IMG/VR virus record: IMGVR_UViG_3300027749_002876
Location: 434,001 to 498,000 of that record
Length of the DNA: 64,000 nt
Direction: 5' to 3' (one strand)
Shown here: one piece after another, positions 1 to 64,000 of the stretch
How the letters are laid out: every line of letters begins with the position of its first letter
How positions within the stretch are numbered: position 1 is the stretch's first letter
Notes under the pieces: model-generated
Databases searched by the model: none
Told to the model about the DNA's origin: nothing
What the model saw: the letters and a program-made list of their open reading frames with translations, nothing else
Translations under genes and position numbers: made by a program

Positions 1-102
1 AAAGAATCAACTACAAGTATGCGTGTGTTTGATTTAGAAAAGAATGAGTGGCGCAGTTTCACTCTTAAAAAAGTAAAACAAGTTAATATCTCTATACCAT
101 GA
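1..102 (+). CDS. 3' end of a WYL-like/SH3-fold phage protein (DUF2693-like), partial
   Basis: Frame 1 reads KESTTSMRVFDLEKNEWRSFTLKKVKQVNISIP*; VFDLEKxxWRSF is typical of this family; stop overlaps the next ATG (ATGA). Confidence 0.55.
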   Translation, partial: KESTTSMRVFDLEKNEWRSFTLKKVKQVNISIP

Positions 103-1427
103 ATGACTTTGAGCAAGGTAACATTCACTATATGGCTAAAGAATATTATGAAGCCACAGAATGTTATAAAAGATTTTTACAACAAGAGCCAGAAAATTAT
201 GTAGCATTACATAATCTTGGTATCGCTCTTTGTCAACTAGGACAGGATCAAGAAGCATTAGAATGTTTTGAATTACCTTGTAAACATGATTATGCAGAGA
301 GTTGGCTTAGTCGCGGTACCGCCTTGCGTAATCTGGGTAGATACAAAGAAGCATTAATTACCTTTGCACATACATTTGCATTGGATCCTAAACATCCCAC
401 TGCATACAGTAACTACGGGAATACATTACGTGAGTTTGGATTACCTGAACTTGCTGTACCATTCTTAAAAATAGCACAAGAACTAAAACCAAATGATGTA
501 AACTATGAATTGAATGAATCAGTGTGTCATTTGATGAAAGGTGATTTAGTTGAAGGTTGGAAAAAATACAATGCTCGTTGGTATTATCAAAGTGATATCA
601 GTTTTAAACCTAATTTACCCGGTCCCGAATATGATGGTTCACAAGACATTGTGAATAAAAGAGTATTGGTATATTATGAACAAGGGTTTGGTGATAGCAT
701 ACAATTTATTCGTTTCATTAACGTATTAAAACAAAAAGGTGCTATCGTTTTATTGATAACTAAACCTCAATTGTATGATTTGTTTAAGTTTAATTTTCCT
801 GATTTGTTAGTATTAAATGCAGATGAACACTTACCTGTATATAATTTTCATGTAGCACTGATGGATCTTCCCAAATGCTTTGGTACTACAATTAATACTA
901 TACCTAGTCCATCTGCATATTTGGATGTAGATGAAGGAATGAAACAAACATGGAAACAACTATTAGGCCCTAAAACAAAGAAACGTATTGGGTTACTATC
1001 TAGTCCAAATAAGGTTGCATTCATATCTCGTTTTCGTAGGATAGAGTTAGAAAAGTTATTGTCAATTGTAAGTGATGAATATGAATTCGTTAGTCTATCA
1101 TATGAAGTAGATGAACAAATATTAGAATTGTTAGCAAAATACAATGTTAAAACATTCCATGAAAATATATCAGGCTTCTACAATACAGCAGGATTGATTA
1201 GCCAATTAGATTTAGTGATATCAATTGATACCGTTATACCACACTTATCCGGAGCACTTGGTATACCCACATGGGTGATGTTAACTGATTACGGTTGTGA
1301 TTGGCGATGGTTTATGAACCGAAATGATAGCCCATTCTACAGTTGTATGAGGTTGTTCCGTCAAACAAATGGTACATGGGATACTGTACTAGAATCTATA
1401 AAACTAGAACTACAAAATTTTAGTTGA
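99..1427 (+). CDS. TPR-repeat protein fused to a GT-B (GT9-like) glycosyltransferase domain
   Basis: N-terminal TPR helices (ALHNLGIAL, AYSNYGNTL); C-terminal EQGFGDSIQFIRF, DLVISIDT-HLSGALG-PTWVML, DWRW motifs. Confidence 0.85.
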   Translation: MNDFEQGNIHYMAKEYYEATECYKRFLQQEPENYVALHNLGIALCQLGQDQEALECFELPCKHDYAESWLSRGTALRNLGRYKEALITFAHTFALDPKHPTAYSNYGNTLREFGLPELAVPFLKIAQELKPNDVNYELNESVCHLMKGDLVEGWKKYNARWYYQSDISFKPNLPGPEYDGSQDIVNKRVLVYYEQGFGDSIQFIRFINVLKQKGAIVLLITKPQLYDLFKFNFPDLLVLNADEHLPVYNFHVALMDLPKCFGTTINTIPSPSAYLDVDEGMKQTWKQLLGPKTKKRIGLLSSPNKVAFISRFRRIELEKLLSIVSDEYEFVSLSYEVDEQILELLAKYNVKTFHENISGFYNTAGLISQLDLVISIDTVIPHLSGALGIPTWVMLTDYGCDWRWFMNRNDSPFYSCMRLFRQTNGTWDTVLESIKLELQNFS

Positions 1428-1453
1428 CATAAATACGTTTCCTATGCTATAAT
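1424..1453 (+). promoter_or_regulatory. sigma70-type promoter, probably giving a leaderless mRNA
   Basis: TTGACA 1424-1429, 18-nt spacer, TATAAT 1448-1453; ATG at 1461. Confidence 0.75.
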
Positions 1454-1460
1454 ATGCATT

Positions 1461-1619
1461 ATGAAACGAAAAATCTTATCTTTTACTGTTGAACAGCCCA
1501 AACATCGGGCCCACAAAGTGTTGTTTTCTAGCAACACTCCGTTCAAACCTAAGGTCGTACAGTCCAAAAAAGGTCTGTACATTCGTAAACCCAAACATCC
1601 AAAACTCAACGAAATTTGA
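1461..1619 (+). CDS. ArfA-like (alternative ribosome-rescue factor) small basic protein, 52 aa, not in the ORF track
   Basis: Hand translation MKRKILSFTVEQPKHRAHKVLFSSNTPFKPKVVQSKKGLYIRKPKHPKLNEI; resembles the ArfA core LF-R-V-KKGKGSY-RK-KH. Confidence 0.55.
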   Translation: MKRKILSFTVEQPKHRAHKVLFSSNTPFKPKVVQSKKGLYIRKPKHPKLNEI

Positions 1620-1659
1620 CAACAAATGGTGTTGGGTATATAATAGAGTCTTATTCAGT
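1616..1659 (+). promoter_or_regulatory. early promoter-leader repeat copy
   Basis: TTGACA 1616-1621, 17 nt, TATAAT 1639-1644, leader AGAGTCTTATTCAGT. Confidence 0.85.
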
Positions 1660-1673
1660 CAAAAGGAGTTCAA

Positions 1674-1949
1674 ATGAACATCAAGCAAATTAATACTGCT
1701 ATCATGCAGGGTGACTTCACTAACGAAGAATTGAATAGCATCGGTGATGCAATGCGTTTTGCCCGTGCCCAACTAGTAGTACGAAACAAATCGGCATTGA
1801 CGATCGGTTCCAATGTGAAATTCACAAGTTCAACCCGTGGTACAATCTCCGGTGTTGTAAAGAAAATCAATCGTAAATTTATTATTGTAGATCAGCCGGG
1901 TCAGTTCCGTAGTTGGAAAGTGCCCGCTAACATGTTGGAGGTATTGTAA
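1674..1949 (+). CDS. hypothetical early protein (possible SH3-like C-terminus)
   Basis: 91 aa; AAGGAG RBS; own promoter. Confidence 0.75.
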   Translation: MNIKQINTAIMQGDFTNEELNSIGDAMRFARAQLVVRNKSALTIGSNVKFTSSTRGTISGVVKKINRKFIIVDQPGQFRSWKVPANMLEVL

Positions 1950-2122
1950 TGAGCAAGATGGCTAATCTGTATATGGAGATTGAGGAAATGCTTGACAAAG
2001 GCACACATCCTGCAACTATCTCCGCGGTGCTTGATGTACCGGTGATTTTTATCTATGATGTAGTAGAATCTATTGAAGGTCAGACTGAAGAATTTAGTCC
2101 TTTTAGGACAATAAATTCTTAA
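1949..2122 (+). CDS. hypothetical protein, 57 aa
   Basis: TAATG overlap with upstream stop; MSKMANLYMEIEEMLDKG... fills the gap to the next promoter. Confidence 0.6.
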   Translation: MSKMANLYMEIEEMLDKGTHPATISAVLDVPVIFIYDVVESIEGQTEEFSPFRTINS

Positions 2123-2127
2123 AAAGG

Positions 2128-2171
2128 TTGACAATAAATCGGTTTGGGTATACAATAGAATCTTAGACAGT
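2128..2171 (+). promoter_or_regulatory. early promoter-leader repeat copy
   Basis: TTGACA 2128-2133, 17 nt, TACAAT 2151-2156, leader AGAATCTTAGACAGT. Confidence 0.85.
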
Positions 2172-2188
2172 AAAGAAAAGGAATAGAA

Positions 2189-2320
2189 ATGTACAAAGCA
2201 AATGGTTATTTGTTTAGAAGTGTTGAAGCACTAGGTGAATACTTAAAGATTCATTCTGGCAAAGATATTGTTGTCACCTATGTCACCGAGTATTTTCTTG
2301 GTGACCCGATGGAACAATAA
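2189..2320 (+). CDS. hypothetical protein, 43 aa
   Basis: AAAGGA RBS; MYKANGYLFRSVEALGEYL...; lies exactly between two promoter copies. Confidence 0.55.
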   Translation: MYKANGYLFRSVEALGEYLKIHSGKDIVVTYVTEYFLGDPMEQ

Positions 2321-2321
2321 C

Positions 2322-2365
2322 TTGACAATAAATGGATTTGGTGTTATAATAGAATCTTAGACAGT
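2322..2365 (+). promoter_or_regulatory. early promoter-leader repeat copy
   Basis: TTGACA 2322-2327, 17 nt, TATAAT 2345-2350, leader AGAATCTTAGACAGT. Confidence 0.9.
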
Positions 2366-2382
2366 AAAGAAAAGGAAACAAA

Positions 2383-2799
2383 ATGGCTTATATGAATCAG
2401 GAACGCAAAGCAAAGATTACTAAAATGCTTAAGCCCATAATGGCTAAGTACAAAGTTAAAGGCTCACTGAGTGTCCGCAATCATAGTACTATTGTATTAA
2501 CGCTCAAATCGGGTGCTATTGACTTTATTGGCAACAGTAATCGGGTTTGCGGTAATGACTTTTATCAGGTACAACGTGGCTTCAAACCTACTACAAATGG
2601 TTACGATCAGGTGAATCCTTACTGGTTTCAGGATCACTATGATGGCAAGGCTAAATCTTTCTTAACTGAAGCATTCAAAGCATTGAAGTCGGCCGATTGG
2701 TATGACGAATCCGATGCAATGATTGACTATTTCAACACTGCCTACTATGTCGATGTTAACATTGGCAAATGGGACAAGCCCTATAGTTTGGAAAAATAA
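2383..2799 (+). CDS. conserved phage hypothetical protein
   Basis: 138 aa; RBS and own promoter; DWYDESD-MIDYF-AYY-VNIGKW motif. Confidence 0.8.
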   Translation: MAYMNQERKAKITKMLKPIMAKYKVKGSLSVRNHSTIVLTLKSGAIDFIGNSNRVCGNDFYQVQRGFKPTTNGYDQVNPYWFQDHYDGKAKSFLTEAFKALKSADWYDESDAMIDYFNTAYYVDVNIGKWDKPYSLEK

Positions 2800-2901
2800 A
2801 TGTTAGAAAAAATCTTTACATTTATTGGTACCCACGCTGAATCAATCGGCTGGCTATCGCTAGTCTTAATAGGTCTTTCACTATTGTGGAAGAACAACTA
2901 A
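2800..2901 (+). CDS. small membrane peptide, 33 aa
   Basis: MLEKIFTFIGTHAESIGWLSLVLIGLSLLWKNN abuts upstream stop. Confidence 0.4.
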   Translation: MLEKIFTFIGTHAESIGWLSLVLIGLSLLWKNN

Positions 2902-2919
2902 TAATGGGTAACACAATGG

Positions 2920-2948
2920 TTGACAACAATGTCCGTTTGTGTTATCAT
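2920..2948 (+). promoter_or_regulatory. sigma70-type promoter
   Basis: TTGACA 2920-2925, 17 nt, TATCAT 2943-2948. Confidence 0.7.
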
Positions 2949-3012
2949 TATAACAGTGCTGAGAAGTTATCGGCACATTTTTTAAACTTAGCTTTTATTT
3001 AAAGGAAACACA

Positions 3013-3393
3013 ATGGCTAATTCTAATCAAACTTTCAAAATCGCTGGTATTACTATTCACAATGGTAACGCTAAAGTTCGTTTCACAGATGACATGGTCC
3101 GTCGTATCAAGCAGTTCACTAAAGGTGGTGCTTCACGTGTGGACTTTGTTGAGCTACCTTCAGAAATGACTAAGGTAGAAGCATTGAAGTATCTTGCTAC
3201 ATTACCTGAGTTTGCTAGCGCAAGCGATCAGGCAACTATCAGTGATACACTAGAAGATAAAACTAAAGAGGCAAGTAAAGGTGAAGTTAAAGTAAAAGCT
3301 TCCAAAACAAAGCCAAGCATTGATGCAATTAAAGCACGTGCTAAAAAATCACAAGTGTCCGCAGAAGATGTATTGTCTGCTATTGCTGAATAA
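3013..3393 (+). CDS. hypothetical protein
   Basis: 126 aa; AAAGGA RBS. Confidence 0.75.
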   Translation: MANSNQTFKIAGITIHNGNAKVRFTDDMVRRIKQFTKGGASRVDFVELPSEMTKVEALKYLATLPEFASASDQATISDTLEDKTKEASKGEVKVKASKTKPSIDAIKARAKKSQVSAEDVLSAIAE

Positions 3394-3418
3394 TTAATAG
3401 GGCTTAGGCCCTCTTACT

Positions 3419-3631
3419 ATGAACATGAATTTATCTACATTTCGCCGCTCATTTAATCCTCGTAGAGAATTTAATCCAGCAAATAAAAAAGATTTGCTAG
3501 AATTTAAATACTTTAAACAGAAAGGCAAATGGAAGAATGGTTGTCCATTCTATTTAGAGGATCCATTCGTTGAGATTCCGGCAATGTGTGAAAACAAATT
3601 CACAACTTATATGCTAGAGAAGATGAAATAA
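3419..3631 (+). CDS. hypothetical protein
   Basis: 70 aa ORF ending at a terminator. Confidence 0.65.
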   Translation: MNMNLSTFRRSFNPRREFNPANKKDLLEFKYFKQKGKWKNGCPFYLEDPFVEIPAMCENKFTTYMLEKMK

Positions 3632-3657
3632 AAATGCCCCTTAATTGGGGCATTTTT
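3630..3657. terminator. bidirectional intrinsic terminator between convergent genes
   Basis: AAAAATGCCCC-TTAATT-GGGGCATTTTT perfect inverted repeat. Confidence 0.85.
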
Positions 3658-4492
3658 ATGGGTTATTAACTGATTTGATAATCCAGTAATCATCGCTCAT
3701 TGATGGACTGATGATATCAAATGGCATATAGAAATATCCATTATCACCCCAATTAGTTCCCCAACTGTTTCTTGCAATCAATACTTTTTTACTTTTATTG
3801 TATCCAACAATCAATACAGCATGACCACCTAATAGTACTTCACGTTTTGTATTTGGATAAGGCATGACACCTGTTCTAGCAACATTATTTGACATAAAAC
3901 TTGTATAGACATTGAAACCCATAATGATTGGATATCCATTTGACAATGCATCTATAAAGCCTTCTAAATCGGCTATACGTTCATAGCGAGTTACCTTACG
4001 ATTTAGTGCATCATTTTTTGCTTCAATGATTGGTTCATACCTGTATTTCTTAATATCATACGGCCAATAACTTTCTAAGCTTGCTCCATATTTATTAGTT
4101 GCTTTGATACCATCACGTATATAAGCACCGCTATCATAATTAACTGTACCTAATATTAATCGTTCATAATAGTATATGAACAGTCTACTGATATCCCTAT
4201 AGTTGCCATTGCGTTTGTTTAATAATTCTATTGCGCCGGCAATTGCCTGTCCAGTACAGCTTCCAAGACTACCTTGATTTTCGATTGGACTACAATAATT
4301 TCTTAAATCAATACTATTAGGACTTGTCTTTGTTGTTAGTTGGTATTTGTAATCTCTACTATCTAATTTATCAGGTACCCATTGCAAATTGAGTTTGTTT
4401 GCAAGTGTCCTAACTTTGATTTTTTTAGTGACAGGCTTATTAAAGGTATGATCCTCGTCCGTGTTTATAATCGTGCGAGGATCTTGCTTCAT
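3656..4492 (-). CDS. papain-family (C1) cysteine protease
   Basis: QGSLGSCTG (catalytic Cys), GGHAVLIVGY (His), RNSWG (Asn). Confidence 0.9.
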   Translation of the reverse strand: MKQDPRTIINTDEDHTFNKPVTKKIKVRTLANKLNLQWVPDKLDSRDYKYQLTTKTSPNSIDLRNYCSPIENQGSLGSCTGQAIAGAIELLNKRNGNYRDISRLFIYYYERLILGTVNYDSGAYIRDGIKATNKYGASLESYWPYDIKKYRYEPIIEAKNDALNRKVTRYERIADLEGFIDALSNGYPIIMGFNVYTSFMSNNVARTGVMPYPNTKREVLLGGHAVLIVGYNKSKKVLIARNSWGTNWGDNGYFYMPFDIISPSMSDDYWIIKSVNNP

Positions 4493-4495
4493 ATT

Positions 4496-5233
4496 TTATA
4501 AACCAAATCTTGCTTTGTTAGCATTCCAGCTGGTAGTAACTCCTGACTGACCAATAGCATTATCATATACTTTGACAATGGCCAATCGGCCGCCCCAGAA
4601 CCCACCTGAATCCCAACGAGTCATCAATCCATACCCGATTCCAGGGTTGGCAGCGGCACCGGGTGGAGCATTGGCCGTCTGTACCAGGGTGTTGTTTACA
4701 TACAAGTTGAGAGTAGTGCCATTAAATGTGCCCACAATCTGATACCAGGCACCGGGTGTTAGTGAGTACCCAGACGGAGTAGTTTGAAATCCCGCACTAT
4801 AATACCATGCCTGTAAATCAGTATCAGCACCGTTGGCACCCAGTCCAAGATTGATAGTGCCGCCGCCGTATGGGTATTCTGTGAATATGTTGGGGCCAGC
4901 AGAAGTATTAGTACCATCATAGTAATGCCACGCTTCAATACTCCAGTTAGCAAGTGTACCTAAGTTTGTAGGGCTGGCTGCATACTGTCCTGAACCAGGA
5001 TCGAACTGTATGTATCCACCGTTGGCACTGTTGTATGTGGGACCATTAACAAGAGTAAATGTCATTGATCCAATGGTGTCAGTCCAGGTAGAGTAGCCCC
5101 CTGCTCCAGGATAACTTGCAGGGTTGCCTGCATCTAAACTCAACAATAAGTTCGCAACAGGGCCTGCGCTACCTATGTCGATACCGCCCCCGATATCTAT
5201 TCCTTCGCCTATTCTTATTCCCGGTGCTACCAT
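4496..5233 (-). CDS. LamG/concanavalin-A-like domain protein with Gly-patterned N-terminal leader
   Basis: LLLSLDAGNPASYPG, WSIEAW, WYQIVGTFNGTTLNLYVNN, WNANKARFGL; N-term GIRIGEGIDIGGGIDIG. Confidence 0.85.
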   Translation of the reverse strand: MVAPGIRIGEGIDIGGGIDIGSAGPVANLLLSLDAGNPASYPGAGGYSTWTDTIGSMTFTLVNGPTYNSANGGYIQFDPGSGQYAASPTNLGTLANWSIEAWHYYDGTNTSAGPNIFTEYPYGGGTINLGLGANGADTDLQAWYYSAGFQTTPSGYSLTPGAWYQIVGTFNGTTLNLYVNNTLVQTANAPPGAAANPGIGYGLMTRWDSGGFWGGRLAIVKVYDNAIGQSGVTTSWNANKARFGL

Positions 5234-5270
5234 GTTATACCCTTTTGTCTATTTAACTTATAACTAACTT

Positions 5271-6776
5271 TTATAGTTTTGTATAACCATAACTAACAAC
5301 AGCGTTAGCACCGCTGTTGTTAGTGATACCAAATGTAAATACATTGGCTGTGTTGCCTGAGTAAGGTGCCGCATTGCTAATTACACCCTGTGTTCCAACA
5401 AACTGATTTGGTATTGATGTAAGTACTAATGCATTTCCTGCTAAATAATACCAACCATATTGTTCACCTAGCACTGGTACATTTGTATTTGTAACGACCG
5501 CAGTAGCAGTATATGTTATAATACCGTTTGGAATATTACCGTTAATCCAAATTGAGTAAGTGCCACTTGTTGGAACATTAATATTCGCTGTGTTAACTCC
5601 AGGTGTAAGTGTCCAATTACCTGTTGTTTGTGTAGGAATACCAGTAAGTTGACTTCCATTACCAATAAAGTTGTTAGCAGTCACATTCCCTGCAACGCTT
5701 ATTGTGTTACCGTATGTAACTTCTTTGCTAGTAGCATTGTAGAACATAACTTCAGCAATATTTGAAGTATCATTGCGGACTGGTGATACTGTGAATGTAT
5801 TGGCTGTTGTTTGATCCAACGGATTACCAGTAGCATTCAATATGATTGAATTGTTGCCTTGATTAACGTTACCAGCTTTTGCACCAATTGCTATAGATTG
5901 CTGACCTTGGCCTTGATTACCGGCCTTAAAGCCAATAGCTATTGCTTCAATACCTTGTATATTAGCTCCAGTGTCTGTACCAATGGCCACTGCGGCTTGG
6001 CCTTGACCATTACCACCAGCACCTGCTCCAATTGCTATTGAAATAAAACCCTGGTTGTTTTCGCCTGCGTCAATTCCAATTGCTACTGCACTATTGCCTT
6101 GCGTGTTTGAGCCAGCATTTTGACCTATAGCTAGTTTTGTAGGCCCATTAGTATTGTTAATATTACCAATATTAGCCCAGTCCGTGTTACCACCAAAGCC
6201 ACCTGTATAAGCAGTGGTTTGAACTGAACTATCAGGGAATGATATACTACCGTTAGCATTAAAGTCCCATAGATTAGGACCACTGTTGCCACCATTTTGT
6301 CCTACTGCTATTCTAACAATACCTGACCCTACTGTAGGATTGGTATATACTGCCGCTATGTTACTACTGCCGATACCGCCGATATTTTCTACCCAGAGAC
6401 TTGATGTACCACCGTTACTACCACTTGATATTGATAGTAATGGTAGATCAGGATTCGATTGTAATAATGCAACATTTGATCCAAATACACTAGTGTTGCC
6501 TGTTATTACAAGATTACCCGGGATAGTTAAGTTACCAGTATTGTCAAAACTCCAAGTGCTTGTATTAGCAGTAATTTGAGTTGTATTAGGAGAAGTAATA
6601 CTTACCGAAACATTACCTTGGAGCACGAGGCTAGTATCTTCATAAACTGATGAATCACCGGACCAAGTAATACTTTGAGATATGTTCATAGCATATACAT
6701 TTGCGATATTACCCGTAATGTTTCCTGCTGTAGTAAATCCACCGTCTGATGTGATTGGTATTAAATTTGCTGACAT
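5271..6776 (-). CDS. tail-fibre/adhesin-like protein with YadA-head-like 14-aa repeats
   Basis: G/N/T-rich; tandem AIAIG-xAG-xxQG repeats; WSFDNTGNLTIP motif shared with the next gene. Confidence 0.7.
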   Translation of the reverse strand: MSANLIPITSDGGFTTAGNITGNIANVYAMNISQSITWSGDSSVYEDTSLVLQGNVSVSITSPNTTQITANTSTWSFDNTGNLTIPGNLVITGNTSVFGSNVALLQSNPDLPLLSISSGSNGGTSSLWVENIGGIGSSNIAAVYTNPTVGSGIVRIAVGQNGGNSGPNLWDFNANGSISFPDSSVQTTAYTGGFGGNTDWANIGNINNTNGPTKLAIGQNAGSNTQGNSAVAIGIDAGENNQGFISIAIGAGAGGNGQGQAAVAIGTDTGANIQGIEAIAIGFKAGNQGQGQQSIAIGAKAGNVNQGNNSIILNATGNPLDQTTANTFTVSPVRNDTSNIAEVMFYNATSKEVTYGNTISVAGNVTANNFIGNGSQLTGIPTQTTGNWTLTPGVNTANINVPTSGTYSIWINGNIPNGIITYTATAVVTNTNVPVLGEQYGWYYLAGNALVLTSIPNQFVGTQGVISNAAPYSGNTANVFTFGITNNSGANAVVSYGYTKL

Positions 6777-6797
6777 TTTTATTTTTCCTTATTCTTA

Positions 6798-9700
6798 TTA
6801 ATCTTGTGGTATACCAAACTCTGTTGCATCGTATGTTATATAAGCTGGTTTAGAGCCTGAGTTAATTGTTAATGTAATCTGCATAACACCTGAACCATTC
6901 AAGTTAACCAACACAGTAGTATCTGTGATTGTAGGTGGCTTAAGTCTATTACTTACTGAGTAATAAGTATCACTACCTGTATAGGTCGCTGACACATCAA
7001 ACATCTCAATTCTGAATCCTGAGTGTTGAACTTGAACCGTTACTTTCATTGAAGTTATTGCACTACTAGTTGCAGTGTACACTACAGTTGGGTCCGGGAA
7101 AGCACTATTAATAATTGCGCTCCAATGGTATGGTGGAATAATCTTACGCTGACTACGGATTGTAGTCTGCTCGGTCAATCCAACATCTAATACAGTAACT
7201 GGTAAGGTCAAGTTACCATCTGCACCAAATGTCCAACCTTGAGTTGTTCCACCAGTATTAGCACTAATATACACATCTGTATTAGCATACAGTTGTATCG
7301 TGTCTTTCTGAAGGTACAAGGCTGTTGTATCATTATTAGTAGTACCAAGATATGCTGTGTTAGGGCCATCAGTAACCATATCAAGTCGAGAATACCCTGC
7401 TCCAACTATAGCTTTTGGTACAGTCAAGTTACCATCAGAAACAAAGTTCCATATATGGAATGTAGACGGGCTAACTGAAGTAATAGCTACATTAGCCGGT
7501 ATAGTAGTACCTACTACTGAAGGGAATACCCAATCACCTACTACAGTATTTCCATTACTATCACATGGTCGAAGTGAAAATGTATTTGGACTACCTGGGA
7601 ATTGTACATATACATAAGTGTTAAGTTGCGTGGTGCTACCATTAGACCATGTTGTAGCAACTATTGTTTCTGGCGCTATGCCGGCTGTAACTAATGCATT
7701 ATATAAAGTACTATCAGTAAATATAATTTTTGTAAATCCAGTATTGTTATATGTATTACCAACTATTGATCCAGGACTTGCTACCACTGCATTAGCTAAG
7801 TCACTAACTTGTATAGTAACTCCACCGTCGTAACTTACTTCTGCATTATTTTTTATAGTGCTGTTAGCTGGTAATGTTAAGTTACCATCCACACCAAATG
7901 TCCACTGTGCTGAGTTGCTGATGAAATCAGAAGTACCAATTTTTACGTTGCCGTCAGCTTCCAGTTTTACAAACTTGCTGTCGTCGCCAAAGTATTGATC
8001 GTAATAACGGTTGTTGCCCGTATCTAAATGTATGTGTGAAGCAACATCACCACCACGAACTCTTAAGTATTGTAGATTTGCTGTGCTGTCTAGTCCAGGA
8101 GCTAGATACAATCCGCCACTGCCATCATTGCTTCCGGTGCCTACTACCACTTGGTCGTCAAATGTCACATTACCTGTGTTAGCACCACCGCCTCCACCAT
8201 ATGGGCTACCATTAGCATAGTTGATGCTAGGAGTTCCTGTGGGTAATGTTAGATTACCATCTATGCCAAATTTCCACTCATTATCGGTTGATGTGTTATT
8301 ATTAAAATGCCGTATCGTAAATCCTACATTACTGGTATATGCCCAAGTATAATAATCACTACCATCGTAGGGATTACCATTTCCTATGTTGCCATTCCAA
8401 TATAATTGTGCAAATCTGGTGTTCCCACCGGCATTCAAACTTGCGACATTACTAGAGTCCGAAATAGTGGCATCATTTGGTAATGTTAAGTTACCATCTC
8501 CGCCAAATGTCCAAACACCACCTTGAGTATTAGTATTAACATCCCAAGACTGTATATAAACATTGCCGTCCCAACTTGTCATTACATTAGATTGCTCGTC
8601 TTTACCTAATATAAGATTTGCACTTGCGCTAGCAACAAGGTGAATGTCTGGACCAGATGATATGAAGATATCTAAATATGAACCAGCGTTAGCAGGATCT
8701 GGTTGTAAGTTTAAGTTACCTGTGCCAATGATATTAATGTCATTGAATGTGATATTACCTGTGTTAGCATTGCCACCACCGCCATATGGACTACCATTAG
8801 CGTAATTGATACTTGATGTATTACTTGGTAATGTTAGATTGCCGTCACCGCCAAATGTCCAAGCATTACCGTTTGAAATAATAGATGAATTGTTTGCTAT
8901 GGTTCCAATATAAAGTGCTTCAGCAAGTGTACCTGAATTTGCAACTTGTAGCAACAACTCTGTGCCCGGAATTAAAGTTAGTGGATCAGTACTTGGTGTA
9001 AAGTTACCAGTGTAAACTGCTGTACCAACAACATAACGCATATTTGTTATTAAACCAACGTACTGCGAATTTATACTTTCAGTACCTGTTGTACCATCTA
9101 CTGTTGGGCTACCGATGCTTAGGAAATAACCGTTTGCAGGATCGTAAGCAATATCATCTGGTATGGAAACAGAATTAAATGCTACACCGTCCTGATAGAT
9201 AGTTACTGTACCTGATGAACGAACTACAGCAATATGTTGCCAAACGTTTAATGTATTATTCCAACCAGAGAAGGGATTATAACCAGATTGTGTCTGTATT
9301 GCTATATTGTTAGAGCCACCTTCAAATAACCCCACTAACAAACTATTAATGTTACCACAGCAAATACCAAGACTGAATGGTCTTGGATATCCATGACCAT
9401 CGCTAGTTACATATTGATACCATTCAATGGTAAAGTCACCTGTGCCAGGAGCAAATCTTGCTTCATTGGGTACTACTAAGAAATGATTTAATTCGTCACC
9501 TGCGAATTCTAAACTACCACCACTACTTAATGGAGAAGCACTATTATAGGCAACGTTGCCTATATTGTTCATTGTGACAGATATATTTCCTGTAGTACTA
9601 GAATAAGGTAATGTTAGGTTACCATCTGTGCCAAATGCCCATTGATTGCTGTTAGTTCTGTCACTGACAACAAAATTATTATCACCATTTCCAAGAATAC

Positions 9701-11294
9701 CAAAATCCCATTGTTGGGTAGCATTGGATTGATCTTGCACTGACAAGTAAGCACTGCGTGGTGTGTTATAAAAAACGTTGTCTGCATATCCAGTTATTTG
9801 AATAGCGGGCCCAGCAACAATTCCAAAGTCAGTGCTTTCTACTCTAGGTGCAAGTATTTGCATGTAAGGTGAGTAATCAACCCGTTGTTGATATGCGTTA
9901 GTTCCATTCAATGTTGGCATTCCATTGCTGTCAAACTGTAGTGTACTATAGGTATCTCCGGGTGTGCCGCCTTGATTAGAGAAATTTCCTTGCCAGTTGA
10001 ACTGTGCTGCACCAGAACTTCCAGCCGGAGTACCTAATGGTACTTGTGTACCGTTGGCATAGTTAACAGCAAATGTATTAGCAGGTAATGTTAAGTTACC
10101 ATCAGCATCAAATGTCCATGTATGTGAGTTAGCACTATAATTTGTACCAATATATGCATTGCTAGCATCTACCCACATCCAAGTGTTTTCGGGGTTACCA
10201 CTGTTTGGACCAATTGTGATACCAGTATAATTTAACTCACCGGTACCAGGTACACCCCGTAGAGTTGATCCATTGATAATACTTTGATCGGGGAGATGAA
10301 GAACACCGTTTGTATCTAAGTTTAAGGTATAGTGTTGAGTAGGTTGAGTAAGATTTGTACTGTACAAGTTACTTGTACTGACTTGATTGTTGCTGTTAAG
10401 TACAAAACCATTGCCCAAAGCCATAATACCCGGTGTTGAGTTATTTGCAATGGGAACATTTTCACCTAATTGTACAGGATCACCGTTAGCATAATTGACA
10501 GCAAATGTATTGCTTGGCAATGTTAAATTACCACTAGCACTAAAATTCCATGTCTGTACATTTTGACTATTGCCAATATTACCTGCTAATAAAGTGATAT
10601 CGCCATATGTATTATATAATGATACTGCGTTACCGTCACCTTGTATAGGAATACTCATCCCTGCAGTTTGACCATTACCTAAATCTGAATTGTTTACAAC
10701 AACACCGCCGTTAGAATAAATGACATTGTTATCAAATCCTATGTTACCTAGACCAGGGCCACTTGAGACATTAGACCAAACTAATGCTCCTGAACCATTA
10801 GTACTTAACACTTGTCCATTTGTACCACCTTCAATGTGAACATTGGAAACATCACCTAAATTAGTAGCACCTATTACATTTAAATTGCCTGCACTTAAAT
10901 CACCATCATATGATGTTAAAAAGTCTGCAACATTACTATTACCATATGAATTATTATTTGTAACTTTGTAATTGTTAATTGTTTGATTGACAGCACTAAC
11001 AGAAATTTGTTTTTCAGTATTATATACTGTTACAATGTCATTGGAATCATTATTATTTGAAGATACAATAAACAGTTCAGTACCTGAACTAGCTTGTGTA
11101 GCTTGATTGTATGTTGTTGTATCTCCGGACGTTTTGGGAGCAATACCCCTAGTTACCGTACCACCAGTACTTGTTGCTGTACCATTAGCAGAAACTGTAG
11201 GGGGAGATGTTCTTGCTACTGAAGGTGTTTGATTTTCAAATGATTTTGCTAGTGCCGGATCAGCAGGTCCAACTAGTTTTGGTGATGTAGCCAT
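6798..11294 (-). CDS. large modular tail-fibre-like protein with embedded LamG domain
   Basis: 1498 aa; nine W-x-F-x-x-(D/S)-GNLT(L/V)P motifs separate unrelated modules; LamG segment FAPGTGDFTIEW...WQHIAVVRSSG. Confidence 0.8.
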   Translation of the reverse strand: MATSPKLVGPADPALAKSFENQTPSVARTSPPTVSANGTATSTGGTVTRGIAPKTSGDTTTYNQATQASSGTELFIVSSNNNDSNDIVTVYNTEKQISVSAVNQTINNYKVTNNNSYGNSNVADFLTSYDGDLSAGNLNVIGATNLGDVSNVHIEGGTNGQVLSTNGSGALVWSNVSSGPGLGNIGFDNNVIYSNGGVVVNNSDLGNGQTAGMSIPIQGDGNAVSLYNTYGDITLLAGNIGNSQNVQTWNFSASGNLTLPSNTFAVNYANGDPVQLGENVPIANNSTPGIMALGNGFVLNSNNQVSTSNLYSTNLTQPTQHYTLNLDTNGVLHLPDQSIINGSTLRGVPGTGELNYTGITIGPNSGNPENTWMWVDASNAYIGTNYSANSHTWTFDADGNLTLPANTFAVNYANGTQVPLGTPAGSSGAAQFNWQGNFSNQGGTPGDTYSTLQFDSNGMPTLNGTNAYQQRVDYSPYMQILAPRVESTDFGIVAGPAIQITGYADNVFYNTPRSAYLSVQDQSNATQQWDFGILGNGDNNFVVSDRTNSNQWAFGTDGNLTLPYSSTTGNISVTMNNIGNVAYNSASPLSSGGSLEFAGDELNHFLVVPNEARFAPGTGDFTIEWYQYVTSDGHGYPRPFSLGICCGNINSLLVGLFEGGSNNIAIQTQSGYNPFSGWNNTLNVWQHIAVVRSSGTVTIYQDGVAFNSVSIPDDIAYDPANGYFLSIGSPTVDGTTGTESINSQYVGLITNMRYVVGTAVYTGNFTPSTDPLTLIPGTELLLQVANSGTLAEALYIGTIANNSSIISNGNAWTFGGDGNLTLPSNTSSINYANGSPYGGGGNANTGNITFNDINIIGTGNLNLQPDPANAGSYLDIFISSGPDIHLVASASANLILGKDEQSNVMTSWDGNVYIQSWDVNTNTQGGVWTFGGDGNLTLPNDATISDSSNVASLNAGGNTRFAQLYWNGNIGNGNPYDGSDYYTWAYTSNVGFTIRHFNNNTSTDNEWKFGIDGNLTLPTGTPSINYANGSPYGGGGGANTGNVTFDDQVVVGTGSNDGSGGLYLAPGLDSTANLQYLRVRGGDVASHIHLDTGNNRYYDQYFGDDSKFVKLEADGNVKIGTSDFISNSAQWTFGVDGNLTLPANSTIKNNAEVSYDGGVTIQVSDLANAVVASPGSIVGNTYNNTGFTKIIFTDSTLYNALVTAGIAPETIVATTWSNGSTTQLNTYVYVQFPGSPNTFSLRPCDSNGNTVVGDWVFPSVVGTTIPANVAITSVSPSTFHIWNFVSDGNLTVPKAIVGAGYSRLDMVTDGPNTAYLGTTNNDTTALYLQKDTIQLYANTDVYISANTGGTTQGWTFGADGNLTLPVTVLDVGLTEQTTIRSQRKIIPPYHWSAIINSAFPDPTVVYTATSSAITSMKVTVQVQHSGFRIEMFDVSATYTGSDTYYSVSNRLKPPTITDTTVLVNLNGSGVMQITLTINSGSKPAYITYDATEFGIPQD

Positions 11295-11373
11295 TGAAGG
11301 GTCCTTTGTTATTATAGTAGTATTTAGTCTAACTATAATAAAGTTAGTCTGCTAATACTATAATAAAGACGGT

Positions 11374-13146
11374 TTATGCGAACACTGTGCCGTTATTTCC
11401 TATGCAGAACCATTTGCTATTTACATATTGTAGTGTACATGCACTACCCACAACACTGAAAGTCATTGTGCCAGCGCCACCCCATCCTGGATTGGTAACT
11501 GTAATAACCATATCCCCACCGTAGCCGTTCATCATAAATGTTTTAATTTGACCCGGTGCACCGGCAGCGAGTGTAGCGGTTTCAGCGGCTACTGTTGTAA
11601 AATAACTAGCTGTAACTAATAGATTTGCGGCTGCGGCATTTGCTAAATCTTCACCGCTGTTTAATAATAATATACCTGTAGTATTTAAATTACCACCGGT
11701 GATGTTACCAGTAGCAGTAATTACACCTGTACCAATGTTACCAACATTAGCATTACCTGATACACTTAAACTAGTTAATGTACCTGTACTTGTTATATTT
11801 GATTGTGCGGCTGTTGTTAATGAACCGGCTACTGTTGTAAACACACCTGCTGTTGCACCAATATTACCCACAGATATATTACCTGTAGTTGTAATTGTGT
11901 TACTTCCATAACTATTTAAAAATGTAGCAACTTGACTATTACCATACGCACCTGTAATATTACCGGCATTGATATTAGTTAACCCAGCACCGTTACCAAC
12001 AAATACACCACTAGTGGATGTAATGTTACCAGTAGCAACAATTAATCCACCGGTACCAATGTTACCTACGTTTGCATTACCAGTTACACTTAAACTGGTT
12101 AGTGTACCAACTGACGTTATATTAGCTTGAGCCGCTGTAGTTAATAAACCTGCAATATTGGTAGCACTTAGTGTATTGGTAGTTGTGTTAAATGTTAAAT
12201 TAGCACTAGCACCAAAATCATTTGCACTGTTAAATTGAATCTGTGTATTGGATCCTGCAGGTTGTTGCATATCTAATGGCGTACCATTAGCATAATAATA
12301 ATTATTAGTTTTGATTCCACCAACAACTGCATTGCCTGTAGTGATTAAATTACCACCAGTAATATTACCTGTTACTGATACAGTATTTGCTAAATCAACT
12401 GTTATAACACCAGACGATGTAATAGTTCCGCCCGTAACTGTTAATGTATTACTTGTAATTGTAATTCCAGTAACAGTACCGCCTGATGCTGTAGTAGAAA
12501 CAGTAACGTTGCCGTTACTACCGCTGACACTTATACCTGTACCGGCTGCAATTCTAGTAACACCCGTATTGGTAACAGTAATAGAACCTGCACTGGTAAT
12601 TGGACTATTGGTAACTAATATACCAGATCCAGGAGTAATACCTACACTTGTAACAGTTCCGGCAACTGTATTATTCGACACAGTAGTTACTCTACCGTAT
12701 GAATCTAATGTAACTGTGGGGTTAGTATAAGTACCAGGAGTGATTCCAGTTGCAGTAAGATTAAGAACAATATTACCTGCGCTTAATATAGGACTATTAC
12801 TAACTGTTAATGTGCTAGAAGAAACACCTACACTGCTTACTCCGCCCCCATTTCCACCACCGGTTGCAGTAATTAATATATTACCATTTGAACCAGTTAA
12901 GTTAATACTGCTATCACCTGCAGTTAAACTTAGTACACCGGTATTGGTAATAGTTATTGTATTAGTATTTGAATTGGTATTTGCGTCAATACCAGCATTG
13001 CCAATAAATGTGTTGTACGGGCTGGCACATGCAAATAATGTTGCAAAATTGTCTACTGTTTTATTGAATGCGGTGTATAATGAATCGCTGTTAGCGGATT
13101 CGTTTTGCAATCCCACCGCTATTATTTGTTGTCCGGAAATTGCCAT
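11374..13146 (-). CDS. fibre/baseplate-associated structural protein
   Basis: N-term QIIAVG-NESANSDSLYTAFNK--DNFATLF resembles the T4 gp9/gp10-type N-terminal motif; G/T/V-rich VTSVG repeats. Confidence 0.7.
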   Translation of the reverse strand: MAISGQQIIAVGLQNESANSDSLYTAFNKTVDNFATLFACASPYNTFIGNAGIDANTNSNTNTITITNTGVLSLTAGDSSINLTGSNGNILITATGGGNGGGVSSVGVSSSTLTVSNSPILSAGNIVLNLTATGITPGTYTNPTVTLDSYGRVTTVSNNTVAGTVTSVGITPGSGILVTNSPITSAGSITVTNTGVTRIAAGTGISVSGSNGNVTVSTTASGGTVTGITITSNTLTVTGGTITSSGVITVDLANTVSVTGNITGGNLITTGNAVVGGIKTNNYYYANGTPLDMQQPAGSNTQIQFNSANDFGASANLTFNTTTNTLSATNIAGLLTTAAQANITSVGTLTSLSVTGNANVGNIGTGGLIVATGNITSTSGVFVGNGAGLTNINAGNITGAYGNSQVATFLNSYGSNTITTTGNISVGNIGATAGVFTTVAGSLTTAAQSNITSTGTLTSLSVSGNANVGNIGTGVITATGNITGGNLNTTGILLLNSGEDLANAAAANLLVTASYFTTVAAETATLAAGAPGQIKTFMMNGYGGDMVITVTNPGWGGAGTMTFSVVGSACTLQYVNSKWFCIGNNGTVFA

Positions 13147-13170
13147 TTTTTAATCCTTATTGTGTATTTA

Positions 13171-13497
13171 TCAATTAGGACTAAAGGAACTCCCGCAACC
13201 ACAGGTTGTTGCCGCATTTGGGTTAGATATTTTAAACTGTGATCCAGATAAATCTTCAACATAATCAATATTTGCATTAGTTAAATATTGTGCGGAAATA
13301 CTATCAACTAGTACGCTCATTGAGCCAGCTGGTATTTCAAAATCATCTTCGTTCTGTTCTTCATCAATAGTGAAACCATATTGCATTCCACTACATCCAC
13401 CACCTTGAACAAATACACGTATTTTAGCTTTAGGATTGTTCTCCTCAGCTAAGATATCGGATATTTTTGTTGTTGCGTTTTCAGTTATTGTTATCAT
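13171..13497 (-). CDS. erpA: A-type Fe-S carrier protein (ErpA/IscA family)
   Basis: [16 protein letters not shown] and CGCGSSF motifs. Confidence 0.92.
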
Positions 13498-13502
13498 GTA
13501 GA

Positions 13503-13533
13503 TATTTATGCGTTTTCACAAAAAACATAAATA
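13503..13533. promoter_or_regulatory. divergent pair of late-promoter-like TAAATA motifs
   Basis: TATTTA 13503-13508 (minus strand, 5 nt from erpA ATG) and TAAATA 13528-13533 (plus strand, before endonuclease). Confidence 0.6.
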
Positions 13534-13560
13534 AATTATAAGGAGTAAAGTCTAACTATT

Positions 13561-14331
13561 ATGGATAAAAAGTATAAATTTAGGGGTGAAAGAATTTCTG
13601 AAGCCAAAAGAATGAAACAATCAGAATTTTTAGACAGAGCCATTGCAGTGCATGGAAGTATATATGATTATTCTAACTCATTTTATGTGAATGCACATAC
13701 CAAAATAAAAATTGGTTGTTCATACCACGGAATATTTGAACAACGTCCGCACGATCATGTTAAGGGTAAAAATGGATGTCCGGCATGCGGTACAATTAAT
13801 AGAAGAAAAAACCATTCAAAACAAGCATTTGATAAATTTTTAATATTGGCAAAAAAAATACATCAAAACAAATATCAATACATTACTGAATCATATACCG
13901 GAATAAAAGATTTGATGGAAATAGTTTGTCCAATACATGGCGTATTTAAACAAAGTGCGGATGTTCATAAAAGAGGAAATGGTTGCCAAAGATGTGGCTC
14001 TGGTCCTATTTCAAATATGTCACGCCGGTGGCTTGATTCTTTGAATGTAATAGATCGAGAATACTGGATAATAATTAATGGAAAAAGATATAAAGTGGAT
14101 GGGTATGATATTAATTCAAATACTATTTACGAATTTTTAGGTGATTATTGGCATGGAAATCCAAAAGTACATCATCCGGAAAAAATTAATTCTCATAATA
14201 AACATACCTTTAAGGAACTTTATGAAGGTACTATTCTAAGATTAGAAACTTTTAAAAAAGCAGGATATAATTTAATTTTTGTATGGGAGAATGATTATTT
14301 AAACCCGCCTAACAATTCTTCCCTTGGATAA
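13561..14331 (+). CDS. free-standing putative homing endonuclease (two Cys/His Zn-ribbon repeats plus Vsr/PD-(D/E)xK-like domain)
   Basis: Two HG-F-Q---H--G-GC--C repeats; C-term [20 protein letters not shown]; opposite strand to neighbours. Confidence 0.7.
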
Positions 14332-14514
14332 ATCATACGGTGAAAATTCTATTGAAACTGTATCACCTAATAGAATTTTAATGTCGTGCTGTCGCATTTT
14401 ACCCGAAATATAACCAGTGACTGTGGATCCACTATTTAATTTAACTCTAAAAACAGCATTAGGTAATACGTCTATTACCTTGCCATCTATTCTAATACCT
14501 TCTTCTTTTGCCAT
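14299..14514 (-). CDS. infA: translation initiation factor IF-1
   Basis: MAKEEGI---G-V---LPNA-FRV-L...[27 protein letters not shown]. Confidence 0.95.
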
Positions 14515-14515
14515 T

Positions 14516-14908
14516 CTACCTTCTCATTTTTGATATATCAATCGCTTCTTCTCTACTAAATACCGGAACTGCATTACTTTTATGTAATGTAGAAATCCCA
14601 ACAATGGCATTGCCTGTATATTGTGGAATATCTTTTGTGCGAACAGCACCTGAGTGACCTGTGTCACGGCTGGCAATACGTACAGCCTCACGACCTGCAG
14701 GTGCGGACAATGTATATTGTAATGGCTCAGCCGCTAGTGCCCGTTTACGCTTTTTGTCATCAGCGTCAACTTCCCATTTTTTCTGTAGTTCTTTCCAGTC
14801 AGCTTCAAGTTGCCTAGCTTTTTGTGCCTCTGCGCTATTGCGAAACTTAACTTTACCTTTGCGTTTGCCGCCAGTACTGAGCCAGGGGCCTTCTAAGTGC
14901 ATGGTCAT
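14516..14908 (-). CDS. conserved T4-like phage hypothetical protein
   Basis: C-term [30 protein letters not shown]. Confidence 0.75.
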
Positions 14909-14940
14909 AATGTGTATGTCATAGTTATTAAACAGTTTCT

Positions 14941-14969
14941 ATTATAGCAGAGTATCTATTATTTGTCAA
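14941..14969 (-). promoter_or_regulatory. sigma70-type promoter driving the 130-aa gene and infA
   Basis: Minus strand TTGACA 14969-14964, 17 nt, TATAAT 14946-14941. Confidence 0.85.
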
Positions 14970-14972
14970 ATT

Positions 14973-15449
14973 TTACTTCTTTAGTATTGACCAAACCTTC
15001 TCTTTTTCAATGATTTCTTGTTCTAATTCTTTATAGCGTTTGCCCAATTCTTTTAACTCATCCCACTTATCTTCTAGTTTAGGATTTGGGTGAAGAATTG
15101 CTAATCGTTCTTCAATCTTATCTAACATGTCAGTAAGGCTTTTGCCCTTGATAGTTACATCACCTTCAAAATCAGCATCACCTTTAACACTAAGTGTGCT
15201 TCCCTGTAAATCAGGATCAGCTAATGATATATTAGACCAACTGCCACCTGTTGTATTTGTAGTATATACTTGCCCAGAACTGCCGCTATTTACTCCCCAA
15301 TATATACCACTTGAACCGGTTGAAGTGCCGGATATATTACTAACAGTATATGTAGGTGAACTACTCGAACCGGTTAAGGTAATCGTATCTATGGAGTCGC
15401 TAGACATTATTGCGCTAGCCATCATTGTATCATTACTAGGAATTGTCAT
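14973..15449 (-). CDS. hypothetical protein, Ser/Thr-rich N-terminus and coiled-coil C-terminus
   Basis: 158 aa; ATGA-coupled to the AbrB-like gene. Confidence 0.7.
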   Translation of the reverse strand: MTIPSNDTMMASAIMSSDSIDTITLTGSSSSPTYTVSNISGTSTGSSGIYWGVNSGSSGQVYTTNTTGGSWSNISLADPDLQGSTLSVKGDADFEGDVTIKGKSLTDMLDKIEERLAILHPNPKLEDKWDELKELGKRYKELEQEIIEKEKVWSILKK

Positions 15450-15631
15450 AGTTTTTTAAGTATAATTCTGCCTTTATCATCAATTGAAAAGTCAATATCA
15501 TCTCCCTCTTTCCAACCCAATTGTTTTAATAAACTTGGTGGAATAGGTATAAGCATGTCGCCAGTGTCTGGATCTTCTTGTGTGATAACTTCATAGCTAT
15601 CATAACTCTGTGCTGGATTTTTTTTAGGCAT
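15446..15631 (-). CDS. AbrB/MazE/SpoVT-like DNA-binding protein
   Basis: IPIP--LLKQLGWKEGD-I-F-----RIILKK. Confidence 0.8.
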   Translation of the reverse strand: MPKKNPAQSYDSYEVITQEDPDTGDMLIPIPPSLLKQLGWKEGDDIDFSIDDKGRIILKKL

Positions 15632-15634
15632 ATA

Positions 15635-16195
15635 TTACTTATTCTGTAGATAGGGTCTGTAAATCTTTTCTAATTCATTAATGGTATGTTGCGTATTGCC
15701 ATCTTCATGTTTAACTGCAATACCACCTGCGTTACTCCAAAGATTCAAATACTTACCATAGTCATCTACCAATACATTTGGCTCACCATTACTCAATGCG
15801 TATTTGTGTTTATGTTGTGTAAAGATAGCATCACGTGTAGCACTAGGATTGTGTTCATCTAACCAGTCTTTTTTAGCCTCTACACTGGCTTTGGCATATG
15901 GTCCACGTAATGGTGCACTTAATACTGTATACGGAATGTTATTTTGATTTAACCATTGTACTACTTTGTTTCCACCTTCTAGAGGTTTAAGTTCTCTAAA
16001 AAACTTATATACTTCTTCAGGGCTACTCGTAGCTAACTCATTGATTGATGTTTCAGTATCAGGAATCTCTTTGTAATTACCAACATTATGTTTTGCCGCC
16101 CAAGCTCCAAAAAAGTCAGCCTGTACTCCATCCATATCTAAGTATAGATGTGGCATTTTTTTGTTTGTATCTTCCATCAATTCATTAAGTTTCAT
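15635..16195 (-). CDS. HAD-family 5'(3')-deoxyribonucleotidase
   Basis: LYLDMDGVQADF, VLSAP, LVDDYGKYL--W---GG-A. Confidence 0.85.
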   Translation of the reverse strand: MKLNELMEDTNKKMPHLYLDMDGVQADFFGAWAAKHNVGNYKEIPDTETSINELATSSPEEVYKFFRELKPLEGGNKVVQWLNQNNIPYTVLSAPLRGPYAKASVEAKKDWLDEHNPSATRDAIFTQHKHKYALSNGEPNVLVDDYGKYLNLWSNAGGIAVKHEDGNTQHTINELEKIYRPYLQNK

Positions 16196-16202
16196 TTAGT
16201 TA

Positions 16203-16739
16203 TTATATCACAAATGGTAGAATAAGCCAAATGCCTTGGGTCAATAGTATTGTTCCAAAAATACTAACACCAATGCTTCCCCAAAACATACGCTTACTCA
16301 CAGCCAGTATACTAGCGGAAAGTAATACAATAGCTAACTGAAATGCCATACCAGCAAATGTTAACCATGGTGTATGTTTTTTGGCATCATCACGTTCACT
16401 TTCAATCTGTAATGCTTTAGCCATTAATTCTTTCTTACCTTCACCTTTAGCAGGGTCACTTTCATAGCGGTCAATTTTAGCTTGTAATTGTTCTCTACGC
16501 TTTGAGTCTTTAGCATCTTCTAATTGCCCTTCAGCAATACTTTGCTTGATACTTTTAGCTTGATAAAAGTTCCAAGTGTCATTTGCTTTGATAGTATTGG
16601 TTAGTATCTTGCTACTATATCCATTGGCTACATATGTTGTTACTGCTAATAATAATGCTATGACAGTAATGACCCATCCTGCTCTATCTTTGATTTGTGC
16701 CTCACGTTCACTGCGTGACAGTGGTTTTACTTCTACCAT
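16203..16739 (-). CDS. DUF4337-like membrane protein
   Basis: Three hydrophobic segments; ANDTWNFYQAKSIKQ; FQLAIVLLSASIL. Confidence 0.75.
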   Translation of the reverse strand: MVEVKPLSRSEREAQIKDRAGWVITVIALLLAVTTYVANGYSSKILTNTIKANDTWNFYQAKSIKQSIAEGQLEDAKDSKRREQLQAKIDRYESDPAKGEGKKELMAKALQIESERDDAKKHTPWLTFAGMAFQLAIVLLSASILAVSKRMFWGSIGVSIFGTILLTQGIWLILPFVI

Positions 16740-16765
16740 TTTATTTCCTTTTGAATATTTATAGT

Positions 16766-17518
16766 TTATGGGTGCAAGGTGCTATAGGTAACTGCACCAG
16801 CGTTTGTAACTGTGAGAGCATTATTACTCGTATCAGTTATATAAGTACCAGCAGATGCAACTGCTAACAATAATTGAGTTGAAGTGCCTGTGATTGTCGC
16901 ACTAGGTGAACCGTTGATATTGGCGCTTTGTGTAGCAGTTAGAGGCGTAGTTGACGGTGTAAAGTTTGAAGTATAAACTGCCAGCCCCTTAACAATTCTC
17001 ATGCTGGTCATGTAACCATTGAATGGGTTATTGTTTTGATTGGCACTCCATCCAATTTCTAAACTTCTATTGGTGTTGGAATTATACACACTGGTAGAAG
17101 TCAATACCGAGATGCCACCCACATACACTGTGACTGTGCCACTGGCCCTAACCAAAGCAACATGTTGCCATATTCCTGCTGTGACAACTCCATCGGAACT
17201 ACCAGGGTATGCACTGCCACTATAATAATTGAGTTTGCCATTATTGTTGAGATCAAGATTGTCACTATTGGATCCAAACCACCATAATCTTTGACTTACA
17301 GTGACTGACGTAGGATTTATCCAAGTTTCTACGGTATAATCACCGGTGCCAAAAGCAAATGCAGACCCTGCTGTAACAGAAGAAATTACTAATTCATTAT
17401 TGGCACCTGCGTTAGTTCCATTAAAAAATAAACTGCCGGTAAATGAAGAAATACTATCAGTAGTTAATGAAATGCCTGGTCCAATGTTAATTCCTCCACC
17501 AATTTGTATTCCTGCCAT
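16766..17518 (-). CDS. stand-alone LamG-domain protein with Gly-patterned N-terminal leader
   Basis: FGTGDYTVETW, WQHVALVRASG, GLAVYTSNFTPSTTPLT; N-term GIQIGGGINIGPGISL. Confidence 0.85.
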   Translation of the reverse strand: MAGIQIGGGINIGPGISLTTDSISSFTGSLFFNGTNAGANNELVISSVTAGSAFAFGTGDYTVETWINPTSVTVSQRLWWFGSNSDNLDLNNNGKLNYYSGSAYPGSSDGVVTAGIWQHVALVRASGTVTVYVGGISVLTSTSVYNSNTNRSLEIGWSANQNNNPFNGYMTSMRIVKGLAVYTSNFTPSTTPLTATQSANINGSPSATITGTSTQLLLAVASAGTYITDTSNNALTVTNAGAVTYSTLHP

Positions 17519-17604
17519 TTTATTTCCTTTGTTATGACTTATGCTATTTGATTAAACTTAATCAATTAAATATATATTTATACACAATCAAAAGGAGCAT
17601 ACCA

Positions 17605-17766
17605 ATGAGTTGGTTCAAGCACAAACCCAGAACAAAAACACCCCCAAAATTACATGTATATCATACAAGTCCTATAGCAGAAAAACTATTAAAAGAGACA
17701 AAACTTGAAGTCACTGGTGTAAAAGCCAAGTTAGCAGAAGTAGAGAAAAAGAAAAATGAACGGTAG
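17605..17766 (+). CDS. small basic hypothetical protein, 53 aa
   Basis: AAAGGAG RBS before ATG 17605 (track start 17548 is likely too long). Confidence 0.55.
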   Translation: MSWFKHKPRTKTPPKLHVYHTSPIAEKLLKETKLEVTGVKAKLAEVEKKKNER

Positions 17767-17929
17767 AGAACTACAACAAATGTATCAACAATGGTGTCAA
17801 GGAAATGATGATTACAATTTTCGTTGGTTAGATTTTGTTGAGATGGCCGCAAGACAGTTTCAGCAACCTGAAAGTGAAGTCATTAGAGAGTTACAGAAAC
17901 ATTATTGGTTTGTAAAAAACAATAAGTAG
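17756..17929 (+). CDS. hypothetical protein, 57 aa, not in the ORF track
   Basis: MNGRELQQMYQQWCQGNDDYNFRWLDFVEMAARQF...; fills the gap. Confidence 0.55.
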   Translation: MNGRELQQMYQQWCQGNDDYNFRWLDFVEMAARQFQQPESEVIRELQKHYWFVKNNK

Positions 17930-17938
17930 ATTTATTGA

Positions 17939-17944
17939 TAAATA
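17939..17944 (+). promoter_or_regulatory. late-promoter-like TAAATA; further copies at 18904, 20136 and 20887 precede other genes of this cluster
   Basis: TAAATA in four successive intergenic gaps; resembles the T4 late promoter TATAAATA. Confidence 0.6.
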
Positions 17945-17968
17945 CTACTATATTATAGGATTAACATT

Positions 17969-18874
17969 ATGGAATTCAGTGGAATGACAATAAGTGGTGG
18001 GGTTTCTATTGTGCCTCCCCCTCCCTCAAATAAGGCTATATTTGGTTATGGTTATCCCACCTATTCAATAACTAACTTAGTATCAATCACAGGTGTAGTT
18101 GCTACTAATACAACTGGTGTTGGTACCGGTAGACATGGTTTAGCAGCCGCAACTTATGGTACTGATAAAGCTATATTTGGTTATGGTAATGACACTAATA
18201 TCAGGCTATCAATGACCAATCTTGTATCAAATACAGGTGTAGTTGCTACAGATACAACAGGTGTTGGTACTGCTAGAAATAATTTAGCAGCCACAGGTTA
18301 TGGCACTGATAAAGCTATTTTTGGTTATGGATATATTGGCTCAGCTACATCAATAACTAATCTAGTAAGTAATGCAGGTGTAGTAGCAACTGATACTGCA
18401 GGTGTTGGCACTGCTAGGTACGCAAGAGCAGCCACAACTTATGGCAGTTCTGGACAAGCTATATTTGGATATGGTAATGGTCCTGTATCAGTAACCAATC
18501 TAGTATCAAGTACAGGTATAGTAGCTACTGATACAACCGGTGTTGGTACCGCTAGATCCGACCTTGCTGCCGCAGGGTATGGTACCGATAAAGCTATTTT
18601 TGGATATGGCGCCACTAGCAGTAATACTGCAATAACTAATCTAGTAAGTAACACCGGCGTAGTCGCAACTGACACAACAGGTGTAGGCACTGCTAGGAGT
18701 AGTCTAGCAGCCGCGGGGTATAGTAGTGATAAAGCTATTTTTGGATATGGTGATAATTCAGGTGCTTTATCAATGACCAATCTAGTAAGTAATACCGGTG
18801 TTGTTGCTACTGATACTGCAGGTGTCGGTACTGCTAGATTGGCGTTAGCAGCCGCAAGTTACGGCCTCAGTTAA
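17969..18874 (+). CDS. six-blade Kelch-like beta-propeller repeat protein (paralog A)
   Basis: Six copies of (K/Q)AIFGYG-loop-xxTNLVSxxGxVATxTxGVGTxR-xx-xAAxxYG; ends with the closing strand LAAASYGLS. Confidence 0.75.
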   Translation: MEFSGMTISGGVSIVPPPPSNKAIFGYGYPTYSITNLVSITGVVATNTTGVGTGRHGLAAATYGTDKAIFGYGNDTNIRLSMTNLVSNTGVVATDTTGVGTARNNLAATGYGTDKAIFGYGYIGSATSITNLVSNAGVVATDTAGVGTARYARAATTYGSSGQAIFGYGNGPVSVTNLVSSTGIVATDTTGVGTARSDLAAAGYGTDKAIFGYGATSSNTAITNLVSNTGVVATDTTGVGTARSSLAAAGYSSDKAIFGYGDNSGALSMTNLVSNTGVVATDTAGVGTARLALAAASYGLS

Positions 18875-18931
18875 AAATACAATTAACTTATTAGAGTTAG
18901 AGATAAATACATTATCATAAAGGAGAATATA

Positions 18932-19147
18932 ATGATAGACTTAGAAAACATGCCTGCTCCAACACAAGAGCAAATCGCAGAAGCAAGAGAAAACGCATTC
19001 AATGCAGAGCATCCAGCATCATGGACATGGAATGAAGAAGCAACTTCATATGTTGCTCCAGTAAGTGTTCCAAATGATGGCTATCCTTATTTATGGGATG
19101 AAGCTACAACTAATTGGACACCATTTCCAGATTATCCTAGAGAGTAA
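18932..19147 (+). CDS. small Trp/Pro-rich protein (possible fibre-assembly accessory)
   Basis: HPASWTWNEE----VAP--VP-DG-PYLWDEATTNW; strong AAGGAG RBS. Confidence 0.7.
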   Translation: MIDLENMPAPTQEQIAEARENAFNAEHPASWTWNEEATSYVAPVSVPNDGYPYLWDEATTNWTPFPDYPRE

Positions 19148-19153
19148 TCTTTA

Positions 19154-20101
19154 ATGCAATTCAGTGGAATGACAATATCGGGTGGGATAACGGTAGTTTA
19201 TATCCCTCCTCCCTCAAACAAGGCTATATTTGGATACGGCGTCAATAATGCCGATAGTATGGTTTCAATTACAAACCTAGTATCAAACACTGGTGTTGTT
19301 GCGACTGATACTGCAGGTGTCGGTACTGGTAGGCGAAACCTAGGCGGTGCAGGTTATGGTACTGATAAAGCTATCTTTGGATATGGGCAAACTAGTAGTT
19401 TATTATTCTCACTGACCAATCTTGTAAGTAATACAGGAGTAGTTGCCACAGATACAGCAGGTGTTGGTACTGCTAGAAGTAATCTTGCGGCTGCTGGGTA
19501 TGGTGGTGATAAAGCTATATTTGGATATGGGGCAAATCTCAATCAAGATGTGATGTATTCATTAACTAATTTGGTATCAAACACTGGTGTAGTTGCTACA
19601 GATACTACAGGCGTTGGTACTAGTAGATTCCAACTGGCAGCCGCAGGTTATGGTACTGATAAAGCTATCTTTGGATATGGGTACAATAGTAGTTTTACTC
19701 CACTTTCAATTACTAACCTAATAAGTAATACCGGTGTAGTTGGTAATGATGTTACTGGTGTTGGAACTGCTAGAACTGCACTAGCGGCTACTGGATATGG
19801 CACTGATAAAGCTATTTTTGGATACGGATACGCAGGAGGCGTTCAATCAATAACTAACCTAGTATCAAATACAGGCGTAGTGGCCAGTAATACAACAGGT
19901 GTAGGTACTGCTAGATATAACCTTGCGGCCGCAGGTTATGGTGTTGATACTGCTATTTTTGGATATGGAGTTGGTCCTGCAAGTCCACCGTATCTATCAA
20001 TGACCAACCTAGTATCAAACACAGGGATAGTCGCAACAGATACCACAGGTGTAGGTACTGCTAGATACGGATTGGCAGCCGCTAGTTACGGGTTATCATA
20101 A
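19154..20101 (+). CDS. six-blade Kelch-like beta-propeller repeat protein (paralog B)
   Basis: Six copies of the same repeat; same N-terminal leader FSGMTISGG. Confidence 0.75.
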   Translation: MQFSGMTISGGITVVYIPPPSNKAIFGYGVNNADSMVSITNLVSNTGVVATDTAGVGTGRRNLGGAGYGTDKAIFGYGQTSSLLFSLTNLVSNTGVVATDTAGVGTARSNLAAAGYGGDKAIFGYGANLNQDVMYSLTNLVSNTGVVATDTTGVGTSRFQLAAAGYGTDKAIFGYGYNSSFTPLSITNLISNTGVVGNDVTGVGTARTALAATGYGTDKAIFGYGYAGGVQSITNLVSNTGVVASNTTGVGTARYNLAAAGYGVDTAIFGYGVGPASPPYLSMTNLVSNTGIVATDTTGVGTARYGLAAASYGLS

Positions 20102-20170
20102 ACCCTAAAAATTTTTACTCACACAAATTAGCTAATAAATATCTCTATACACAACCTATAGAGAGAAAAA

Positions 20171-20839
20171 ATGGCATCAAATCTAAATTCAGAATTTAAC
20201 TACCGTTACCAGGTGATCGGTTCAACACCCTGGGAAAAAATCAAAACACTTCAAGGCTTCTATGTAGGTCGCAAACGAGCGGCCGTACTAGAAGAAGTGG
20301 CTGAATTAAAATATCAAGCTAAACTTGAAGAACTAAAACATCTAAAAACAGTTCCAGCACTACCGCATATTATGCTTAATCTACAAGCAGAAATCATTGA
20401 GTTGGAATCACACTTGGATGACCAAAAACATGCTTTCGAACTTAATCGCAAAGAGATTAAAATATTAGAAAAATACATGGCTGAACTTTATGCTGAAGTT
20501 GAACCAACAAGACTTAAGCATCCAGATGGTACACCGTATACCGATGATGAGATGTTTGAAGCTAATGCTAACTATGAATTCACAGTCACAGTTGGTCGTG
20601 AGATTCAATCGGAAATCATTGCAATGGGTAGACCTAGTCCAGCTAAACTACTCAATGCTATGAGTAATCCACAAACATTAAATTCATTAATGCAAATTGG
20701 TCTTGTACCACAAGGTACTATATTACTAGAGCAGAAAGATATTATGTTAGAATTAACTAATCAATCAACTACAACAGTAATGGATGCACCAAAAGAATTA
20801 GAAAGTAACACTTCTAAGAAGAAAACAAAGAAAAAGTAA
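20171..20839 (+). CDS. coiled-coil hypothetical protein
   Basis: 222 aa, helical heptad pattern, basic C-terminal tail. Confidence 0.75.
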   Translation: MASNLNSEFNYRYQVIGSTPWEKIKTLQGFYVGRKRAAVLEEVAELKYQAKLEELKHLKTVPALPHIMLNLQAEIIELESHLDDQKHAFELNRKEIKILEKYMAELYAEVEPTRLKHPDGTPYTDDEMFEANANYEFTVTVGREIQSEIIAMGRPSPAKLLNAMSNPQTLNSLMQIGLVPQGTILLEQKDIMLELTNQSTTTVMDAPKELESNTSKKKTKKK

Positions 20840-20861
20840 TAGTATAATACTTACAGAAAAG

Positions 20862-20884
20862 AGGCTCACTATGAGCCTTTTTTT
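20862..20884 (+). terminator. intrinsic terminator
   Basis: AGGCTCA-CTA-TGAGCCT followed by a T run. Confidence 0.8.
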
Positions 20885-20911
20885 GATAAATAAGTTGAAG
20901 GAAGATATATT

Positions 20912-21283
20912 ATGTCAATAACGATAACAGGTGGTTTTACATTGGCTGGTGGTGGATGGACTGTTGCTCCCGCACCACCTACAGGTAATAAAGCTATCTT
21001 TGGATACGGTAGCAATGGATCTAATGTGTCAATGACTAACCTAGTAAGTAATGCAGGTATTGTTGCTGCTGACACTACTGGAGTAGGTACTGCTAGACGT
21101 TATCTAGCAGCCGCAGGTTATGGTACTGATAAAGCTATATTTGGTTATGGAACTATTGCTGGTAATCTTGGGGATACCTATTCACTAACTAACCTAGTAT
21201 CAAACACGGGTGTAGTAGCTACAAATACTGCTGGTGTAGGTACTGCCAGATACAGCCCTTCGGCTGCAGCCTACAGCTCATAA
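20912..21283 (+). CDS. two-blade Kelch-like repeat protein (paralog C)
   Basis: Two KAIFGYG repeats plus closing strand PSAAAYSS; own TAAATA upstream. Confidence 0.7.
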   Translation: MSITITGGFTLAGGGWTVAPAPPTGNKAIFGYGSNGSNVSMTNLVSNAGIVAADTTGVGTARRYLAAAGYGTDKAIFGYGTIAGNLGDTYSLTNLVSNTGVVATNTAGVGTARYSPSAAAYSS

Positions 21284-21357
21284 CCTAACAAACCAAAGGG
21301 TAAATCAAACTAGCATTTACCTACACATTCTGTTATAATCAAACGAATAGGATAAAA

Positions 21358-21672
21358 ATGAAATATCTACTACTCGCCGTATCCTTAGGAATAACAAACA
21401 TCTCCTATTCGCAAAAACTAGAACAAACAATAAAAGCTGAATTACCTTGTTATGATACAACAGAACTCTTTAAAAGTCTTAGAGAGAAATTCAAAGAACT
21501 ACCTTTACTAACAGGCAAAGCAGATGATGAAGCAAACTCAACAATGAGTCTTTGGTTGAATCCTGTTGATAACAATTGGACAATAATCGCAACTAAGAAA
21601 GAACTAAGTTGTGTTGTTGGAGCTGGAACTGATATGAAAATTATCTCAACCAGAAAAGGAACAAATGTATGA
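21358..21672 (+). CDS. secreted hypothetical protein
   Basis: Signal-peptide-like N-term; two Cys; extended -10 TGTTATAAT at 21331-21339; ATGA-coupled to the peptidase. Confidence 0.7.
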   Translation: MKYLLLAVSLGITNISYSQKLEQTIKAELPCYDTTELFKSLREKFKELPLLTGKADDEANSTMSLWLNPVDNNWTIIATKKELSCVVGAGTDMKIISTRKGTNV

Positions 21673-22406
21673 TTAAAAAACTGTTAGTAATATTAACACT
21701 GGTAACAAGTTCTGTATATGCTGACCAAACATTAACAGCACAAGCTTGGCTAGTAGCCGATCACAATGGAAAAATACTTGAAGGTTCCAACACAACAGAA
21801 ATTCGTAGTATAGCAAGTATCACTAAACTAATGACTTCAATGGTTGTACTAGATGCAGGACAATCACTCACAGAAATCATTCCAAAAAAATTATACAACA
21901 AGCAACTAACCAGAGAAACACTAATTGATTTGGCAATTGTAAAATCAGACAACAATGCTGCCAAACTATTATGTGATTACTATCCGGGAGGATATGACAG
22001 TTGTATCATAGCAATGAATAACAAAGCACATTCATTACAAATGAATCAATCAACATTTACTGATCCAACTGGCAGGATGCATACAAATGTAAGTACTGCG
22101 GAAGATTTGATTAAGTTAGTATTTGCGGCAAGTACATACCCACTCATAGTTCAAGCAAGTAATATGGATGCAGTACGTTGGAACGTCAATAAGAAGAAAA
22201 ATGTTGAGTTAAGAAACACTAACACTTTAGTAGGACATGGTTATAAATTCCTAGTCAGTAAGACAGGATTTATCAACAAAGCAGGTGGATGTATCGTTAT
22301 GATGATTGATACTGTATATGGTATCAGAACAGTTGTATTGTTAGGAAGTAAAAATACAAAGACCCGTATCCCTGAAGCACAGATGCTATCGCAGGTTATT
22401 CGATAA
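21669..22406 (+). CDS. D-alanyl-D-alanine carboxy/endopeptidase, S11 family (PBP7-like)
   Basis: Signal peptide; SITK (SxxK), SDN (SxN), KTG motifs. Confidence 0.9.
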   Translation: MIKKLLVILTLVTSSVYADQTLTAQAWLVADHNGKILEGSNTTEIRSIASITKLMTSMVVLDAGQSLTEIIPKKLYNKQLTRETLIDLAIVKSDNNAAKLLCDYYPGGYDSCIIAMNNKAHSLQMNQSTFTDPTGRMHTNVSTAEDLIKLVFAASTYPLIVQASNMDAVRWNVNKKKNVELRNTNTLVGHGYKFLVSKTGFINKAGGCIVMMIDTVYGIRTVVLLGSKNTKTRIPEAQMLSQVIR

Positions 22407-22665
22407 TCTTTTTGTATTGACTAGCATCACGCTTTGGGATGTAATCAACTCCGGGTACAGGACTGAAATCTCTCACAAGTTCTTGCTTCATCTCATCACC
22501 ATACTTCAATGTAATATAGCTGAATGACTGTTCATGCTTATCATTCATACCAATAATTAAATATTGATACCAACGGAATCTTTCATCAATTATTTTTTTG
22601 ACAATGGTATCATTGAGTATATCATCAAAGTTATTGTTTTCACGGTAAAAGGTATAGTATTTCAT
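22396..22665 (-). CDS. hypothetical protein
   Basis: ATGA-coupled start MKYYTF at 22665. Confidence 0.7.
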   Translation of the reverse strand: MKYYTFYRENNNFDDILNDTIVKKIIDERFRWYQYLIIGMNDKHEQSFSYITLKYGDEMKQELVRDFSPVPGVDYIPKRDASQYKKIIE

Positions 22666-22862
22666 TTTTTCCAAAGTATAAAGTTTATGTAATCGGATTC
22701 AGTTTCAAAATAGAAATCATATAATCCACCATCACGTCCAGCTGGTACTACACAATCATAGCCCCAATCATTAACACAGTTTCGCTGACACCAATCGATG
22801 ACGGGTTTTAGTTCCCCATAACCAATTGTGATTCTAGTCTTGTATTGAGTATTTGGTGACAT
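22662..22862 (-). CDS. small hypothetical protein (DWC...F-FETE-DY--F-L family)
   Basis: 66 aa; similar pattern in 63020-63271. Confidence 0.7.
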   Translation of the reverse strand: MSPNTQYKTRITIGYGELKPVIDWCQRNCVNDWGYDCVVPAGRDGGLYDFYFETESDYINFILWKK

Positions 22863-23334
22863 TCACACCGCCTTGTTCTAAAAATTCTAATCCTCTACTA
22901 TCTCTATATGCATCACGATAATAAATCTGTTTGATACCAGATTGATATATAGCTTTTGCACAATGGATACAAGGAGCATGTGTCACAAATAATGTAGCAC
23001 CATCACTAGATTCAGTACTTGCGGACACTTTTGAAATTACATTCATTTCTGCGTGGAGTACCTCATCCTTAGTAACTAGTCGATATCTACGATTACTTTC
23101 TACAGTAATATCATATTCTTCAAATGGATATAGTTGTCCGTCCCAATTATCACCGGGCATGTATTCTTTATATTCACATTCGTTAGTCCATCCAGTTGGC
23201 ATACCATTGTATCCTGTACCTAGAATTTTGTTACCTTTAACAATAACAGCACCGACATTTAATCTAATAGCACTACTTAACTTACTAGTTAGTTCAGCTA
23301 TATCCATGTAATAATTTATAAATTTTTGTTTCAT
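22834..23334 (-). CDS. dCMP deaminase
   Basis: [24 protein letters not shown] zinc motifs. Confidence 0.92.
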
Positions 23335-23660
23335 TCAATAATTTCAATGCGTTTGTTTGGTATACCATCATATTCACTTGCATCAGGTAATGGTGATTTC
23401 TTTTTAGTAATGACTGACCATTTATTACTAAGTCGTACATTAACATCGAACCAATATTGATTTTCAACTGGATCTTTAATATCTTCCTGTGCTACAATAG
23501 CATTGACCGGACATTCAGGGATGCATACTGCACAATCAATGCACTCATCAGGATTAATTACAAGGAAGTTAGGTCCTTCATAAAAACAATCTACTGGGCA
23601 AACATCAACACAGTCTGTGTGTTTACATTTGATACAATTCTCTGTAACTAAGTGTGTCAT
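23331..23660 (-). CDS. fdxA: 7Fe ferredoxin (FdxA-like)
   Basis: [47 protein letters not shown]. Confidence 0.93.
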
Positions 23661-23890
23661 TCTAAATACTGTTCCTCTATTAATTCTCTTGCTAAATCTT
23701 CATCAAATAAACATTTTAATACTGTGTCGTTGATATCAAATTTTTTACAAAAAGCTTTTCCAAATTTCACACCTCTGATATGTTCGAAAATATACTCTTT
23801 GCAAAAGATTTCATAATCAGTTTTACTTATTTTGTATTTAGGTGAATTCAAATTCTCTAACGTGTTAATCATACTGCTAAAACAATTCAT
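23657..23890 (-). CDS. hypothetical protein
   Basis: Likely start MNCFSS at 23890, abutting upstream stop; G--FG-AFC-KF motif. Confidence 0.6.
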
Positions 23891-23891
23891 C

Positions 23892-24431
23892 TTAATCCCA
23901 CAAACTTCTATAATACTTACCAAACAATTCGAGTCCTTCTTGAATTCGATCTTCATGTAGTTGATGCCCTTCACTATCATACCAATGTTTATCAGGGTTT
24001 TTATCAACCATTTTATATGTTGATTCTACTTTACCTGTTATAGGGTTGGGGAATGTTTTATCACTTTTAACCCAATCATACTCACTAGTACCATGATGAT
24101 ATTTGTTACTATAATCATCTACTGTAAGTTGTTGGAAACTCCAAATCATTTTATCTAGTATTTCATCCCACTTTTTTGATGCTATCTCCCAAGCTTCATC
24201 ATGTGTTTCTTTATAGAAATCAAAACTCTGCTGATCCACATAATCTTCACCACCTACATTTTCTACTATTCCACCTGGCACGCCATTCTTTGAAGCTTTA
24301 AGCTGTAGTAATCCTGGGTAAATGATATGAGCAAGAGTGTGGTCAAAACTCCATGTATCAAACTTATCAATTTGTATATCAATTTTTCTTCTATTGCCCT
24401 TTTTAGGAAAGGGCCCAATTTTAACTTTCAT
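23892..24431 (-). CDS. conserved phage hypothetical protein
   Basis: Likely start MKVKIG; DTWSFDHTLA-II-PGL-QLK, W--ILDKMIWSF, GLELFGKYY--LWD. Confidence 0.8.
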   Translation of the reverse strand: MKVKIGPFPKKGNRRKIDIQIDKFDTWSFDHTLAHIIYPGLLQLKASKNGVPGGIVENVGGEDYVDQQSFDFYKETHDEAWEIASKKWDEILDKMIWSFQQLTVDDYSNKYHHGTSEYDWVKSDKTFPNPITGKVESTYKMVDKNPDKHWYDSEGHQLHEDRIQEGLELFGKYYRSLWD

Positions 24432-24777
24432 TTTTTTCCTTAACACTACCATCAACAAATACTAACATTTCTTTATTATGTTCTACTATGGCGTATTGTA
24501 TGTTCTTATATTTTTGTGCCAATTTTGCCAACTCACCTAATGTTTTACCCTGACATATAAACGTATTTTTTTCATATTCATATAGATACATTATATCATT
24601 ATTATATTCAACAAACAGTTTATCAATAGTTGGCTTAGCTTCTTCATCTAAATCAATAAGAATACCTTGCAATTTAGCTTCCTTATAAATCAAATGACGT
24701 ATACGATATGCAAATATCGACTCACCTACATAAAAGCCAATAGCAAACACGACCAACAGTATAATAATTTCGAACAT
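24421..24777 (-). CDS. membrane-anchored hypothetical protein
   Basis: N-terminal transmembrane segment. Confidence 0.7.
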   Translation of the reverse strand: MFEIIILLVVFAIGFYVGESIFAYRIRHLIYKEAKLQGILIDLDEEAKPTIDKLFVEYNNDIMYLYEYEKNTFICQGKTLGELAKLAQKYKNIQYAIVEHNKEMLVFVDGSVKEKNES

Positions 24778-24780
24778 AGC

Positions 24781-25062
24781 TTATTTAGTAATAGTTAGAT
24801 TAGACCATTGTTTCAGTTTTTTAAACTTTGCTTTTTTGGCTTCTTTAAGACCCTGTGTAGTGACACCTACCTTATTATCAATAAGTAACTCAATCATTGC
24901 TTGCAAGTCTCCTATTTCTTTTTGTAATCGTTCCATATTAGTAACGTTCATGCCTTCCATCATTTGGTCTGGACCAAATCTAAAACATTTGCTAACCTCT
25001 ACAATAACCTCAGCACATTCTTCTTGTAGAATGGTTAGTATTTCTTTTGTGTCATCATTCAT
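24781..25062 (-). CDS. MazG-like NTP pyrophosphohydrolase
   Basis: LQEECAEVI and L-KEIGDL motifs. Confidence 0.8.
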   Translation of the reverse strand: MNDDTKEILTILQEECAEVIVEVSKCFRFGPDQMMEGMNVTNMERLQKEIGDLQAMIELLIDNKVGVTTQGLKEAKKAKFKKLKQWSNLTITK

Positions 25063-25063
25063 A

Positions 25064-25225
25064 TTAAACTCCTAACTTATCGGTTATATATAAAAAAACA
25101 ATTGCAAAATTAACTGCAAACACAATTCCGTCCATGTAATACATCCATTTTGGATTAAGTGTGTAATCTTTGGTAGCAAGTAAACGACCAAAAAATAACA
25201 CAACACCTATATTTATTAATATCAT
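25064..25225 (-). CDS. small two-TM membrane protein, 53 aa, not in the ORF track
   Basis: MILINIGVVLFFGRLL...GIVFAVNFAIVFLYI; ATGA-coupled. Confidence 0.55.
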   Translation of the reverse strand: MILINIGVVLFFGRLLATKDYTLNPKWMYYMDGIVFAVNFAIVFLYITDKLGV

Positions 25226-25737
25226 TTTTCTTTCCTAGTTGCTTTACTCATAACATATTTTTCGTGATAGGGTTTCCAATCAGTTAAGTAATGTTCGCTT
25301 TTAACCCAACGATCTCGTCCTGTTCTTGTTTTAGTCAAGAAACCCCATTCACGTTGTTGAGGTCCCATAAAAAACAATGTAGTAGCAGTAGTACCTTCTT
25401 CTAATTCAAGCCAATGATACTCACCTGCACTACGCTTGATGATACTACCAGGACCACGCCATGTTTGAAATTCAGTAATCATTTTACCATCATTGTCAAA
25501 CACTGGGGTATGCTCCCAATAACCACCACTCAATATAATTGTCATATAAGCCCAAGGATGATCGTGCATGATTGGATCATCACTGCGTACAATTTTATGT
25601 AGTGTGACATTGAATGGGAACCAAGTACGGTCTTTGAGAAATAAGTAGTATCGATGCATGTAATCTAGACCTGTTCTACGGTCGGGAATCAAACGATAAC
25701 GACCTAATTTATTCATAATTTTGTGAAATAAACTCAT
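25222..25737 (-). CDS. cupin-fold protein
   Basis: LHKI-RSD----HDHPW-Y-TIILSGGYWE. Confidence 0.75.
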   Translation of the reverse strand: MSLFHKIMNKLGRYRLIPDRRTGLDYMHRYYLFLKDRTWFPFNVTLHKIVRSDDPIMHDHPWAYMTIILSGGYWEHTPVFDNDGKMITEFQTWRGPGSIIKRSAGEYHWLELEEGTTATTLFFMGPQQREWGFLTKTRTGRDRWVKSEHYLTDWKPYHEKYVMSKATRKEK

Positions 25738-25804
25738 TGGAAACTCCTATTGCGATGTATCATTATAGCATACTATTGAATTAAATGCAAGATATAGATG
25801 TGGT

Positions 25805-25828
25805 AAAAGGGTGACGAATCACCCTTTT
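25805..25828 (-). terminator. intrinsic terminator (UUCG loop on the minus strand)
   Basis: AAAAGGGTGA-CGAA-TCACCCTTTT. Confidence 0.85.
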
Positions 25829-25849
25829 TGTTTTATCTCAATACAGAGA

Positions 25850-26110
25850 TTAAACTAGACCAAGTGCCATTGCACGATAGCCTGCGGCTACCACTGCACG
25901 TGCTGGTGTACCCAAACGATACTTAGTGAATGTCTCACCACGCTTGTTTGTACGCTTGTTAGCGTAAACAGCAAAACCACCGCGGATGCGAAGGTCGCTT
26001 ACGGTTGCTGTTGGATTAGCAATACCGAATCGTGCGGTGATTTGCTTTGCAGTGAGTTCTTCACCGTTCTTTAGTGCCTCGAGTAAGGCTGTTTGCTTAG
26101 TTACGTTCAT
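25850..26110 (-). CDS. helix-turn-helix DNA-binding protein
   Basis: Start MNVTKQ with AAGGA RBS; LLEAL--GEELTAKQI---FGI-NP-A-VSDLR. Confidence 0.75.
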   Translation of the reverse strand: MNVTKQTALLEALKNGEELTAKQITARFGIANPTATVSDLRIRGGFAVYANKRTNKRGETFTKYRLGTPARAVVAAGYRAMALGLV

Positions 26111-26206
26111 TTTATTTTCCTTAAAAATTTCGTTGTTCTCACAACGTGTATAGATTATACGATATATTCTACTATCGTACAAGATATTCTGGACACCTTG
26201 TTTCAT

Positions 26207-27049
26207 TTAGATGTCCAAAAACTTTAACTCAAACACATCGGCTTGAGGATCATGGCCCTTATAACCACGAGGATTACATACCACTCTGGTTGAGCCAATA
26301 GTATAATCAAATGGATCATGCATATGACCATGAGTCCATAATACAATCTCTGGATGATCCATAATAAATTCATCTAAGTCACTGCGATAACCACCATTCA
26401 TGTGTGTCTCGTATTGATATCTAGGATGTGTACTCTTTGCAGAAGGACCGTGATGGCCTACAAACACAACCTTCTTATCCTTCATGTCGGGCAATACTGC
26501 TTTGAGATAACTCATTGTTTGATGATGACGTTTTATTGTACTATCAGGATGCAATCTAGCAAACTCATGTTCATCGTTGCGAATAACACGATAATCATTC
26601 ATCATGCCATTCAATGTCAATATGGTTAATCTATCGTTTCTATTACAGTCAGTCCATAGTGTAGCACCAATAAAGGACACTTCATTGATAACCTTGATAT
26701 CACGTTCTAAAAAGTAAATATTTGGATATCTGTCACATTCAGTGCGTAGATGGTCTAAACTTTGGTTCCATCTGCCGTGATAGAATTCATGGTTACCCGC
26801 AACATAAACAACATGAGGAAACTCGTTACTTACTCTATTTAAAAAAGCACGGAACTTTTGTGCGGTTTTTTGTCGTTTACTCAATTCAGCATATGGAGCA
26901 TACGGATTTGTTACAGTAGGAGGATGACTATGTAAATCTGCCGCCAACATAATATCACCCGATAATATAAGGACCTCAGCACCTTCTGTATTTTTGAGGT
27001 TAATATCTTCAAATTCTAAATGCAGGTCACTACATAATGCTATTTTCAT
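26207..27049 (-). CDS. calcineurin-like metallophosphoesterase
   Basis: SDLH, GDI, GNHE, GHH, WTHGHMH all intact. Confidence 0.92.
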   Translation of the reverse strand: MKIALCSDLHLEFEDINLKNTEGAEVLILSGDIMLAADLHSHPPTVTNPYAPYAELSKRQKTAQKFRAFLNRVSNEFPHVVYVAGNHEFYHGRWNQSLDHLRTECDRYPNIYFLERDIKVINEVSFIGATLWTDCNRNDRLTILTLNGMMNDYRVIRNDEHEFARLHPDSTIKRHHQTMSYLKAVLPDMKDKKVVFVGHHGPSAKSTHPRYQYETHMNGGYRSDLDEFIMDHPEIVLWTHGHMHDPFDYTIGSTRVVCNPRGYKGHDPQADVFELKFLDI

Positions 27050-27054
27050 TTTAT

Positions 27055-27297
27055 TTAACTATGTTTCAAAACAAAGAATACCTCATCTGTATTGATTTGT
27101 ATTCTACTCAAAGAACCTTTTTTATCCAATATATATTCAATATCGTAATTGTATTTGTTCTTTAGTAAATTTTTTACTAGGGGTCTAAACTCTCCCTGAA
27201 TATACCTAGTATCTTTTGTTGCTTCTCCAATTAAATTACAAACAGCAATTGCAACATTTCCGTGTTTCCAAGGATCAGTCATGTCAATGTCAATCAT
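27055..27297 (-). CDS. hypothetical protein
   Basis: 80 aa, ATGA-coupled. Confidence 0.6.
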   Translation of the reverse strand: MIDIDMTDPWKHGNVAIAVCNLIGEATKDTRYIQGEFRPLVKNLLKNKYNYDIEYILDKKGSLSRIQINTDEVFFVLKHS

Positions 27298-27623
27298 ACT
27301 AACTCCGCAATATGTTTACATGTACCACGATACATGTAGCCGGGGCATGTACATGTTTTGTCTTCGGTATCGATGGAATAGACATTACCTTTACTACCGG
27401 ACACTTTAACGATTGTACTCTTTTCCTTAACTGCCTTGAAAGGATTGGGTTTTACTGTAGTAAACTTACGACCACGCTTGTCAATTGTGATCGGGGTTTT
27501 GAAATAGACAGGAGTAGTAGAACCAACCTTGATGTATGCAACCATTTTGGTTCCATCAAGTAAGTATGTGTGATTAGCAAGGTTGCTATCATTCCAAACA
27601 GTTGTTTCTACTACTGCTTCCAT
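27294..27623 (-). CDS. SWIM zinc-finger protein
   Basis: GSKGNVY-I------CTCPGY-YRG-CKHI. Confidence 0.8.
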   Translation of the reverse strand: MEAVVETTVWNDSNLANHTYLLDGTKMVAYIKVGSTTPVYFKTPITIDKRGRKFTTVKPNPFKAVKEKSTIVKVSGSKGNVYSIDTEDKTCTCPGYMYRGTCKHIAELV

Positions 27624-27624
27624 A

Positions 27625-28095
27625 TTAAGCTACCTCTAATTCTGCTTCTTTGGCAATTGCCTCTGTCAACAACTTAAAGTCTCCACCATGATCGGATACG
27701 AACCAAGTAGCAACACCATCGATGTTTCGCAAAAGATAATCGTATTCTTCTTCTTGACCATCAACTAAAAAATGTAGATAATCGTTATAGTATGTTGCAT
27801 CGGATTGGCCTTCACCACGATCACGACCATAGAATGTACACATGTCACGATACAGGTTAACGTATTCATCCTGTGTCATGTTTGCTTCAAACATACTGAA
27901 GGGATGTTTTGTACCAATTGTTGGGTGCAAGCTAGACAAGCTACCGAGGTCGATCAAATCACGCAAGATAAAGGGATTAGAATAATACTCTTGCAACATT
28001 TTACCGTTGTGAGACAAGTAACCATCCCAGTGACAATACACTTGACCGATAGTACCATCTGCAAATTCGAGAGCGATTGTTGAACGTGTAGCCAT
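27625..28095 (-). CDS. conserved phage hypothetical protein
   Basis: MATRS-I...VYCHWDGYL---G--L-E-Y; EEYDYL. Confidence 0.8.
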   Translation of the reverse strand: MATRSTIALEFADGTIGQVYCHWDGYLSHNGKMLQEYYSNPFILRDLIDLGSLSSLHPTIGTKHPFSMFEANMTQDEYVNLYRDMCTFYGRDRGEGQSDATYYNDYLHFLVDGQEEEYDYLLRNIDGVATWFVSDHGGDFKLLTEAIAKEAELEVA

Positions 28096-28110
28096 TTTGT
28101 TTATCCTATA

Positions 28111-28356
28111 TTAGAAAAAAATTACTTCTGTGGTAACAACAACTGTTAAGTCTGTTCTGGAAGTTTGATATGATGACATATGCCCGGGGGTACCGTATAC
28201 GTTCATGTATGAAGATTGGTGCTTTGCACGATTTTCTGTTGACAGTGATTTGACAATCTCAGGTACCTGAGATTTAATGTCAACACCATCAACCCATTTG
28301 TAAACTTCCCAACGATTGTCAGTCTTGCTAAGACCATAAGTGAAAAAATTGCTCAT
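28111..28356 (-). CDS. hypothetical early protein
   Basis: 81 aa; AGGAG RBS; own promoter copy. Confidence 0.7.
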   Translation of the reverse strand: MSNFFTYGLSKTDNRWEVYKWVDGVDIKSQVPEIVKSLSTENRAKHQSSYMNVYGTPGHMSSYQTSRTDLTVVVTTEVIFF

Positions 28357-28375
28357 TTATTTCTCCTGTTGTTTA

Positions 28376-28419
28376 ACTGTTTAAGATTCTATTATATACT
28401 CAAATCCATTTATTGTCAA
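28376..28419 (-). promoter_or_regulatory. early promoter-leader repeat copy
   Basis: TTGACA 28419-28414, 17 nt, TATAAT 28396-28391, leader AGAATCTTAAACAGT. Confidence 0.9.
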
Positions 28420-28422
28420 ATT

Positions 28423-28695
28423 TTACACCAAGTCAACTTGGACTTGTTTACCACGGATTGTATGACCTAGGCCTGTAGGAACTTCCTCATTTTTACGTTT
28501 TGCTTCATAACGCAAATAAGACAATTTAATTAGTGCATCCCAGCAAGTAGCACGGGCGTTTACCGTAGCAAACATTTCCGTCATTTGCTGGACCGTCATA
28601 TACATACCGATATCGTTTTCGGATCCGTCACCCTTGAAAATTACACGGAATTTTTGTGAGTTATTAAATCCGTCAATGATAGTTTTTGTACGCAT
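28423..28695 (-). CDS. hypothetical early protein
   Basis: 90 aa between two promoter copies. Confidence 0.75.
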   Translation of the reverse strand: MRTKTIIDGFNNSQKFRVIFKGDGSENDIGMYMTVQQMTEMFATVNARATCWDALIKLSYLRYEAKRKNEEVPTGLGHTIRGKQVQVDLV

Positions 28696-28711
28696 TTTCT
28701 AGTCCTTTTCT

Positions 28712-28933
28712 TTATTGTCTAGATTCTATTGTAACAGAAACACCATTTATTGTCAAGTTTTGGTCAAGTTTAAAGTCCTCAAAATCTATCTCATTTTCCA
28801 CATCGGAGATAACATTGCTAAGGTTGATGGACATGTCAAAAGCCTCGTCCGCATCACCAAATATTTCCTCAATGAGATCCTGAGCCTCGTTGAGCAAACT
28901 CAACAATTCCTGGAGGTTTTCAAATTTAGTCAT
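28712..28933 (-). CDS. acidic hypothetical protein
   Basis: 73 aa; AAGG RBS. Confidence 0.6.
   Translation of the reverse strand: MTKFENLQELLSLLNEAQDLIEEIFGDADEAFDMSINLSNVISDVENEIDFEDFKLDQNLTINGVSVTIESRQ
28714..28756 (-). promoter_or_regulatory. early promoter-leader repeat copy
   Basis: TTGACA 28756-28751, 17 nt, TACAAT 28733-28728; overlaps the 3' end of the upstream ORF. Confidence 0.85.
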
Positions 28934-28946
28934 TTAGTATTACCTT

Positions 28947-29168
28947 TTAGATATAGAATTCAGTATCAAAATTCAAAGCGGTATAGACACATTCACGGAC
29001 TTCTGTATCCATTGCTTCACCGAACAATTCATAGTCGCTGTCGGCCAAGTCACGCAAATTTTGATAGACAACGGGCCAAGTGCTTTTCTGCATTTTGTGG
29101 AATTCAATAATATCGGCAATTTGTTTGTTACCGTTTTCGCTAAACATTCCGTATGATACTGTAGTCAT
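28947..29168 (-). CDS. hypothetical early protein
   Basis: 73 aa; own promoter copy. Confidence 0.75.
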   Translation of the reverse strand: MTTVSYGMFSENGNKQIADIIEFHKMQKSTWPVVYQNLRDLADSDYELFGEAMDTEVRECVYTALNFDTEFYI

Positions 29169-29186
29169 TTCTAAGTCCTTTTCTTT

Positions 29187-29230
29187 ACTGTCTAAGATTC
29201 TATTATATACCCAAACCCATTTATTGTCAA
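29187..29230 (-). promoter_or_regulatory. early promoter-leader repeat copy
   Basis: TTGACA 29230-29225, 17 nt, TATAAT 29207-29202, leader AGAATCTTAGACAGT. Confidence 0.9.
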
Positions 29231-29234
29231 ATTT

Positions 29235-29495
29235 TTACATTGACCAATAAGTCTCTGTTGCAGGATTACAACAGTGTGGGGTGTCGGCATCAATTTCTAT
29301 TTCCTTACCGGACATGAGATTTTTAACTGTTTTCTTGGGGAAAACGAATCCAGGGTTAAGAACCTTGAAAGCTTCCAAAGTCTTAGCAGTTTGTGCTAAC
29401 GGGTTAGTTTCAATGAATTTAATCATTGACAGAAAAGTCATACCCAAAAATTCTGCGTCTTTTTGAATAACTTTGATTGCTGTAACTTGTTTCAT
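29235..29495 (-). CDS. hypothetical early protein
   Basis: 86 aa; C-term KNLMSGKE-EI--DTP-CC-PATETYWSM. Confidence 0.75.
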   Translation of the reverse strand: MKQVTAIKVIQKDAEFLGMTFLSMIKFIETNPLAQTAKTLEAFKVLNPGFVFPKKTVKNLMSGKEIEIDADTPHCCNPATETYWSM

Positions 29496-29511
29496 TTGTG
29501 TCCTTTAGTTG

Positions 29512-29555
29512 ACTGTCTAAGATTCTATTATATACCCAAAACCATTTATTGTCAA
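29512..29555 (-). promoter_or_regulatory. early promoter-leader repeat copy
   Basis: TTGACA 29555-29550, 17 nt, TATAAT 29532-29527; 29512-29562 matches 48952-49002 at 50 of 51 nt. Confidence 0.9.
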
Positions 29556-29559
29556 CCTT

Positions 29560-29850
29560 TTATCGTTTGTCGCAATACTCAAAAAGTATCCATTTTGCAC
29601 GATTGAGGGCTTGACGGGCATCTTCGGCTCGCATATAGTCAATTTCACCATATTCGGTGTTAATCATCTCTTGGGCATCACTCATCAAACTAGCGGCCAT
29701 CATTGCAGGACCCGAATGACGAAAAGTAATACTTTGTTCTACAGCCTCACGCATTTGGGCTTCTGTGCAACCATACATGCGGATCTCACGTTTTTCTTGC
29801 ATATCACGGTTAACAGCATTGACGATAGAAGAACGAAAATCAACTGTCAT
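29560..29850 (-). CDS. hypothetical early protein
   Basis: 96 aa; AAGGAG RBS; own promoter copy. Confidence 0.75.
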   Translation of the reverse strand: MTVDFRSSIVNAVNRDMQEKREIRMYGCTEAQMREAVEQSITFRHSGPAMMAASLMSDAQEMINTEYGEIDYMRAEDARQALNRAKWILFEYCDKR

Positions 29851-29867
29851 AAAAACTCCTTTAATTA

Positions 29868-29911
29868 ACTTACTAAGACTCTATTATATACCCAAAACTA
29901 TTTATTGTCAA
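29868..29911 (-). promoter_or_regulatory. early promoter-leader repeat copy
   Basis: TTGACA 29911-29906, 17 nt, TATAAT 29888-29883. Confidence 0.85.
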
Positions 29912-29925
29912 ATTTTGGTAACCGT

Positions 29926-29947
29926 AAAAAAGCCCCGTTTCCAGGGC
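29926..29947 (-). terminator. intrinsic terminator after clpP
   Basis: Minus strand GCCCU-GGAAAC-GGGGC then UUUUUU. Confidence 0.7.
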
Positions 29948-29962
29948 AAAACGTAATATTTT

Positions 29963-30550
29963 TTATTCTCGTTTTTCGATAATTTTATCAATCAATCCAT
30001 AGTCTAATGCTTGTTTGGCTGACATAAAGTTATCACGTTCCATATCAAGTGTAAGTTGTTCAAACGTTTTACCTGCACTGTTATGTTTGACATATATTTC
30101 AGTAAGGTTCTTTTTCATTGCTAGAATTTCTTCTACTTGAATCAACATATCAGTTGCCTGACCACGTGCGCCACCACTAGGTTGATGAATCATATGTCGT
30201 GCATTTGGCAACATAAAACGTTTGTCTTTGGCACCTGCTGTTGCCAATAGACTGCCCATACTACAAGCCTGACCCATAACGATTGTTTGCACATCAGGTT
30301 TGATGAATTGCATACAATCATAGATGGCCATACCAGCAGTTACGCTACCACCTGGACTATTGATATACATTGAGATATCTTTCTCACCCTCTGATTCTAA
30401 AAATAATAGCTGGGCAACGATTAGATTTGCCATTTGGTCGTGTACTTCACCTTCAAGCAAAATAACACGGTCACGCAATAGACGGCTGTAGATATCGTAA
30501 CTACGCTCGCCTTTAGCGGTTTGTTCAATAACGATTGGGACTAGACTCAT
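29963..30550 (-). CDS. clpP: ATP-dependent Clp protease proteolytic subunit
   Basis: [24 protein letters not shown] (Ser), MIHQP (His), ERDNF (Asp). Confidence 0.97.
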
Positions 30551-30578
30551 AAACTTCCTTTATAAAAATATTTCTATT

Positions 30579-30607
30579 ATTATAACAAGAGTTTATGCTG
30601 TTGTCAA
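30579..30607 (-). promoter_or_regulatory. sigma70-type promoter of clpP
   Basis: TTGACA 30607-30602, 17 nt, TATAAT 30584-30579. Confidence 0.85.
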
Positions 30608-30620
30608 ATGTTTTTGGTAA

Positions 30621-32189
30621 TTAACGTGTCTTACGTTTTTTACGACCTGCACCACCCGTATCAGTATCAACGGGTTCAATTGTTCTAGGTTCTTTCCTAC
30701 GTTTTGGATCAACAATATCAGCCGCCGCAACAGTTACGTCATCGCCGTATTCATCAGATTGAACTACATCACCTGTAGCACCATCTGGACCTGGATCTTC
30801 ATAGTCTTGTGCATTTCTACCCAATTTGAAACTGAACCCTGCACTACTTGGTTGTTTTGCACTAGATTTGTTTTCTAATGTAACAACACCTTCTAGCTTA
30901 GATGGCCATTGGGTTGCAAAGGTCAATTCACCGTTAGCATGATAATCAGTGTATTGTTGAATGAAGTTCATTTCCAAAACTTGTAAGATAGTATCAGCAA
31001 ACTCAGGTATTGCATTATCTTCATTCACCGCACGTGATATTGTTTTCTTAATTAGATATACTAATTTACCACCTTCTGTAGCAACCTCACTATTAACAGT
31101 TGCAAGTAAAGGTTGATATGATGCTGGTAATCTAGAGCCATTGTTTATACTATCAATACTTTGTTGTAATACTTTAGGTGATGTGGTTTCAAATGGTAAA
31201 AACTTATGCCATACTTTAGGAATGCTATTCGGATTTACTTTGAATAAAAAATCCATAATCTTAAATGCTTGAACGATAGTACTTGGCCCGGTTTCGTCTT
31301 TTCCTGCCTGACACAACTCAATAAGTTTAACTGCGTTTTTTAGTTTACCATTACGCTTGATATCATCACTAACCTTTAAGCCTGATACAGCAGGAGCCGC
31401 TCCTCCTCCGGTGCCTTTACTTGAAATGTTTAAGCTATGACTTGTTCCTGGATTAGTAATAGTAGCATAACTATCAGCAATATTATTGTTAGCCGCACTC
31501 GGAAAGTTTAATACTAGTGAACCCATATCACCGCCTAGCCATTCTAGGAATTGACGTTTTCTAGGGAAGCGAGTACGGTCATATAATAATGCTAGTACAC
31601 CTAAGTATTCACCGGCATAATCAACAATGGCCTTACGTTCTTTTTCTTTTTCTTTTGTTACGTAGTTTTCAGGTAGTTGAACATATTCACCTGACACAAT
31701 ATAAGTAGCAAGTTGTTGTACTACTTGTCCGTAATCTGTACTAGCTAATACTTGATTGTTCTCAATAGTATCGTATAAGTCTGATGCTGGGATATTTCTA
31801 TCTGTGATTTTAATCAATGATGGTTTTAATAAAACAGATTCTTTTGTACTACCACCAAATTCTTCATTCTTAGCTAACTGTGCCATTGGGATTTCTCTAC
31901 CATCTTTGGTTATAATAGTAATCTTTTCACCGATAAAATCACCTGAATCTTTAAGTTGAGTTAACCGATTTACTTCGCTAGCTTTGATATAAATATCTTC
32001 ACCGGTATAGTTATCAACAAATGGTTTATTAGTTTTTATTTTATTGATTAACAAATTCCATCTTTCAGGTTTTTTATTAATCTGTGTTGGAGTTAAACCG
32101 TTAGCAAACAAAGTAGAAGGAGCGTTAGGATCCTTCTTTTTAGCTTCATCCATAGCTAAGTTTTCAAGTAATGTTAATAAATCACGCAT
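30621..32189 (-). CDS. large hypothetical protein, possibly virion-internal with a nuclease-like segment
   Basis: 522 aa; TAAATA 6 nt before ATG; N-term MRDLLTLLE; ADSY...ISSKG segment. Confidence 0.7.
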   Translation of the reverse strand: MRDLLTLLENLAMDEAKKKDPNAPSTLFANGLTPTQINKKPERWNLLINKIKTNKPFVDNYTGEDIYIKASEVNRLTQLKDSGDFIGEKITIITKDGREIPMAQLAKNEEFGGSTKESVLLKPSLIKITDRNIPASDLYDTIENNQVLASTDYGQVVQQLATYIVSGEYVQLPENYVTKEKEKERKAIVDYAGEYLGVLALLYDRTRFPRKRQFLEWLGGDMGSLVLNFPSAANNNIADSYATITNPGTSHSLNISSKGTGGGAAPAVSGLKVSDDIKRNGKLKNAVKLIELCQAGKDETGPSTIVQAFKIMDFLFKVNPNSIPKVWHKFLPFETTSPKVLQQSIDSINNGSRLPASYQPLLATVNSEVATEGGKLVYLIKKTISRAVNEDNAIPEFADTILQVLEMNFIQQYTDYHANGELTFATQWPSKLEGVVTLENKSSAKQPSSAGFSFKLGRNAQDYEDPGPDGATGDVVQSDEYGDDVTVAAADIVDPKRRKEPRTIEPVDTDTGGAGRKKRKTR

Positions 32190-32250
32190 AATGAGTATTT
32201 ATGCTTTTAAACAGATTTTGATATTTAAACCATTGCCTAATAGGCAAGTG

Positions 32251-33390
32251 TTAACTCAACATGAGGTTAGCCTCACGGCTAACATAATTGTCATAGTCTT
32301 TTGCAAGTAATAACACCGTATCATGTGGTGTGTTAATATTCCTTGCTACACGGGCTCTAACATACTTGCTTACATTTTTTGCAAGTAACATCAATGTTTC
32401 AGGTGGAGTGCTTCGATTTGATGCTACATTCATTTGAACATCTACGACTGGGTCTTTTGCAAGTAACATCAATGTTTTAGGTGGGGTGCTTGGATTTGAT
32501 GCTACTAACTCTCTAACATCTATATCCTTATCTTTTGCTAGCAACATCAATTGTTCGGATGGAACTTCTTCCCGATCGGCAATTAATTTTTTTGTTTTTA
32601 ATGGCATTTTAGATACATCAATTTTAGAGAAGTCGTAATGTGCTCTAATAGCTGATTGTGTATCCAAATAACTGCTACTACGTAGACGATAGTTGCCTTC
32701 AGGACTATTAGAATTTGCAAACTTACAAAATTTATCAACTACTTCTCTAAAGCCAGCTACATTAGTTCCGTACGCATTATCTGGAAAAAGTACCATATGA
32801 TTTTTGTAATAATATGGCTTTATCAATATTCGAGCCAATGGGTTATCAATATTTTTATCATTTTCTCTAATCAAGTATGCAATGATTGCTCCGTTTTTAA
32901 TGTCTGCTGGTATATATTTATTATTAACAGTCGGACCGTCATCTAAATCCATACATGAAACCCAACCACGGTCTGTACTCATACCTGCAATATCAATCGG
33001 ATCTCTTGAAAACACCACCTCAAGTGGAGAAGCCTGCCGTGTCGCGGCCCTAATTGGGTCATTTGCAAATTTATTTAATAACTTTTTATCCTTGATTAAT
33101 TTTCCAATTTTTATTTTTTTACTTGGATCACTAGATTTTTTTGCCAATCCATGCTTATAGTCATCAATTTCATACCCAAGATTAGAAATTGCATTTTGTA
33201 GTTCTTTTTGAGTGGATGAAATTTCTTTACCTGAATCGGAAGATTGTACTTCTAGAGGTGCATAAATCCGAGATTTTCCATTAAACACATTATCGTGTAT
33301 ATTAGCATCGTACTCTGACCCTAAATCTTTGTATAATTTTGCAATTTGTTCAGGTGTTAGTGCTTCAATTAAAAATTCTGTGGCTCTCAT
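32251..33390 (-). CDS. protein with C-terminal leucine-rich-variant (LRV/HEAT-like) repeats
   Basis: About four 24-aa repeats L-LLAKD----VR--VA-N--TP; N-term MRATEFLIE; TAAGTA 5 nt before ATG. Confidence 0.8.
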   Translation of the reverse strand: MRATEFLIEALTPEQIAKLYKDLGSEYDANIHDNVFNGKSRIYAPLEVQSSDSGKEISSTQKELQNAISNLGYEIDDYKHGLAKKSSDPSKKIKIGKLIKDKKLLNKFANDPIRAATRQASPLEVVFSRDPIDIAGMSTDRGWVSCMDLDDGPTVNNKYIPADIKNGAIIAYLIRENDKNIDNPLARILIKPYYYKNHMVLFPDNAYGTNVAGFREVVDKFCKFANSNSPEGNYRLRSSSYLDTQSAIRAHYDFSKIDVSKMPLKTKKLIADREEVPSEQLMLLAKDKDIDVRELVASNPSTPPKTLMLLAKDPVVDVQMNVASNRSTPPETLMLLAKNVSKYVRARVARNINTPHDTVLLLAKDYDNYVSREANLMLS

Positions 33391-33398
33391 ATTAGTAC

Positions 33399-33890
33399 TT
33401 ATGCTTTAAACAAATCCTGGTGCTTAAACCACTTGCGCTTACTGTGAGCACCTTTTAATGAAATTCTATGTTTCTTTAATTTATCTCGGAATACAAAGAA
33501 GCTAGGACCATGACTCATTAGAGGTTGTTTACCTCGTTGAAGTCTTTCCATTCCTTGAATATCCCATTGATATTGATGGCACATTTCGTGTGCTAATACT
33601 GTGATAAGCCACTGCTTACAGTACCACTTGTCCATCACTCTTATTTTACAGTAGCTCTTAGTCCTACTAGGCATTTCTAATGAACCGTAACACATGCCCC
33701 AATATTTTCTACAACGTGGCATAACTTCAATCTCAGGCATTATTAGCTTGTTATTAAATATTGTTTTATTCAGCATCCTATAAAGTGATATAACTTCATC
33801 ACGGTTGGTTCTATAACAAAGACGTTTTTGATATGTGATTGGTGGCAATTCCTCACGCATAAGGTCGATAATAGAAGTTTTTTTGAACAT
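33399..33890 (-). CDS. SprT-like zinc metalloprotease
   Basis: VLAHEMCHQY (HExxH) and SHG-F motif. Confidence 0.85.
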   Translation of the reverse strand: MFKKTSIIDLMREELPPITYQKRLCYRTNRDEVISLYRMLNKTIFNNKLIMPEIEVMPRCRKYWGMCYGSLEMPSRTKSYCKIRVMDKWYCKQWLITVLAHEMCHQYQWDIQGMERLQRGKQPLMSHGPSFFVFRDKLKKHRISLKGAHSKRKWFKHQDLFKA

Positions 33891-33989
33891 AATGTATTTA
33901 TGATACTATTTAAATACGAATAATACACATATTACGGAAAAAATATATAACTTCTCTATCCGATTAAATATATGTTTAGGAGAAATCAA

Positions 33990-34310
33990 ATGGAAATTAT
34001 TATAGGATTGGTCATTTTGGCCGGAGTAGCTTGGTTCTTTTTCATGCGTAATGATAAGAAATCAGATGAGGTAGTCACATCTGCTACAGATAACGTCACT
34101 GCCCCGTACAAAGTACCAGAACCATCCGCTACTACACCAATACCGTTGGTCGCAGAAGTTATCCCAGCTGGTACGGAAGCTACAATGGCTGCACCAACTA
34201 AAGCTAAAGCACCAGCAAAGCCAAAGGCGCCGGCTAAGCCAAAAGCAACAACTGCTAAAGTTTCGGCAAAAGCTAAAGCACCTGCAAAGCCAAAAGCACC
34301 AAAAGCTTAA
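33990..34310 (+). CDS. membrane-anchored protein with histone-like AKAPAKPK repeats
   Basis: AGGAG RBS before ATG 33990; N-terminal TM; PAKPKA repeats. Confidence 0.7.
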   Translation: MEIIIGLVILAGVAWFFFMRNDKKSDEVVTSATDNVTAPYKVPEPSATTPIPLVAEVIPAGTEATMAAPTKAKAPAKPKAPAKPKATTAKVSAKAKAPAKPKAPKA

Positions 34311-35011
34311 TGAATATAGGGTTTGATGTTATTAGCGACCTTAATCTGGCCGCTGAAGATAGCTTTGATTGGGAAGATAAGGCAACAAGCCTATACCTAA
34401 TTATAGCAGGAAATATAAGCAATGATTTGCGAGTAATACATCAAACACTGGTTCATCTATCAAAATTTTATCAGGGTATCTTTTATATGCCCGGATCGTT
34501 AGAACACGATTCAATGCACCTTATAAAAAACAGATACAGAGAAATAGTAGAACTCTGTAGACCATTGAAAAAAGTAGCATGTCTATATAGATATGTAGTT
34601 ATCATCAATGGTGTTGCCGTTCTAGGAGCAAATGGATGGTACGGTAATAAAAATGATTTGACCGACTCTTTAGAGAAGCTACATCTACATTCACAGCAAG
34701 TAGAAGATGTAACTTATCTGGGTGCTAGTTTAGAAAGACTTCAACTACATCTGGACGTTAAGAAAATAATTGTAGTTACACATAGTTCCCCTAGTCCCGA
34801 GTTGTTCTTTAAAGAAAATCCACCCGATCTTGATGTTCAAATTCCAATGATGCAAGTATTAGGAAATGATTCAGAAAATAAAGTAGTTACTTGGGTTTAT
34901 GGTAGCTACAACAAAAATGTTGAAACTACTATCAATAACATAAATTATGTAAACAATTCATGTTATGATAAAAATCCTTATTGGCCTAAAAGAATTGATG
35001 TAGAAGTTTAA
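34310..35011 (+). CDS. degenerate calcineurin-like phosphoesterase fold protein
   Basis: SDLN, AGNI, GSLEH, VTHS, WVYGSYN occupy the positions of SDLH, GD, GNHE, H, HGH-H. Confidence 0.7.
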   Translation: MNIGFDVISDLNLAAEDSFDWEDKATSLYLIIAGNISNDLRVIHQTLVHLSKFYQGIFYMPGSLEHDSMHLIKNRYREIVELCRPLKKVACLYRYVVIINGVAVLGANGWYGNKNDLTDSLEKLHLHSQQVEDVTYLGASLERLQLHLDVKKIIVVTHSSPSPELFFKENPPDLDVQIPMMQVLGNDSENKVVTWVYGSYNKNVETTINNINYVNNSCYDKNPYWPKRIDVEV

Positions 35012-35316
35012 TTAACATCAGCTTCAACTTTAACCTGTAGAGGGAATCCCTGACTACGTGCATCAAGTGTAACTTCAATCCCGCGCTGTTCTGCAATCTC
35101 ATATGGTAATACAGCAACTATAGCACTACCCTGTTGATGAATATTTTCAGTTAGTGATGTAGCAGTATCTTGATTATAATTAAAATACCCGATTAAACTG
35201 TTAACCACAAAATTCATACTGGTAACTTCATCGTTCATATAAATGACTCTATAGAGTGGTGGTTCAGCAAGATTTATGTTTGGGCTGATTTTAATTTTAA
35301 TATCTGTTTTGGACAT
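35008..35316 (-). CDS. clpS: N-end-rule adaptor ClpS
   Basis: EPPLYRVI-MND--T-MNFVV; IH--G-AIV----YEIAE; FPLQV. Confidence 0.92.
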   Translation of the reverse strand: MSKTDIKIKISPNINLAEPPLYRVIYMNDEVTSMNFVVNSLIGYFNYNQDTATSLTENIHQQGSAIVAVLPYEIAEQRGIEVTLDARSQGFPLQVKVEADVN

Positions 35317-35333
35317 AGTGTTAAGTTAGTTAT

Positions 35334-35357
35334 ATGTGCGAGTGTTACCCCGCACAT
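35334..35357 (-). other. hairpin immediately downstream of a TAAATA motif (35364-35359) in the clpS leader
   Basis: ATGTGCG...CGCACAT inverted repeat. Confidence 0.5.
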
Positions 35358-35380
35358 TTATTTATATAAAATTTATTATA

Positions 35381-35830
35381 TTACTTAGTGTAATTTATTG
35401 CAATAGATTTCGGCTTCTTTTCTTCAGGAACTTTACGTTCTAAAAAGATAGAAAGAATTCCATTCTTTACTTCAGCATGTATAACCTCCACATGTTCAGC
35501 TAATGGGAATGTCTGTGTGAAATCTCTACTGCTTAGTCCTCGATGTAAATATTCATAATTAATTACTTCTTCACGTACCCTAGATCCAGATACAATTAGT
35601 GCATTGTTATCTAATTTAACATCTAATTCATCTTCACCAAACCCGGCTACTGCAATTTCAATGGTTACAGTTTCCTCACCTGTTTTAATTACATTGTGTG
35701 GTGGATAATTAGTATTAGTTTGTCCAGCTGTTAAACGCATTAGTTCGTCTAACATAGAATCAAATCCGATTCCAAATTTGTGTATAGATGGAATATCTAT
35801 AGCACGAAGGGTTAAAGTTTTTGTTGTCAT
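35381..35830 (-). CDS. ibpA: small heat-shock protein (Hsp20/IbpA family)
   Basis: IGFD, YPPHNVIK, IEIAVAGF, YLHRGLS-R-F---F-LAEHVEV--A---NGILSI-L. Confidence 0.95.
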   Translation of the reverse strand: MTTKTLTLRAIDIPSIHKFGIGFDSMLDELMRLTAGQTNTNYPPHNVIKTGEETVTIEIAVAGFGEDELDVKLDNNALIVSGSRVREEVINYEYLHRGLSSRDFTQTFPLAEHVEVIHAEVKNGILSIFLERKVPEEKKPKSIAINYTK

Positions 35831-35888
35831 GTTTTTCTCCTATTAAGCAAGTTTATGACTATCGGGCCCGCAGAATGCGGCACCCGAT
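35831..35888 (-). promoter_or_regulatory. ROSE-like RNA thermometer leader of hsp20
   Basis: mRNA: AUCGGGU-G-CCGCA-UUC-UGCGG-GCCCGAU hairpin, then CUU(G)CU-UAAU-AGGAG hairpin sequestering the SD. Confidence 0.7.
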
Positions 35889-35900
35889 TTTTTATCTAAT

Positions 35901-37796
35901 TTAATTAGATTCTTTTACTTCCGCATCAACTACATTGTCATTAGCATTCTTTGCTTCTGTAGCTTCTTTGGCTTTTTGTTCCTCATCATATTTGATTTTT
36001 GTGATGGGACTAATTGCTTCGTATAAGTCTTTGATTTTGTTTTCAATTTCTTCTACGTCTGTTCCAGCTAATGCAACTTCCAATGCATCAATGCTATTAG
36101 ATGCTTTTTCTTTTTCTTCTGCTGTAACACTATCTCCGTGCTTCTCGTAGTCTTTACGGAAACTGTTCAATGTTGATTCGCCGTTATTTTTTGCTTGAAT
36201 AAATTTAACTTGTTTGGCATCAGATTCAGCATTTGCTTCAGCATCATTAACCATTTGTTGAATTTCTCTTTCAGTTAGTCCTGAATCAGATTTGATAGTA
36301 ATCTTATTCTCTTTGCCTGTACCTTTATCTTTGGCACTTACATTAAGAATACCATTTGCATCAATATCTAACGTGACTTCAATTTGAGGAACACCACGCA
36401 TTGATGGAGGAATGCCCTCTAAATTAAATTCACCTAATATCTTATTGTATGTAAACAAATCACGTTCACCTTGTGCAACCTTAATAGTTACTGCAGGTTG
36501 ATTGTCTTCCGCTGTACTAAACACTTGACTATGCTTAGTTGGGATAGTTGTATTCTTCTTAATCAATTTAGTGAATACACCGCCACTTGTTTCAATACCC
36601 AAACTCAGTGGTGTCACATCCAATAACAATACGTCAGTGCGTTCACCGGCTAATACACTACCTTGAAGTGCCGCACCTGCCGCCACTGCTTCATCAGGAT
36701 TAACATCTTTGCGTGGTGCCTGACCAAACAACTTCTCAACTGTTTCTTGTACTTTGGGCATACGTGTCATACCACCAACAAGAATAACCTCATCAATGTC
36801 AGCAATTTTAACACCGGCATCTTGTATAGCTTGTTGACATGGTTTGATACTACGTTGAATCAATTCATCAACTAACAATTCTAATTTAGCACGACTTAAT
36901 TTAACATTTAAGTGTTTAGGTCCACTAACATCGGCTGTGATATATGGCAAGTTAACATCTGTTTGAGCACTACTACTTAACTCAATCTTTGCTTTCTCAG
37001 CCGCATCTTTCATCCGTTGCAATGCCAATACATCTTTGGTTAAGTCAATACCGTTGTCTTTCTTAAACTCATCAACTAAGAAGTCCATGATACGTTGGTC
37101 AAAGTCTTCGCCACCTAAGAACGTATCACCATTTGTTGATAATACTTCAATTTGTGTTTCACCATCAACATCTGCTAATTCAATAATACTTACATCAAAT
37201 GTACCACCACCTAAGTCATAAACAGCAATCTTACGGTCCGTTTTATCTTTTTTATCTACACCATATGCTAGTGCAGCCGCAGTAGGTTCGTTGATAATAC
37301 GCAATACTTCTAGTCCTGCAATACGTCCTGCGTCTTTAGTTGCTTGACGTTGGCTATCATTGAAGTAAGCTGGAACTGTAATAACTGCTTGAGTAACTGT
37401 TGTACCCAAATAGTCTTCAGCAGTCTTTTTCATCTTACGTAATACTTCAGCACTGATTTGCGGTGGTGCTAATTTTTGCCCATTAGACTCAACCCATGCA
37501 TCGCCATTGTCTGCCTTAATGATTTTGTATGGCATCAAGTCAATATCTTTTTGAACCGCTTGTTCTGTGAACTTACGACCAATCAATCGCTTGGCAGCAT
37601 AGATTGTATTCTTTGGGTTTGTAACTGATTGACGTTTGGCACTTGCACCTACTAATATCTCATCATTGGCATAGGCAACGATTGAGGGTGTAGTTCTTGC
37701 ACCTTCACTGTTTTCAATTATTTTGGGGATTCCGTTTTCAATAACGGCTACGCAGGAATTTGTGGTTCCGAGGTCTATTCCAATTACTTTGCTCAT
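35901..37796 (-). CDS. dnaK: chaperone DnaK (Hsp70)
   Basis: [41 protein letters not shown]; AAGGAG RBS supports the start at 37796 (631 aa). Confidence 0.98.
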
Positions 37797-37862
37797 TTTT
37801 TCTCCTTTATAAAGCAAGATTCTAATTTCAGACCCGATAATCGGCATCTGAGTACATATTTA
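37797..37862 (-). promoter_or_regulatory. TAAATA promoter plus ROSE-like RNA thermometer leader of dnaK
   Basis: TAAATA 37862-37857; mRNA UCAGAU-G-CCGA-UUA-UCGG-GUCUGA hairpin, then CUU(G)CUU-UAUA-AAGGAG. Confidence 0.7.
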
Positions 37863-37894
37863 TCATATTGATAATACGTAAAAAATTCTATTAT

Positions 37895-38110
37895 TTAAAA
37901 GTCTTTCTTAGGAAGACTTTGGTCTCTTAAAAATTTCTGCCACCTACGTTTAGCTTGACTTTTTGCTAGTTTACGTTTGATAGTAGGTTTTACGAATTCT
38001 TGACGGTCACGTACCTCTTGTAAGGTGCCGTAGTCTGCGATAACTTTTTTAAATTTCCGCAATGCTTTGTCTACGTTTCCATCCTGAACTAAAACTTTCC
38101 TACCTCTCAT
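37895..38110 (-). CDS. rpsU: 30S ribosomal protein bS21
   Basis: V-V---NVDKALRKFKK-----G-L-E-R-RQ-F-KPT-KRK; LPKKDF tail; ATGA-coupled to clpX. Confidence 0.9.
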   Translation of the reverse strand: MRGRKVLVQDGNVDKALRKFKKVIADYGTLQEVRDRQEFVKPTIKRKLAKSQAKRRWQKFLRDQSLPKKDF

Positions 38111-39309
38111 ACTATAACTGTTGGCTCCAAAATTTGTTTTCTATCTATATTTATGTTTAGTACATTATTATCACGGTACTTTTTAGTGTAGAACATGTGA
38201 GGCATCAATACACGCTCAATTTCAGTATGCAATCCACGTGCCCCTGTCTTAAGTGACAATGTATTCTCTGCTAATTGGTCTAGTGCATCTACCGTAAAGC
38301 TTAAATCAATGTTGTCCAAGCTTAACAAGTACTTGTATTGGTCAATATAGTTATTTTTGATTCCGGTCAATACTGTGATTAACTCATCTTTTGTCAAATC
38401 TTCCACATTGACTGTTGTAGTAAAACGACCAATGAACTCGGGAATCATACCAAATTTAACTAAGTCATCTGGACTAACATTACTTAAATTACCATCAGTG
38501 TTGGCGTTTTTAATTTGAGCGCCAAATCCAATACTTGTACCGTTTTCACGATTGCTAACAATACCCTTTAATCCAACAAATGCACCGCCAGCAATGAATA
38601 AGATATTCTTAGTATTGATTTCAATCATATCTCCACCGGGATGTTTACGTCCACCACCAGCTGGAATACGACAAACAGTACCTTCAACCAGTTTAAGTAA
38701 TGCTTGTTGAACACCTTCACCTGACACATCACGTGTGATATTAGCACTTTCACCTTTACGGGCAATCTTGTCAATCTCGTCAATGAATACAATGCCACGC
38801 TCGGCTAGTTTAACGTCACCACCTGCGGCATTGAGTAGCATACTAATCATTGATTCAACATCATCACCTACATAACCTGCTTCTGTAATACTTGTTGCAT
38901 CTGCTACGATGAAGGGCACTTTAAGATATTTTGCTACTGTTTTAGCAAGTAAGGTTTTACCTGAACCAGTTGGTCCTACTAGTAATACATTACCTTTAGA
39001 AATCTCTAAGTCTTTAGGTGGTTTGTTGATACGTTTATAGTGATTAGCAATAGCCACACTTAATACTTTTTTAGCATTGTGTTGACCAACTACATGAGTA
39101 TCAAGGAAATCTTTAATAGACTCTGGATCATATGATACTGCATCTTCTATTACAAATTCGTTCTTGGATTCATCGTCTACCATTAATGTATTGCATAATT
39201 CTACGCAATCACTACAGATAGCTACTTCTTCACTTACAATCAATTTTTTTACATTGTCTTTGTGGTTATCACAAAAGGAACAACGGTTGAGTTTATTTTC
39301 TGTTGACAT
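38107..39309 (-). CDS. clpX: ATP-dependent Clp protease ATPase subunit ClpX
   Basis: CSFC...CSDC zinc domain, [31 protein letters not shown] loop. Confidence 0.97.
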
Positions 39310-39346
39310 ATTAATACTTATCTACAATTTATTGTTTAAATGATTT

Positions 39347-40315
39347 TTATGGACAACTACTGTCATCTACTACTGACAACTCAATATTGTGAATATATTT
39401 TATTGCCTCTTCCATATTGGTTAGTCTTAATTCTATTAAGTTTTTTTCTGTTTGATTTCCGTATACTACTAGTGTAGAACCCAAATCATAAAAAGCTGGC
39501 TTCTTACCTACAACAGAATCTGGCACATAACATTGCTTAAACGTTATAGTATTCTTAAAATCTTTAATAGTTAACAAAATGTTAGGTTTATTTCTTTGCA
39601 TTTTATCTCTAATAGTCGATGTAATAATCATATCGTTAAACTTATATTGATTTTTACTACCAATAACCCAATCTTTAGGATCCTTTGCCATTACAGTAAC
39701 ATTGCTCGGGCTGGGTGTTAACAATCCATTACTGCCATCCTCTAATATCTTCAATGCTTCATTAAATGAAACAATGTAGTTATAGTTCCATTTCAATTCT
39801 AATGGAATTTCAATGATACCATTGCGATAGCTATCCACTTTAAATTGATGAACCCCTTGAGTAACAGTAAATGCTTTTTTGGGATAGTCATTTAATACTT
39901 GGTTTAACAATCTATCTGCGTTAGCTTTTACTTGTAGAAATGTTTTATATTGGTTAGAGTGTTTATCAGTATCAAAGTTTTTAACTTCTTTACCCACTCC
40001 TAATATTCTATCGGATAACTTACTACTGGCTACTTGAACATCAACAATAACTTGAATATGATTTCCCAATTTAAATGTGTTAATGATTTTGTAATCAGTT
40101 ACATAACCGGCACTATAAACTAAAATTTCATCTTTAACTAGTTTATAGTTGACAGATTCACGTTCTGTGGTTACGACTGAGCCAGCAACAATCTCAATCG
40201 CTGTTCTAAAAGCATTTAGTTTAGCTTCCTCGAACGTAGATCCTTGACCACTAACCTGCAATGCGTTAGCAAAAGGTGCTACCAGACATAATAACACTAA
40301 TAATAGTCTTTTCAT
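39347..40315 (-). CDS. secreted protein (LPP20/FlgT-N-like N-terminal domain)
   Basis: Signal peptide; G-G----EA--NA-R-AIE---GS-V. Confidence 0.65.
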   Translation of the reverse strand: MKRLLLVLLCLVAPFANALQVSGQGSTFEEAKLNAFRTAIEIVAGSVVTTERESVNYKLVKDEILVYSAGYVTDYKIINTFKLGNHIQVIVDVQVASSKLSDRILGVGKEVKNFDTDKHSNQYKTFLQVKANADRLLNQVLNDYPKKAFTVTQGVHQFKVDSYRNGIIEIPLELKWNYNYIVSFNEALKILEDGSNGLLTPSPSNVTVMAKDPKDWVIGSKNQYKFNDMIITSTIRDKMQRNKPNILLTIKDFKNTITFKQCYVPDSVVGKKPAFYDLGSTLVVYGNQTEKNLIELRLTNMEEAIKYIHNIELSVVDDSSCP

Positions 40316-40983
40316 TATTGACCAAAGCGTTTACGCATATACATTGCGGCACGTTCAGTATCATGGTCCCAACGAATAACTGCCTTAACAGTTTGTCTAT
40401 CTACGATTTCAGCATCTTTAAGTAATGCACCACGTAGTTTACCTTCAGCATTGTTACGAATGCTTTCACTCAGTGTACGAACAACCTCGTTATTGTTTTC
40501 ACGTACAGCAAAGTTTGTGTCTTTGCTTGCATCTTGGTCACTCATTTCAACTGCTTCATCGGCACTGATACGATTTTTAATACGATCCTGAGCCTTCTCT
40601 ACATTCTTTGTAACAGTATTAGAAAAGTTGTTTGAACTAACACCCTCATTCATAAAACGAATTAGTCTTGCCTTCGCATCCATCTCTGCGGCAATAAATG
40701 CACGTTCACGTAATGCTTCACTATTGCCAAAACTATTTGCATAGCCGGTAACTTCAATAGATTGGATTTCACCCTTGACACACAATGCATCAGTAACACC
40801 AAACATACCTGTGCCAAATGCACAAGACCATTCAATCTTGATACCCTGTCGTTTAAAACTAGAGGTAAGTTTTTGTGTATTAATTGCAGTAATGGGCGCA
40901 GATTCTACACTTGCTTTTTTACTGGTTGACGAACATCCAGCTAGCACCAATGCTACTGAAATTGCTACTAGTTTGAGTTTCAT
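40315..40983 (-). CDS. lipoprotein (LPP20-like)
   Basis: Lipobox LAGC in MKLKLVAISVALVLAGCSS; likely start 40983; upstream TTGACG-17-TATAAT at 41042-41014. Confidence 0.75.
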   Translation of the reverse strand: MKLKLVAISVALVLAGCSSTSKKASVESAPITAINTQKLTSSFKRQGIKIEWSCAFGTGMFGVTDALCVKGEIQSIEVTGYANSFGNSEALRERAFIAAEMDAKARLIRFMNEGVSSNNFSNTVTKNVEKAQDRIKNRISADEAVEMSDQDASKDTNFAVRENNNEVVRTLSESIRNNAEGKLRGALLKDAEIVDRQTVKAVIRWDHDTERAAMYMRKRFGQ

Positions 40984-41038
40984 ATATACTCCGATTTTGT
41001 TAAAGATGTGTTTATTATACACTACTTTTAACTAAACG

Positions 41039-42574
41039 TCAACTATTTTGGTTACCCTTTTGAATTTTAATGTAATCTTCAATTTGGTAACGCTCATTGT
41101 CTGACAACAATTCTGGGTCATACTCGCCCTTTGCAATCATATCAATAAGGTAATCAATGTATTTGGTATTGTACAAGTATGTATTGCTAGAAGTTTTGGC
41201 AATTTCAATCCAATTTTGTCCATCAAATTTGTAAACTTTATTGGGTAATACATCTACACGGGTGAACACATCACCTTTATCCGAGGAATCAGGAAACTTT
41301 GGTCCAAACCCACTGGTAATCTGTTTACCCGAATCTACTGAGATTTTTAAGAATTCCGGATGCATACTGAATAATGCTTCTTTTTGCATATGTTTACCTT
41401 CGTATGCAACATATCCGCCTGGTAATTCTTTAAACGGTAAATCCTGTTTTACCAACATAGTGTGATCCTCATCTGCTGTGAGTTCAACATCAGGTTCTTT
41501 TGTAGCAACCATTGGCTTAGTATCAAAATGAACGAATGGTTTATTCAAATATGGATGTTGTTTTAGTATTGATTCTTCTTCAAAAGGACCATCACTAACG
41601 TCACATAATTTATTTGGGCAAAATAGACCGATGCCAGTAGCATTTATCAATTCAGTACCACACATATAACAGTTGATTGGTTCATTAACCGATTCTTTAA
41701 TCTGTACAATTTGGCCATCTGTTAATGGCCCATCATCAGGTTCATATGCTGGTTCTGTGACAGTGGGAGTTGATACTGGTTCAGTCCCTAGAGGGCTGTC
41801 ACCCTCCTCATCCCATTCTTTACTTGCATTGGCAGCTAATACTAAAGCAATAGCTAAAGGATCAAATACAATAACAAGTAAAATAATAACCCAACGCACT
41901 GATGCCTCTAACATATTGGTATCAGCGTTGTCACCATATATCAACGCGGCAATGTATTTTATCGGACCGACTTCTGCCTCAACCTTGCGTACCTCGGAAG
42001 CAATAGGGGCTCGTTCTTCATTAAGTATTGTAATTTTTTTCTGTTCGGCTTCAATCTCAGCAAGGAGACGCCCACGTTCCTTTTGTTGACCCCTACGTAC
42101 AGCCACGGCCTTATCTGCACCCGTTTCTGTTGTACTTCGACCCATAATTTGGTCCACTGCCTCATCCATTTGTTTGAGAGCTTTGCGATTAACATCTATA
42201 TTTTCCTTTGATATTTTAATCTTCTCATCGTATAATGCAATCTTAGATTGTACATCACCTGAGGTAACACCTTGTTCCATGTGTGCTTTGCTTAAGAAGC
42301 CAAAGATACCCATGCTTGTTAATAGTGCAAGTGCAATAACAGCAGGTACAAGATATAGTTTAAGTAAGAAGCCGGCACGATTCCAATACTTACGTAGCCA
42401 AACAGTTGTGGTAATCTTACCTATTTCAAGGATACCGCCCATGATGATAACAGGAACAACCGCACCTGCAAAGATGGCGGTTAATCCAATGATACTATAC
42501 CAGGCTGCGACTGAGCTAAGTGCAAGAGCAACCAATAGTGTAAGATTTGAGAATGATAGAAATTTTAAGCGCAT
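41039..42574 (-). CDS. membrane protein with TM helices, coiled coil and C-terminal soluble domain
   Basis: Three N-terminal TMs, coiled coil, IILLVIVFDPLAIAL TM; TAAATA 4 nt before ATG. Confidence 0.75.
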   Translation of the reverse strand: MRLKFLSFSNLTLLVALALSSVAAWYSIIGLTAIFAGAVVPVIIMGGILEIGKITTTVWLRKYWNRAGFLLKLYLVPAVIALALLTSMGIFGFLSKAHMEQGVTSGDVQSKIALYDEKIKISKENIDVNRKALKQMDEAVDQIMGRSTTETGADKAVAVRRGQQKERGRLLAEIEAEQKKITILNEERAPIASEVRKVEAEVGPIKYIAALIYGDNADTNMLEASVRWVIILLVIVFDPLAIALVLAANASKEWDEEGDSPLGTEPVSTPTVTEPAYEPDDGPLTDGQIVQIKESVNEPINCYMCGTELINATGIGLFCPNKLCDVSDGPFEEESILKQHPYLNKPFVHFDTKPMVATKEPDVELTADEDHTMLVKQDLPFKELPGGYVAYEGKHMQKEALFSMHPEFLKISVDSGKQITSGFGPKFPDSSDKGDVFTRVDVLPNKVYKFDGQNWIEIAKTSSNTYLYNTKYIDYLIDMIAKGEYDPELLSDNERYQIEDYIKIQKGNQNS

Positions 42575-42581
42575 CTAATAT

Positions 42582-42788
42582 TTAGTCTTTAAATAGGTAG
42601 CCATAAGTGTTGATAAATTCCTCTACTCCCATTACATATCTGACAGGTATACCAGGTCCTGTTTTAGTCATATAAGTGACCCAGTATATCCCTTCATCAC
42701 GTAATTTAATTTGTGTGACAGTGATTGTAGCACCATCTTCAAATACAAAAGATTTACCAACTAGCTTTTCTAGTTCTGGTGGAATCAT
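42582..42788 (-). CDS. hypothetical protein
   Basis: 68 aa, ATGA-coupled. Confidence 0.65.
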   Translation of the reverse strand: MIPPELEKLVGKSFVFEDGATITVTQIKLRDEGIYWVTYMTKTGPGIPVRYVMGVEEFINTYGYLFKD

Positions 42789-44110
42789 TTTGCATTATGA
42801 TACACATCAAACTGTGACCACTGACCTCGCCAGTTTTCATGTTCACTATCCATACCTTCATCACCAAGTTCTTCACCATCATATACTAATCGTGTGACTA
42901 CGCTTGTGCCTTGAATATCCCAGTTGAATACTTTCAGTTTCTTAGGTTCAAATGCACCTTCAATACTTGTTTGAATACAACTGCCCTTACCACCTTGTGT
43001 CCACATCAACCAGTAACCTTTACCTAGATGTTCTGGATAGAGTTCTTCTACTTCTTCTGATGCTTCCCAACGGCTATCTTCTTCTCCGTGTGCGTCACTA
43101 AAGAATGATTCAATGTCGCCGTCATAGATTGTCTCGCCTGCACTATTTTCAATGGTCATACGGGTATCGTCTTGGTCAAAGCCCCAGAATGAATGTTTAC
43201 CTTGATACTCATAATAAGGCAAATCAAATCGTGCCGCCTTAGGAGTTTTGTTCTCATCGTAGTCATAATTCTCGTTAAGTGCATCACTCAAGTCATCTTC
43301 GTGATCCTCATTACTCCAGTAATCATATTGTTGTTTCTTAATCTTATGTACGCCAATCTCACGTGTACGACCCCAGATACGAATTGTATATGTATCTTCA
43401 GGATAAATTTCTTTTAATGAATCATCATCCTCAACTACAATATTTTCAAAGGGCCATTCAGCAGTTTCTACGAAATTACTATCTGGAGTGGGCCATTGTG
43501 TAGTAGGAGTATCCACTATTAATTTTTCAAACTCCAGTTTGAGTTCTTCTAATCCTGCTTCTAACTCAGCAGTATCTACATGTTCTTCTTCCTCTTCATC
43601 AAGGGCTTCTTTAGCCCAACGTGCTTCACGTTCTGCTTTTTCTTGTTCTTCTTTAACACCGGCTTCTGTTAATACGAGATTGCTATCACACATTGGACAA
43701 ATCTTAACAGCCTCATCTAATTGTTTGCCACCTTTATATACCCAAGACATTTCAGCATCATAACTTTGACCAACCCATTTACAATTACTACATTTGTGCG
43801 TGGGTTTTGGTGGCTCGGGTTCAACATGCCAACTAGATTTGTCACCTAATTCATATGTAACTTCGTAACCACCTTTGCGGTCAGTCCAACAGTCATCATA
43901 TTGAAATTCCCATTCAATGTCAACATCATTTTCGTTGGCATCGTCAAGCACTTCTTCATAATCAATTTCACCTGCCTCGAGGTCTGCGAGTTTTTGTGCA
44001 ATCTCATCTTCATCTAAGTCAGGATAGATTTCACTTAATAGTGCTTCATCAATTTCAATAGCATATTGTCTATCGTGTTGATGCCATTCATGTTTTACGA
44101 CTGTTACCAT
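42785..44110 (-). CDS. highly acidic hypothetical protein with a CxxC...CxxC motif
   Basis: 441 aa; CSNC and CPMC; AGGAGG RBS. Confidence 0.75.
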   Translation of the reverse strand: MVTVVKHEWHQHDRQYAIEIDEALLSEIYPDLDEDEIAQKLADLEAGEIDYEEVLDDANENDVDIEWEFQYDDCWTDRKGGYEVTYELGDKSSWHVEPEPPKPTHKCSNCKWVGQSYDAEMSWVYKGGKQLDEAVKICPMCDSNLVLTEAGVKEEQEKAEREARWAKEALDEEEEEHVDTAELEAGLEELKLEFEKLIVDTPTTQWPTPDSNFVETAEWPFENIVVEDDDSLKEIYPEDTYTIRIWGRTREIGVHKIKKQQYDYWSNEDHEDDLSDALNENYDYDENKTPKAARFDLPYYEYQGKHSFWGFDQDDTRMTIENSAGETIYDGDIESFFSDAHGEEDSRWEASEEVEELYPEHLGKGYWLMWTQGGKGSCIQTSIEGAFEPKKLKVFNWDIQGTSVVTRLVYDGEELGDEGMDSEHENWRGQWSQFDVYHNAK

Positions 44111-44237
44111 TTTGTGCCTCCTTAGCGTTCTGGTAAATTTTCTTTAATATATCTACTATTGGACGAACTATCCATCCACCCCAAACTATACCACAAATAA
44201 AATAAATCCATTCATTGAAAGTCATAATGTCATTGTA

Positions 44238-45572
44238 TCACTTATCGTCACGGAAACGAACAAATCTGGGGAAACGCAAACTATATGTACCATCTTGGTT
44301 CTGTGTAATTACATCACATAAGACTTCACAAGTGCGACCAATGACCAAATTACGGTTAGTGTAATAATCATCTCTATCAACATCACTAAAGCCACTACCC
44401 ACATTGACTGTAATTTCTTTCCCGTCGTCAACTCCATGACAAACCAGTGCTCCAAGTCTTCCCAAGTTTCTACCAGTACCTTCTTCAACACCTACGACCT
44501 CCAAATCTACAGTTAATGTTGGCTTCCATTTCATCCAATCAGTGCTACGTTTACAGATATATGGAGCTTCTAATTCTTTAATCATAATGCCTTCAAACCC
44601 TGCATTGACATTGTCCTTAGCATAACGCATCAATTGATCCTTACCTGCGGCTGTATCTAAGTCAACCATGATGTGTGGTAATAGTTCAACATTGGGCATA
44701 GTGTCAACCACGTGCCGAATGTGTTCAAGGATATCGATACGTTTACGCAGTTGACTATTCCAATGTCCTTCACGGAAATCACTCAATGGAATAATATCAA
44801 AGATATTAAACACACTGTCATCAGCCTGCACGTTGTCTTTTCTACGTGCTTGTCGCATCAGTTCTTGGAATGTATTACCGATCACTTCACCGTCTAATAC
44901 GAACCCGTTAATCAATGCGTTCTGATGTCCTCTAGCAATTTTAATCCAGTTCTCACGCACCTGTTCTTCAATGTGACCAAAGTTGTCAAACTGTTTGCCG
45001 TTACGACTGAAACAGATAGTAGTCACATCACCAAAGTCACTTGGGATAACCATTAGTAACACACGAACACCATCAAGCTTTGGCTCAAGACGTTTAACAC
45101 CTTTCATCTCAGGACGACCCTCGCTATTAGTTGCTAGTTGACAACCAAAGATTGGGATCTCGTAATCAGTTTTTTTACAGATTTTATTAACTGTCTTATC
45201 GCTGATACCTGCACGTAAGTCTCTACGCAATACAGGTGCTAAGAATGTATTCCATTCACTACTATCAAAACGCTCTGCCATTTCCTGAATAGCATCACGT
45301 GCGGCATGACCTGTCAATCTACGTTGGCTAAGTTGTAACATCAATTCATTAAACTCTTCCCAGGGATTTTCTGCATCACTAATACCTACTGTGTCTGGTA
45401 CTTGGCGAACACCAAACGTAACGTAAGGATTGTAACACGCTTTTACAAAAGACAAGAAATTGATAGCGTTTGTACTACCTAGGACACTTGCCTCTAATGC
45501 TTGTTTGATAACGTCTTCCTTGTGTAGGCGACTATCTGATTCGTTTAGTTTATTAATCCAACTTGCACTCAT
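44238..45572 (-). CDS. lig: ATP-dependent DNA ligase
   Basis: EPKLDGVR (KxDG), LDGEV, FEGIMIK, WMKWK, OB-fold VGSGF, LRFPRF---R-DK. Confidence 0.95.
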   Translation of the reverse strand: MSASWINKLNESDSRLHKEDVIKQALEASVLGSTNAINFLSFVKACYNPYVTFGVRQVPDTVGISDAENPWEEFNELMLQLSQRRLTGHAARDAIQEMAERFDSSEWNTFLAPVLRRDLRAGISDKTVNKICKKTDYEIPIFGCQLATNSEGRPEMKGVKRLEPKLDGVRVLLMVIPSDFGDVTTICFSRNGKQFDNFGHIEEQVRENWIKIARGHQNALINGFVLDGEVIGNTFQELMRQARRKDNVQADDSVFNIFDIIPLSDFREGHWNSQLRKRIDILEHIRHVVDTMPNVELLPHIMVDLDTAAGKDQLMRYAKDNVNAGFEGIMIKELEAPYICKRSTDWMKWKPTLTVDLEVVGVEEGTGRNLGRLGALVCHGVDDGKEITVNVGSGFSDVDRDDYYTNRNLVIGRTCEVLCDVITQNQDGTYSLRFPRFVRFRDDK

Positions 45573-45718
45573 TTTTCACTCCATTCACAGGTACAGTATT
45601 GAAACTCATGTCGGGTTTCATCTATAGGTAGATAATCAAACTCAGGGCAATAGTGTGCCTTCTCACCAGTCAATATCTTACCGTGTATTTGTAAGCAATC
45701 TTTTTCAAACTCGGTCAT
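45569..45718 (-). CDS. small Cys-containing protein, 49 aa, not in the ORF track
   Basis: MTEFEKDCLQIHGKILTG--AHYCPEFDYLPIDET...CTC; ATGA overlaps at both ends. Confidence 0.6.
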   Translation of the reverse strand: MTEFEKDCLQIHGKILTGEKAHYCPEFDYLPIDETRHEFQYCTCEWSEK

Positions 45719-46002
45719 TCTGTAACTCCAAAATGTTGTTTAATCAAATTCGAAGCAAGGAATGGTTCCGCAGTATCAGCAATCTCGGCGCATTTAAGAA
45801 CAATCAACTCAGCGAACTTTTCATATACTGTGTCGTCGGGCATTGTTACATATTTTACGCCCGCCTGTTCAAGTAGTTCTCTAATTCGTTCGTTCTTTTT
45901 AAGTTTTAGTTTAGGAGCATACGGACCTCTACTACAAACGTGTGCAACATCAAAGTCTGGGTAAGTGCCTGCACAATGCTGGCAAACAAATCGCTTATTC
46001 AT
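45715..46002 (-). CDS. FAELIV-family small protein with N-terminal Zn-ribbon-like motif
   Basis: CQHC...HVC; EKFAELIVLKCAEIA...IKQHFG. Confidence 0.7.
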   Translation of the reverse strand: MNKRFVCQHCAGTYPDFDVAHVCSRGPYAPKLKLKKNERIRELLEQAGVKYVTMPDDTVYEKFAELIVLKCAEIADTAEPFLASNLIKQHFGVTE

Positions 46003-46005
46003 ATA

Positions 46006-46491
46006 TTATCCTGAGAATGGCCACGCTGTCGTTGCGACAAAAGGTGGACGGGGTTTAAGTTCTATTGTTTCAATAGTCTCATTATACACGTCCTCGTCAA
46101 TTTTGTCAACAGTAAACGGACCCAAAATAGTAATAGTATCCTCTTCAACTTCCCAATTATGTTCACCATCATAGAGCCAACCTGCACCACCGTCTGCCCA
46201 AAGTTGTTCAATTTCTTCTTTTTCTTCTTCGGTGAAACTGTCATCAAACTCAAAATCTACTGCACAAAGGTCCTCAAGTTCACAGCCCCAACCAATAGTA
46301 GGATCGACACAATGGTATCTGTCATCACTAAAGGGTAGTTCATCTTCATCTTCTACAAATCCTTGACCCCAACGATATAGTTCAGTAACACTCCAACCAC
46401 GGATATTACCTTGTTCATCTTTGCTGTAAACATCATAGTATGCCTCAACGGATTTTTTATCTTGTGGTTTAATTCTGTATAGTATATTCAT
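46006..46491 (-). CDS. acidic hypothetical protein
   Basis: AAGGAG RBS before ATG 46491. Confidence 0.7.
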   Translation of the reverse strand: MNILYRIKPQDKKSVEAYYDVYSKDEQGNIRGWSVTELYRWGQGFVEDEDELPFSDDRYHCVDPTIGWGCELEDLCAVDFEFDDSFTEEEKEEIEQLWADGGAGWLYDGEHNWEVEEDTITILGPFTVDKIDEDVYNETIETIELKPRPPFVATTAWPFSG

Positions 46492-46909
46492 TATATTCTC
46501 CTTGTAAAAGCATATCAATATGCGCTGTTAAATTATCTACATCCAAACCATGTGCCAGATAACCTTCATATAAACAGTTATCATAACCCACACTTGGTGC
46601 AATTTCTGGACCTTTACTATTCATAATATAAGCCATAGCAACTGAACCATCAAGTAATACTACATCAATCTTATTATAATAATAAGGATAACCTTCTAAT
46701 CTATCTAATGATTTTTCACACTCAGGTGTAATCTCCCACAATACACCTTCCATTGCACTACCGGGAACAAGGTCAATATCGGCGTGGTGTCTAAACTTTA
46801 ACTCAAAGTTAGGCAATACACAACGACCGAGACTAACCGCTTTTGGACAACGATTATTCATCTCGGCAATATTTGTATTCATACCATATGCAAAATAATA
46901 TCTGTTCAT
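46469..46909 (-). CDS. gamma-glutamylcyclotransferase-like (AIG2) protein
   Basis: YFAYGMN, GVLWEI, LDRLEGYP--Y. Confidence 0.88.
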   Translation of the reverse strand: MNRYYFAYGMNTNIAEMNNRCPKAVSLGRCVLPNFELKFRHHADIDLVPGSAMEGVLWEITPECEKSLDRLEGYPYYYNKIDVVLLDGSVAMAYIMNSKGPEIAPSVGYDNCLYEGYLAHGLDVDNLTAHIDMLLQGEYNEYTIQN

Positions 46910-47337
46910 TACCAGCTACTGTTATAAAATACTTTCAATCCTAAGAACACTTCTGCCTTAGCGTTATTTACAAACTCAAGGTCTTGTTCATAGTAATGAC
47001 TGTCAGCGGGATTACCAAAGAAGAAACCTTGTGTATCTGGAAGTTGACTATGCCGAATCGCTCGTTCAAGTTCATCCAAATCATCCCAAGTTAGTTCAAG
47101 TTCAATGCCATTGAATGTAGCATCACTATTACCTGTACCGGGCATACCCTTGCTTCGCCAAAGACGTTCCATCCAACCATGCAAGTTAGGATGTTTACGC
47201 CAATAAGCAATTTCGTATGGCTTAGTAACAGTTGTACTTACAAATTCATTAACTGTTTTATCAAACTCGGCAGTTTCATAATAATCATTGTATTGCCCTT
47301 TCTTGTTGGCAACATATGCATACATATCTAGTCCCAT
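46909..47337 (-). CDS. conserved phage hypothetical protein
   Basis: MGLDMYAY, YWRKHPNLHGWM, LP-TQGFFFG. Confidence 0.8.
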   Translation of the reverse strand: MGLDMYAYVANKKGQYNDYYETAEFDKTVNEFVSTTVTKPYEIAYWRKHPNLHGWMERLWRSKGMPGTGNSDATFNGIELELTWDDLDELERAIRHSQLPDTQGFFFGNPADSHYYEQDLEFVNNAKAEVFLGLKVFYNSSW

Positions 47338-47366
47338 AATCTCCTCCACCTTTTTACGTTTATATT

Positions 47367-47495
47367 TCACTTTGTTTGTTCAATAGTCACTTCTTTAACC
47401 TTGTCTATGCTTTTATCAGCCATCTTAGCAATACCACTAAAGCCAACTGTTGAGACAACGATACCAAGAACAAAGCCTACTAATAAATTTATCAT
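47367..47495 (-). CDS. small membrane protein, 42 aa
   Basis: MINLLVGFVLGIVVSTVGFSGIA... Confidence 0.6.
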   Translation of the reverse strand: MINLLVGFVLGIVVSTVGFSGIAKMADKSIDKVKEVTIEQTK

Positions 47496-47497
47496 TT

Positions 47498-47731
47498 TCA
47501 AATCTCCGGAAATTCTAATTTTTGCCAATCTTCGGCATACTCTGTTTTTAACACAGTTGCCGCATCTGTATAGCCATGATTGACTAATGTTTGAATACAC
47601 TTTTCTACAATCAAACTAGCAAAAGCATCAGGATCAAAATCATATGTATATGTAGAACGATTACCTTCACCGTCTACTTCAACATAACCTTTGGCTTCTT
47701 TAAAAAGTTTTTCGATATCTTTATTCATCAT
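47498..47731 (-). CDS. FAELIV-family small protein
   Basis: I--LFKEA...DAFASLIVEKC. Confidence 0.65.
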   Translation of the reverse strand: MMNKDIEKLFKEAKGYVEVDGEGNRSTYTYDFDPDAFASLIVEKCIQTLVNHGYTDAATVLKTEYAEDWQKLEFPEI

Positions 47732-47927
47732 TCAACTCCACCATTCCAAAATGTATAAGTAAATCTCTACCCAATAACGGACCATGTTCCCATGCACTAC
47801 ATGCATAACGATTACATTCCTGAACAATCAACTCGGCAAACTTTTCCATATTATTCGGCAATCCAATTTCCAAAAAGTCTTTTGAGTAACCAGCCTGTTC
47901 AGCAAATTCTTTAAATAGAATGTTCAT
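47721..47927 (-). CDS. FAELIV-family small protein
   Basis: EKFAELIVQEC...LIHFG. Confidence 0.65.
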   Translation of the reverse strand: MNILFKEFAEQAGYSKDFLEIGLPNNMEKFAELIVQECNRYACSAWEHGPLLGRDLLIHFGMVELNDE

Positions 47928-48664
47928 ACAATAACCTTCACACGATTAAGTTGGGTACTATTGTCTCTATAACCTTTAACAGTACCATAAATGTCATACA
48001 TCTTTCCTACGTCTAATTCACTCTTGTAAGCAAAGAATACAACTTGGTCATCACTAGTGATACCAGTAATAAAATTTACATTGTAAGTTTGCGAATATGC
48101 CGATCTTAATACTTCAACACTCGTTGATATTTTATTACCAACTTGACCAATAAAACCACCAGTAGAAAAGTTAATACGCTGGTCTACTGTTTGACGTTTT
48201 ACACCACGCTCATAGCAACTTGGCAAACTTGCAATTACTGCCAAATCATAAGTACCAGTGATAACCTCACGATTGGCAATCAACATAGCATTGTTATCAA
48301 ACTCACTTAGTTGTTTACCTTGTAGTATTTTGAAAGTAAATGCCTGATAGAAAGCACGAACCTTTTTACCCTGTTCACGGTCTTCGTCAGTAATCAATGT
48401 AGTATCAACCAACAAACTTTCAACAATCTGACGATTGGATAGTTTGTTTTGGCTCTTGTCGTCCTCGGTCAATACACTCAGTTTAACATACGCACCATTT
48501 GTACGTTGTGCCTGACAGGCCGCGGCCCATACATCATCGGCATTAAGATTCAACACAACTTTTTTAGTGTTAGACCTTGCACGATATGGAGTAGTGTCAT
48601 CAGCATGACCCATGCGTTGGATCTGACGACTAGTCATATTTGATACGTTAGCAAATCCGTACAT
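47924..48664 (-). CDS. hypothetical protein with possible C-terminal OB fold
   Basis: 246 aa; AAGGAG RBS; ends TQLNRVKV. Confidence 0.7.
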   Translation of the reverse strand: MYGFANVSNMTSRQIQRMGHADDTTPYRARSNTKKVVLNLNADDVWAAACQAQRTNGAYVKLSVLTEDDKSQNKLSNRQIVESLLVDTTLITDEDREQGKKVRAFYQAFTFKILQGKQLSEFDNNAMLIANREVITGTYDLAVIASLPSCYERGVKRQTVDQRINFSTGGFIGQVGNKISTSVEVLRSAYSQTYNVNFITGITSDDQVVFFAYKSELDVGKMYDIYGTVKGYRDNSTQLNRVKVIV

Positions 48665-48674
48665 AATTGTCTCC

Positions 48675-48932
48675 TTAAACGAATTCGTAAAACTTAACAG
48701 ATGGGTCTAACTTTTGCAATTCTTTAGCCGCCATTGTCAATTCCTTGTAGCGTTTCTGAACCAGACTACGGGGCAGTTCACCATCACAAGTCAAATTCTC
48801 GGGACTCAAATCACTATCGATTGAATCGGCAATCTTTTGACGGTCAGTAGCATTGTCTAATGTAAGTTCTTTGGCACCAAAGATTGTAGCGTAAGCGTTC
48901 TTGCGAACCAGATATGTTTTTAATGCTGACAT
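48675..48932 (-). CDS. hypothetical early protein
   Basis: 85 aa; LSPENLTCDGEL; own promoter copy. Confidence 0.75.
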   Translation of the reverse strand: MSALKTYLVRKNAYATIFGAKELTLDNATDRQKIADSIDSDLSPENLTCDGELPRSLVQKRYKELTMAAKELQKLDPSVKFYEFV

Positions 48933-48951
48933 TTTTAACTCCTGTTGTTTA

Positions 48952-48995
48952 ACTGTTTAAGATTCTATTATATACCCAAAACCATTTATTGTCAA
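48952..48995 (-). promoter_or_regulatory. early promoter-leader repeat copy
   Basis: TTGACA 48995-48990, 17 nt, TATAAT 48972-48967. Confidence 0.9.
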
Positions 48996-48999
48996 CCTT

Positions 49000-49224
49000 T
49001 TAGCCACGAATTTCAAATGCAAATTCAGTGCCGGATCTAGTGACATAAATCTTACGGCCATAGACCGTGATATAACCCCACTCACCGTCTTGGTAAATGT
49101 CGTGCGGGTCCTTTTCAATAGTGACATTACGGACTATTTCACAGAAACCATTGCGCCATGTAGGCAGTTTCTGCTTAAAATACTTATCGTTGTCACGTTG
49201 AACAATGAAGATTTTTGATTTCAT
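49000..49224 (-). CDS. hypothetical early protein, probably leaderless
   Basis: ATG 49224 lies 6 nt after TATAAT 49236-49231 (TTGACA 49259-49254). Confidence 0.7.
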   Translation of the reverse strand: MKSKIFIVQRDNDKYFKQKLPTWRNGFCEIVRNVTIEKDPHDIYQDGEWGYITVYGRKIYVTRSGTEFAFEIRG

Positions 49225-49255
49225 AAATGTATTATACACCCAAATCCATTTATTG

Positions 49256-49522
49256 TCAAATTTTGTATGAGCAATAACCACGGATTTTGCTTTGCTTATT
49301 GGTAAAACTCTCATTGAATTTTACTTCATAACCCTTGGATTTAAGAGCCGTCATCAGTGTTGACAGGTCACAGTCTTCCTCAAGGAAAGCATTAGTACCA
49401 TTTTGGTAACTGTAAGGGGTGATTTTATCAGCGATACCAAGACTGACCAACTTAGCTTTGGGGAAGCGAGCCCAGGCGTGTCCGGGGTCACCAAATACTT
49501 TGATAGAGATTTTCTTTGTCAT
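49256..49522 (-). CDS. conserved hypothetical early protein
   Basis: DPGHAW, I---I--YSY-----AFLEEDCD. Confidence 0.8.
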   Translation of the reverse strand: MTKKISIKVFGDPGHAWARFPKAKLVSLGIADKITPYSYQNGTNAFLEEDCDLSTLMTALKSKGYEVKFNESFTNKQSKIRGYCSYKI

Positions 49523-49540
49523 TTCATAGTCCTTTATTTA

Positions 49541-49584
49541 ACTGTCTAAGACTCTATTATAGCACAGTGTCCATTTAATGTCAA
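49541..49584 (-). promoter_or_regulatory. early promoter-leader repeat copy
   Basis: TTGACA 49584-49579, 17 nt, TATAAT 49561-49556, leader AGAGTCTTAGACAGT. Confidence 0.85.
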
Positions 49585-49593
49585 ATTTTAGGT

Positions 49594-49617
49594 AAAAAAA
49601 GCCCCAAAAACAGGGGC
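49594..49617 (-). terminator. intrinsic terminator
   Basis: Minus strand GCCCC-7-GGGGC then UUUUUUU. Confidence 0.75.
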
Positions 49618-49637
49618 ATTTTTATGAACTAAAAGTA

Positions 49638-49907
49638 TTACTTTTTAGTAGTACCTTGGTTTACAAAACCGTACATCTTTTCAGCAGTTTCAAGGATCTT
49701 GTCTAGACCAGGAAACTCTGGCATGTTTACTTTGTTAACAATTTGTCCGGTCTTCTCATCACGTTCGGCACTGACTTCCCAGCCCATGTATTTGGCATGA
49801 TACTCTTGACCTACTAAGTCTTTAGCCATTGATAAAATATCGGTACGAATTTCGTAGCCATTTTTATTGAATTTAACTTCTGGTAGTTTTGGTGTAAAGT
49901 CTGTCAT
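49638..49907 (-). CDS. conserved hypothetical protein
   Basis: NGYEIRTDIL-MAKD; I---AEKMY-FV. Confidence 0.75.
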   Translation of the reverse strand: MTDFTPKLPEVKFNKNGYEIRTDILSMAKDLVGQEYHAKYMGWEVSAERDEKTGQIVNKVNMPEFPGLDKILETAEKMYGFVNQGTTKK

Positions 49908-49930
49908 TTTATTTCCTTAAAAAGTGTGTG

Positions 49931-50032
49931 TTAATTGTAGTTTGTTTTGACTGGAATGTCAACGGGTTTTGGTAATGTACCATGATTAACCCACTCCCAG
50001 TCTTCGTCAGTCATAGGTTGCCATTGATTCAT
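49931..50032 (-). CDS. micro-ORF, 33 aa
   Basis: MNQWQPMTDEDWEWVNHG...; ATGA-coupled. Confidence 0.55.
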   Translation of the reverse strand: MNQWQPMTDEDWEWVNHGTLPKPVDIPVKTNYN

Positions 50033-50127
50033 ATCCAACCTTTAAATTCATTGTCAATGATTGGATGTACTTCCCAACCTTCATTAGCCCATTTGAATAG
50101 CATGATTAGGTCGTTGATACATCTCAT
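50029..50127 (-). CDS. micro-ORF, 32 aa
   Basis: MRCINDLIMLFKWANEGWEVHPII...; ATGA overlaps at both ends. Confidence 0.55.
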   Translation of the reverse strand: MRCINDLIMLFKWANEGWEVHPIIDNEFKGWI

Positions 50128-50207
50128 TTTACTTTGCCCGCTTTGTATACTTTAAAGTCTCGGACTGTTTGTACTATTGATAATAGTAGTTGTTTGATTT
50201 TGTTCAT
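50124..50207 (-). CDS. micro-ORF, 27 aa
   Basis: MNKIKQLLLSIVQTVRDFKVYKAGKVK; ATGA overlaps at both ends. Confidence 0.55.
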   Translation of the reverse strand: MNKIKQLLLSIVQTVRDFKVYKAGKVK

Positions 50208-50398
50208 AGATACCTCTGTTGTGATTTTCTTTCAAATTCATTAGTCAACCGTTCAATATCACCAATATCCTTGGGATTTTTACTATTGATATATTGCTCC
50301 AATTGACTACCATATGATTGGTTAGATAGCAATCCCAATAAAGGAATTGCTATGCCAATCACAGTCATTGTAATGATTGTGAGTAATACTGATATCAT
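50204..50398 (-). CDS. small membrane-anchored protein
   Basis: Start MISVLL 1 nt after the upstream stop; LEQYI-SKNP----DIE. Confidence 0.65.
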   Translation of the reverse strand: MISVLLTIITMTVIGIAIPLLGLLSNQSYGSQLEQYINSKNPKDIGDIERLTNEFERKSQQRYL

Positions 50399-50399
50399 A

Positions 50400-50669
50400 T
50401 TACTTAGATTTTTTTGTATTGAAAGCAGGAACCATTGCTTTGAATTGGTCACTCATTTCTGTGTAGAAATCTTTGCTTGTGAAAATCATACCCAAAGCCA
50501 TCATAGATTGCATTCCTGCATCTGCGGCTTGTTTTGTATATTTTGATTGTGCATCAACAAATGTAATCATTGCTGATTTGATGCCGTCGTGTTGAACTGT
50601 TTGTTCTACGAATTTCTTTTTAAAGTCTGAAACGCCGTCAATAAAGGCGTAAGTTGCTGTGTTAAACAT
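50400..50669 (-). CDS. phasin-like amphipathic helical protein
   Basis: FID-V---KKKFVEQ-V----IK-AM--FVDAQ--YTK pattern; AGGAG RBS; product call tentative. Confidence 0.55.
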   Translation of the reverse strand: MFNTATYAFIDGVSDFKKKFVEQTVQHDGIKSAMITFVDAQSKYTKQAADAGMQSMMALGMIFTSKDFYTEMSDQFKAMVPAFNTKKSK

Positions 50670-50740
50670 TTTATATCTCCTATGTGTGTGTTTAAAATTG
50701 AGTTTTTATGAAGAACTCGTAACTTCATATATATTTATGC

Positions 50741-51046
50741 CTAGTCATATATTTCTCTATATTTCGACATAGCCATTTCTCTAGCCAGAAACAATCTTAA
50801 TTGTACATAATCACTTAATTCCTCATCGTCATGTAAAGACGTTTCAATCTTTAATATGATACGACGGGAATTAACTAATATGTCCTCATCATCAATTAGA
50901 ACCTGATTTGGATCAAGTCCCCAAGTCCTAATTGCTATGAGTCTATATGGATTACTTCTTAGGAGCTTCGGCTTTTTTATCTTCGGCTTTTGCTGGGGCT
51001 GGACTAGCAGGCTTTGCGTCACTTTTAGTGTCTGCCTTGGGAGCAT
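50741..51046 (-). CDS. hypothetical protein (start uncertain)
   Basis: Open frame fills 50741-50950; 5' part overlaps the next gene. Confidence 0.4.
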   Translation of the reverse strand: MLPRQTLKVTQSLLVQPQQKPKIKKPKLLRSNPYRLIAIRTWGLDPNQVLIDDEDILVNSRRIILKIETSLHDDEELSDYVQLRLFLAREMAMSKYREIYD

Positions 51047-51221
51047 CCTTTTTCTTAGCTAATTTCATTTCAGCTTTTGGAGCTTCTGTTTTAGCAGGTG
51101 CAGCCGGTGCTACTGCTGCCGGAGTAGTAGTTGCTGGGGCTGTAGTTGCTTTTGCTGGCTCAGCGGCAAAAGCTGTTGCTACTGATAATGTTGTGATTAG
51201 GGCGATTGCTAATGTTTTCAT
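50952..51221 (-). CDS. secreted Ala/Pro/Lys-rich low-complexity protein
   Basis: Signal peptide ending AFA; PA/AK repeats; AAAGGA RBS. Confidence 0.75.
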   Translation of the reverse strand: MKTLAIALITTLSVATAFAAEPAKATTAPATTTPAAVAPAAPAKTEAPKAEMKLAKKKDAPKADTKSDAKPASPAPAKAEDKKAEAPKK

Positions 51222-51312
51222 TTTAAGTTTCCTTTAAGTTAATGAAGTAGATTTATGTGTCTACATATATATAACGCAGTAGCTATTGATTCCGTTGACA
51301 TAAATACATATT

Positions 51313-51804
51313 ATGTTATATATATCTTATCAAGGAATCTACGATGGCCAAGACTATGAAAGTGCCAATACTCCCAAACAAATAAACAAAGCATTGGGTA
51401 AAGGCTATAGTTGTTTAATAGACGTTTGGAGAGTAGACAACAAATTGTATGTAGGAAATGGTCAACCGTTAATTGAAGTAACCGAGAAATATATACAGGG
51501 TAATAGATTTTGGATTAATGCTGTAAACACTGATATGCAAGATTGGATAGCTACACAATCAAGTACATTGTATCCAAACTACTTTAATTTTGCGGCAAGT
51601 ACCCCGCCCCCACCATATGCTACTGCTAGTAATGGGAAACTGATTACTCCCGGAACTGTACCTATCAATAGTAATAGTGTTATGTTTTTACCAGAGATAA
51701 ACGACCGTAGCTTATATACTATGGTTAAGGTAAAAAGCTACGGAATATGTAGCGGATTTTTAACCCTTATTAAACGTATGCGTAATGAAGGTGTTTGGTA
51801 TTAA
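51313..51804 (+). CDS. degenerate PLC/GDPD-like phosphodiesterase-fold protein
   Basis: ISYQG in place of IAHRG; N-P--I-KAL-KGY---IDVW; TAAATA 6 nt before ATG. Confidence 0.55.
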   Translation: MLYISYQGIYDGQDYESANTPKQINKALGKGYSCLIDVWRVDNKLYVGNGQPLIEVTEKYIQGNRFWINAVNTDMQDWIATQSSTLYPNYFNFAASTPPPPYATASNGKLITPGTVPINSNSVMFLPEINDRSLYTMVKVKSYGICSGFLTLIKRMRNEGVWY

Positions 51805-51965
51805 CCACCACGCCCAGTACGTCTAACTACGCTAGCACCACCAAATCCTTTGCTAGGTTTGGGTGATTTTTGTTCTGTTTTCTTTCCATTAATCATTGGT
51901 GCATTTTTCTTTTTAGCTTCATTGGCTAAATTAATGAATGGATTTGGGTTTTTCTTTTCTGTCAT
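51801..51965 (-). CDS. small basic protein, 54 aa, not in the ORF track
   Basis: MTEKKNPNPF...VRRTGRGG; ATGA-coupled; TTAA stop overlap with the convergent gene. Confidence 0.6.
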   Translation of the reverse strand: MTEKKNPNPFINLANEAKKKNAPMINGKKTEQKSPKPSKGFGGASVVRRTGRGG

Positions 51966-52366
51966 TTTCTTACCTTTATTGAATCTAAGTAACTTACTAT
52001 ATCACCATATAGTTCAATCATCATAGCAATTTTGCTATCATATAATCTTATGTATGGTTTCTTTTTCTTACCTTCAATCTTATTTACACCCAAGTAGAAG
52101 GGGCATTTGATTTTTTTATTAATCTCCATAACATAAGCATGTTCACTAGTTCCCTCTCTAAGTTTAAAATCAGATTGATAATATTCAATCTCTGCCATTC
52201 TAAAAATGAAATCTCCATATTCTGTTAGTCGTAATCCATCTTGTCTACCACTGATCCATATACGCATCATTAAATTATCCGCAGTGGAATCAATGCTTTT
52301 ATTAGCAGGTAGTTCGGCCAATACGGCTTCGGTTATAATTTGTTTGATTGACTTACGATTAGTCAT
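51962..52366 (-). CDS. conserved hypothetical protein
   Basis: GLRLTE-G...IKCPFYL...LY-SK-AM--ELYGD. Confidence 0.75.
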   Translation of the reverse strand: MTNRKSIKQIITEAVLAELPANKSIDSTADNLMMRIWISGRQDGLRLTEYGDFIFRMAEIEYYQSDFKLREGTSEHAYVMEINKKIKCPFYLGVNKIEGKKKKPYIRLYDSKIAMMIELYGDIVSYLDSIKVRK

Positions 52367-52652
52367 CTGGATAAACTTTTTGGCCGTTGTTCATAAAAAC
52401 GACACTAAATTTATCAGTTTTGAATTGTGCGTTTAATTTACGACACAGGTTCCTAGCGTGACCAGGATTGCTGAAGCTAGTTTTTTTATATTTTGGAGTT
52501 GCATCCGGATCTTGATAATGTTGGCTTTTTAAATTGATAGGTTGGTTATCATAGAAGACAGCCCAAATTCCTGCAGCCTCAACAATTTGATCGCACTTGT
52601 ATGTATTCTTATCTACGATTTCTAACAAAATCTTTGGTTGTGTCCTAGACAT
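52359..52652 (-). CDS. conserved hypothetical protein
   Basis: MSRTQPKILLE, KYKKTSFSNPGHA-NL. Confidence 0.8.
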   Translation of the reverse strand: MSRTQPKILLEIVDKNTYKCDQIVEAAGIWAVFYDNQPINLKSQHYQDPDATPKYKKTSFSNPGHARNLCRKLNAQFKTDKFSVVFMNNGQKVYPDD

Positions 52653-52846
52653 TAAAATCTACCGCCGTTAATTTCTAGTTGAATAACATTATCATCGGTT
52701 GCTTTTTTGGTATTAAGTAACTCATAATTTTCTGCTATTAACTTAGCTATCTCATCACGCAATGTTCTAGCCTCATCTATGGGCAAAACTAAATTAGTCC
52801 CCTTAGTGGCTGAAACCTTGTCAATGAAACGCTTTATAATAATCAT
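52652..52846 (-). CDS. hypothetical protein
   Basis: 64 aa; TAAATA 4 nt before ATG. Confidence 0.7.
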   Translation of the reverse strand: MIIIKRFIDKVSATKGTNLVLPIDEARTLRDEIAKLIAENYELLNTKKATDDNVIQLEINGGRF

Positions 52847-53310
52847 ACATTATTTATCAAGGCCTCAGCTTCTTCTTCAGTTTTAAACGGACCTTGATAC
52901 TGATAACGCTGGATAAAGATGTATTTAGGGCAAAAAATTGATTTTTCTTCACTACCTTGCTTAAATGTGTACCATCCTGCGGCATGATAGCACTTACTTT
53001 TGGGAGTTTTAGTAAACAAATGTAATTTGCGTTTGATATCTAATACTGAATTATATACCTTATTTGTTGTGGGATATTCATTGAATGGTACTTCTTTCTT
53101 ATCACTACTAAATTTACTGAAGGTTAGAAATTCAATATTTGCTATTTTTTTAATAGTTTTTGTATTTTTGTAATGTGTTTTATTTCCGTTAAGTTTTACC
53201 TCAAATCCAGATCCATCAGCAAGTACATTGCCGACTTTCTCTGTACCATCAGTAACAATCCAGAATTGATTTTTAACTACAGGTTTTGCAATTAATGTTT
53301 TATTAGTCAT
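52843..53310 (-). CDS. conserved hypothetical protein
   Basis: AKPVVKNQFWI, FCPKYIFIQRY-Y-GPFKT. Confidence 0.75.
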   Translation of the reverse strand: MTNKTLIAKPVVKNQFWIVTDGTEKVGNVLADGSGFEVKLNGNKTHYKNTKTIKKIANIEFLTFSKFSSDKKEVPFNEYPTTNKVYNSVLDIKRKLHLFTKTPKSKCYHAAGWYTFKQGSEEKSIFCPKYIFIQRYQYQGPFKTEEEAEALINNV

Positions 53311-53585
53311 TTTTTTCTTTTCTTTGTTTCAGGTTCATCGTCAAAATTTGTTAATCGTGTGACACCCTTATGCGTACATATTAACACATTTGTATATCTA
53401 TTGTCAACCTTTAAAGGTAAATCTAAATGAATATGTAATTCAGGACCTCGAACTTCACTAATTACAGTATCATTGCCCACACTACCTATCCAACGTATTT
53501 TACCATACATCCCGGTCACTCTAGCCATAAATTCATATTTAGGCTTATATCTATGTTGTTCGAAATATTCAGCTAGACTTGCCAT
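53307..53585 (-). CDS. hypothetical protein
   Basis: 92 aa in a coupled run. Confidence 0.7.
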   Translation of the reverse strand: MASLAEYFEQHRYKPKYEFMARVTGMYGKIRWIGSVGNDTVISEVRGPELHIHLDLPLKVDNRYTNVLICTHKGVTRLTNFDDEPETKKRKK

Positions 53586-53769
53586 TTTTTAATTCCATAA
53601 CAGGTGCAATATTATTATCAAAAATCTGAGCCATTGTCTTATACAATCCTTTACGCTCGTCCGGCGTCATTCCTGCTACCCAGGGAGGACCATTTGGATC
53701 TTTATCTAATCCATAATCATGTCGATATGTATAACACATATCAGTAATGACTTCTTCCCGTGATTTCAT
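53569..53769 (-). CDS. hypothetical protein
   Basis: 66 aa in a coupled run. Confidence 0.7.
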   Translation of the reverse strand: MKSREEVITDMCYTYRHDYGLDKDPNGPPWVAGMTPDERKGLYKTMAQIFDNNIAPVMELKNGKSS

Positions 53770-53966
53770 TATAGTTGAAACTTTTTCAAGTACTCTTTAG
53801 CCAAATTATAATCTTCTACAACTGGCTCATCTAACATTTTTCTGTATTCAATAATGATTTCCATAGCATAGGCCTGATCCTCATCTTCTAATGAGTACCA
53901 CCACTCTTGTAATTCTTCCGGTGTTTTGTTTAAAATATATTGTAAGTTGTTGTAATCTCTACTCAT
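53769..53966 (-). CDS. hypothetical protein
   Basis: 65 aa; AGGAG RBS. Confidence 0.7.
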   Translation of the reverse strand: MSRDYNNLQYILNKTPEELQEWWYSLEDEDQAYAMEIIIEYRKMLDEPVVEDYNLAKEYLKKFQL

Positions 53967-53975
53967 ATTATTCTC

Positions 53976-54170
53976 CTAGTTTTCCCAAGTTTCAAATCCA
54001 AAATGTTTTTTAATCAAATCATTAGCCTTGTACGGTTCTGCATTATCAGCAATATCAGCACATTCCTTGACAATTAACTCGGCTAACTTTCCTACATTGT
54101 CAACATTCATCCATTTGCCACTAACGTCGGTTCCCACTTGTGTAATCAATTCTTTAATTCGTTCACTCAT
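53976..54170 (-). CDS. FAELIV-family small protein
   Basis: ERIKEL...KLAELIVKECADIA...IKKHFG. Confidence 0.7.
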   Translation of the reverse strand: MSERIKELITQVGTDVSGKWMNVDNVGKLAELIVKECADIADNAEPYKANDLIKKHFGFETWEN

Positions 54171-55168
54171 ACTAAACTTCCCTTATATGGACTGTTCAAC
54201 CATTTCGAATATATTTCCGCTTGTGCGCTAATTTTTTGTAAATCATACTTGCCACAGAATTTTAGAAAGTGTAGACCCACTTGAGGAATAGTCTCAACTC
54301 GGACACTTTCACGAATACGTTGATCCACAGCATCTTTAATTTCTTGGGGCTGTGCAGTCAAGTCAATGAGGGTTTTGTTGCGCTCAAATGCATCTTTAAC
54401 TCGCACCTCAACATTATTGTGATCGACAAAACGTTGCAACATAAAATTATTATAATTAAAGCCCATTTTATTTCGATCCTCAAATGCTTCACGAATACCA
54501 ACTTTATTCTTAGTGCCTTTTTCTCTGGCCCCGGGGTACGCCGCAAATACGTTGTCGCTTGAATCACCTCTGACCAATTTTTTAAATAATCCGTACTCGG
54601 GATCTTCTAAGAGTTTTGGTTCTTTAGTTTTCTTATCAATGACTGGTTTACCATTTTCTTTGAGATATCCATTAGTAGTTACAAGTTCATTGCCTACGCC
54701 ATTATATCTAGAAACTTTGTCTGTAATGAGTTGGTCGTAATCCGTGTCTGTGGAAATTATGTAGTGCCGATCTGATGGATGCAATGCGATGAAGCGGGCA
54801 ATCATGTCATCTGCCTCAGCACGTTCGTGTCGCAGGACACTTACGTTGGTCTTGGATTGAATGTATTCTGTAAATTTTGAATACGTGTCCCAAAACATTT
54901 TTGATTCTTCAGCCTCTTCCTCAGTAATAGACATAGCATCTACTACACGATTTTTTTTATATGGAGCATATAAATCTTTGCGAAAGCTACGGCCTTCGAG
55001 ACAGAAAACGCAGTGGTCAATTCCAAAACGTTTTACTGCTTGATTCACACTTGCTAGTGTAAGGTGCAAGGCCATGCCTATCTTCTCTTCCAAGGTACTA
55101 GAACGTGATGCCACGTGTCTAGCACGGAAGAAAGTATTTGCAGTATCGATGAGAGCGTATTTTGTCAT
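54167..55168 (-). CDS. rnh: T4 RNase H-like 5'-3' exonuclease (FEN family)
   Basis: LIDTAN-FFR, EADDMIA, ISTDTDYDQL, GDSSDNV; TTGACA-17-TATAAT (55203-55175) ends 6 nt before ATG. Confidence 0.9.
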   Translation of the reverse strand: MTKYALIDTANTFFRARHVASRSSTLEEKIGMALHLTLASVNQAVKRFGIDHCVFCLEGRSFRKDLYAPYKKNRVVDAMSITEEEAEESKMFWDTYSKFTEYIQSKTNVSVLRHERAEADDMIARFIALHPSDRHYIISTDTDYDQLITDKVSRYNGVGNELVTTNGYLKENGKPVIDKKTKEPKLLEDPEYGLFKKLVRGDSSDNVFAAYPGAREKGTKNKVGIREAFEDRNKMGFNYNNFMLQRFVDHNNVEVRVKDAFERNKTLIDLTAQPQEIKDAVDQRIRESVRVETIPQVGLHFLKFCGKYDLQKISAQAEIYSKWLNSPYKGSLV

Positions 55169-55206
55169 GTGTCTATTATATACTACTATTTAGATGTTGT
55201 CAAGAT

Positions 55207-55638
55207 TTAAAACCCTTCAAGATACTTTTCTGGGTGCTTTAATGCGGTCTTCATAAAATCTTTAAGATTTGGTGTCTCTCTGGTTAATGGTAAATGTTTC
55301 TTTTTAACAATGAAGATACCAGGAATACGTGCGATTTTAGAACGATAATATTCTTCTAAAATATCCACTGTAATTCCAGTGTCCTTTATGCTAATGTATT
55401 CTGTGCGGTTGTAACCATTGAATTTAGAAAAGTGTTTTTTGAAGTAAGCTTTTCCATCTTCTTCTAGAGTACGAATCTTACCCTCAAGCCCGGGCCGTGC
55501 GATACATGCAAAGTGAATGATAACTTGATTACCTCCTTTTGAATATCCACCGATACGAGAACCAAAATCCTCTGTAATCCCGGGCTTTGAGTACAATTCT
55601 TTACCCTGCACTTCAGCAATGTAAAGTCCCTGTGTCAT
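55207..55638 (-). CDS. GIY-YIG-like nuclease-fold protein
   Basis: GLYIAE-----YSKPGIT-DF-SRI--Y; LEE later; TAATG-coupled to upstream gene. Confidence 0.55.
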   Translation of the reverse strand: MTQGLYIAEVQGKELYSKPGITEDFGSRIGGYSKGGNQVIIHFACIARPGLEGKIRTLEEDGKAYFKKHFSKFNGYNRTEYISIKDTGITVDILEEYYRSKIARIPGIFIVKKKHLPLTRETPNLKDFMKTALKHPEKYLEGF

Positions 55639-56939
55639 TATCCCACCAAATCTTGTGTTTCTTGGGGTAATGCATCAAACAATGTATAATCATTATCATC
55701 GTAGTCTTCCAAGAATGTCCTAGATATATTCTTAAATGTACCACCGTGTTTGTAATATATTTGCAATAACAGTGCTAAAGATGCATCAGCAGGTGTACTT
55801 GGTATCTTCTCATCTGGATTAGATTCCTTGTGCCAAGTTCTGAACGTGCCTTCAGCAAGTCGACGGAACTCTGCCGGAGAACCTGAAATGTTACGAATGA
55901 TATTACCTAATGACATTACAAATTCTTTAATATCTTTTGATTTCAAAGACTTGTTACCTTTGATTTTATTACGCAAGTTAATCATAGGAATAACTTCAAT
56001 AGAGTCAACACTCCGATAGTCCCAATTCCACTGATGAATTTGACACCACCAGTGTACTTCTTCGTCTGTCAAGTCTTTTAACAAGTCAACACGAACAAAC
56101 GCACCCGGCAAATCTTTATTGTCATCATCTTCTTCATGTACCGGGACAATGCCATATGATTCCATGATAATCTGTTTAGCAAATGCTTCTTCGTATAATT
56201 CCTTAGTAACAGTATTTGGATTGTCTTGTCGCTTACACAAAACATAGTTCTTCCATTTATCAAAGTAAACCAGTCTACGCTTGTCCTCGCCGTTAATACC
56301 CAAGAAGTGTTCACGTGCAAAAGTAAAATTGTGAAACTCAATCACTTGACATTTGATTTCAACATCAAGCCAATTGTCAGCAGAAATACCATCATCAGCA
56401 AAGTGACCCCATTTAGACAATACACCATATGATACTGCGGTATGTTGACCGTCAATGATGTAGTAATGATATTTGTTTTTAACTTTGATTTTAAGAATGT
56501 TAACGTATTGCACTTTCTTGGGATCAAAGTTCTCTACGATTTTCTTAATGTGACCATGAATTAATGGACGTTGAACAGCAAGTGCGCTCAACAACTCACG
56601 CAATGGTATTGCTTCATAGTACGGTAAATTCTTGTAAGAAACTACCTTCTTACTTGTATTACGTTTTGCAATACCTGAAAGTTTATCATTCATAAATCCT
56701 TCAACCAATGCTTCAACAGTTTTAGCATCATGTTCATTGGGCTTCTTATCTAAAACGTTTACAGCACGTTCAGATGGGCTAATTGTATGGATATCTGCAT
56801 CATCAAATGCAAACAAATCAATCGGTGTAGTGAGAATAGCCTTCATAAGTGCCTTTTTTACTTTCTTTGCGCTAGGTTTTCTTACTGGATCTTCTTTCGA
56901 AAGTTTTGCAGATTGTGTTTTTTTAGCTATAGTTACCAT
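55638..56939 (-). CDS. ParB/Srx-like domain protein (DGQH motif)
   Basis: VQRPL---HIKKI--NFD...YIIDGQHT. Confidence 0.7.
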   Translation of the reverse strand: MVTIAKKTQSAKLSKEDPVRKPSAKKVKKALMKAILTTPIDLFAFDDADIHTISPSERAVNVLDKKPNEHDAKTVEALVEGFMNDKLSGIAKRNTSKKVVSYKNLPYYEAIPLRELLSALAVQRPLIHGHIKKIVENFDPKKVQYVNILKIKVKNKYHYYIIDGQHTAVSYGVLSKWGHFADDGISADNWLDVEIKCQVIEFHNFTFAREHFLGINGEDKRRLVYFDKWKNYVLCKRQDNPNTVTKELYEEAFAKQIIMESYGIVPVHEEDDDNKDLPGAFVRVDLLKDLTDEEVHWWCQIHQWNWDYRSVDSIEVIPMINLRNKIKGNKSLKSKDIKEFVMSLGNIIRNISGSPAEFRRLAEGTFRTWHKESNPDEKIPSTPADASLALLLQIYYKHGGTFKNISRTFLEDYDDNDYTLFDALPQETQDLVG

Positions 56940-56958
56940 GAAAAATTCCTATGAGTCA

Positions 56959-57002
56959 AGTTGATAAGTCTCTATTATAGACCCAAACGGATTAATTGTC
57001 AA
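56959..57002 (-). promoter_or_regulatory. early promoter with variant leader
   Basis: TTGACA 57002-56997, 17 nt, TATAAT 56979-56974, leader AGAGACTTATCAACT. Confidence 0.8.
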
Positions 57003-58060
57003 GTTTTATCTAATTTGTATCCGGTTACAATAAGCCCATATTGTGAAAATTCACGGTAAAATGCATCGATATCATTACCATAATATAGGAAACATTGTCC
57101 TCGGGTATTTACACTACTTTTTTTACCATCTACTGCAATAAAACTAATTCTATGGTCAGTGAAGCAAAGAGCATTAGCTGTATCTGCTAGTTTTTTAAAC
57201 CAACCTGTGTCGGTTGAATTGTTACACAAAATGATAGCTTGTTCAAAATTAGATTTTTCTAGCTCGGTCAAAAACTTATTTACTGCTACTTTCATAAGAG
57301 GACCATATGGTGGATTTAACCATACTGATTTGGCATTCCAATCCTTTGAACACCCATCATCTTTTTCTGTGAATATTCTTGAGGCTTTTACAGTTTCGTT
57401 TGCTTTGACACTACTAAACGGGTCCAAATCAATAGTTCCACCAAATACGTTACGTGCAGAATTTGTGTATTTTTCAGGTGTGTACCAGCTATCGCTGTCT
57501 CTATCTTTAGTATATGCTACGGGTGAAGAACCTACATATGCAATATTAACTTTTTTAGTGACCTTTTTCATTTGATTATTTATCACTTGGTCAATTTTAG
57601 TACAAGTACCTTCATAATCAAGCGCAACAAATTTGTTGTTTTTTATGCGAGAGGCTTCTAAATTTATTGCTTCTATAATAAGTTTCCCTCGCTTTTCTTT
57701 CCAATGCTTACCCATAGTTGCACACAAGTATTCTTGAAATATGCTTTTATTAGCATGAAATAATACACCAAGCATTTTTTCATCAACACTACCCGGTACC
57801 TCTTGTGTTTTCACTTCAATCCCTAATAAGGGAACAGTACCTTTAAACAAACCAAAATCGATTCTTCCAGGAGCACCAAACCAATTAGTATATGGATATT
57901 GTTTAACTGCAACGATTTTATCTTTTGGAATTATAGAATTTTGAAATGCACTATATGATTCATAAATTGTAATTCCGCTTTTTATTAAATGAGCGGCAAC
58001 TAATGAATCCCCTGCTTTACCTGAATCCTGTGCCAATGTGCCCTGACTGTGTTTAATCAT
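56999..58060 (-). CDS. PD-(D/E)xK nuclease-like domain fused to phage Dam-type N6-adenine methyltransferase
   Basis: N-half RIDF-(12)-IEVKTQ---GSVDEK; C-half DSWYTP, IDLDPFSS, VWLNPPYG, TDTGWF. Confidence 0.8.
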   Translation of the reverse strand: MIKHSQGTLAQDSGKAGDSLVAAHLIKSGITIYESYSAFQNSIIPKDKIVAVKQYPYTNWFGAPGRIDFGLFKGTVPLLGIEVKTQEVPGSVDEKMLGVLFHANKSIFQEYLCATMGKHWKEKRGKLIIEAINLEASRIKNNKFVALDYEGTCTKIDQVINNQMKKVTKKVNIAYVGSSPVAYTKDRDSDSWYTPEKYTNSARNVFGGTIDLDPFSSVKANETVKASRIFTEKDDGCSKDWNAKSVWLNPPYGPLMKVAVNKFLTELEKSNFEQAIILCNNSTDTGWFKKLADTANALCFTDHRISFIAVDGKKSSVNTRGQCFLYYGNDIDAFYREFSQYGLIVTGYKLDKT

Positions 58061-58090
58061 TACTTGTGTCCTATAATATTTTTGAATAAA

Positions 58091-58510
58091 TTAACTAACC
58101 TCAGTACGGCCTTCGCCTAAGTTTTTAGTGCGTACCATTCGTAAGTCACGGTTCGTTGGATCGGCCTGTTGTTGTTCATAGACCTCGAGTGCAATATTTC
58201 TACAAATTGTTTGAAACCAACGATCTACTAACACGTTATCTGTATCAGTATCTTTTTGTTTATAACCTGCACGAATTAAATTTACAATAAACTTCTCATT
58301 CCAGTCAAGTTCAAATGCACCATTGTTAACATCATTGGGGTCAAGCTCCAAACTTAGAATGTTAATATACGGCTCACCTGCTGCCGTTGCTTTTTCTTTA
58401 GCAGTAAGTTCAGGTACTACTGGTGCAATTTTCTTTTCCTTAACTTTTTTAGGTTCGGGTTCAGATTTAACTTCTGGCTTTTTAAATAAATTCTTTATTT
58501 TTTCAAACAT
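58091..58510 (-). CDS. conserved hypothetical protein
   Basis: KEKATAAGEPY, GAFELDWNE-F, VDRWFQ-ICRN. Confidence 0.75.
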   Translation of the reverse strand: MFEKIKNLFKKPEVKSEPEPKKVKEKKIAPVVPELTAKEKATAAGEPYINILSLELDPNDVNNGAFELDWNEKFIVNLIRAGYKQKDTDTDNVLVDRWFQTICRNIALEVYEQQQADPTNRDLRMVRTKNLGEGRTEVS

Positions 58511-59520
58511 TTGTATCTCTCTAGTAATTTAAAGCTGGCTAAGTTTTTAGCTTTGCTTTCGCACATCATATCAAAATTATCAATGAATGTCAATGCCCAA
58601 TCGTTCACCGCTTCGTTCCAATAGTAATCACTATGTGCCCTAAGCTTCTGTTTACTGTATCCCGCTTCAATCAACGCACCATGAGAGGGTAATTGTGATC
58701 CGGAATGTCCGACAAGTACATCTTCACGGCTGACGGAGTAATGTAGAGTAGGCCTAACACCACGCCAGCTATCAATAACCATTTTAACACGGTCGTCAGT
58801 AGGTTGAATATATTCACCTTCCCTAATCCAATTATGGTGAATGTCCATGACCGTAGGTACGAGGTCAGATAATGATAAGCAGTCTGTAAGTCCATGTGTG
58901 TATTCCTCATTTTCTAGTGTTAGTGTGTTTCTTGCTTCGGGGCTGAGTCTTCCGTAGACTTCTCTGATTCCTTGGGGACCTCTTCGTCCTGAGATGTGGA
59001 CGTTGGTTTTAAAGTCCTGAAACTGTTTGCCGAAACCCATCCATCGAACCATGTCTGCATGATACTCAAACTCCTCTATACTCTTATTTACTACCTCATC
59101 ACGGTCACTTGCTAAAACTACAAACTGATCCGGATGAAATGATAACCGAACATCATTAGCTCTAGCTGTTTCACCGATAGGTGCAAACCATCGTTGTAAA
59201 CTATTTTGTACATCGGTTGATTGCCAAAATTCTTTGTAGCCATCCATAGTATAAAAACTAAGCATATCACTAGTAAGACGAACCATACGCAATTCGGGTT
59301 CTAATGTGGCAACACGCTTAACAAGTGCGTGAGTATTCATAATATTGCGTTTAGCAACATCCATAATCTTTTCTTCTACTACATTACGGTTATTACGCTT
59401 TGCCCACGCTTGTGTAGTACCACCTGTGTTAAGACCCTCGGCTGAAACAAGCTCACCTTTGTGATTGATTTCCGCCCATTTACAAGCAAAGCCGATGCGT
59501 TTGATAGATTGATTTGTCAA
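58495..59520 (-). CDS. uvsE: UV-damage endonuclease
   Basis: RIGFACK, RLSFHPDQFVVL-S, NVHI, TLENEE, MDIHH, HYS, AHSDY; TTG start. Confidence 0.92.
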   Translation of the reverse strand: MTNQSIKRIGFACKWAEINHKGELVSAEGLNTGGTTQAWAKRNNRNVVEEKIMDVAKRNIMNTHALVKRVATLEPELRMVRLTSDMLSFYTMDGYKEFWQSTDVQNSLQRWFAPIGETARANDVRLSFHPDQFVVLASDRDEVVNKSIEEFEYHADMVRWMGFGKQFQDFKTNVHISGRRGPQGIREVYGRLSPEARNTLTLENEEYTHGLTDCLSLSDLVPTVMDIHHNWIREGEYIQPTDDRVKMVIDSWRGVRPTLHYSVSREDVLVGHSGSQLPSHGALIEAGYSKQKLRAHSDYYWNEAVNDWALTFIDNFDMMCESKAKNLASFKLLERYKCLKK

Positions 59521-59600
59521 AGTAATAGTCCAAAGTGATAAATAATAAGATACAGTGTAACATATTTACGCAATAAAGTCAACTATTTACGGATACCACT

Positions 59601-60476
59601 ATGAGAATTAACGAATTTATAACAGAGTCTAGTAAGATTTGCCCACAATGTGGAATGAGAGGTTGCACGTGCAAACCTGGAAAATGTAATTGCAAACCAA
59701 AGCCTGGTTATCCAAAACAGGTTGATGAAGCCGCTAATCCAGCACAACAAGCCGCTATAGCTATTGCTATGAAAAAAGCTGGTAAAAAGCCAAAAAATAT
59801 GCATGAAGAAGATGAGGGTATGTTTGGTAGATCCAAAAACGATAAACGATATTTAGATAAATTTGATCCAACTGAAGTTATGAATATCAGTGATGATCCT
59901 AGTAAGGCACATAAAACAACGGGCAAGGGTTCATTAAGAACATCTAAGAAAGATTTAGAATTTGCATTTGGACCACCCGGAGAAGATGATACATGGGTTT
60001 TAGAATTTAAGAATGGTTTAATTGCCACTATATACCCACAATCTAACAGTGGTGGCATGGATTGGATCATAGGTGGTAATCATACAAACACTGAAGATTT
60101 TGTACATATGGCTTATTCAGCCGCACTTGATGAAAAACTTGAAGAGGATTGGAACAAGGTCAACCAGAAAGACAAAACATCTGGTATGAGCCGTAAGGCA
60201 GTAAAAGCATATCGTAGAGAAAATCCAGGTAGCAAATTACAAACAGCAGTTACTACTAAACCTAGTAAATTAAAGCCTGGATCAAAAGCTGCCAAACGCC
60301 GTAAGAGTTTTTGTGCTAGAATGAGTGGTAACAAAGGTCCTATGAAAAAGCCTAATGGTAAACCTACTCCCAAAGCATTAGCACTACGTAGATGGAATTG
60401 TGAGAGTGTAGAGCAAATGGAAGAATTGGTAATGTTAGCAGAACAATTTATCCGCAATCACAAGACTAAACTTTAA
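59601..60476 (+). CDS. modular basic protein, probable virion-internal (Cys-rich N-term; RKSFCARM...LRRWNC module)
   Basis: N-term MRINEFITE; CPQCGMRGCTCKPGKCNC; C-terminal module common in T4-like phages. Confidence 0.7.
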   Translation: MRINEFITESSKICPQCGMRGCTCKPGKCNCKPKPGYPKQVDEAANPAQQAAIAIAMKKAGKKPKNMHEEDEGMFGRSKNDKRYLDKFDPTEVMNISDDPSKAHKTTGKGSLRTSKKDLEFAFGPPGEDDTWVLEFKNGLIATIYPQSNSGGMDWIIGGNHTNTEDFVHMAYSAALDEKLEEDWNKVNQKDKTSGMSRKAVKAYRRENPGSKLQTAVTTKPSKLKPGSKAAKRRKSFCARMSGNKGPMKKPNGKPTPKALALRRWNCESVEQMEELVMLAEQFIRNHKTKL

Positions 60477-61293
60477 GTAGTTCTTCTAAAGTATATAAGT
60501 TCTTCATATAGGGTGATACATTTTCTAGTACACTACTAGCAATGTCGCCCTTCCTTCTTGGGCCGTATTTCACGTTGAAGCTAACATCATTGACTTTTTG
60601 AAACTCATCAACAATCTCACTAACAGTATATCCTACTCCGTGACCTAAACATTCTACACTATTGCTAGGTTTCTCAATAGCTTGTTTTAATGAATCACAT
60701 ATCTCATTTACGTGTACATAGTCACGTACACAAGTACCATCAGGTGATACATCATAATCATTACCAAAAATTGTAAACTCTTTTGATTGCATGGCCATTA
60801 TTAAATTATACATTAATCCATCGGGGTTAGTGGGAGCAAAGCCTTCGCTTCCAATAACATTATAAAATCTAAAGATTGTATATGGGGTTGCTCGATGGGT
60901 TGTACAATATTCTCTTACCACATCTTCTGCCGCACGTTTGCTGATACCATAAGCACTACAACAATCTTGTGCGGCACCGGTGCTTGCAAAGATAAAGTTC
61001 TTTGTCTTAATCTTATTCAATACATTCATTGTACCATTCAAGTTAGTTATATAATATTGAATAGGTTTCTGCTCACTTTCACCCACATTAACTAACGCGG
61101 CCAAATGAATAACACAATCAAACTCATCTTCTAAACTAAAAGGTCGATTGATATCACAATGATAGAATGTATGCGGCGACTCTTGTGGTTCTACTTTATC
61201 TAAACCATACACTTGATATTCACCCTTCAATATCTTAGTAAGATGTGAACCAATGTAACCGCTATTACCTGTTATTAAAACTTTTTTTACCAC
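60466..61293 (-). CDS. galE: UDP-glucose 4-epimerase-like NAD-dependent epimerase
   Basis: ITGNSGYIG, HLAA---VGES, YGISK (YxxxK), RFYNV, DGTCVRDYVHV; GTG start. Confidence 0.9.
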   Translation of the reverse strand: MVKKVLITGNSGYIGSHLTKILKGEYQVYGLDKVEPQESPHTFYHCDINRPFSLEDEFDCVIHLAALVNVGESEQKPIQYYITNLNGTMNVLNKIKTKNFIFASTGAAQDCCSAYGISKRAAEDVVREYCTTHRATPYTIFRFYNVIGSEGFAPTNPDGLMYNLIMAMQSKEFTIFGNDYDVSPDGTCVRDYVHVNEICDSLKQAIEKPSNSVECLGHGVGYTVSEIVDEFQKVNDVSFNVKYGPRRKGDIASSVLENVSPYMKNLYTLEELLKV

Positions 61294-62618
61294 TGAAATA
61301 ATTCCTCACTAGTTTCTAATGCTGGTTCAAAGATCGGATCTTTGGTTAAATATGTGTCATTGTCTGTATAGATAACTCTAAATTTATGTTTGTTAGTCAA
61401 CACACTGCGAACATCATCAATACAAATTACATTACGTCCTAAATTCTTAATGAAGTCAGTATGTGTAATAGTTGTTTCATTGCAAATTTTGGCTGTATTA
61501 GTGTTAGATTTTTTACTATCAAACTCATTAAAACAATTATTCCACTTATGAAACACAGTAGCTTCTTGTTCTTGTGCATGTTGTAATGATCCTAAGTTAT
61601 ACCATCTTTCTGCTTTTTCAAAAATATCATATAACTCTTTTGCTTTACTTGCCATGTCTTTCTTTGTGCATTTGTAAAAGAAATTATCATTGAAGTTTTT
61701 AGTCCAGCGTTGATTTTCTAATACCAGTGTGGGCAATTGAATATGTTGTTCATAGAAAGCCATACCATAACTCTCAACAACACTAGGATTAAACGCAATA
61801 CGACTAGACTTAATAAAATCTACTTTCTCTTGTCCAACAATACTAGCACGAACATCATACATGACTCCTAGTTTAGACAATCTATCTTCAAACTTCTTTA
61901 CACCATTAGGACTAGTCATAACCTTAACCGGTAGTTTAGTCTGCTCAATCAATTCAATAAACAACTCAGGATTCTTACCTTCTTCCCATCGACCAACAAA
62001 CAGTATCCCCTCACGTTCACCTGTGTACACAGTTAATAAGTCTGGTTCAGTAATAGGTATAGGAAGATGATAGGATGATTCATTTAAATGTAGTTGATTG
62101 AATTTACTTTGAGTTCCTATATCAATGTTTGTTGTGCTTAATTGTTGGCGCATCATCACATTGGTGTTGTGTAAGAATGGATTCTTAGTGTCTTTGAATA
62201 TCTGGCTTTCTAAGTGAGTGTAGGCAATGATTTGAATACAATCCTCAAGACCCATAGTACTAGCTACTTGCACAGTTTCATATGTATTACATACAAACGC
62301 ATCGTATAAGTTATTCTCTAACGCTTTGATAATACTATTACGGAAATTAGCCATGCGTTCATAACAGAATGTATCACCATACATAAAGATGTTGCTATGC
62401 TCAGTATAACGTAATGAATCAGCAGGCGATATGATATTAGCCGGAATAGATTTGATAAACTCATTATCTTGCGGTTCTTTGTCAGTAATGATATCAACTT
62501 TAACATTATGACTATCCATTAACTCACAAAAACTTTTTGTAAATTGTCCTATGCCACCATGTGGTATTAATGTTTGATAGCTTACTAAAAAGCCAATTCG
62601 TTTATCGTATGTTCTCAT
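61287..62618 (-). CDS. GT4-like (GT-B) glycosyltransferase
   Basis: HGGIGQF, LFVGRWEEGKNPE, FNPSVVESYGMAFYE. Confidence 0.85.
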   Translation of the reverse strand: MRTYDKRIGFLVSYQTLIPHGGIGQFTKSFCELMDSHNVKVDIITDKEPQDNEFIKSIPANIISPADSLRYTEHSNIFMYGDTFCYERMANFRNSIIKALENNLYDAFVCNTYETVQVASTMGLEDCIQIIAYTHLESQIFKDTKNPFLHNTNVMMRQQLSTTNIDIGTQSKFNQLHLNESSYHLPIPITEPDLLTVYTGEREGILFVGRWEEGKNPELFIELIEQTKLPVKVMTSPNGVKKFEDRLSKLGVMYDVRASIVGQEKVDFIKSSRIAFNPSVVESYGMAFYEQHIQLPTLVLENQRWTKNFNDNFFYKCTKKDMASKAKELYDIFEKAERWYNLGSLQHAQEQEATVFHKWNNCFNEFDSKKSNTNTAKICNETTITHTDFIKNLGRNVICIDDVRSVLTNKHKFRVIYTDNDTYLTKDPIFEPALETSEELFQW

Positions 62619-62788
62619 TTATCTTCTATAGTAGGTACATCTTGCCATTCAGTATATTCACGCTTTTTAGTAAAACTACCTTGAATAGTAGTTGTACTAT
62701 AATCAGTTACTTCAATTTGTGTTCTATATTGTAACACTTTTTCAGGTCCGTCCCAACCGCTTCGGACAAGATATCTTAATTCATACAT
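62615..62788 (-). CDS. hypothetical protein, 57 aa, not in the ORF track
   Basis: MYELRYLV...KVLQYR...EWQDVP; ATGA-coupled to the GT. Confidence 0.6.
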   Translation of the reverse strand: MYELRYLVRSGWDGPEKVLQYRTQIEVTDYSTTTIQGSFTKKREYTEWQDVPTIEDK

Positions 62789-62792
62789 ATAT

Positions 62793-63029
62793 TTACCTTT
62801 TTAACAACCACATAATATGGGCATTTTTATCGTGCCAACTGTGTTCTAAACTAATTTCACTTGGTCCAGCATAGATACTGGTTAGTCTATAAGCCCACTT
62901 TAACCAAATACATTTACCTGACAAATCACAAGTTTCAGGCAACCATGCAAACTTTAAATCTGCACCCAAGTATTTGTTACGATAGGAGTCATTGATACCC
63001 ATACTATCTAGTGGCATAACTATCTCCAT
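62793..63029 (-). CDS. hypothetical protein
   Basis: FAWLP--C-LSGK-IWLK-AY. Confidence 0.6.
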   Translation of the reverse strand: MEIVMPLDSMGINDSYRNKYLGADLKFAWLPETCDLSGKCIWLKWAYRLTSIYAGPSEISLEHSWHDKNAHIMWLLKR

Positions 63030-63271
63030 CGTAACATAAAATGAATATAATCTTTCTCATCTGTGAATTTGAACGTAGTTTCAAATCCATCATCTTGTGT
63101 ATCTTTATATTCATACGTCCACCTAGATTTTGTTCTACCAGGACCAAAAGTATCAACACACCAATCTAATGGATTATTTTTATCTCTTATAGAACCGTCT
63201 GGTCCCATATAGTGTTTCCAATAATCCCAAGATAATAAAGCAATGTGTTGATATTTTTTCATGTGCCCCAC
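63020..63271 (-). CDS. small hypothetical protein (DWC...F-FTDE-DY--F-LRW family)
   Basis: 83 aa; pattern shared with 22662-22862. Confidence 0.6.
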   Translation of the reverse strand: MGHMKKYQHIALLSWDYWKHYMGPDGSIRDKNNPLDWCVDTFGPGRTKSRWTYEYKDTQDDGFETTFKFTDEKDYIHFMLRWR

Positions 63272-64000
63272 TCGTTTTTGAAAAGAGGTACTTGAAGTCT
63301 ATCACTGTACCGATAACCACGATTCATTGCTTCAATAGCAACATTCTTAGCATTTAAGTTATACAATGATTCTACACCACCGCAAGGCATGAAGTATACA
63401 GGGCCTCTGAATCCACCATTACGAAATTCTAGTACAGCTTTGTCTGCTTCAATTGCATCTTCACTAGTAGCAATAACAAACTTAAGATACACAAAGCCAA
63501 TACTTTCATATTGACGAATGATGTTAGGACAAATTGCTTCACTCCACTTCTCGCCACTGATACTTAGTTTAGGACTAACACTAAATGTTAATGCATTCTT
63601 TTCTCTGTTAATCTTCCATTGTTGTAGATAGATTGATAGGTCTTGACTTAGTTCTTGTGTACCATTAGTTTCAAAAGTAATCTCTTTGAGACCTCTCATT
63701 TTTTCGTTTGAAAGTAATTCTGGATATGCTCTTTGCCATCCAAGAAGAGGTTCACCACCAGTGATAACAAGGTGCTCATCCATCCAGCGACCGTGAGGAA
63801 GGATAGTAAGAATAGAGTCAACAATAGAAACGGTACTGAGCATAGGACTAAGATGCTTAAATCTAGAGTCCCACGAGGCGTAGGAATCGCAACCTGTACT
63901 GACAAGCGGTAAGGATTTATAATCTGTATAATCTTGTGCTTTAATCGCAATAACATCTCTTTCACTACTCAATTCTCCTTTATTCATGCCGAAGCCACCA
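63259..64000 (-). CDS. queE: 7-carboxy-7-deazaguanine synthase (radical SAM), 5'-truncated by window edge
   Basis: GCDSYASW, HLVITGGEPLL, TFETNGT, SVSPKL, YLKFV, SDRLQV; frame stays open to the window end (GGFG before the track's Met). Confidence 0.88.
   Translation of the reverse strand, partial: GGFGMNKGELSSERDVIAIKAQDYTDYKSLPLVSTGCDSYASWDSRFKHLSPMLSTVSIVDSILTILPHGRWMDEHLVITGGEPLLGWQRAYPELLSNEKMRGLKEITFETNGTQELSQDLSIYLQQWKINREKNALTFSVSPKLSISGEKWSEAICPNIIRQYESIGFVYLKFVIATSEDAIEADKAVLEFRNGGFRGPVYFMPCGGVESLYNLNAKNVAIEAMNRGYRYSDRLQVPLFKNEWGT

Follow-up and report, generated by a model that had tools for sequence, protein, structure and literature searches.

A 52-codon open reading frame (ORF) of a freshwater jumbo phage encodes a small basic peptide, P0001 (MKRKILSFTVEQPKHRAHKVLFSSNTPFKPKVVQSKKGLYIRKPKHPKLNEI), for which the reading favoured here, with moderate confidence and from sequence comparison, is that of a phage-borne, diverged homologue of ArfA that acts as a ribosome-rescue factor by the mechanism proposed below. 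The phage would then probably make an always-on rescue factor. Escherichia coli ArfA (YhdL; Pfam PF03889; PDB 5U4I, 5MDV, 5H5U) is, like P0001, a small basic peptide. The ORF lies in IMG/VR record IMGVR_UViG_3300027749_002876, and coordinates throughout are those of the window, which is the whole stretch of 64,000 nucleotides that was analysed (positions 434,001 to 498,000 of the record). The original prediction had described a 52-residue basic product starting 7 nt behind a TTGACA/TATAAT promoter, and this description is borne out: P0001 contains 14 lysine or arginine residues versus 2 aspartate or glutamate residues (pI 10.9), the promoter matches the consensus at 12 of 12 positions (TTGACA-N18-TATAAT), and 7 nt separate the -10 box from the A of the ATG (Table 1).

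The ORF closes with an in-frame TGA. No Shine-Dalgarno sequence lies upstream of its ATG, and from the promoter geometry the mRNA would begin at the AUG or 1 nt ahead of it, i.e. it would be leaderless. The next gene (91 amino acids, starting at 1674) is preceded by AAGGAG and has a normal Shine-Dalgarno leader, being driven by the second perfect promoter of Table 1. The cassette of this second promoter is itself found in many repeats in metatranscriptome contigs.

Table 1. Features of the ArfA-like locus in window coordinates
Feature	Position	Strand	Basis or remark
Upstream neighbour, 442-aa TPR-repeat protein	99..1427	+	Context only
-35 hexamer TTGACA	1424..1429	+	Sequence; contains the stop TGA (1425-1427) of the upstream TPR gene
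Extended -10, TG-TATAAT	1446..1453	+	TG 1446-1447, TATAAT 1448-1453; 18-nt spacer from -35
Predicted transcription start	1460..1461	+	Promoter geometry and genome-wide offset distribution; 7-8 nt past -10
ArfA-like gene, 52 codons + TGA (protein P0001)	1461..1619	+	ATG at 1461; purifying selection and ArfA homology
Codons 16-33 (RAHKVLFSSNTPFKPKVV)	1506..1559	+	Aligned by hhalign with ArfA 14-30, the hydrophobic patch and A-site segment contacting RF2
Codons 34-46 (QSKKGLYIRKPKH)	1560..1598	+	Aligned with basic ArfA 31-45, occupant of the empty mRNA channel
Next perfect sigma-70-type promoter	1616..1644	+	-35 hexamer holds the TGA (1617-1619) of the ArfA-like gene

Sequence comparison indicates that the ORF is a real, conserved coding gene. 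A word-indexed search of metagenomes returned 36 close protein homologues of 50-63 amino acids, which carry the JGI name 'hypothetical protein', and when 1.84 billion cluster representatives were searched with a profile, 175 small proteins matched at E <= 1e-3. Close relatives are encoded on 188 IMG/VR contigs, with length and stop conserved. Pairwise comparison of 52 sequences gives a median dN/dS of 0.148 for the reading frame versus 0.87 and 1.93 for the two alternative frames, at a dS of about 0.96, and the variable sites fall mostly on third codon positions. RNA-level explanations of the locus were considered and rejected: it has no Rfam match, neither the ORF nor its 3' flank shows a conserved RNA structure, and an ArfA-type 3' hairpin is absent as well.

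It is accordingly very improbable that the locus holds a chance ORF, a non-coding leader or a small RNA behind a strong promoter. The smallness of the ORF and the missing Shine-Dalgarno sequence would suit such a view, as would the lack of read support: four freshwater metatranscriptomes contain contigs over the downstream genes and none over positions 1420-1587 at a likeness of at least 90%. At 80% likeness two short contigs, which come from relatives, overlap the ORF; contigs of this kind report presence only, with DNA carry-over possible. The constraint on the reading frame and its third-position variation, the conserved length and stop, and the lack of conserved RNA structure stand against it, and the non-gene reading is refuted as far as sequence comparison reaches.

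The likeness to ArfA, for which the original prediction quoted the E. coli ArfA string correctly, emerges at the level of the family rather than of the single sequence. The HMM search that had been suggested as a check gave a divided answer in this respect. P0001 alone has no match to the Pfam ArfA model (threshold 25.5 bits) at E <= 10, and a six-frame scan of the whole record with that model found none either. The sole Pfam match of P0001 is to DUF7230 (PF23876; E 0.028, 15 bits), a family of no assigned function, and remains below the 27-bit cut-off; single-sequence searches of PHROGs and NCBIfam gave nothing. DUF7230 is matched by 35 of 38 close relatives and by 68 of 145 diverse relatives (best E 1.8e-8), and the Pfam ArfA model weakly by 18 of the 145 (best E 3e-6), one of which (P0165) passes its threshold. 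No other Pfam family recurs among the 145 relatives. In the six-frame translation of the E. coli K-12 chromosome a profile of these relatives has a single match, which falls within arfA (E 1.2e-3), and the profile matches six chains among 177,635 distinct PDB sequences, all of them ArfA (E 1.1e-3). This broader profile was needed for the PDB result, the narrower profile having matched nothing there. Furthermore, an hhalign comparison of the family with ArfA, the latter represented by 24 sequences that are enterobacterial only, gives a probability of 93% (E 3e-7) and places residues 14-52 of P0001 on ArfA 12-55, a region that spans both the RF2-binding and the mRNA-channel parts of ArfA. The ArfA-like claim of the original prediction is thereby supported. 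Since the only E. coli match of the DUF7230 model is likewise arfA, the comparison also suggests that DUF7230 is an unrecognised branch of ArfA.

A short peptide rich in lysine and arginine, with weak single-sequence matches, could also be a generic basic nucleic-acid binder or an unrelated small phage protein whose likeness to ArfA is convergent or compositional. This is improbable. Scored with the family HMM, E. coli ArfA reaches 21.5 bits and 2,000 composition-matched shuffles of it peak at 9.0 bits, so basic composition is not the cause of the match. In addition, position-specific agreement extends across about 40 columns, hydrophobic positions included, and ArfA is the sole match in the whole E. 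coli K-12 genome and the whole PDB. Intermediate sequences also connect the two families: P0165/P0310, a match of the narrow profile, reaches 27 bits with the Pfam ArfA model, against a threshold of 25.5 bits, and P0177 is named ArfA by IMG.

In cryo-EM structures, ArfA residues 15-31 hold RF2, with L19, L24 and F25 touching W319, V198 and F217 (PMC5378476), and the basic tail occupies the empty mRNA channel (PMC5378476, PMC6299226). ArfA and P0001 have in common a hydrophobic L-L/F...F segment followed by (K/R)x(K/R)V..K(K)..Y.R(K).KH. Conservation is common to the two families (ArfA/P0001) at L19/L21, L20/F22, D22/N25, F25/F28, R26/K29 and R28/K31 in the first part, and K33/K36, Y39/Y40, R41/R42, K44/K45 and H45/H46 in the second; residues 28-46 of P0001 read FKPKVVQSKKGLYIRKPKH. 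Column conservation within the phage family marks L21, F22, P27 and F28, the F28 column holding 132 phenylalanines and 12 tyrosines in 145 members, and R42 is invariant (145/145). Opposite the ArfA patch L19/L24/F25 stand the nearly invariant L21, P27 and F28, with a proline in the place of L24. The positively charged C-terminal segment of the ArfA type is present, K36, K37, R42, K43, K45 and H46 aligning with ArfA K33-H45. Several differences accompany these likenesses. The first 15 residues of P0001 are unrelated to ArfA, and R16 and H18 are new conserved residues of the phage family. The KGKGS motif of ArfA is not intact, P0001 having KKG-LY versus KKGKGSY in ArfA, with GK deleted, and the extra glycine column is filled in only 10 of 145 relatives; these residues have been reported as non-essential for ArfA activity (PMC6299226). 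Like the unrelated N-terminus and the incomplete KGKGS motif, two substitutions count against the ArfA reading: L24 of E. coli ArfA is replaced by the near-invariant proline P27, and A18 aligns with a valine (V20).

The valine bears on an unlikely alternative, according to which P0001 is an ArfA-derived ribosome binder without release activation that blocks or redirects host rescue (tmRNA-SmpB, ArfA) or dampens host translation. Such a protein would fill the empty mRNA channel, together with RF2 or on its own, and would resemble ArfA A18T, which is inactive in that it binds and triggers no hydrolysis (PMC5378476). V20 is shaped like the threonine that inactivates ArfA (PMC5378476), the N-terminal part that forms the activating minidomain of ArfA is unrelated in P0001, and a phage that brings its own tmRNA might favour one rescue pathway over another. 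However, alanine occupies the A18-equivalent column in 22 of the 145 members, in an alignment whose register around A18/V20 is ambiguous by one residue, and the RF2-contacting L21, F22 and F28 are nearly invariant in the family, which argues for a kept partner interface. A phage would also gain from free, not trapped, ribosomes.

The predicted complex of P0001 with RF2 lends the ArfA reading weak support. With E. coli RF2, which may differ from that of the host, the median score is 0.45, versus 0.00-0.01 for the controls; between runs 64% or more of the contacts recur, and the pLDDT of the partner is 50 or higher. Of 78 solved complexes 51 attain the mark for the complex score, as do 2 of 108 mismatched pairs; scores of 0.60 or less, however, belong to only 5 of the 78 solved complexes and to all 4 passing mismatches. 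Structure prediction with 70S/RF2 had been put forward as a check of the ArfA proposal, and the RF2 complex predicted here passed the mark, but weakly, and the pass may be a memory of the solved ArfA-RF2 structures.

ArfT of Francisella and BrfA of Bacillus are small release-factor-dependent rescue peptides with basic tails, and the mRNA that encodes ArfT is a normal one that includes a stop. No sequence relationship of P0001 to either was detected, and neither is among the PDB profile matches. ArfT lacks an F25-equivalent residue, uses RF1 or RF2, and has a KKGGSTNKK-type tail (PMC6299226). A rescue factor of the same ancestry that works with another partner, be it both RF1 and RF2 as in ArfT or another host factor, is a little less likely still than a non-activating binder. 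The missing KGKGS, the new invariant residues R16 and H18, and the exchange of L24 for P27 would be in keeping with a changed partner, and ArfT demonstrates that a small basic rescue peptide can use either release factor (PMC6299226). Unlike ArfT, which was compared by description, the P0001 family keeps the F25 equivalent as F28. In ArfA, F25 fits the RF2-specific V198/F217 pocket, and the predicted RF2 complex, weak as its pass is, also speaks for RF2 as the partner.

E. coli ArfA is made from a non-stop mRNA cut by RNase III at a hairpin, and is held in check by tmRNA tagging. The proposal that the phage protein already has the short form and ends in a real stop agrees with the sequences. 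The mature form of E. coli ArfA counts 52-55 residues (PMC6299226), and P0001 counts 52. Six residues follow the Y-x-R-x-x-K-H motif in P0001, compared to 7-10 in mature and 27 in full-length E. coli ArfA; across 142 relatives the median tail is 7 residues, with ends that are not hydrophobic. The hydrophobic fraction of the last 12 residues is 0.25 in P0001 versus 0.58 in full-length ArfA. All relatives examined end in stop codons, and no conserved arfA-type 3' hairpin was found in the family. P0001 differs from E. coli ArfA in having a true stop and no hydrophobic C-terminal tail, and presumably in lacking tmRNA gating, besides being phage-encoded and predicted to be leaderless. With a true stop and no conserved hairpin, synthesis would be independent of an RNase III cut and would lead to no tmRNA tagging, and we infer that the P0001 product is free of both controls.

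The leaderless layout, which the original prediction had also claimed, agrees with a promoter-ATG geometry that is conserved between phages and belongs to a genome-wide class, the transcription start itself being predicted. An mRNA counts as leaderless when no more than 0-3 nt precede its start codon and it has no Shine-Dalgarno sequence, and the predicted start would fit this. All 51 distinct close loci show the order TTGACA, 17-18 nt, TATAAT or TATACT, 7-9 nt, ATG, and none of them has a Shine-Dalgarno sequence. The whole record contains 81 near-consensus strong promoters, for which the offset of the first long ORF from the -10 box is bimodal: 11 sites have 6-7 nt, about 40 have 26-34 nt, and no ATG lies at offsets of 8-14 nt. 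Among the genes of the candidate leaderless class in the record are one that is DnaJ-like and one that resembles a 5'-3' exonuclease. Three distant members of the P0001 family have ordinary Shine-Dalgarno leaders or translational coupling. Because the layout recurs at 11 sites in the record and distant members have leaders, it is a habit of the phage lineage and not of the protein family. Gene callers often extend distant relatives upstream through the promoter, giving 'VD...YN' N-termini.

The cI mRNA of phage lambda transcribed from PRM is a known leaderless phage mRNA. Like it, the ArfA-like gene has no Shine-Dalgarno sequence, and its transcript is predicted to begin at or next to the start codon. 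Unlike cI, the present gene is presumed to be immediate-early and has a consensus promoter, and its layout recurs at 11 of 81 strong promoters.

The window is part of a 524,565-bp record, most likely a chimera in which a 347.6-kb unit has been joined to a 173-kb fragment of a related phage in inverted orientation. Bases 172,924-177,012 of the record recur at 520,477-524,565 with 99.6% identity, which defines a unit of 347,553 bp containing the window. Bases 1-172.9 kb, in inverted orientation and with 65-91% identity, are collinear with this unit, and they remain so across the unit junction. A related complete genome measures 348,701 bp, and the CheckV percentages of fragments imply about 355 kb. 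The record holds a second copy of the gene (G000:C1:99364-99516) with 71% identity and the same layout. Two paralogues in one genome were considered and rejected, this copy lying within the inverted sister-phage part; since the record is most likely chimeric, the second copy is an orthologue in the sister phage.

The 347.6-kb unit carries a tRNA array of 25 genes and a permuted tmRNA of the beta-proteobacterial type with the tag ANDSQFSIAA (RF01850, 95 bits; RF04321, 99 bits), and a tmRNA of the same type is present in the related 348.7-kb complete genome. Neither SmpB nor a release factor or RF-1-domain gene was found in the unit, and the phage therefore would rely on host partners. The beta-type tmRNA points to a beta-proteobacterial freshwater host; ArfA occurs in beta-proteobacteria. 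The inspected contexts of family members are all phage-like. A scan of 185,579 cellular genomes with one peptide pattern matched only 2 small MAG contigs, so that no cellular reservoir is seen within the reach of that pattern.

ArfA genes have already been annotated in phages, namely in Pseudoalteromonas phage J2-1 (ATN93434.1), Brevundimonas phage Bambus (BAMBUS_05560) and Citromicrobium phage RXM (gp10) (PMC8953757). In addition, the annotated ArfA of pelagiphage HTVC027P (gp30) is expressed both early and late in infection (PMC12753301). These ArfA-like ORFs of cultured phages comprise 39-60 amino acids and have real stops, and J2-1 ArfA scores 27 bits against the profile of the P0001 family. 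Unlike P0001, most of them keep the KGKGS-type motif and are recognised by standard annotation. Since phage ArfA as such is already annotated, P0001 represents a divergent variant of it: the P0001 family is a divergent form of the known phage ArfA, to which the suggested link between DUF7230 and ArfA and a testable twist in regulation are now added. In searches of cultured phages, neither tblastn with P0001, P0310 and P0061 nor megablast with positions 1-4000 of the window gave a match, and tblastn with P0177 gave spurious polymerase matches only. A literature search returned no paper on the function of phage ArfA, its stop-terminated form, the leaderless layout or DUF7230.

The mechanism proposed for P0001 would proceed as follows. 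Host RNA polymerase would transcribe the gene from its consensus sigma-70 promoter, yielding an mRNA with a leader of 0-1 nt, and with such a leaderless mRNA 70S ribosomes could translate it straight after infection. Because the 52-residue product is as long as ArfA in its processed, active state and terminates at a genuine stop codon, it would escape RNase III and tmRNA control. This constitutive early ArfA would sense ribosomes with an empty channel and recruit host RF2. By homology with ArfA, ribosomes stalled at the 3' ends of broken mRNAs would take up the basic C-terminal half (K36, Y40, R42, K45, H46) in their vacant mRNA channel, and host RF2 would be kept open by the hydrophobic segment (L21, F22, P27, F28), leading to release of the nascent peptide. 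The likely benefit is that ribosomes are kept available while host or phage mRNAs are cut; the original prediction placed such a benefit early in infection, when ribosomes stalled on degraded host mRNA would be set free. The tmRNA found in both genomes of the group and the early and late expression of the pelagiphage ArfA also count in favour of this reading.

ArfA is the textbook backup factor, produced only when tmRNA fails. A wider view, possible at this stage but on the doubtful side, is that many phages, including the freshwater jumbo group of about 348 kb, carry an ungated, constitutive ArfA without the non-stop/tmRNA safety switch; that in the jumbo group it is a leaderless immediate-early product which forms, paired with the phage tmRNA, a viral ribosome-rescue module; and that DUF7230 is a viral branch of ArfA that has gone unrecognised. 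Such a module would keep ribosomes free during mRNA cleavage, whether by host shut-off by the phage or by RNA-cutting host defences. If true, ribosome rescue would be a resource that viruses supply themselves, in the jumbo group with the gene beside a phage tmRNA. The analysis gives Pfam DUF7230 and hundreds of 'hypothetical' small phage ORFs a testable function, points out copies in cultured phages that are mis-annotated, and provides a clear set of leaderless gene candidates for a jumbo phage. If the phage copies are active, they would represent the same fold minus its control, and thereby a natural experiment on why bacteria gate ArfA.

The source record (G000:C1, 524.6 kb), of which the window covers positions 434001-498000, looks to be a chimera of a complete phage unit and approximately 173 kb of a related phage. 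The complete unit spans positions 172,924-520,476 (347,553 bp), and its first 4,089 bp are found again at the end of the contig with 99.6% identity. The remaining ~173 kb lies in inverted orientation, shows 65-91% identity to the complete unit, and its collinearity with the latter continues across the unit junction. On this reading, the tRNA arrays that seem 'duplicated', and likewise the two ArfA-like genes of the record, would be orthologues contributed by the two phages.

Analysis of the promoter-like sites of the record (81 in total) revealed 11 genes in which the ATG is located exactly 6-7 nt past a consensus -10 box. These form a distinct class; in the remaining promoter-proximal ORFs, the start codon follows at a distance of 26-34 nt. 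To this predicted leaderless class belong the genes for a DnaJ-like protein of 269 aa and for a 333-aa protein resembling 5'-3' exonucleases, and three of its genes keep the leaderless layout in both phage copies. Judged by homology, the phage carries its own chaperones, namely a DnaK (Hsp70) homologue encoded in the window and the DnaJ-like protein, whose gene lies in another part of the genome. The window also encodes a cysteine protease and, adjoining it, a lectin/glucanase-domain protein, both on the opposite strand from the early gene cluster.

ArfA-like ORFs are also present in cultured phages, where some are wrongly annotated and others lack annotation. In Pseudomonas phage pf16 and Ralstonia phage RsoM2USA, the CDS called at this spot is on the opposite strand. 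With respect to the other ribosome-rescue components, the record contains a phage tmRNA (RF01850, 95 bits; RF04321, 99 bits) with the tag peptide ANDSQFSIAA, and the same type is present in a related complete phage genome of 348.7 kb. Neither SmpB nor a release factor gene was found in the record.

The coding region of the ArfA-like gene contains a short hairpin, of which the closing pair is A-U in 10 sequences and U-A in 9, at third codon positions. This switch may be a matter of how the sequences group into clades, and not a sign of selection for the stem.

Coordinates of the features discussed (window, source record G000:C1, or as named)
Feature	Location	Strand	Remarks
TGA stop of TPR gene	window 1425-1427		inside -35 hexamer TTGACA of next promoter
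7-bp hairpin AGUGUUG / CAACACU	window 1517-1538		codons 19-26, inside coding region
Promoter + 5'-UTR cassette TTGACAACAAATGG...TATAAT...AAAGGAG	window 1612-1662		many-copy in metatranscriptome contigs
TGA stop of ArfA-like gene	window 1617-1619		inside -35 hexamer TTGACA of next promoter
Papain-family cysteine protease	window 3656-4492	-	Peptidase_C1, E 9e-18
Concanavalin-A-like lectin/glucanase-domain protein	window 4496-5233	-	Laminin_G_3, E 4e-18
DnaK (Hsp70) homologue	window 35904-37847	-	full-length; 65-69% identity to proteobacterial DnaK sequences
Promoter-like sites (examples)	G000:C1 191920, 245302, 269692	-	
Promoter-like site (example)	G000:C1 430326	+	
Promoter-like sites (examples)	G000:C1 483259, 489203	-	
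tmRNA, permuted (two-piece)	G000:C1:288480-288896	-	beta-proteobacterial-type; outside window; Rfam RF01850, RF04321
tmRNA, further location	G001:C1:38344-38717		
ArfA-like ORF (L098)	Salmonella phage Arash gp99c		labelled 'ribosomal protein L2'
ArfA-like frame (L099)	Pseudomonas phage pf16 131796-131912		without annotation
ArfA-like frame (L103)	Ralstonia phage RsoM2USA 111850-111996		without annotation

Two consecutive genes, the TPR gene and the ArfA-like gene, share an overlap of the stop codon with the -35 hexamer of the following promoter, which is also kept in relatives (...GAAATTTGACAA) and renders the packing of genes and promoters very compact. The promoter cassette at the end of the ArfA-like gene is matched by dozens of metatranscriptome contigs with a summed depth of >200 (metatranscriptome run X1). 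As the flanks of this highly repeated cassette differ between contigs, this suggests that it is an early-promoter module common to many genes of these phages.

What the first reader, a model, noticed from the sequence alone, without database searches (positions are those of the whole stretch)
4496..21283. Shared Gly-patterned N-terminal leader on five genes with different payload domains
Seen: N-termini MVAPGIRIGEGIDIGGGIDIG (LamG, 5233), MAGIQIGGGINIGPGISL (LamG, 17518), MEFSGMTISGGVSIVPPPP (17969), MQFSGMTISGGITVVYIPPP (19154) and MSITITGGFTLAGGGWTVAPAPP (20912). All alternate hydrophobic residues with Gly and are not signal peptides; three are followed by a Pro linker. Inference: a common docking peptide of about 20 aa that plugs interchangeable adhesin domains into the same sites on the virion, functionally like Hoc/Soc display.
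Basis: partly seen in the sequence, partly recalled or inferred. Interest (0 to 1): 0.68.

Follow-up and report, generated by a model that had tools for sequence, protein, structure and literature searches.

The report
Shared N-terminal tag on phage lectins
A 524-kb T4-like freshwater phage puts the same ~18-residue glycine-patterned N-terminal tag on 23 sugar-binding-type proteins of four architectures, most likely as an address that fastens swappable adhesins to the virus particle, though the docking site is still unknown.

Summary
The window lies in a 524,565-bp IMG/VR T4-like jumbo phage. A profile of the leader finds 23 genes genome-wide. Every match starts at Met-1 and none is internal. 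The payloads are 17 beta-propeller lectin-like proteins, single and triple LamG proteins, and Gly_rich_2 with or without FN3.

The leader is two to three G-phi-x-phi-x-G hexads, usually followed by a Pro or Gly linker. It lacks K/R and any long hydrophobic run, so it is not a signal peptide. It is under purifying selection. Identical payloads carry different leader subtypes in other contigs, so it is an exchangeable module.

Among 1.84 billion protein representatives only 14 match, and 13 of those start at residue 1. AlphaFold leaves the leader unpacked from the LamG core. In 80 gp13 loci all 12 leader genes sit directly upstream of gp13, the T4 wac slot, in about 15% of relatives. Adjacency to the capsid gene is sporadic.

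Best reading: a lineage-specific N-terminal docking address for accessory adhesins, analogous to the conserved docking peptides of branched receptor-binding proteins. Neither a partner nor a Hoc/Soc-like capsid site is shown.

The parts
4496..5233 (-). Leader-LamG gene (245 aa). It is the last gene after three long fibre genes, a gp38-like position.
   Evidence: Translation; PF13385 E=3.7e-18; leader HMM E=2e-4 starting at Met-1.
5171..5233 (-). Leader of that gene: three GIxIGx hexads (21 aa).
5271..13146 (-). Three fibre-like genes (501, 1498 and 590 aa) upstream of the leader-LamG gene on the same strand. This is structural context.
   Evidence: repeat-rich Gly/Ser/Thr/Asn sequences; internal LamG in the 1498-aa protein.
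16766..17518 (-). Leader-LamG gene (250 aa).
   Evidence: PF13385 E=6.7e-18. AF2 LamG core pLDDT 80-97, leader 56-59 with no secondary structure. Foldseek to CBM/pentraxin/sialidase lectin domains and to phage tail, baseplate and structural proteins.
17465..17518 (-). Leader of that gene (18 aa, GIQIGG GINIGP GISL).
17969..18874 (+). Leader, PPPP linker and six-repeat beta-propeller lectin-like protein (301 aa).
   Evidence: Profile hit to Photorhabdus PLL/PHL propeller lectins, E=1.1e-6. More than 2,293 metagenomic homologues.
17969..18025 (+). Leader (15 aa) plus PPPP linker of that gene.
18932..19147 (+). Conserved 71-aa companion gene of the cassette. Its orthologue lies just upstream of gp13 in T4-sized relatives.
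   Evidence: Weak phrog_7759 hit; orthologues in L023, L025 and L026.
19154..20101 (+). Leader, PPP linker and six-repeat propeller lectin-like protein (315 aa).
20171..20839 (+). Highly conserved 222-aa core gene embedded between leader genes. A paralogue at genome 171714-172379 is flanked by leader genes in the same way.
   Evidence: 2 copies; 3,726 homologues at 87-100% identity; lies in the wac-slot cassette of relatives.
20912..21283 (+). Leader, APAPP linker and a two-repeat propeller fragment-sized protein (123 aa).
   Evidence: also present in another sample's contig.

Best explanation
The leader is an autonomous N-terminal address module. It consists of two to three G-phi-x-phi-x-G hexads (about 15-21 aa). 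These probably form short amphipathic beta-strands joined by Gly-Gly turns, with one conserved hydrophobic face and one variable polar Thr/Ser/Asp face. In 18 of 23 genes a Pro(2-4) or poly-Gly spacer follows.

It tethers interchangeable carbohydrate-binding-type heads to the virion of a lineage of uncultured freshwater T4-like phages. Heads seen are a PLL-like beta-propeller, LamG, Gly_rich_2 with or without FN3, and elsewhere SPRY. Docking would be onto a structural partner, probably through fold-on-binding or beta-augmentation.

The proteins are optional accessory adhesins. They are gained and lost as cassettes at hot spots in the structural modules.

Shown: modularity, restriction to Met-1, selection on the peptide, lectin-type payloads, structural-gene context, and absence of signal-peptide or cleavage features.

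Inferred: virion attachment, the beta-hairpin conformation, and the site. My ranking of sites is neck/collar or the fibre network ahead of the capsid.
For: - 23 genes carry the leader; all hits start at Met-1 and none is internal. Enrichment over chance is more than 20-fold.
- One genome has four payload architectures behind one leader. Other contigs add more: LamG+SPRY, four copies of Gly_rich_2, a phrog_4474-type protein and a second propeller-like repeat.
- All 17 propeller genes and all 4 stand-alone LamG genes of the genome carry the leader.
- The same conserved triple-LamG payload carries at least 6 different leader subtypes in other contigs.
- Within subtypes, leader pN/pS is 0.28 against 0.42 for the payload. 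A pair with unrelated payloads differs in the leader by 6 synonymous changes and 1 non-synonymous change.
- In the exhaustive profile search of 1.84e9 representatives, 13 of 14 hits start at residue 1 and all true hits are on these payloads.
- AF2 gives a confident LamG core with the leader and linker not packed on it.
- Payloads resemble lectins and phage tail, baseplate or structural proteins. In other phages the same propeller is the C-terminal module behind long fibre-type N-domains, including Mtd_N.
- Context: all 12 leader genes found in 80 gp13 loci lie in the slot directly upstream of gp13. Others lie after MCP plus a homing endonuclease or after long fibre genes.
- T4-sized relatives use a different short N-module (RASGLWPTS-type) on the same kinds of payloads in the same slot. 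Neither genome set shows the other's module. This matches lineage-specific docking peptides (PMC6872550; PMC13352976).
Against: - No partner is identified.
- No T4 gp10-like branching domain is detectable by sequence. Only the N-terminal gp9/10 motif is found, below the Pfam cut-off.
- At least seven leader subtypes coexist with as little as 18-36% identity. This is hard to reconcile with one socket unless recognition is of the pattern or backbone.
- Some leader genes lie among non-structural genes.
- Upstream late-promoter-like motifs are not significantly enriched: 9/23 against 99/442, p=0.08.
- There are no proteomic, structural or expression data.
- The within-subtype pN/pS is biased low, because subtypes were defined by leader similarity.
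Confidence: 0.5

Rival explanations
1. One reading: the leader docks all payloads into the same sites on the capsid lattice, as a Hoc/Soc-like display.
For: - Four leader genes follow MCP plus a homing endonuclease in G000. A related phage (MCP 94% identical) has leader genes with other payloads in the same slot.
- T4 hoc also lies a few kb downstream of gene 23, after segD and gene 24.
- The genes are dispensable, like hoc and soc.
- No Hoc homologue occupies that role in G000.
Against: - Only about 3 of 40 informative MCP loci in relatives have a leader gene after MCP.
- Most leader genes lie elsewhere.
- Many leader subtypes coexist.
- Hoc binds through a C-terminal domain (general knowledge), so this would be analogy only.
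- No capsid contact was tested.
Confidence: 0.15
2. The leader is a self-association tab, for example three amphipathic beta-meanders forming a small trimeric plug. It would make multivalent lectin bouquets rather than recognise a partner directly.
For: - The conserved hydrophobic face and variable polar face, together with free drift into many subtypes within one genome, fit a self-complementary core.
- Fibre proteins are usually trimers (general knowledge).
- The 123-aa two-blade protein could need three copies to make a six-blade propeller, by analogy with two-repeat trimeric propeller lectins (my own knowledge).
Against: - The three-copy co-fold scored 0.02, which the tool states is no evidence either way.
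- Self-association alone does not explain strict Met-1 placement, or how the proteins would join the virion.
- Propeller and LamG lectins do not need oligomerisation to fold.
Confidence: 0.15
3. The shared 5' end is mainly a duplication or recombination footprint, a handle for cassette exchange, without peptide function.
For: Tandem paralogues share near-identical 5' UTRs and leader DNA. Leader pS (0.33) is lower than payload pS (0.52). Payload swapping is frequent.
Against: - Synonymous differences accumulate while the peptide is kept, with up to 6 synonymous changes against 0-1 non-synonymous.
- The Gly/hydrophobic pattern is conserved across subtypes whose DNA has diverged.
- The motif is never internal.
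Confidence: 0.05
4. The leader is an export or targeting signal that is removed: a secretion signal, or a T4-type capsid-targeting propeptide cut by the prohead protease.
For: It is an N-terminal, short, shared sequence on unrelated proteins, as with the T4 internal-protein targeting sequences (general knowledge). A gp21-like protease is present.
Against: - K/R count is 0.09 per 20 aa against 2.24 in other genes.
- The longest hydrophobic run is 3 residues or fewer.
- Only 1 of 23 has an [LI]-x-E site.
- The payloads are surface-type lectin domains on rigid Pro linkers, not internal proteins.
Confidence: 0.05

Closest known systems
Conserved N-terminal docking peptides of secondary receptor-binding proteins. 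These occur in K1E/K1-5/SP6, Klebsiella KP32/KP34, and the Menlow and PhiK64-1/RaK2 groups. They bind a T4 gp10-like branching domain or an adaptor (PMC6872550), and the interaction was validated experimentally (PMC13352976).
   Same: - A short peptide at the extreme N-terminus, shared by several proteins with different C-terminal specificity domains.
- It differs between phage groups.
- The multi-RBP sets include jumbo myoviruses.
- The modules swap by recombination.
   Different: - The sequence is unrelated: Gly-patterned hexads, against for example MALxxLV.
- The payloads are small lectin-type domains, not trimeric depolymerase tailspikes.
- There are 23 carriers and at least 7 subtypes in one genome.
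- No branching domain or adaptor has been found, and binding is untested.
T4 fibritin (wac) with its N-terminal anchor at the neck/collar
   Same: A non-essential accessory fibre gene lies directly upstream of gp13. Leader genes occupy exactly that slot. Attachment through the N-terminus is the known rule for wac (general knowledge).
   Different: - There is no sequence relationship. The wac N-terminus scores -1.5 bits, rank 74 of 332 background N-termini, and the T4 genome search was empty.
- Fibritin is a long coiled coil with a roughly 50-aa anchor.
T4 Hoc/Soc and other capsid decoration proteins. These include lambda gpD, whose N-terminal strand augments a capsid sheet (my own knowledge).
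   Same: They are dispensable surface proteins that display binding domains. The gpD precedent shows that a short N-terminal strand can dock by beta-augmentation.
   Different: There is no homology to Hoc. Hoc binds through its C-terminus. A capsid location is not supported by consistent gene context.
T2/S16-type gp38 adhesin capping the long tail fibre tip (my own knowledge)
   Same: A small adhesin gene is encoded last after the long fibre genes, as for window 4496-5233 after the 590-, 1498- and 501-aa genes. Both have a glycine-rich character.
   Different: Different fold and attachment domain; homology was not tested.
Photorhabdus PLL/PHL beta-propeller lectins (payload only)
   Same: The repeat profile matches at E=1.1e-6 over several blades.
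   Different: There are six repeats here, not seven. Sugar binding is untested, and the AF2 model of the propeller is poor (pLDDT 53).

Membership tests
RBP docking-peptide / branching-domain system | A short conserved peptide at the N-terminus of several proteins with different distal domains | tested here: met
   23 genes, all at Met-1, with four architectures.
RBP docking-peptide / branching-domain system | A primary RBP or adaptor carrying a T4 gp10-like branching domain | tested here: inconclusive
   Only the gp9/10 N-terminal motif is found, at 17.9 and 16.7 bits, below the cut-off. T4 gp10 matches over residues 2-77 only. No profile-profile search was available.
RBP docking-peptide / branching-domain system | The peptide is required for incorporation of the protein into the virion | not testable with these tools
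   This needs genetics or biochemistry. The three-copy co-fold of the leader gave no verdict.
RBP docking-peptide / branching-domain system | The peptide is specific to a phage group | tested here: met
   The Gly leader occurs in jumbo relatives and an RASGLWPTS-type module in T4-sized relatives. No overlap was seen in the DNA examined. The leader is absent from 50,697 phage records.
Hoc/Soc capsid decoration | Homology to Hoc | tested here: not met
   T4 Hoc against G000 found nothing at E<=1. Soc was not tested.
Hoc/Soc capsid decoration | Binding to the MCP lattice | not testable with these tools
   A hexamer is too large for the complex tool. Gene adjacency to MCP is sporadic.
Fibritin (wac) N-terminal anchor | Sequence similarity to the wac anchor domain | tested here: not met
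   -1.5 bits, rank 74 of 332, and no hit in the T4 record.
Fibritin (wac) N-terminal anchor | Gene located immediately upstream of gp13 | tested here: met
   12 of 12 leader hits in 80 gp13 loci lie there.
Sec/Tat signal peptide | A positively charged n-region and a hydrophobic h-region of at least 7 residues | tested here: not met
   K/R 0.09 per 20 aa; longest hydrophobic run 3 or fewer.
T4-type capsid-targeting propeptide | A prohead-protease [LI]-x-E site after the leader | tested here: not met
   Found in 1 of 23.
Laminin_G_3 / ConA-like lectin (payload) | Pfam match above the gathering score, and the fold | tested here: met

The most novel reading that the evidence does not exclude
The leader is a universal plug: a roughly 18-residue, three-strand amphipathic beta-meander that docks by beta-augmentation onto a repeated, conserved site of the virion (neck collar or capsid lattice). 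Recognition would be of the backbone and pattern rather than of side chains. One particle could then carry a combinatorial coat drawn from more than 20 lectin genes, and cassettes could be exchanged freely between phages. That would be a natural, minimal phage-display tag.
Probability: 0.15. Interest if true: 0.8.

Novelty: new variant of a known kind. Interest (0 to 1): 0.55.

Why it matters
If the tag is a docking address, it explains how a huge, abundant freshwater phage lineage fields and reshuffles dozens of sugar-binding adhesins. It also gives a very small natural tag for attaching cargo to phage particles.

The finding defines an unannotated, searchable sequence family. It flags the wac-equivalent slot upstream of gp13 as a hot spot for adhesin cassettes. 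And it shows a parallel, unrelated N-module in sister phages, which suggests that short lineage-specific address peptides are a general design rule beyond Klebsiella and coliphage tailspikes.

Tried and rejected
1. Fibritin-anchor homology. T4 wac really starts MTDIVLNDLPFVDGPP, which resembles subtype MADIVFSGVNFSGG. It scores -1.5 bits on the leader HMM, rank 74 of 332 background N-termini, and the leader profile finds nothing in the T4 genome. Rejected; only the positional analogy is kept.

2. Co-fold of three leader copies. Score 0.02, no verdict. This is evidence neither for nor against.

3. AF2 of the 301-aa propeller with 28 close homologues. pLDDT 53, so it was not used for fold claims.

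4. phrog_7759 small gene as a general partner. There are only 2 copies in the genome. It accompanies Gly_rich_2 genes in L010, L011, L015 and L003, not the leader as such.

5. The 222-aa neighbour as docking hub. It is about 90% conserved across phages whose adhesins use entirely different N-modules, so it is unlikely to be the leader's socket. Not tested by folding.

6. Late-promoter enrichment upstream of leader genes. 9/23 against 99/442, p=0.08, not significant.

7. PDB sequence search with the leader profile. No hit at E<=10.

8. MCP adjacency as a rule. It fails in most relatives.

9. T4 gp10 and Hoc searches of the genome. Only the N-terminal gp9/10 motif was found, and no Hoc.

Full report
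**What the window is.** The window is bases 434001-498000 of a single 524,565-bp contig with 36.7% GC. It is an IMG/VR virus record that CheckV rates as complete.
- It has a T4-type major capsid protein (Pfam Gp23, E=4e-99) and no NCLDV capsid.
- It has a canonical portal, protease, scaffold and MCP block.
- It has gp13-like, gp14-like and gp15 neck genes.
- It is therefore a T4-like jumbo myophage from freshwater metagenomes. Thousands of near-identical gene copies occur in public assemblies.

**Observation.** The five quoted N-termini are exactly as described.
- Both minus-strand genes are LamG.
- The three plus-strand genes share a roughly 47-aa repeat, KAIFGYG...TNLVSNTGVVATDTTGVGTAR...LAAAGYG, present six times (twice in the 123-aa gene).
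- A profile of that repeat matches the Photorhabdus PLL/PHL beta-propeller lectins at E=1.1e-6.

**Genome-wide count.** A leader HMM finds 23 genes, each hit starting at the first Met, with no significant internal hit.
- A loose regex gives 18 N-terminal hits against 0.5-0.85 expected.
- The payloads are 17 propellers, 2 single LamG, 2 triple LamG, one Gly_rich_2 and one FN3/Gly_rich_2/FN3 protein.
- Every propeller gene and every stand-alone LamG gene in the genome carries the leader.
- One triple-LamG copy lies in a 4,089-bp, 99.6% duplicate that ends the contig. It may be an assembly or terminal duplicate.

**Anatomy.** The consensus is M-x-[IV]-T-[IV]-T-G-G-phi-T-phi-S-G-G-phi-T-phi-x-x-P, which is two to three G-phi-x-phi-x-G hexads.
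- Hydrophobic positions and glycines are conserved. The alternating positions vary among T, S, D, N, Q and R.
- My inference is short amphipathic strands joined by tight Gly turns, with one buried face.
- Eighteen of 23 leaders are followed by two or more Pro, or four or more Gly.
- The leaders almost lack K/R (0.09 against 2.24 per 20 aa). Their longest hydrophobic run is 3 or fewer. Only 1 of 23 contains a T4 protease-type [LI]-x-E site.
- They are therefore neither signal peptides nor T4-style cleaved targeting sequences.
- At least seven subtypes coexist, some only 18-36% identical to each other.

**Is it a functional module?** Four results say yes.
- Paralogues with identical leader peptides differ at synonymous sites.
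- Pooled within-subtype pN/pS is 0.28 for the leader against 0.42 for the payload. This is biased low, because subtypes were defined by leader similarity.
- Two genes with unrelated payloads (Gly_rich_2 and triple LamG) differ in the leader by 6 synonymous changes and 1 non-synonymous change.
- In other contigs the same highly conserved triple-LamG payload is headed by at least six different leader subtypes. Several of these sit on propellers in this genome.
- AF2 models the 250-aa LamG protein with a confident core (pLDDT 80-97). The leader (56-59, no secondary structure) and linker (below 50) stay unpacked, so the leader is not part of the payload fold.

**Distribution.**
- No Pfam, PHROG or PDB family covers the leader.
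- An exhaustive profile search of 1.84 billion representatives gives 14 hits at E<=1e-3, and 13 start at residue 1.
- All true hits are on the propeller, the triple LamG, or a second propeller-like repeat (AGWFGGG...RITFATDTATA). The one internal hit is an unrelated SBBP-type repeat.
- Back-translated patterns hit only 14 IMG/VR contigs. These add LamG+SPRY, four copies of Gly_rich_2, a phrog_4474-type protein and a 177-aa payload.
- None of 50,697 sequenced phage records has the leader or the propeller. BLAST's low-complexity filter is a caveat for the leader queries.
- The short profile limits sensitivity, so narrowness is a lower bound.

**Payload biology.**
- In most metagenomic homologues the propeller is the C-terminal module behind long, fibre-type N-terminal domains, one of them with Mtd_N.
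- The LamG model matches carbohydrate-binding modules, pentraxins and sialidase lectin domains in the PDB. Among viral models it matches tail, baseplate-wedge and structural proteins.
- These are adhesin-type heads.

**Context.** Leader genes lie in at least seven places.
- In the window, the LamG gene 4496-5233 is last after three long fibre genes.
- The block 17969-21283 is homologous to a cassette of [222 aa]-[propeller]-[propeller]-[71 aa]. In T4-sized relatives this cassette sits directly upstream of gp13-gp14-gp15, the position of wac in T4.
- In G000 itself, two leader-propeller genes sit directly upstream of gp13.
- In a sample of 80 gp13 loci (1,074 ORF N-termini), all 12 leader hits fall in that one slot, in about 15% of relatives. 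The others have nothing or a different gene there.
- Four leader genes follow MCP plus a homing endonuclease in G000. A 94%-MCP relative has leader genes with other payloads in the same slot. Only about 3 of 40 informative MCP loci repeat this.
- So these are optional cassettes at structural hot spots. The neck slot is the reproducible one.

**A parallel system.**
- In the T4-sized relatives, the propellers and two other payloads carry a different short N-module, RASGLWPTS-type.
- G000 has none of these, and those loci have no Gly leader.
- Only 12.7 kb per relative could be examined, because the larger records were not searchable.
- Lineage-specific short N-terminal peptides on swappable heads are what has been described, and now validated, for branched receptor-binding proteins (PMC6872550; PMC13352976).

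**Mechanism and limits.**
- I conclude that the leader is most likely a docking address that folds on a virion partner.
- The partner is unknown.
- No gp10-type branching domain was detected by sequence.
- No Hoc homologue is present.
- The fibritin anchor is not homologous.
- The multiplicity of subtypes fits either several sockets, pattern or backbone recognition, or a self-associating tab.
The claims of same sites and Hoc/Soc-like capsid display are not.

Noticed in passing
L025 5104-8520; L026 4562-8658: T4-sized relatives carry a different shared short N-terminal module (...[QR]RASG.WPTS...) on a Gly-rich 278-aa protein, a 425-aa protein and two propeller lectins, just upstream of gp13. 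This is a second address-peptide family, parallel to the Gly leader.
   Followed up: partly
G000 164523-169151(-) and 362645-371143(+) (L001, L005): Four long fibre proteins (681-1785 aa) share another N-terminal motif, MA-x-x-PF-x-x-V-x-G-[FL]-S-V-G. It is possibly a separate attachment tag for long fibres, and it scores weakly (8-9.5 bits) on the leader HMM.
   Followed up: no
G000 172924-177012 and 520477-524565 (L001, L006): A 4,089-bp repeat at 99.6% identity runs exactly to the contig end. It includes the 5' part of the triple-LamG leader gene. It could be a real duplication, terminal redundancy or an assembly artefact.
   Followed up: partly
L003 9363-10247 (G000 275363-276247): A Gram-negative porin gene (PF13609, E=5e-21) with a signal-peptide-like N-terminus lies inside a run of seven leader genes in the phage genome.
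   Followed up: no
window 13171-13497(-), 14299-14514(-), 35901-37847(-), 38107-39309(-): The phage encodes an IscA/HesB-type Fe-S scaffold (PDB hit E=1.5e-33), translation initiation factor IF-1 (E=2e-22), a full Hsp70/DnaK (PF00012, E=1.5e-255) and a ClpX-like ATPase.
   Followed up: partly
window 6798-11294(-): The 1498-aa fibre protein has about nine W-T-F-G-x-D-G-N-L-T-L-P repeats and an internal LamG domain. The repeat loosely resembles the leader's G-G-L-T-F-x-P, but it is not detected by the leader HMM.
   Followed up: no
window 20912-21283(+): This 123-aa protein has the leader plus only two propeller repeats and is conserved in another sample's contig. It could form a six-blade propeller as a trimer, as two-repeat lectins do (my own knowledge), or it could be a truncated paralogue.
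   Followed up: no
window 3656-4492(-): A papain-family C1 peptidase (PF00112, E=9e-18) lies immediately downstream of the leader-LamG gene, at the end of the fibre operon.
   Followed up: no
L010 2229-3331; L011 2172-2522; L015 11321-12423; L003 6666-7031: Small phrog_7759 proteins (116-129 aa) sit next to leader-Gly_rich_2 genes in four contigs. They may be a payload-specific assembly factor.
   Followed up: partly
L005 10776-11756 (G000 356776-357756): A homing endonuclease lies between MCP and the leader cassette, as segD follows gene 23 in T4. Such elements may help to create the cassette hot spot.
   Followed up: no

Follow-up and report, generated by a model that had tools for sequence, protein, structure and literature searches.

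Four proteins encoded in one window, the 64,000-nucleotide stretch of DNA analysed here, begin with short peptides that resemble one another. The window belongs to the 524 kb genome of an uncultured, T4-related phage, and the question it raises is what such a common beginning does. The original prediction read these N-termini as capsid-targeting sequences on unrelated proteins. All four are present where it placed them (Table 1), each at the first start codon of its own open reading frame (ORF), and once the first 12 residues are cut away, BLAST finds no similarity among the proteins at E<1e-3. All four N-termini are instances of a single portable leader peptide, which is used throughout the genome and across the clade.

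Table 1. Features of the four leader-bearing genes and their surroundings (positions in the window)
Feature	Position	Strand	Remarks
P0003 gene, NT5C-type 5'(3')-deoxyribonucleotidase, 186 aa	15635..16195	-	Pfam NT5C E 3.1e-10; PHROG 2643 E 1e-23
P0003 leader codons, MKLNELME	16172..16195	-	predicted cut after Glu8, before Asp9
DUF4337 membrane-protein gene	16203..16739	-	directly upstream of P0003; Pfam DUF4337 E 3.9e-32
TATAAATA promoter-like motif	16754..16761	-	upstream of the DUF4337-nucleotidase pair
ClpP protease gene	29963..30550	-	adjoins P0004; Pfam CLP_protease E 1.7e-79
P0004 gene, 522 aa, disordered basic C-terminal tail	30621..32189	-	phage-only family, 594 homologues
P0004 N-terminus, MRDLLTLLE	32163..32189	-	second leader type
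ATAAATA promoter-like core	32196..32202	-	6-7 nt before P0004 ATG
P0001 gene, 379 aa: leader, N-terminal domain, C-terminal LRV/HEAT-like repeats	32251..33390	-	Pfam LRV E 3.5e-13
P0001 leader codons, MRATEFLIE	33364..33390	-	predicted cut after Glu9, before Ala10
ATAAGTA, variant T4-late-type promoter core	33396..33402	-	6 nt before P0001 ATG; no Shine-Dalgarno
GATAAATA promoter-like motif	59537..59544	+	56 nt upstream of P0002 ATG
P0002 leader codons, MRINEFITE	59601..59627	+	predicted cut after Glu9, before Ser10
P0002 gene, 291-aa basic modular protein	59601..60476	+	Pfam DUF6321 E 1.4e-15; pI ~9.6

Form and frequency of the leader

The tag is 8-10 residues long, sits on many unrelated proteins of this phage and also occurs in hundreds of uncultured relatives. 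It follows the pattern M-[R/K]-x-x-[E/Q/D]-hydrophobic-hydrophobic-x-E as a consensus, and the next residue is usually A, S, G, T, D or N. Genome-wide, about 20 proteins share the opening M-[RK]-x-x-[E/Q/D]-hydrophobic-x(1-2)-E. They come from about 14 BLAST-unrelated families and include an NT5C nucleotidase, an Fe/Mn superoxide dismutase (SOD), an amidoligase-domain protein, the LRV protein and DUF6321 proteins; some of the tagged genes are paralogue pairs. The earlier count of four cases is therefore too small, given about 20 genes here and the spread of the tag through an entire clade of jumbo phages known only as uncultured.

The pattern M[RK]xx[EDQ][FLIMV]x(1-2)E is found at 15 of the 621 predicted N-termini, against 0.32 expected from composition and a mean of 0.45 (maximum 4) in 1000 shuffles of residues 2-13; internal methionines give 3 matches at 2787 positions. 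The enrichment over shuffles is 30- to 50-fold, far above chance. Counts of the hydrophobic-hydrophobic-x-E end are highest at residue 9, with 17 proteins over a background of about 3. Applied to T4, the same statistic has its maximum at residues 9-10, and its 10 hits include gp21, gp22, IPII, IPIII, gp24 and Alt.

Synonymous codons differ among tags while the residues stay, and unrelated tagged genes have no upstream DNA in common; the tag is thus under selection at the protein level. Conservation is highest at the final Glu and at the hydrophobic residue two positions ahead of that Glu. The tag lies outside the Pfam cores (the NT5C profile begins at residue 17, the SOD profile at residue 18), is followed by variable linkers, can join directly to different modules, and is modelled by AF2 with low pLDDT in both P0001 and P0004. 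The mature pI exceeds 8.6 in 10 of 20 tagged proteins, with a proteome median of 5.9. Tagged genes include normally spaced ones as well as ones inside operons. In proteins of the large 'YHYT' domain family, [LI]xE stands before the domain even where the domain is internal (30/34); in that family it may belong to the domain structurally and not be a cut site.

Head module and closest known systems

The genome encodes a gp21-type Peptidase_S77 prohead protease (E 2e-27) and a gp23-type capsid protein (E 4e-99) in a head module of T4-like order: portal, small core protein, protease, scaffold, capsid. The capsid protein has an LAE/S site at the position of T4's LTE/A (here and below the slash marks a known or predicted cut). 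The 74-aa head-core gene between portal and protease itself begins MKLFEMFDE/A, and its orthologues in four cultured relatives begin MKINDIITE/G (PA5oct), MKLVELFE/A, MLKDIFE/S and MRYNEFSKE/S. The PA5oct orthologue is a virion protein by mass spectrometry (MS).

The closest known counterpart is the capsid-targeting sequence (CTS) of the T4 internal proteins IPI, IPII and IPIII (Mullaney and Black 1996, reviewed in PMC9026906 and PMC3012670). Both are short peptides at the extreme N-terminus of otherwise unrelated proteins, both end in the gp21-type hydrophobic-x-E, and both phages pair an S77-family protease with a gp23-type capsid protein; the verified T4 sequence MKTYQEFIAE/A aligns with MR-ATEFLIE/A here. 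The leader here is, however, 1-2 residues shorter, with mostly Arg at residue 2, and it is found on about 20 genes, some 3% of the proteome, as against 3-4 in T4. Besides small basic proteins, its bearers comprise enzymes and large multi-domain proteins, and it occurs in a 524 kb genome whose phage and host are uncultured, compared with 169 kb in T4.

The leader also aligns with the N-terminal propeptides that gp21 removes from other T4 head proteins, which belong to the same length class and have the same hydrophobic-x-E end: MLKEQLIAE/A in gp22, MAKINELLRE/S in gp24, MELITELFDE/D in Alt and MNEPQLLIE/T in gp21. That of gp24 is resembled here by MKLNELME/D and MKISALLRE/A, that of Alt by MKLFEMFDE/A. 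Alt is a precedent for a packaged enzyme. Unlike the tagged proteins here, the T4 bearers are mostly structural or scaffold proteins, and no homology was found between the mature parts of the two sets. The phiKZ-like giant phages SPN3US and phiKZ package many proteins along with their DNA and have a prohead protease that cleaves after Glu (small-x-E), but the propeptides of these ejection proteins are mostly 80-130 residues long, with the motif A/S-x-E, in another lineage and head architecture (PMC5694885).

Relatives and virion proteomes

A scan of IMG/VR with MRATEF alone gives 115 ORFs, 80 of which have [LIVMF]xE at residues 7-9, a stretch outside the query. These 80 ORFs represent about 22-27 unrelated protein bodies, and nearly all start at the first ATG. 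S77 is present in 5/5 large contigs tested, and the residue-9 peak is seen again in a 344-kb relative.

Among cultured phages, PA5oct and the Rak2-like jumbo phages (PMC7318152) are closest: their capsid proteins are 62-67% identical (64% for PA5oct), the portal-to-capsid module is syntenic, and a small core protein carries a leader. They differ in having few leader-like N-termini. None of PA5oct, Vibrio phage 2.275.O and slurp01 has the strict MRxxEF form, and Phosso has a single instance; cultured relatives thus have looser versions of the tag on few genes. PA5oct gp150, gp238 (MKIKDILVE/S), gp261 and gp349 are annotated as detected by ESI-MS/MS, and gp271 is not. Here gp261 is the SOD homologue, with the N-terminal sequence ...SIAE/A, and gp349 a homologue of tagged gene 33875. 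Tag-bearers or homologues of tagged proteins are thus virion-annotated in 4/5 cases, compared with a baseline of 93/461. The passages searched in the PA5oct paper do not mention propeptides or leader cleavage (PMC7318152). The four window proteins have no homologue in PA5oct or in any other phage with a virion proteome.

The four tagged proteins of the window

The labels LRV, nucleotidase and modular basic protein in the original prediction agree with the Pfam matches to LRV, NT5C and DUF6321. Of the four, the LRV protein and the basic DUF6321 protein are the best candidates for packaging.

In the LRV protein, a conserved N-terminal domain (about residues 10-255) matches uncharacterised proteins only, and residues ~260-378 have 1lrv as their top Foldseek match. 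All 29 homologues of the N-domain, the most distant of them about 30% identical, retain M[RK]xx[ED]-hydrophobic-x-E, with E9 conserved in at least 90%; homologues occur in Atu_ph07, where the protein begins MQYTDLIE/A, and in other jumbo phages. In the AF2 model residues 1-8 lie outside the fold (pLDDT <50). This protein is probably packaged in the capsid.

Module alignment of the DUF6321 protein gives the order leader, Cys-rich insert, Ala/Lys-rich segment, middle module and C-terminal DUF6321. Crude gene calling favoured an inner ATG; the start at 59601 is supported because a paralogue at genome position 36970 keeps both the same 40-nt upstream region and a leader (MRIKEFINE/A). An IMG/VR relative has MRATEFITE fused directly to the DUF6321 domain. 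DUF6321 proteins also occur in structural modules of T4-like cyanophages, where one is annotated 'structural protein' and the copies have no leader. Capsid packaging is a likely fate of this protein as well.

The nucleotidase has a HAD fold, a DMDGV motif and an N-terminal add-on that precedes the Pfam profile. Of its homologues called from the outer ATG, 64/84 keep M[KRQ]xx[EDK][LI]xE, which 2-9 linker residues then separate from the conserved MPHLYLDMDGV core. In-frame ATGs also stand at codons 7 and 14, and an inner start is called in 30/120 database homologues; translation may begin at an inner ATG. These alternative starts weaken the case for packaging, the chances of which are slightly short of even. 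The upstream DUF4337 gene ends 7 nt before the nucleotidase ATG, and the two are probably on one transcript.

P0004, with the second leader type, shares that type with the Fe/Mn SOD encoded elsewhere in the genome. Its case is the weakest of the four because the cleavage Glu is kept in just 25 of 111 homologues (residue 9: Q 45, E 25, D 24). A paralogue at genome position 66506 has the canonical MRAHQFLTE/A. The AF2 model has a mean pLDDT of 75, with residues 1-27 below 50. P0004 has no match in Pfam or PHROG, no Foldseek hit in the PDB and no homologue in any deposited phage. For the 'possible nuclease' of the original prediction, sub-threshold fold similarity (VIA Z 3.3-3.7 to I-Ssp6803I, PfoI and EcoRV) and Atlas features (0.91 to MspI/HaeIII/HinP1I clusters) provide leads only, by which it is possibly a PD-(D/E)xK-like nuclease. 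Packaging of P0004 is somewhat doubtful; it is possibly targeted without cleavage. The pair of ClpP and a P0004-like gene occurs twice in the genome, the second ClpP (genome 68000-68587) lying beside 66506-67930.

Relation to late promoters

TAAATA or TAAGTA motifs stand where they had been reported, two of them 6-7 nt from the ATG (P0001 and P0004) and two further upstream. The proposed link between tag and late promoters is weak: 7-8/20 tagged genes have the motif, compared with 104-125/601 others (p ~0.04-0.14, uncorrected). About 65 genes, of every kind, have the layout in which TAAATA adjoins the ATG.

Proposed function and alternative explanations

The leader is best read as a signal for capsid targeting that a protease then removes, and this reading is somewhat probable. 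The leader would bring a tagged protein into the assembling prohead core, and the gp21-type protease would then cut after the Glu of hydrophobic-x-E. The mature protein would remain in the head with the DNA and would probably enter the host with it. We infer this course of core binding, cleavage, packaging and injection for the four window proteins too. The comparison with T4 capsid targeting is borne out by the S77 protease, the gp23-type capsid protein, the leader alignment, the tagged head-core protein and the PA5oct virion homologues. Because the tag is close to the T4 capsid-loading signal, it may mark packaged and injected cargo, and if so it identifies such proteins across this phage group. 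Nucleotidase and SOD are unusual as capsid cargo, which counts against packaging.

N-terminal tags are a known means of addressing Clp proteases, and the leader might instead be a recognition tag for another phage system, such as a Clp degron or adaptor-binding tag for timed removal. In its favour, the genome has a pair of ClpP genes, both adjacent to a member of the P0004 family, as well as two ClpX-like N-termini, and PA5oct encodes ClpS and ClpP. It is nevertheless unlikely: the best match of the tag is the T4 CTS and gp21 site, its invariant hydrophobic-x-E is the gp21-type cleavage motif, a conserved protein within the head module bears it, and PA5oct bearers and homologues are detected in virions. 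Equally improbable is a true prohead-protease propeptide on core or assembly proteins that are degraded or expelled at maturation and not injected, for which T4 gp22, gp67 and gp68 are models. The prototype bearer is indeed a head-core protein, and T4 scaffold proteins have similar N-termini; yet the cargo comprises folded enzymes and repeat proteins whose composition is not scaffold-like, and the PA5oct homologues are still present in mature virions.

Many genes have a promoter-like motif at the ATG and no Shine-Dalgarno sequence, and the P0004-type N-terminus, variable at residue 9, resembles a generic amphipathic helix. The tag might accordingly be a translation-start feature (an mRNA or codon signal) or an ordinary first helix with no targeting role. 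This is very unlikely, as the residues persist despite synonymous codon variation, normally spaced and intra-operon genes carry the tag while most of the ~65 genes without Shine-Dalgarno do not, and the best-conserved positions are the two specified residues of hydrophobic-x-E. That the four proteins are alike by chance, or are paralogues in disguise, has a negligible probability. Short motifs in an AT-rich genome and the tagged paralogue pairs speak for it; it is refuted by the enrichment over shuffles, by the unrelated families (about 14 here and 22-27 in IMG/VR) and by a second genome that repeats the result.

Leaders and families of the four window proteins

Four proteins encoded in the window had been predicted to begin with sequences resembling the T4 capsid targeting sequence (CTS). 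All four N-termini are exactly as claimed, and the bodies behind them, likewise as claimed, are without mutual relationship: an LRV-repeat protein (P0001), a basic DUF6321 protein (P0002), a nucleotidase (P0003) and a 522-aa protein (P0004). The leaders, of 8–10 aa, each start from the earliest ATG of the ORF; none falls within a Pfam core, and their pLDDT is low. They end in L-I-E, I-T-E, L-M-E and L-L-E, respectively, which is the (L/I)-x-E motif of gp21, the T4 prohead protease.

Coordinates of leader-bearing proteins and other features (window positions, or whole-record positions where marked "genome"; a hyphen marks the predicted cut after Glu)
Feature	Position	Strand	N-terminus	Length and assignment
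P0001	33390	-	MRATEFLIE-A	379 aa; Pfam LRV repeats, C-terminus
P0002	59601	+	MRINEFITE-S	291 aa, pI about 9.6; Pfam DUF6321, C-terminus
P0003	16195	-	MKLNELME-D	186 aa; Pfam NT5C deoxyribonucleotidase
P0004	32189	-	MRDLLTLLE-N	522 aa; no Pfam family
Motif upstream of P0001	33391-33404
Motif upstream of P0004	32190-32203
P0004 paralogue	genome 66506		MRAHQFLTE-A
P0002 paralogue	genome 36970		MRIKEFINE-A
Tagged superoxide dismutase	genome 34804-35358 (outside window)		MRDLIQLLE-D	Fe/Mn type; Pfam profile from residue 18
Tagged homologue of PA5oct gp349	genome 33875
Tagged YHYT-domain gene	genome 519133-520008 (outside window)
Four tandem paralogues	genome 357869-361735 (outside window)		M[ED][IF]TGG[ML]TF.GG	~310 aa each
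ClpP gene with P0004-family gene	29963-32189
ClpP gene with P0004-family gene	genome 66506-68587
ClpX-like N-terminus	from genome 62530			zinc-finger type
ClpX-like N-terminus	from 39309 (genome 473309)			zinc-finger type
AAA-type ATPase	38107-39309
648-aa protein	35901-37847			PHROG 22485
ATP-dependent DNA ligase	44238-45572			PHROG 114, E 2e-88

Conservation of the leader differs between families. In the P0001 family it is kept in 29/29 N-domain homologues, down to ~30% identity, with E9 at least 90% conserved; the homologue in Atu_ph07 begins MQYTDLIE-A. Residues 1–8 are disordered in the AF2 model of P0001 (pLDDT 85), and the C-terminus is an LRV/HEAT-like solenoid (PF01816, 49.4 bits, cut-off 21.6; best Foldseek match 1lrv). 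A search of AFDB clusters with the N-domain returned uncharacterised matches only, and this part is a widespread jumbo-phage domain without a characterised relative. Homologues are found in LR756502 (642 kb) and LR756504 (636 kb), which are among the largest published uncultured phages, and the domain also occurs in Atu_ph07, Lu11, RsoM2USA and Erwinia/Dickeya jumbo phages.

P0003 clearly belongs to the NT5C family (PF06941, 40.6 bits, gathering cut-off 24.8; PHROG 2643), with a HAD DxDxV/T-type motif (DMDGV, residues 20–24). Among its homologues called from the outer ATG, 64/84 carry M[KRQ]xx[EDK][LI]xE, followed by a linker of 2–9 residues before the invariant catalytic core; a further 30 are called from the inner ATG instead. 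The Glu of the predicted cleavage site is mostly conserved.

The C-terminus of P0002 matches PF19846 (DUF6321; 58.1 bits against a gathering cut-off of 28.5), and in its relatives this domain stands directly behind the same leader or behind differing inserts. Such natural module swaps behind one leader would fit a leader that alone suffices to target a foreign protein. About 390 deposited phages, chiefly T4-like cyanophages and pelagiphages, encode the DUF6321 domain; their copies are basic and lack the leader. In the T4-like cyanophages the genes lie in the structural module beside the terminase, one being annotated as a "structural protein".

Proteins of the P0004 family begin with a conserved amphipathic stretch of the MR[DEN] type. 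Cleavage at residue 9 is doubtful, since Glu occupies this position in just 25 of 111 homologues (Q in 45, D in 24). For the body of P0004, neither Pfam nor Foldseek against the PDB gave a match, and the best Z values of a wide VIA search (3.3–3.7) were below the noise level stated by the tool. Atlas feature matches of 0.91 to the MspI, HaeIII and HinP1I families were obtained. The VIA and Atlas leads are weak and mutually consistent, and make P0004 a candidate restriction-endonuclease-like protein. The alignment contains an invariant D239 and S256-S257-K258, which on our own reading might fit the acidic/Lys catalytic motif of PD-(D/E)xK enzymes. Of the cargo labels in the original prediction, LRV protein, nucleotidase and basic protein stand, while "possible nuclease" has leads only.

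Enrichment across the genome

The scan for the leader was extended to the whole IMG/VR virus record (524,565 bp, 36.7% G+C; the window spans bases 434001–498000), in which a simple codon-bias caller predicted 621 genes. The pattern M[RK]xx[EDQ][FLIMV]x(1-2)E occurs at 15/621 predicted N-termini, more than the four originally predicted, against 0.32 expected from composition and a mean of 0.45 (maximum 4) in shuffles. At internal methionines it occurs in 3/2787 cases. When hydrophobic-hydrophobic-x-E was plotted by the position of Glu, one sharp peak appeared at residue 9 (17 proteins against ~3 elsewhere). Two residue-9 matches, which begin MSLVP[IM]VIE|Q, were discarded as false positives, being normal N-termini of ClpP.

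With all candidate starts listed, about 20 genes carry the tag; without their first 12 residues they form six paralogue pairs and eight singletons, that is, ~14 unrelated families. The P0004 paralogue carries a canonical leader. Other tagged proteins include an Fe/Mn superoxide dismutase (SOD), an amidoligase-domain protein (MRATDFIILE-D) and the 74-aa head-core protein (MKLFEMFDE-A), whose gene lies between those of portal and protease. When IMG/VR was scanned for MRDL[LI]xLLE, the P0004 and SOD families alone were returned, so that the MRDLL-type leader is so far common to these two. Leader codons vary synonymously and upstream DNA is shared by paralogues alone, which indicates that selection acts on the peptide; for the latter reason a mobile promoter-plus-leader cassette was ruled out. 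The common N-terminal leader is thus confirmed, and is wider than four proteins.

For the tagged gene at genome 519133, look-alikes of ADP-ribosyltransferase type (score 0.82–0.89) make it a candidate of this kind, as a lead only. A conserved "YHYT" motif marks its very large domain family (1326 representatives), and [LI]-x-E directly precedes the domain in 88/92 N-terminal copies and 30/34 internal copies, the latter in proteins that reach 1700 aa. The internal occurrences could be processing junctions in multi-domain precursors; alternatively, [LI]-x-E could be a structural element of the domain.

Promoters

The original prediction also linked the leaders to late promoters. Promoter-like motifs are present where it placed them, but the tagged genes are weakly enriched: an ATAA[AG]TA-type motif lies within 60–100 nt upstream of 7–8/20 tagged genes versus 104–125/601 others (p 0.04–0.14). 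The motif is common genome-wide, and with so weak an enrichment the promoter argument adds little. The late-type core of this genome is [GC]ATAAATA or TAAATAC, which head and tail genes have 15–25 nt upstream together with a Shine-Dalgarno sequence. About 65 genes of all kinds, P0001 and P0004 among them, have [GC]ATAA[AG]TA 5–9 nt before the ATG without a Shine-Dalgarno sequence, so that TAAATA beside the start codon does not distinguish the tagged genes. This arrangement suggests leaderless or near-leaderless mRNAs that may arise from T4-late-type promoters.

Head machinery and relatives

The record encodes a T4-type prohead protease (Peptidase_S77, PF03420, E 2e-27; genome 353668-354312) and a T4 gp23-type major capsid protein (PF07068, E 4e-99), in the order portal, 74-aa protein, 276-aa protein, protease, 367-aa scaffold-like protein and capsid protein. 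Four tandem paralogues lie directly downstream of the capsid gene. By capsid protein (62–67% identity) the closest relatives in culture are Vibrio phage 2.275.O, Sinorhizobium phage Phosso, Pseudomonas phage PA5oct and Rak2/PBECO4-like coliphages, all jumbo phages with the same module order. When 12 kb of window sequence was searched at near-identity against the DNA of deposited phages, no useful match was obtained. Each of the cultured relatives examined has a leader on its small head-core protein (PA5oct MKINDIITE-G, Vibrio phage MKLVELFE-A, slurp01 MLKDIFE-S, Phosso MRYNEFSKE-S). Strict MRxxEFxxE occurs once in Phosso and is absent from PA5oct, Vibrio phage 2.275.O and slurp01.

In IMG/VR, a search for ATG AGA GCN ACN GAA TTT (encoding MRATEF only; ORFs of at least 40 aa) yielded at least 115 ORFs. 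Among the matches listed, 80/115 have [LIVMF]-x-E at residues 7–9, which was absent from the query, and nearly all begin at the ORF's first ATG. The bodies of the full set of matches form at least 38 BLAST clusters, with the full leader on at least about 22–27. Peptidase_S77 was found in 5/5 large related contigs tested (318–360 kb), and the peak at residue 9 recurs in a complete 344-kb relative, which has seven M[RK]xxEF[IV]xE proteins.

Comparison with T4 and interpretation

A T4-type CTS propeptide occupies the extreme N-terminus of its precursor over about 10–19 aa and ends in the gp21 motif. The class of proteins loaded into the T4 capsid includes anti-restriction proteins and host-takeover enzymes. 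In the T4 record, IPII and IPIII both begin MKTYQEFIAE-A, gp22 MLKEQLIAE-A, gp24 MAKINELLRE-S, Alt MELITELFDE-D and gp21 MNEPQLLIE-T. The first 10 residues of IPIII are enough for capsid targeting, residues 8 and 10 control processing, and Asp at position 10 blocks processing and leaves targeting intact (PMC9026906; PMC3012670). By analogy, targeting of P0004 without cleavage would have a T4 precedent. As a positive control, the same caller and positional statistic applied to T4 gave a peak at residues 9–10, and 6/10 matches were known gp21 substrates.

A T4-type CTS is the best available explanation of the leader, and a probable one, with P0001–P0004 as putative cases. The megaphage consensus aligns with that of T4 with one residue fewer (MR-ATEFLIE and MKTYQEFIAE), one leader stands on unrelated mature parts in both, and a gp21-type protease with a syntenic T4-type head module is encoded here. 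The scale differs: T4 has 3–4 small proteins of this kind, whereas the megaphage tag is found on about 3% of a 524-kb genome. A predicted complex of the S77 protease with P0001 residues 1–40 scored 0.01 ("no answer") and counts neither way.

There are two main rivals to the CTS explanation. The leader might address proteins to a different system, for example the phage Clp machinery, or it might be a propeptide of assembly proteins that do not enter the host. Virion data from PA5oct bear on this choice. In its record 93/461 proteins are marked as virion proteins by ESI-MS/MS. Five PA5oct proteins qualify for comparison, either by a leader-like N-terminus or by homology with tagged proteins of this phage: the leader-bearing head-core protein gp150, gp238 (MKIKDILVE-S), the SOD homologue gp261 (with an N-terminal extension ending ...SIAE-A), gp349 and gp271 (leader-like). 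All except gp271 were detected in virions, 4/5 against a 20% baseline (binomial ~0.007 by our own estimate, for a small set chosen post hoc). This is suggestive and supports virion cargo indirectly. No PA5oct homologues of P0001–P0004 were found, and the passages searched in the PA5oct paper do not discuss propeptides (PMC7318152).

If the CTS explanation is extended, a 9-residue MRxxEF-hydrophobic-x-E might serve a large clade of T4-related jumbo and megaphages (~300–525 kb, mostly uncultured) to package dozens of diverse proteins in their capsids, a reading that we put forward tentatively. Besides repeat proteins, the cargo would comprise multi-domain precursors with cleavage at internal [LI]xE junctions, and several enzymes (an SOD, a nucleotidase, and amidoligase-like and ADP-ribosyltransferase-like proteins). 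T4 already has a system of this kind; this scale and consensus in an uncultured giant-phage clade appear undescribed in open-access papers and bioRxiv preprints, where the strings MRATEF and MKTYQEFIAE had no match.

If clade-wide loading is true, the injected effector set could be read straight from the genome of any such phage, and if the tag is a capsid-loading signal, sequence alone would list the proteins that widespread uncultured giant phages carry into their hosts. The CTS would then be no longer a T-even curiosity but a cargo-loading system of general use. It would also indicate unexpected packaged enzymes and provide a short natural tag with which foreign proteins could be loaded into large capsids. 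Counter-defence candidates among unannotated genes would include the P0004 family and the P0001 N-terminal domain.

Neighbouring genes

A PHROG scan of ten large window proteins gave few informative matches, among them the DNA ligase and the 648-aa protein. A ClpP gene adjoins a P0004-family gene twice in the genome, and the ClpP of PA5oct is annotated as MS-detected in virions. Two ClpX-like N-termini are also encoded, one of them in the same ORF as the AAA-type ATPase of the window.
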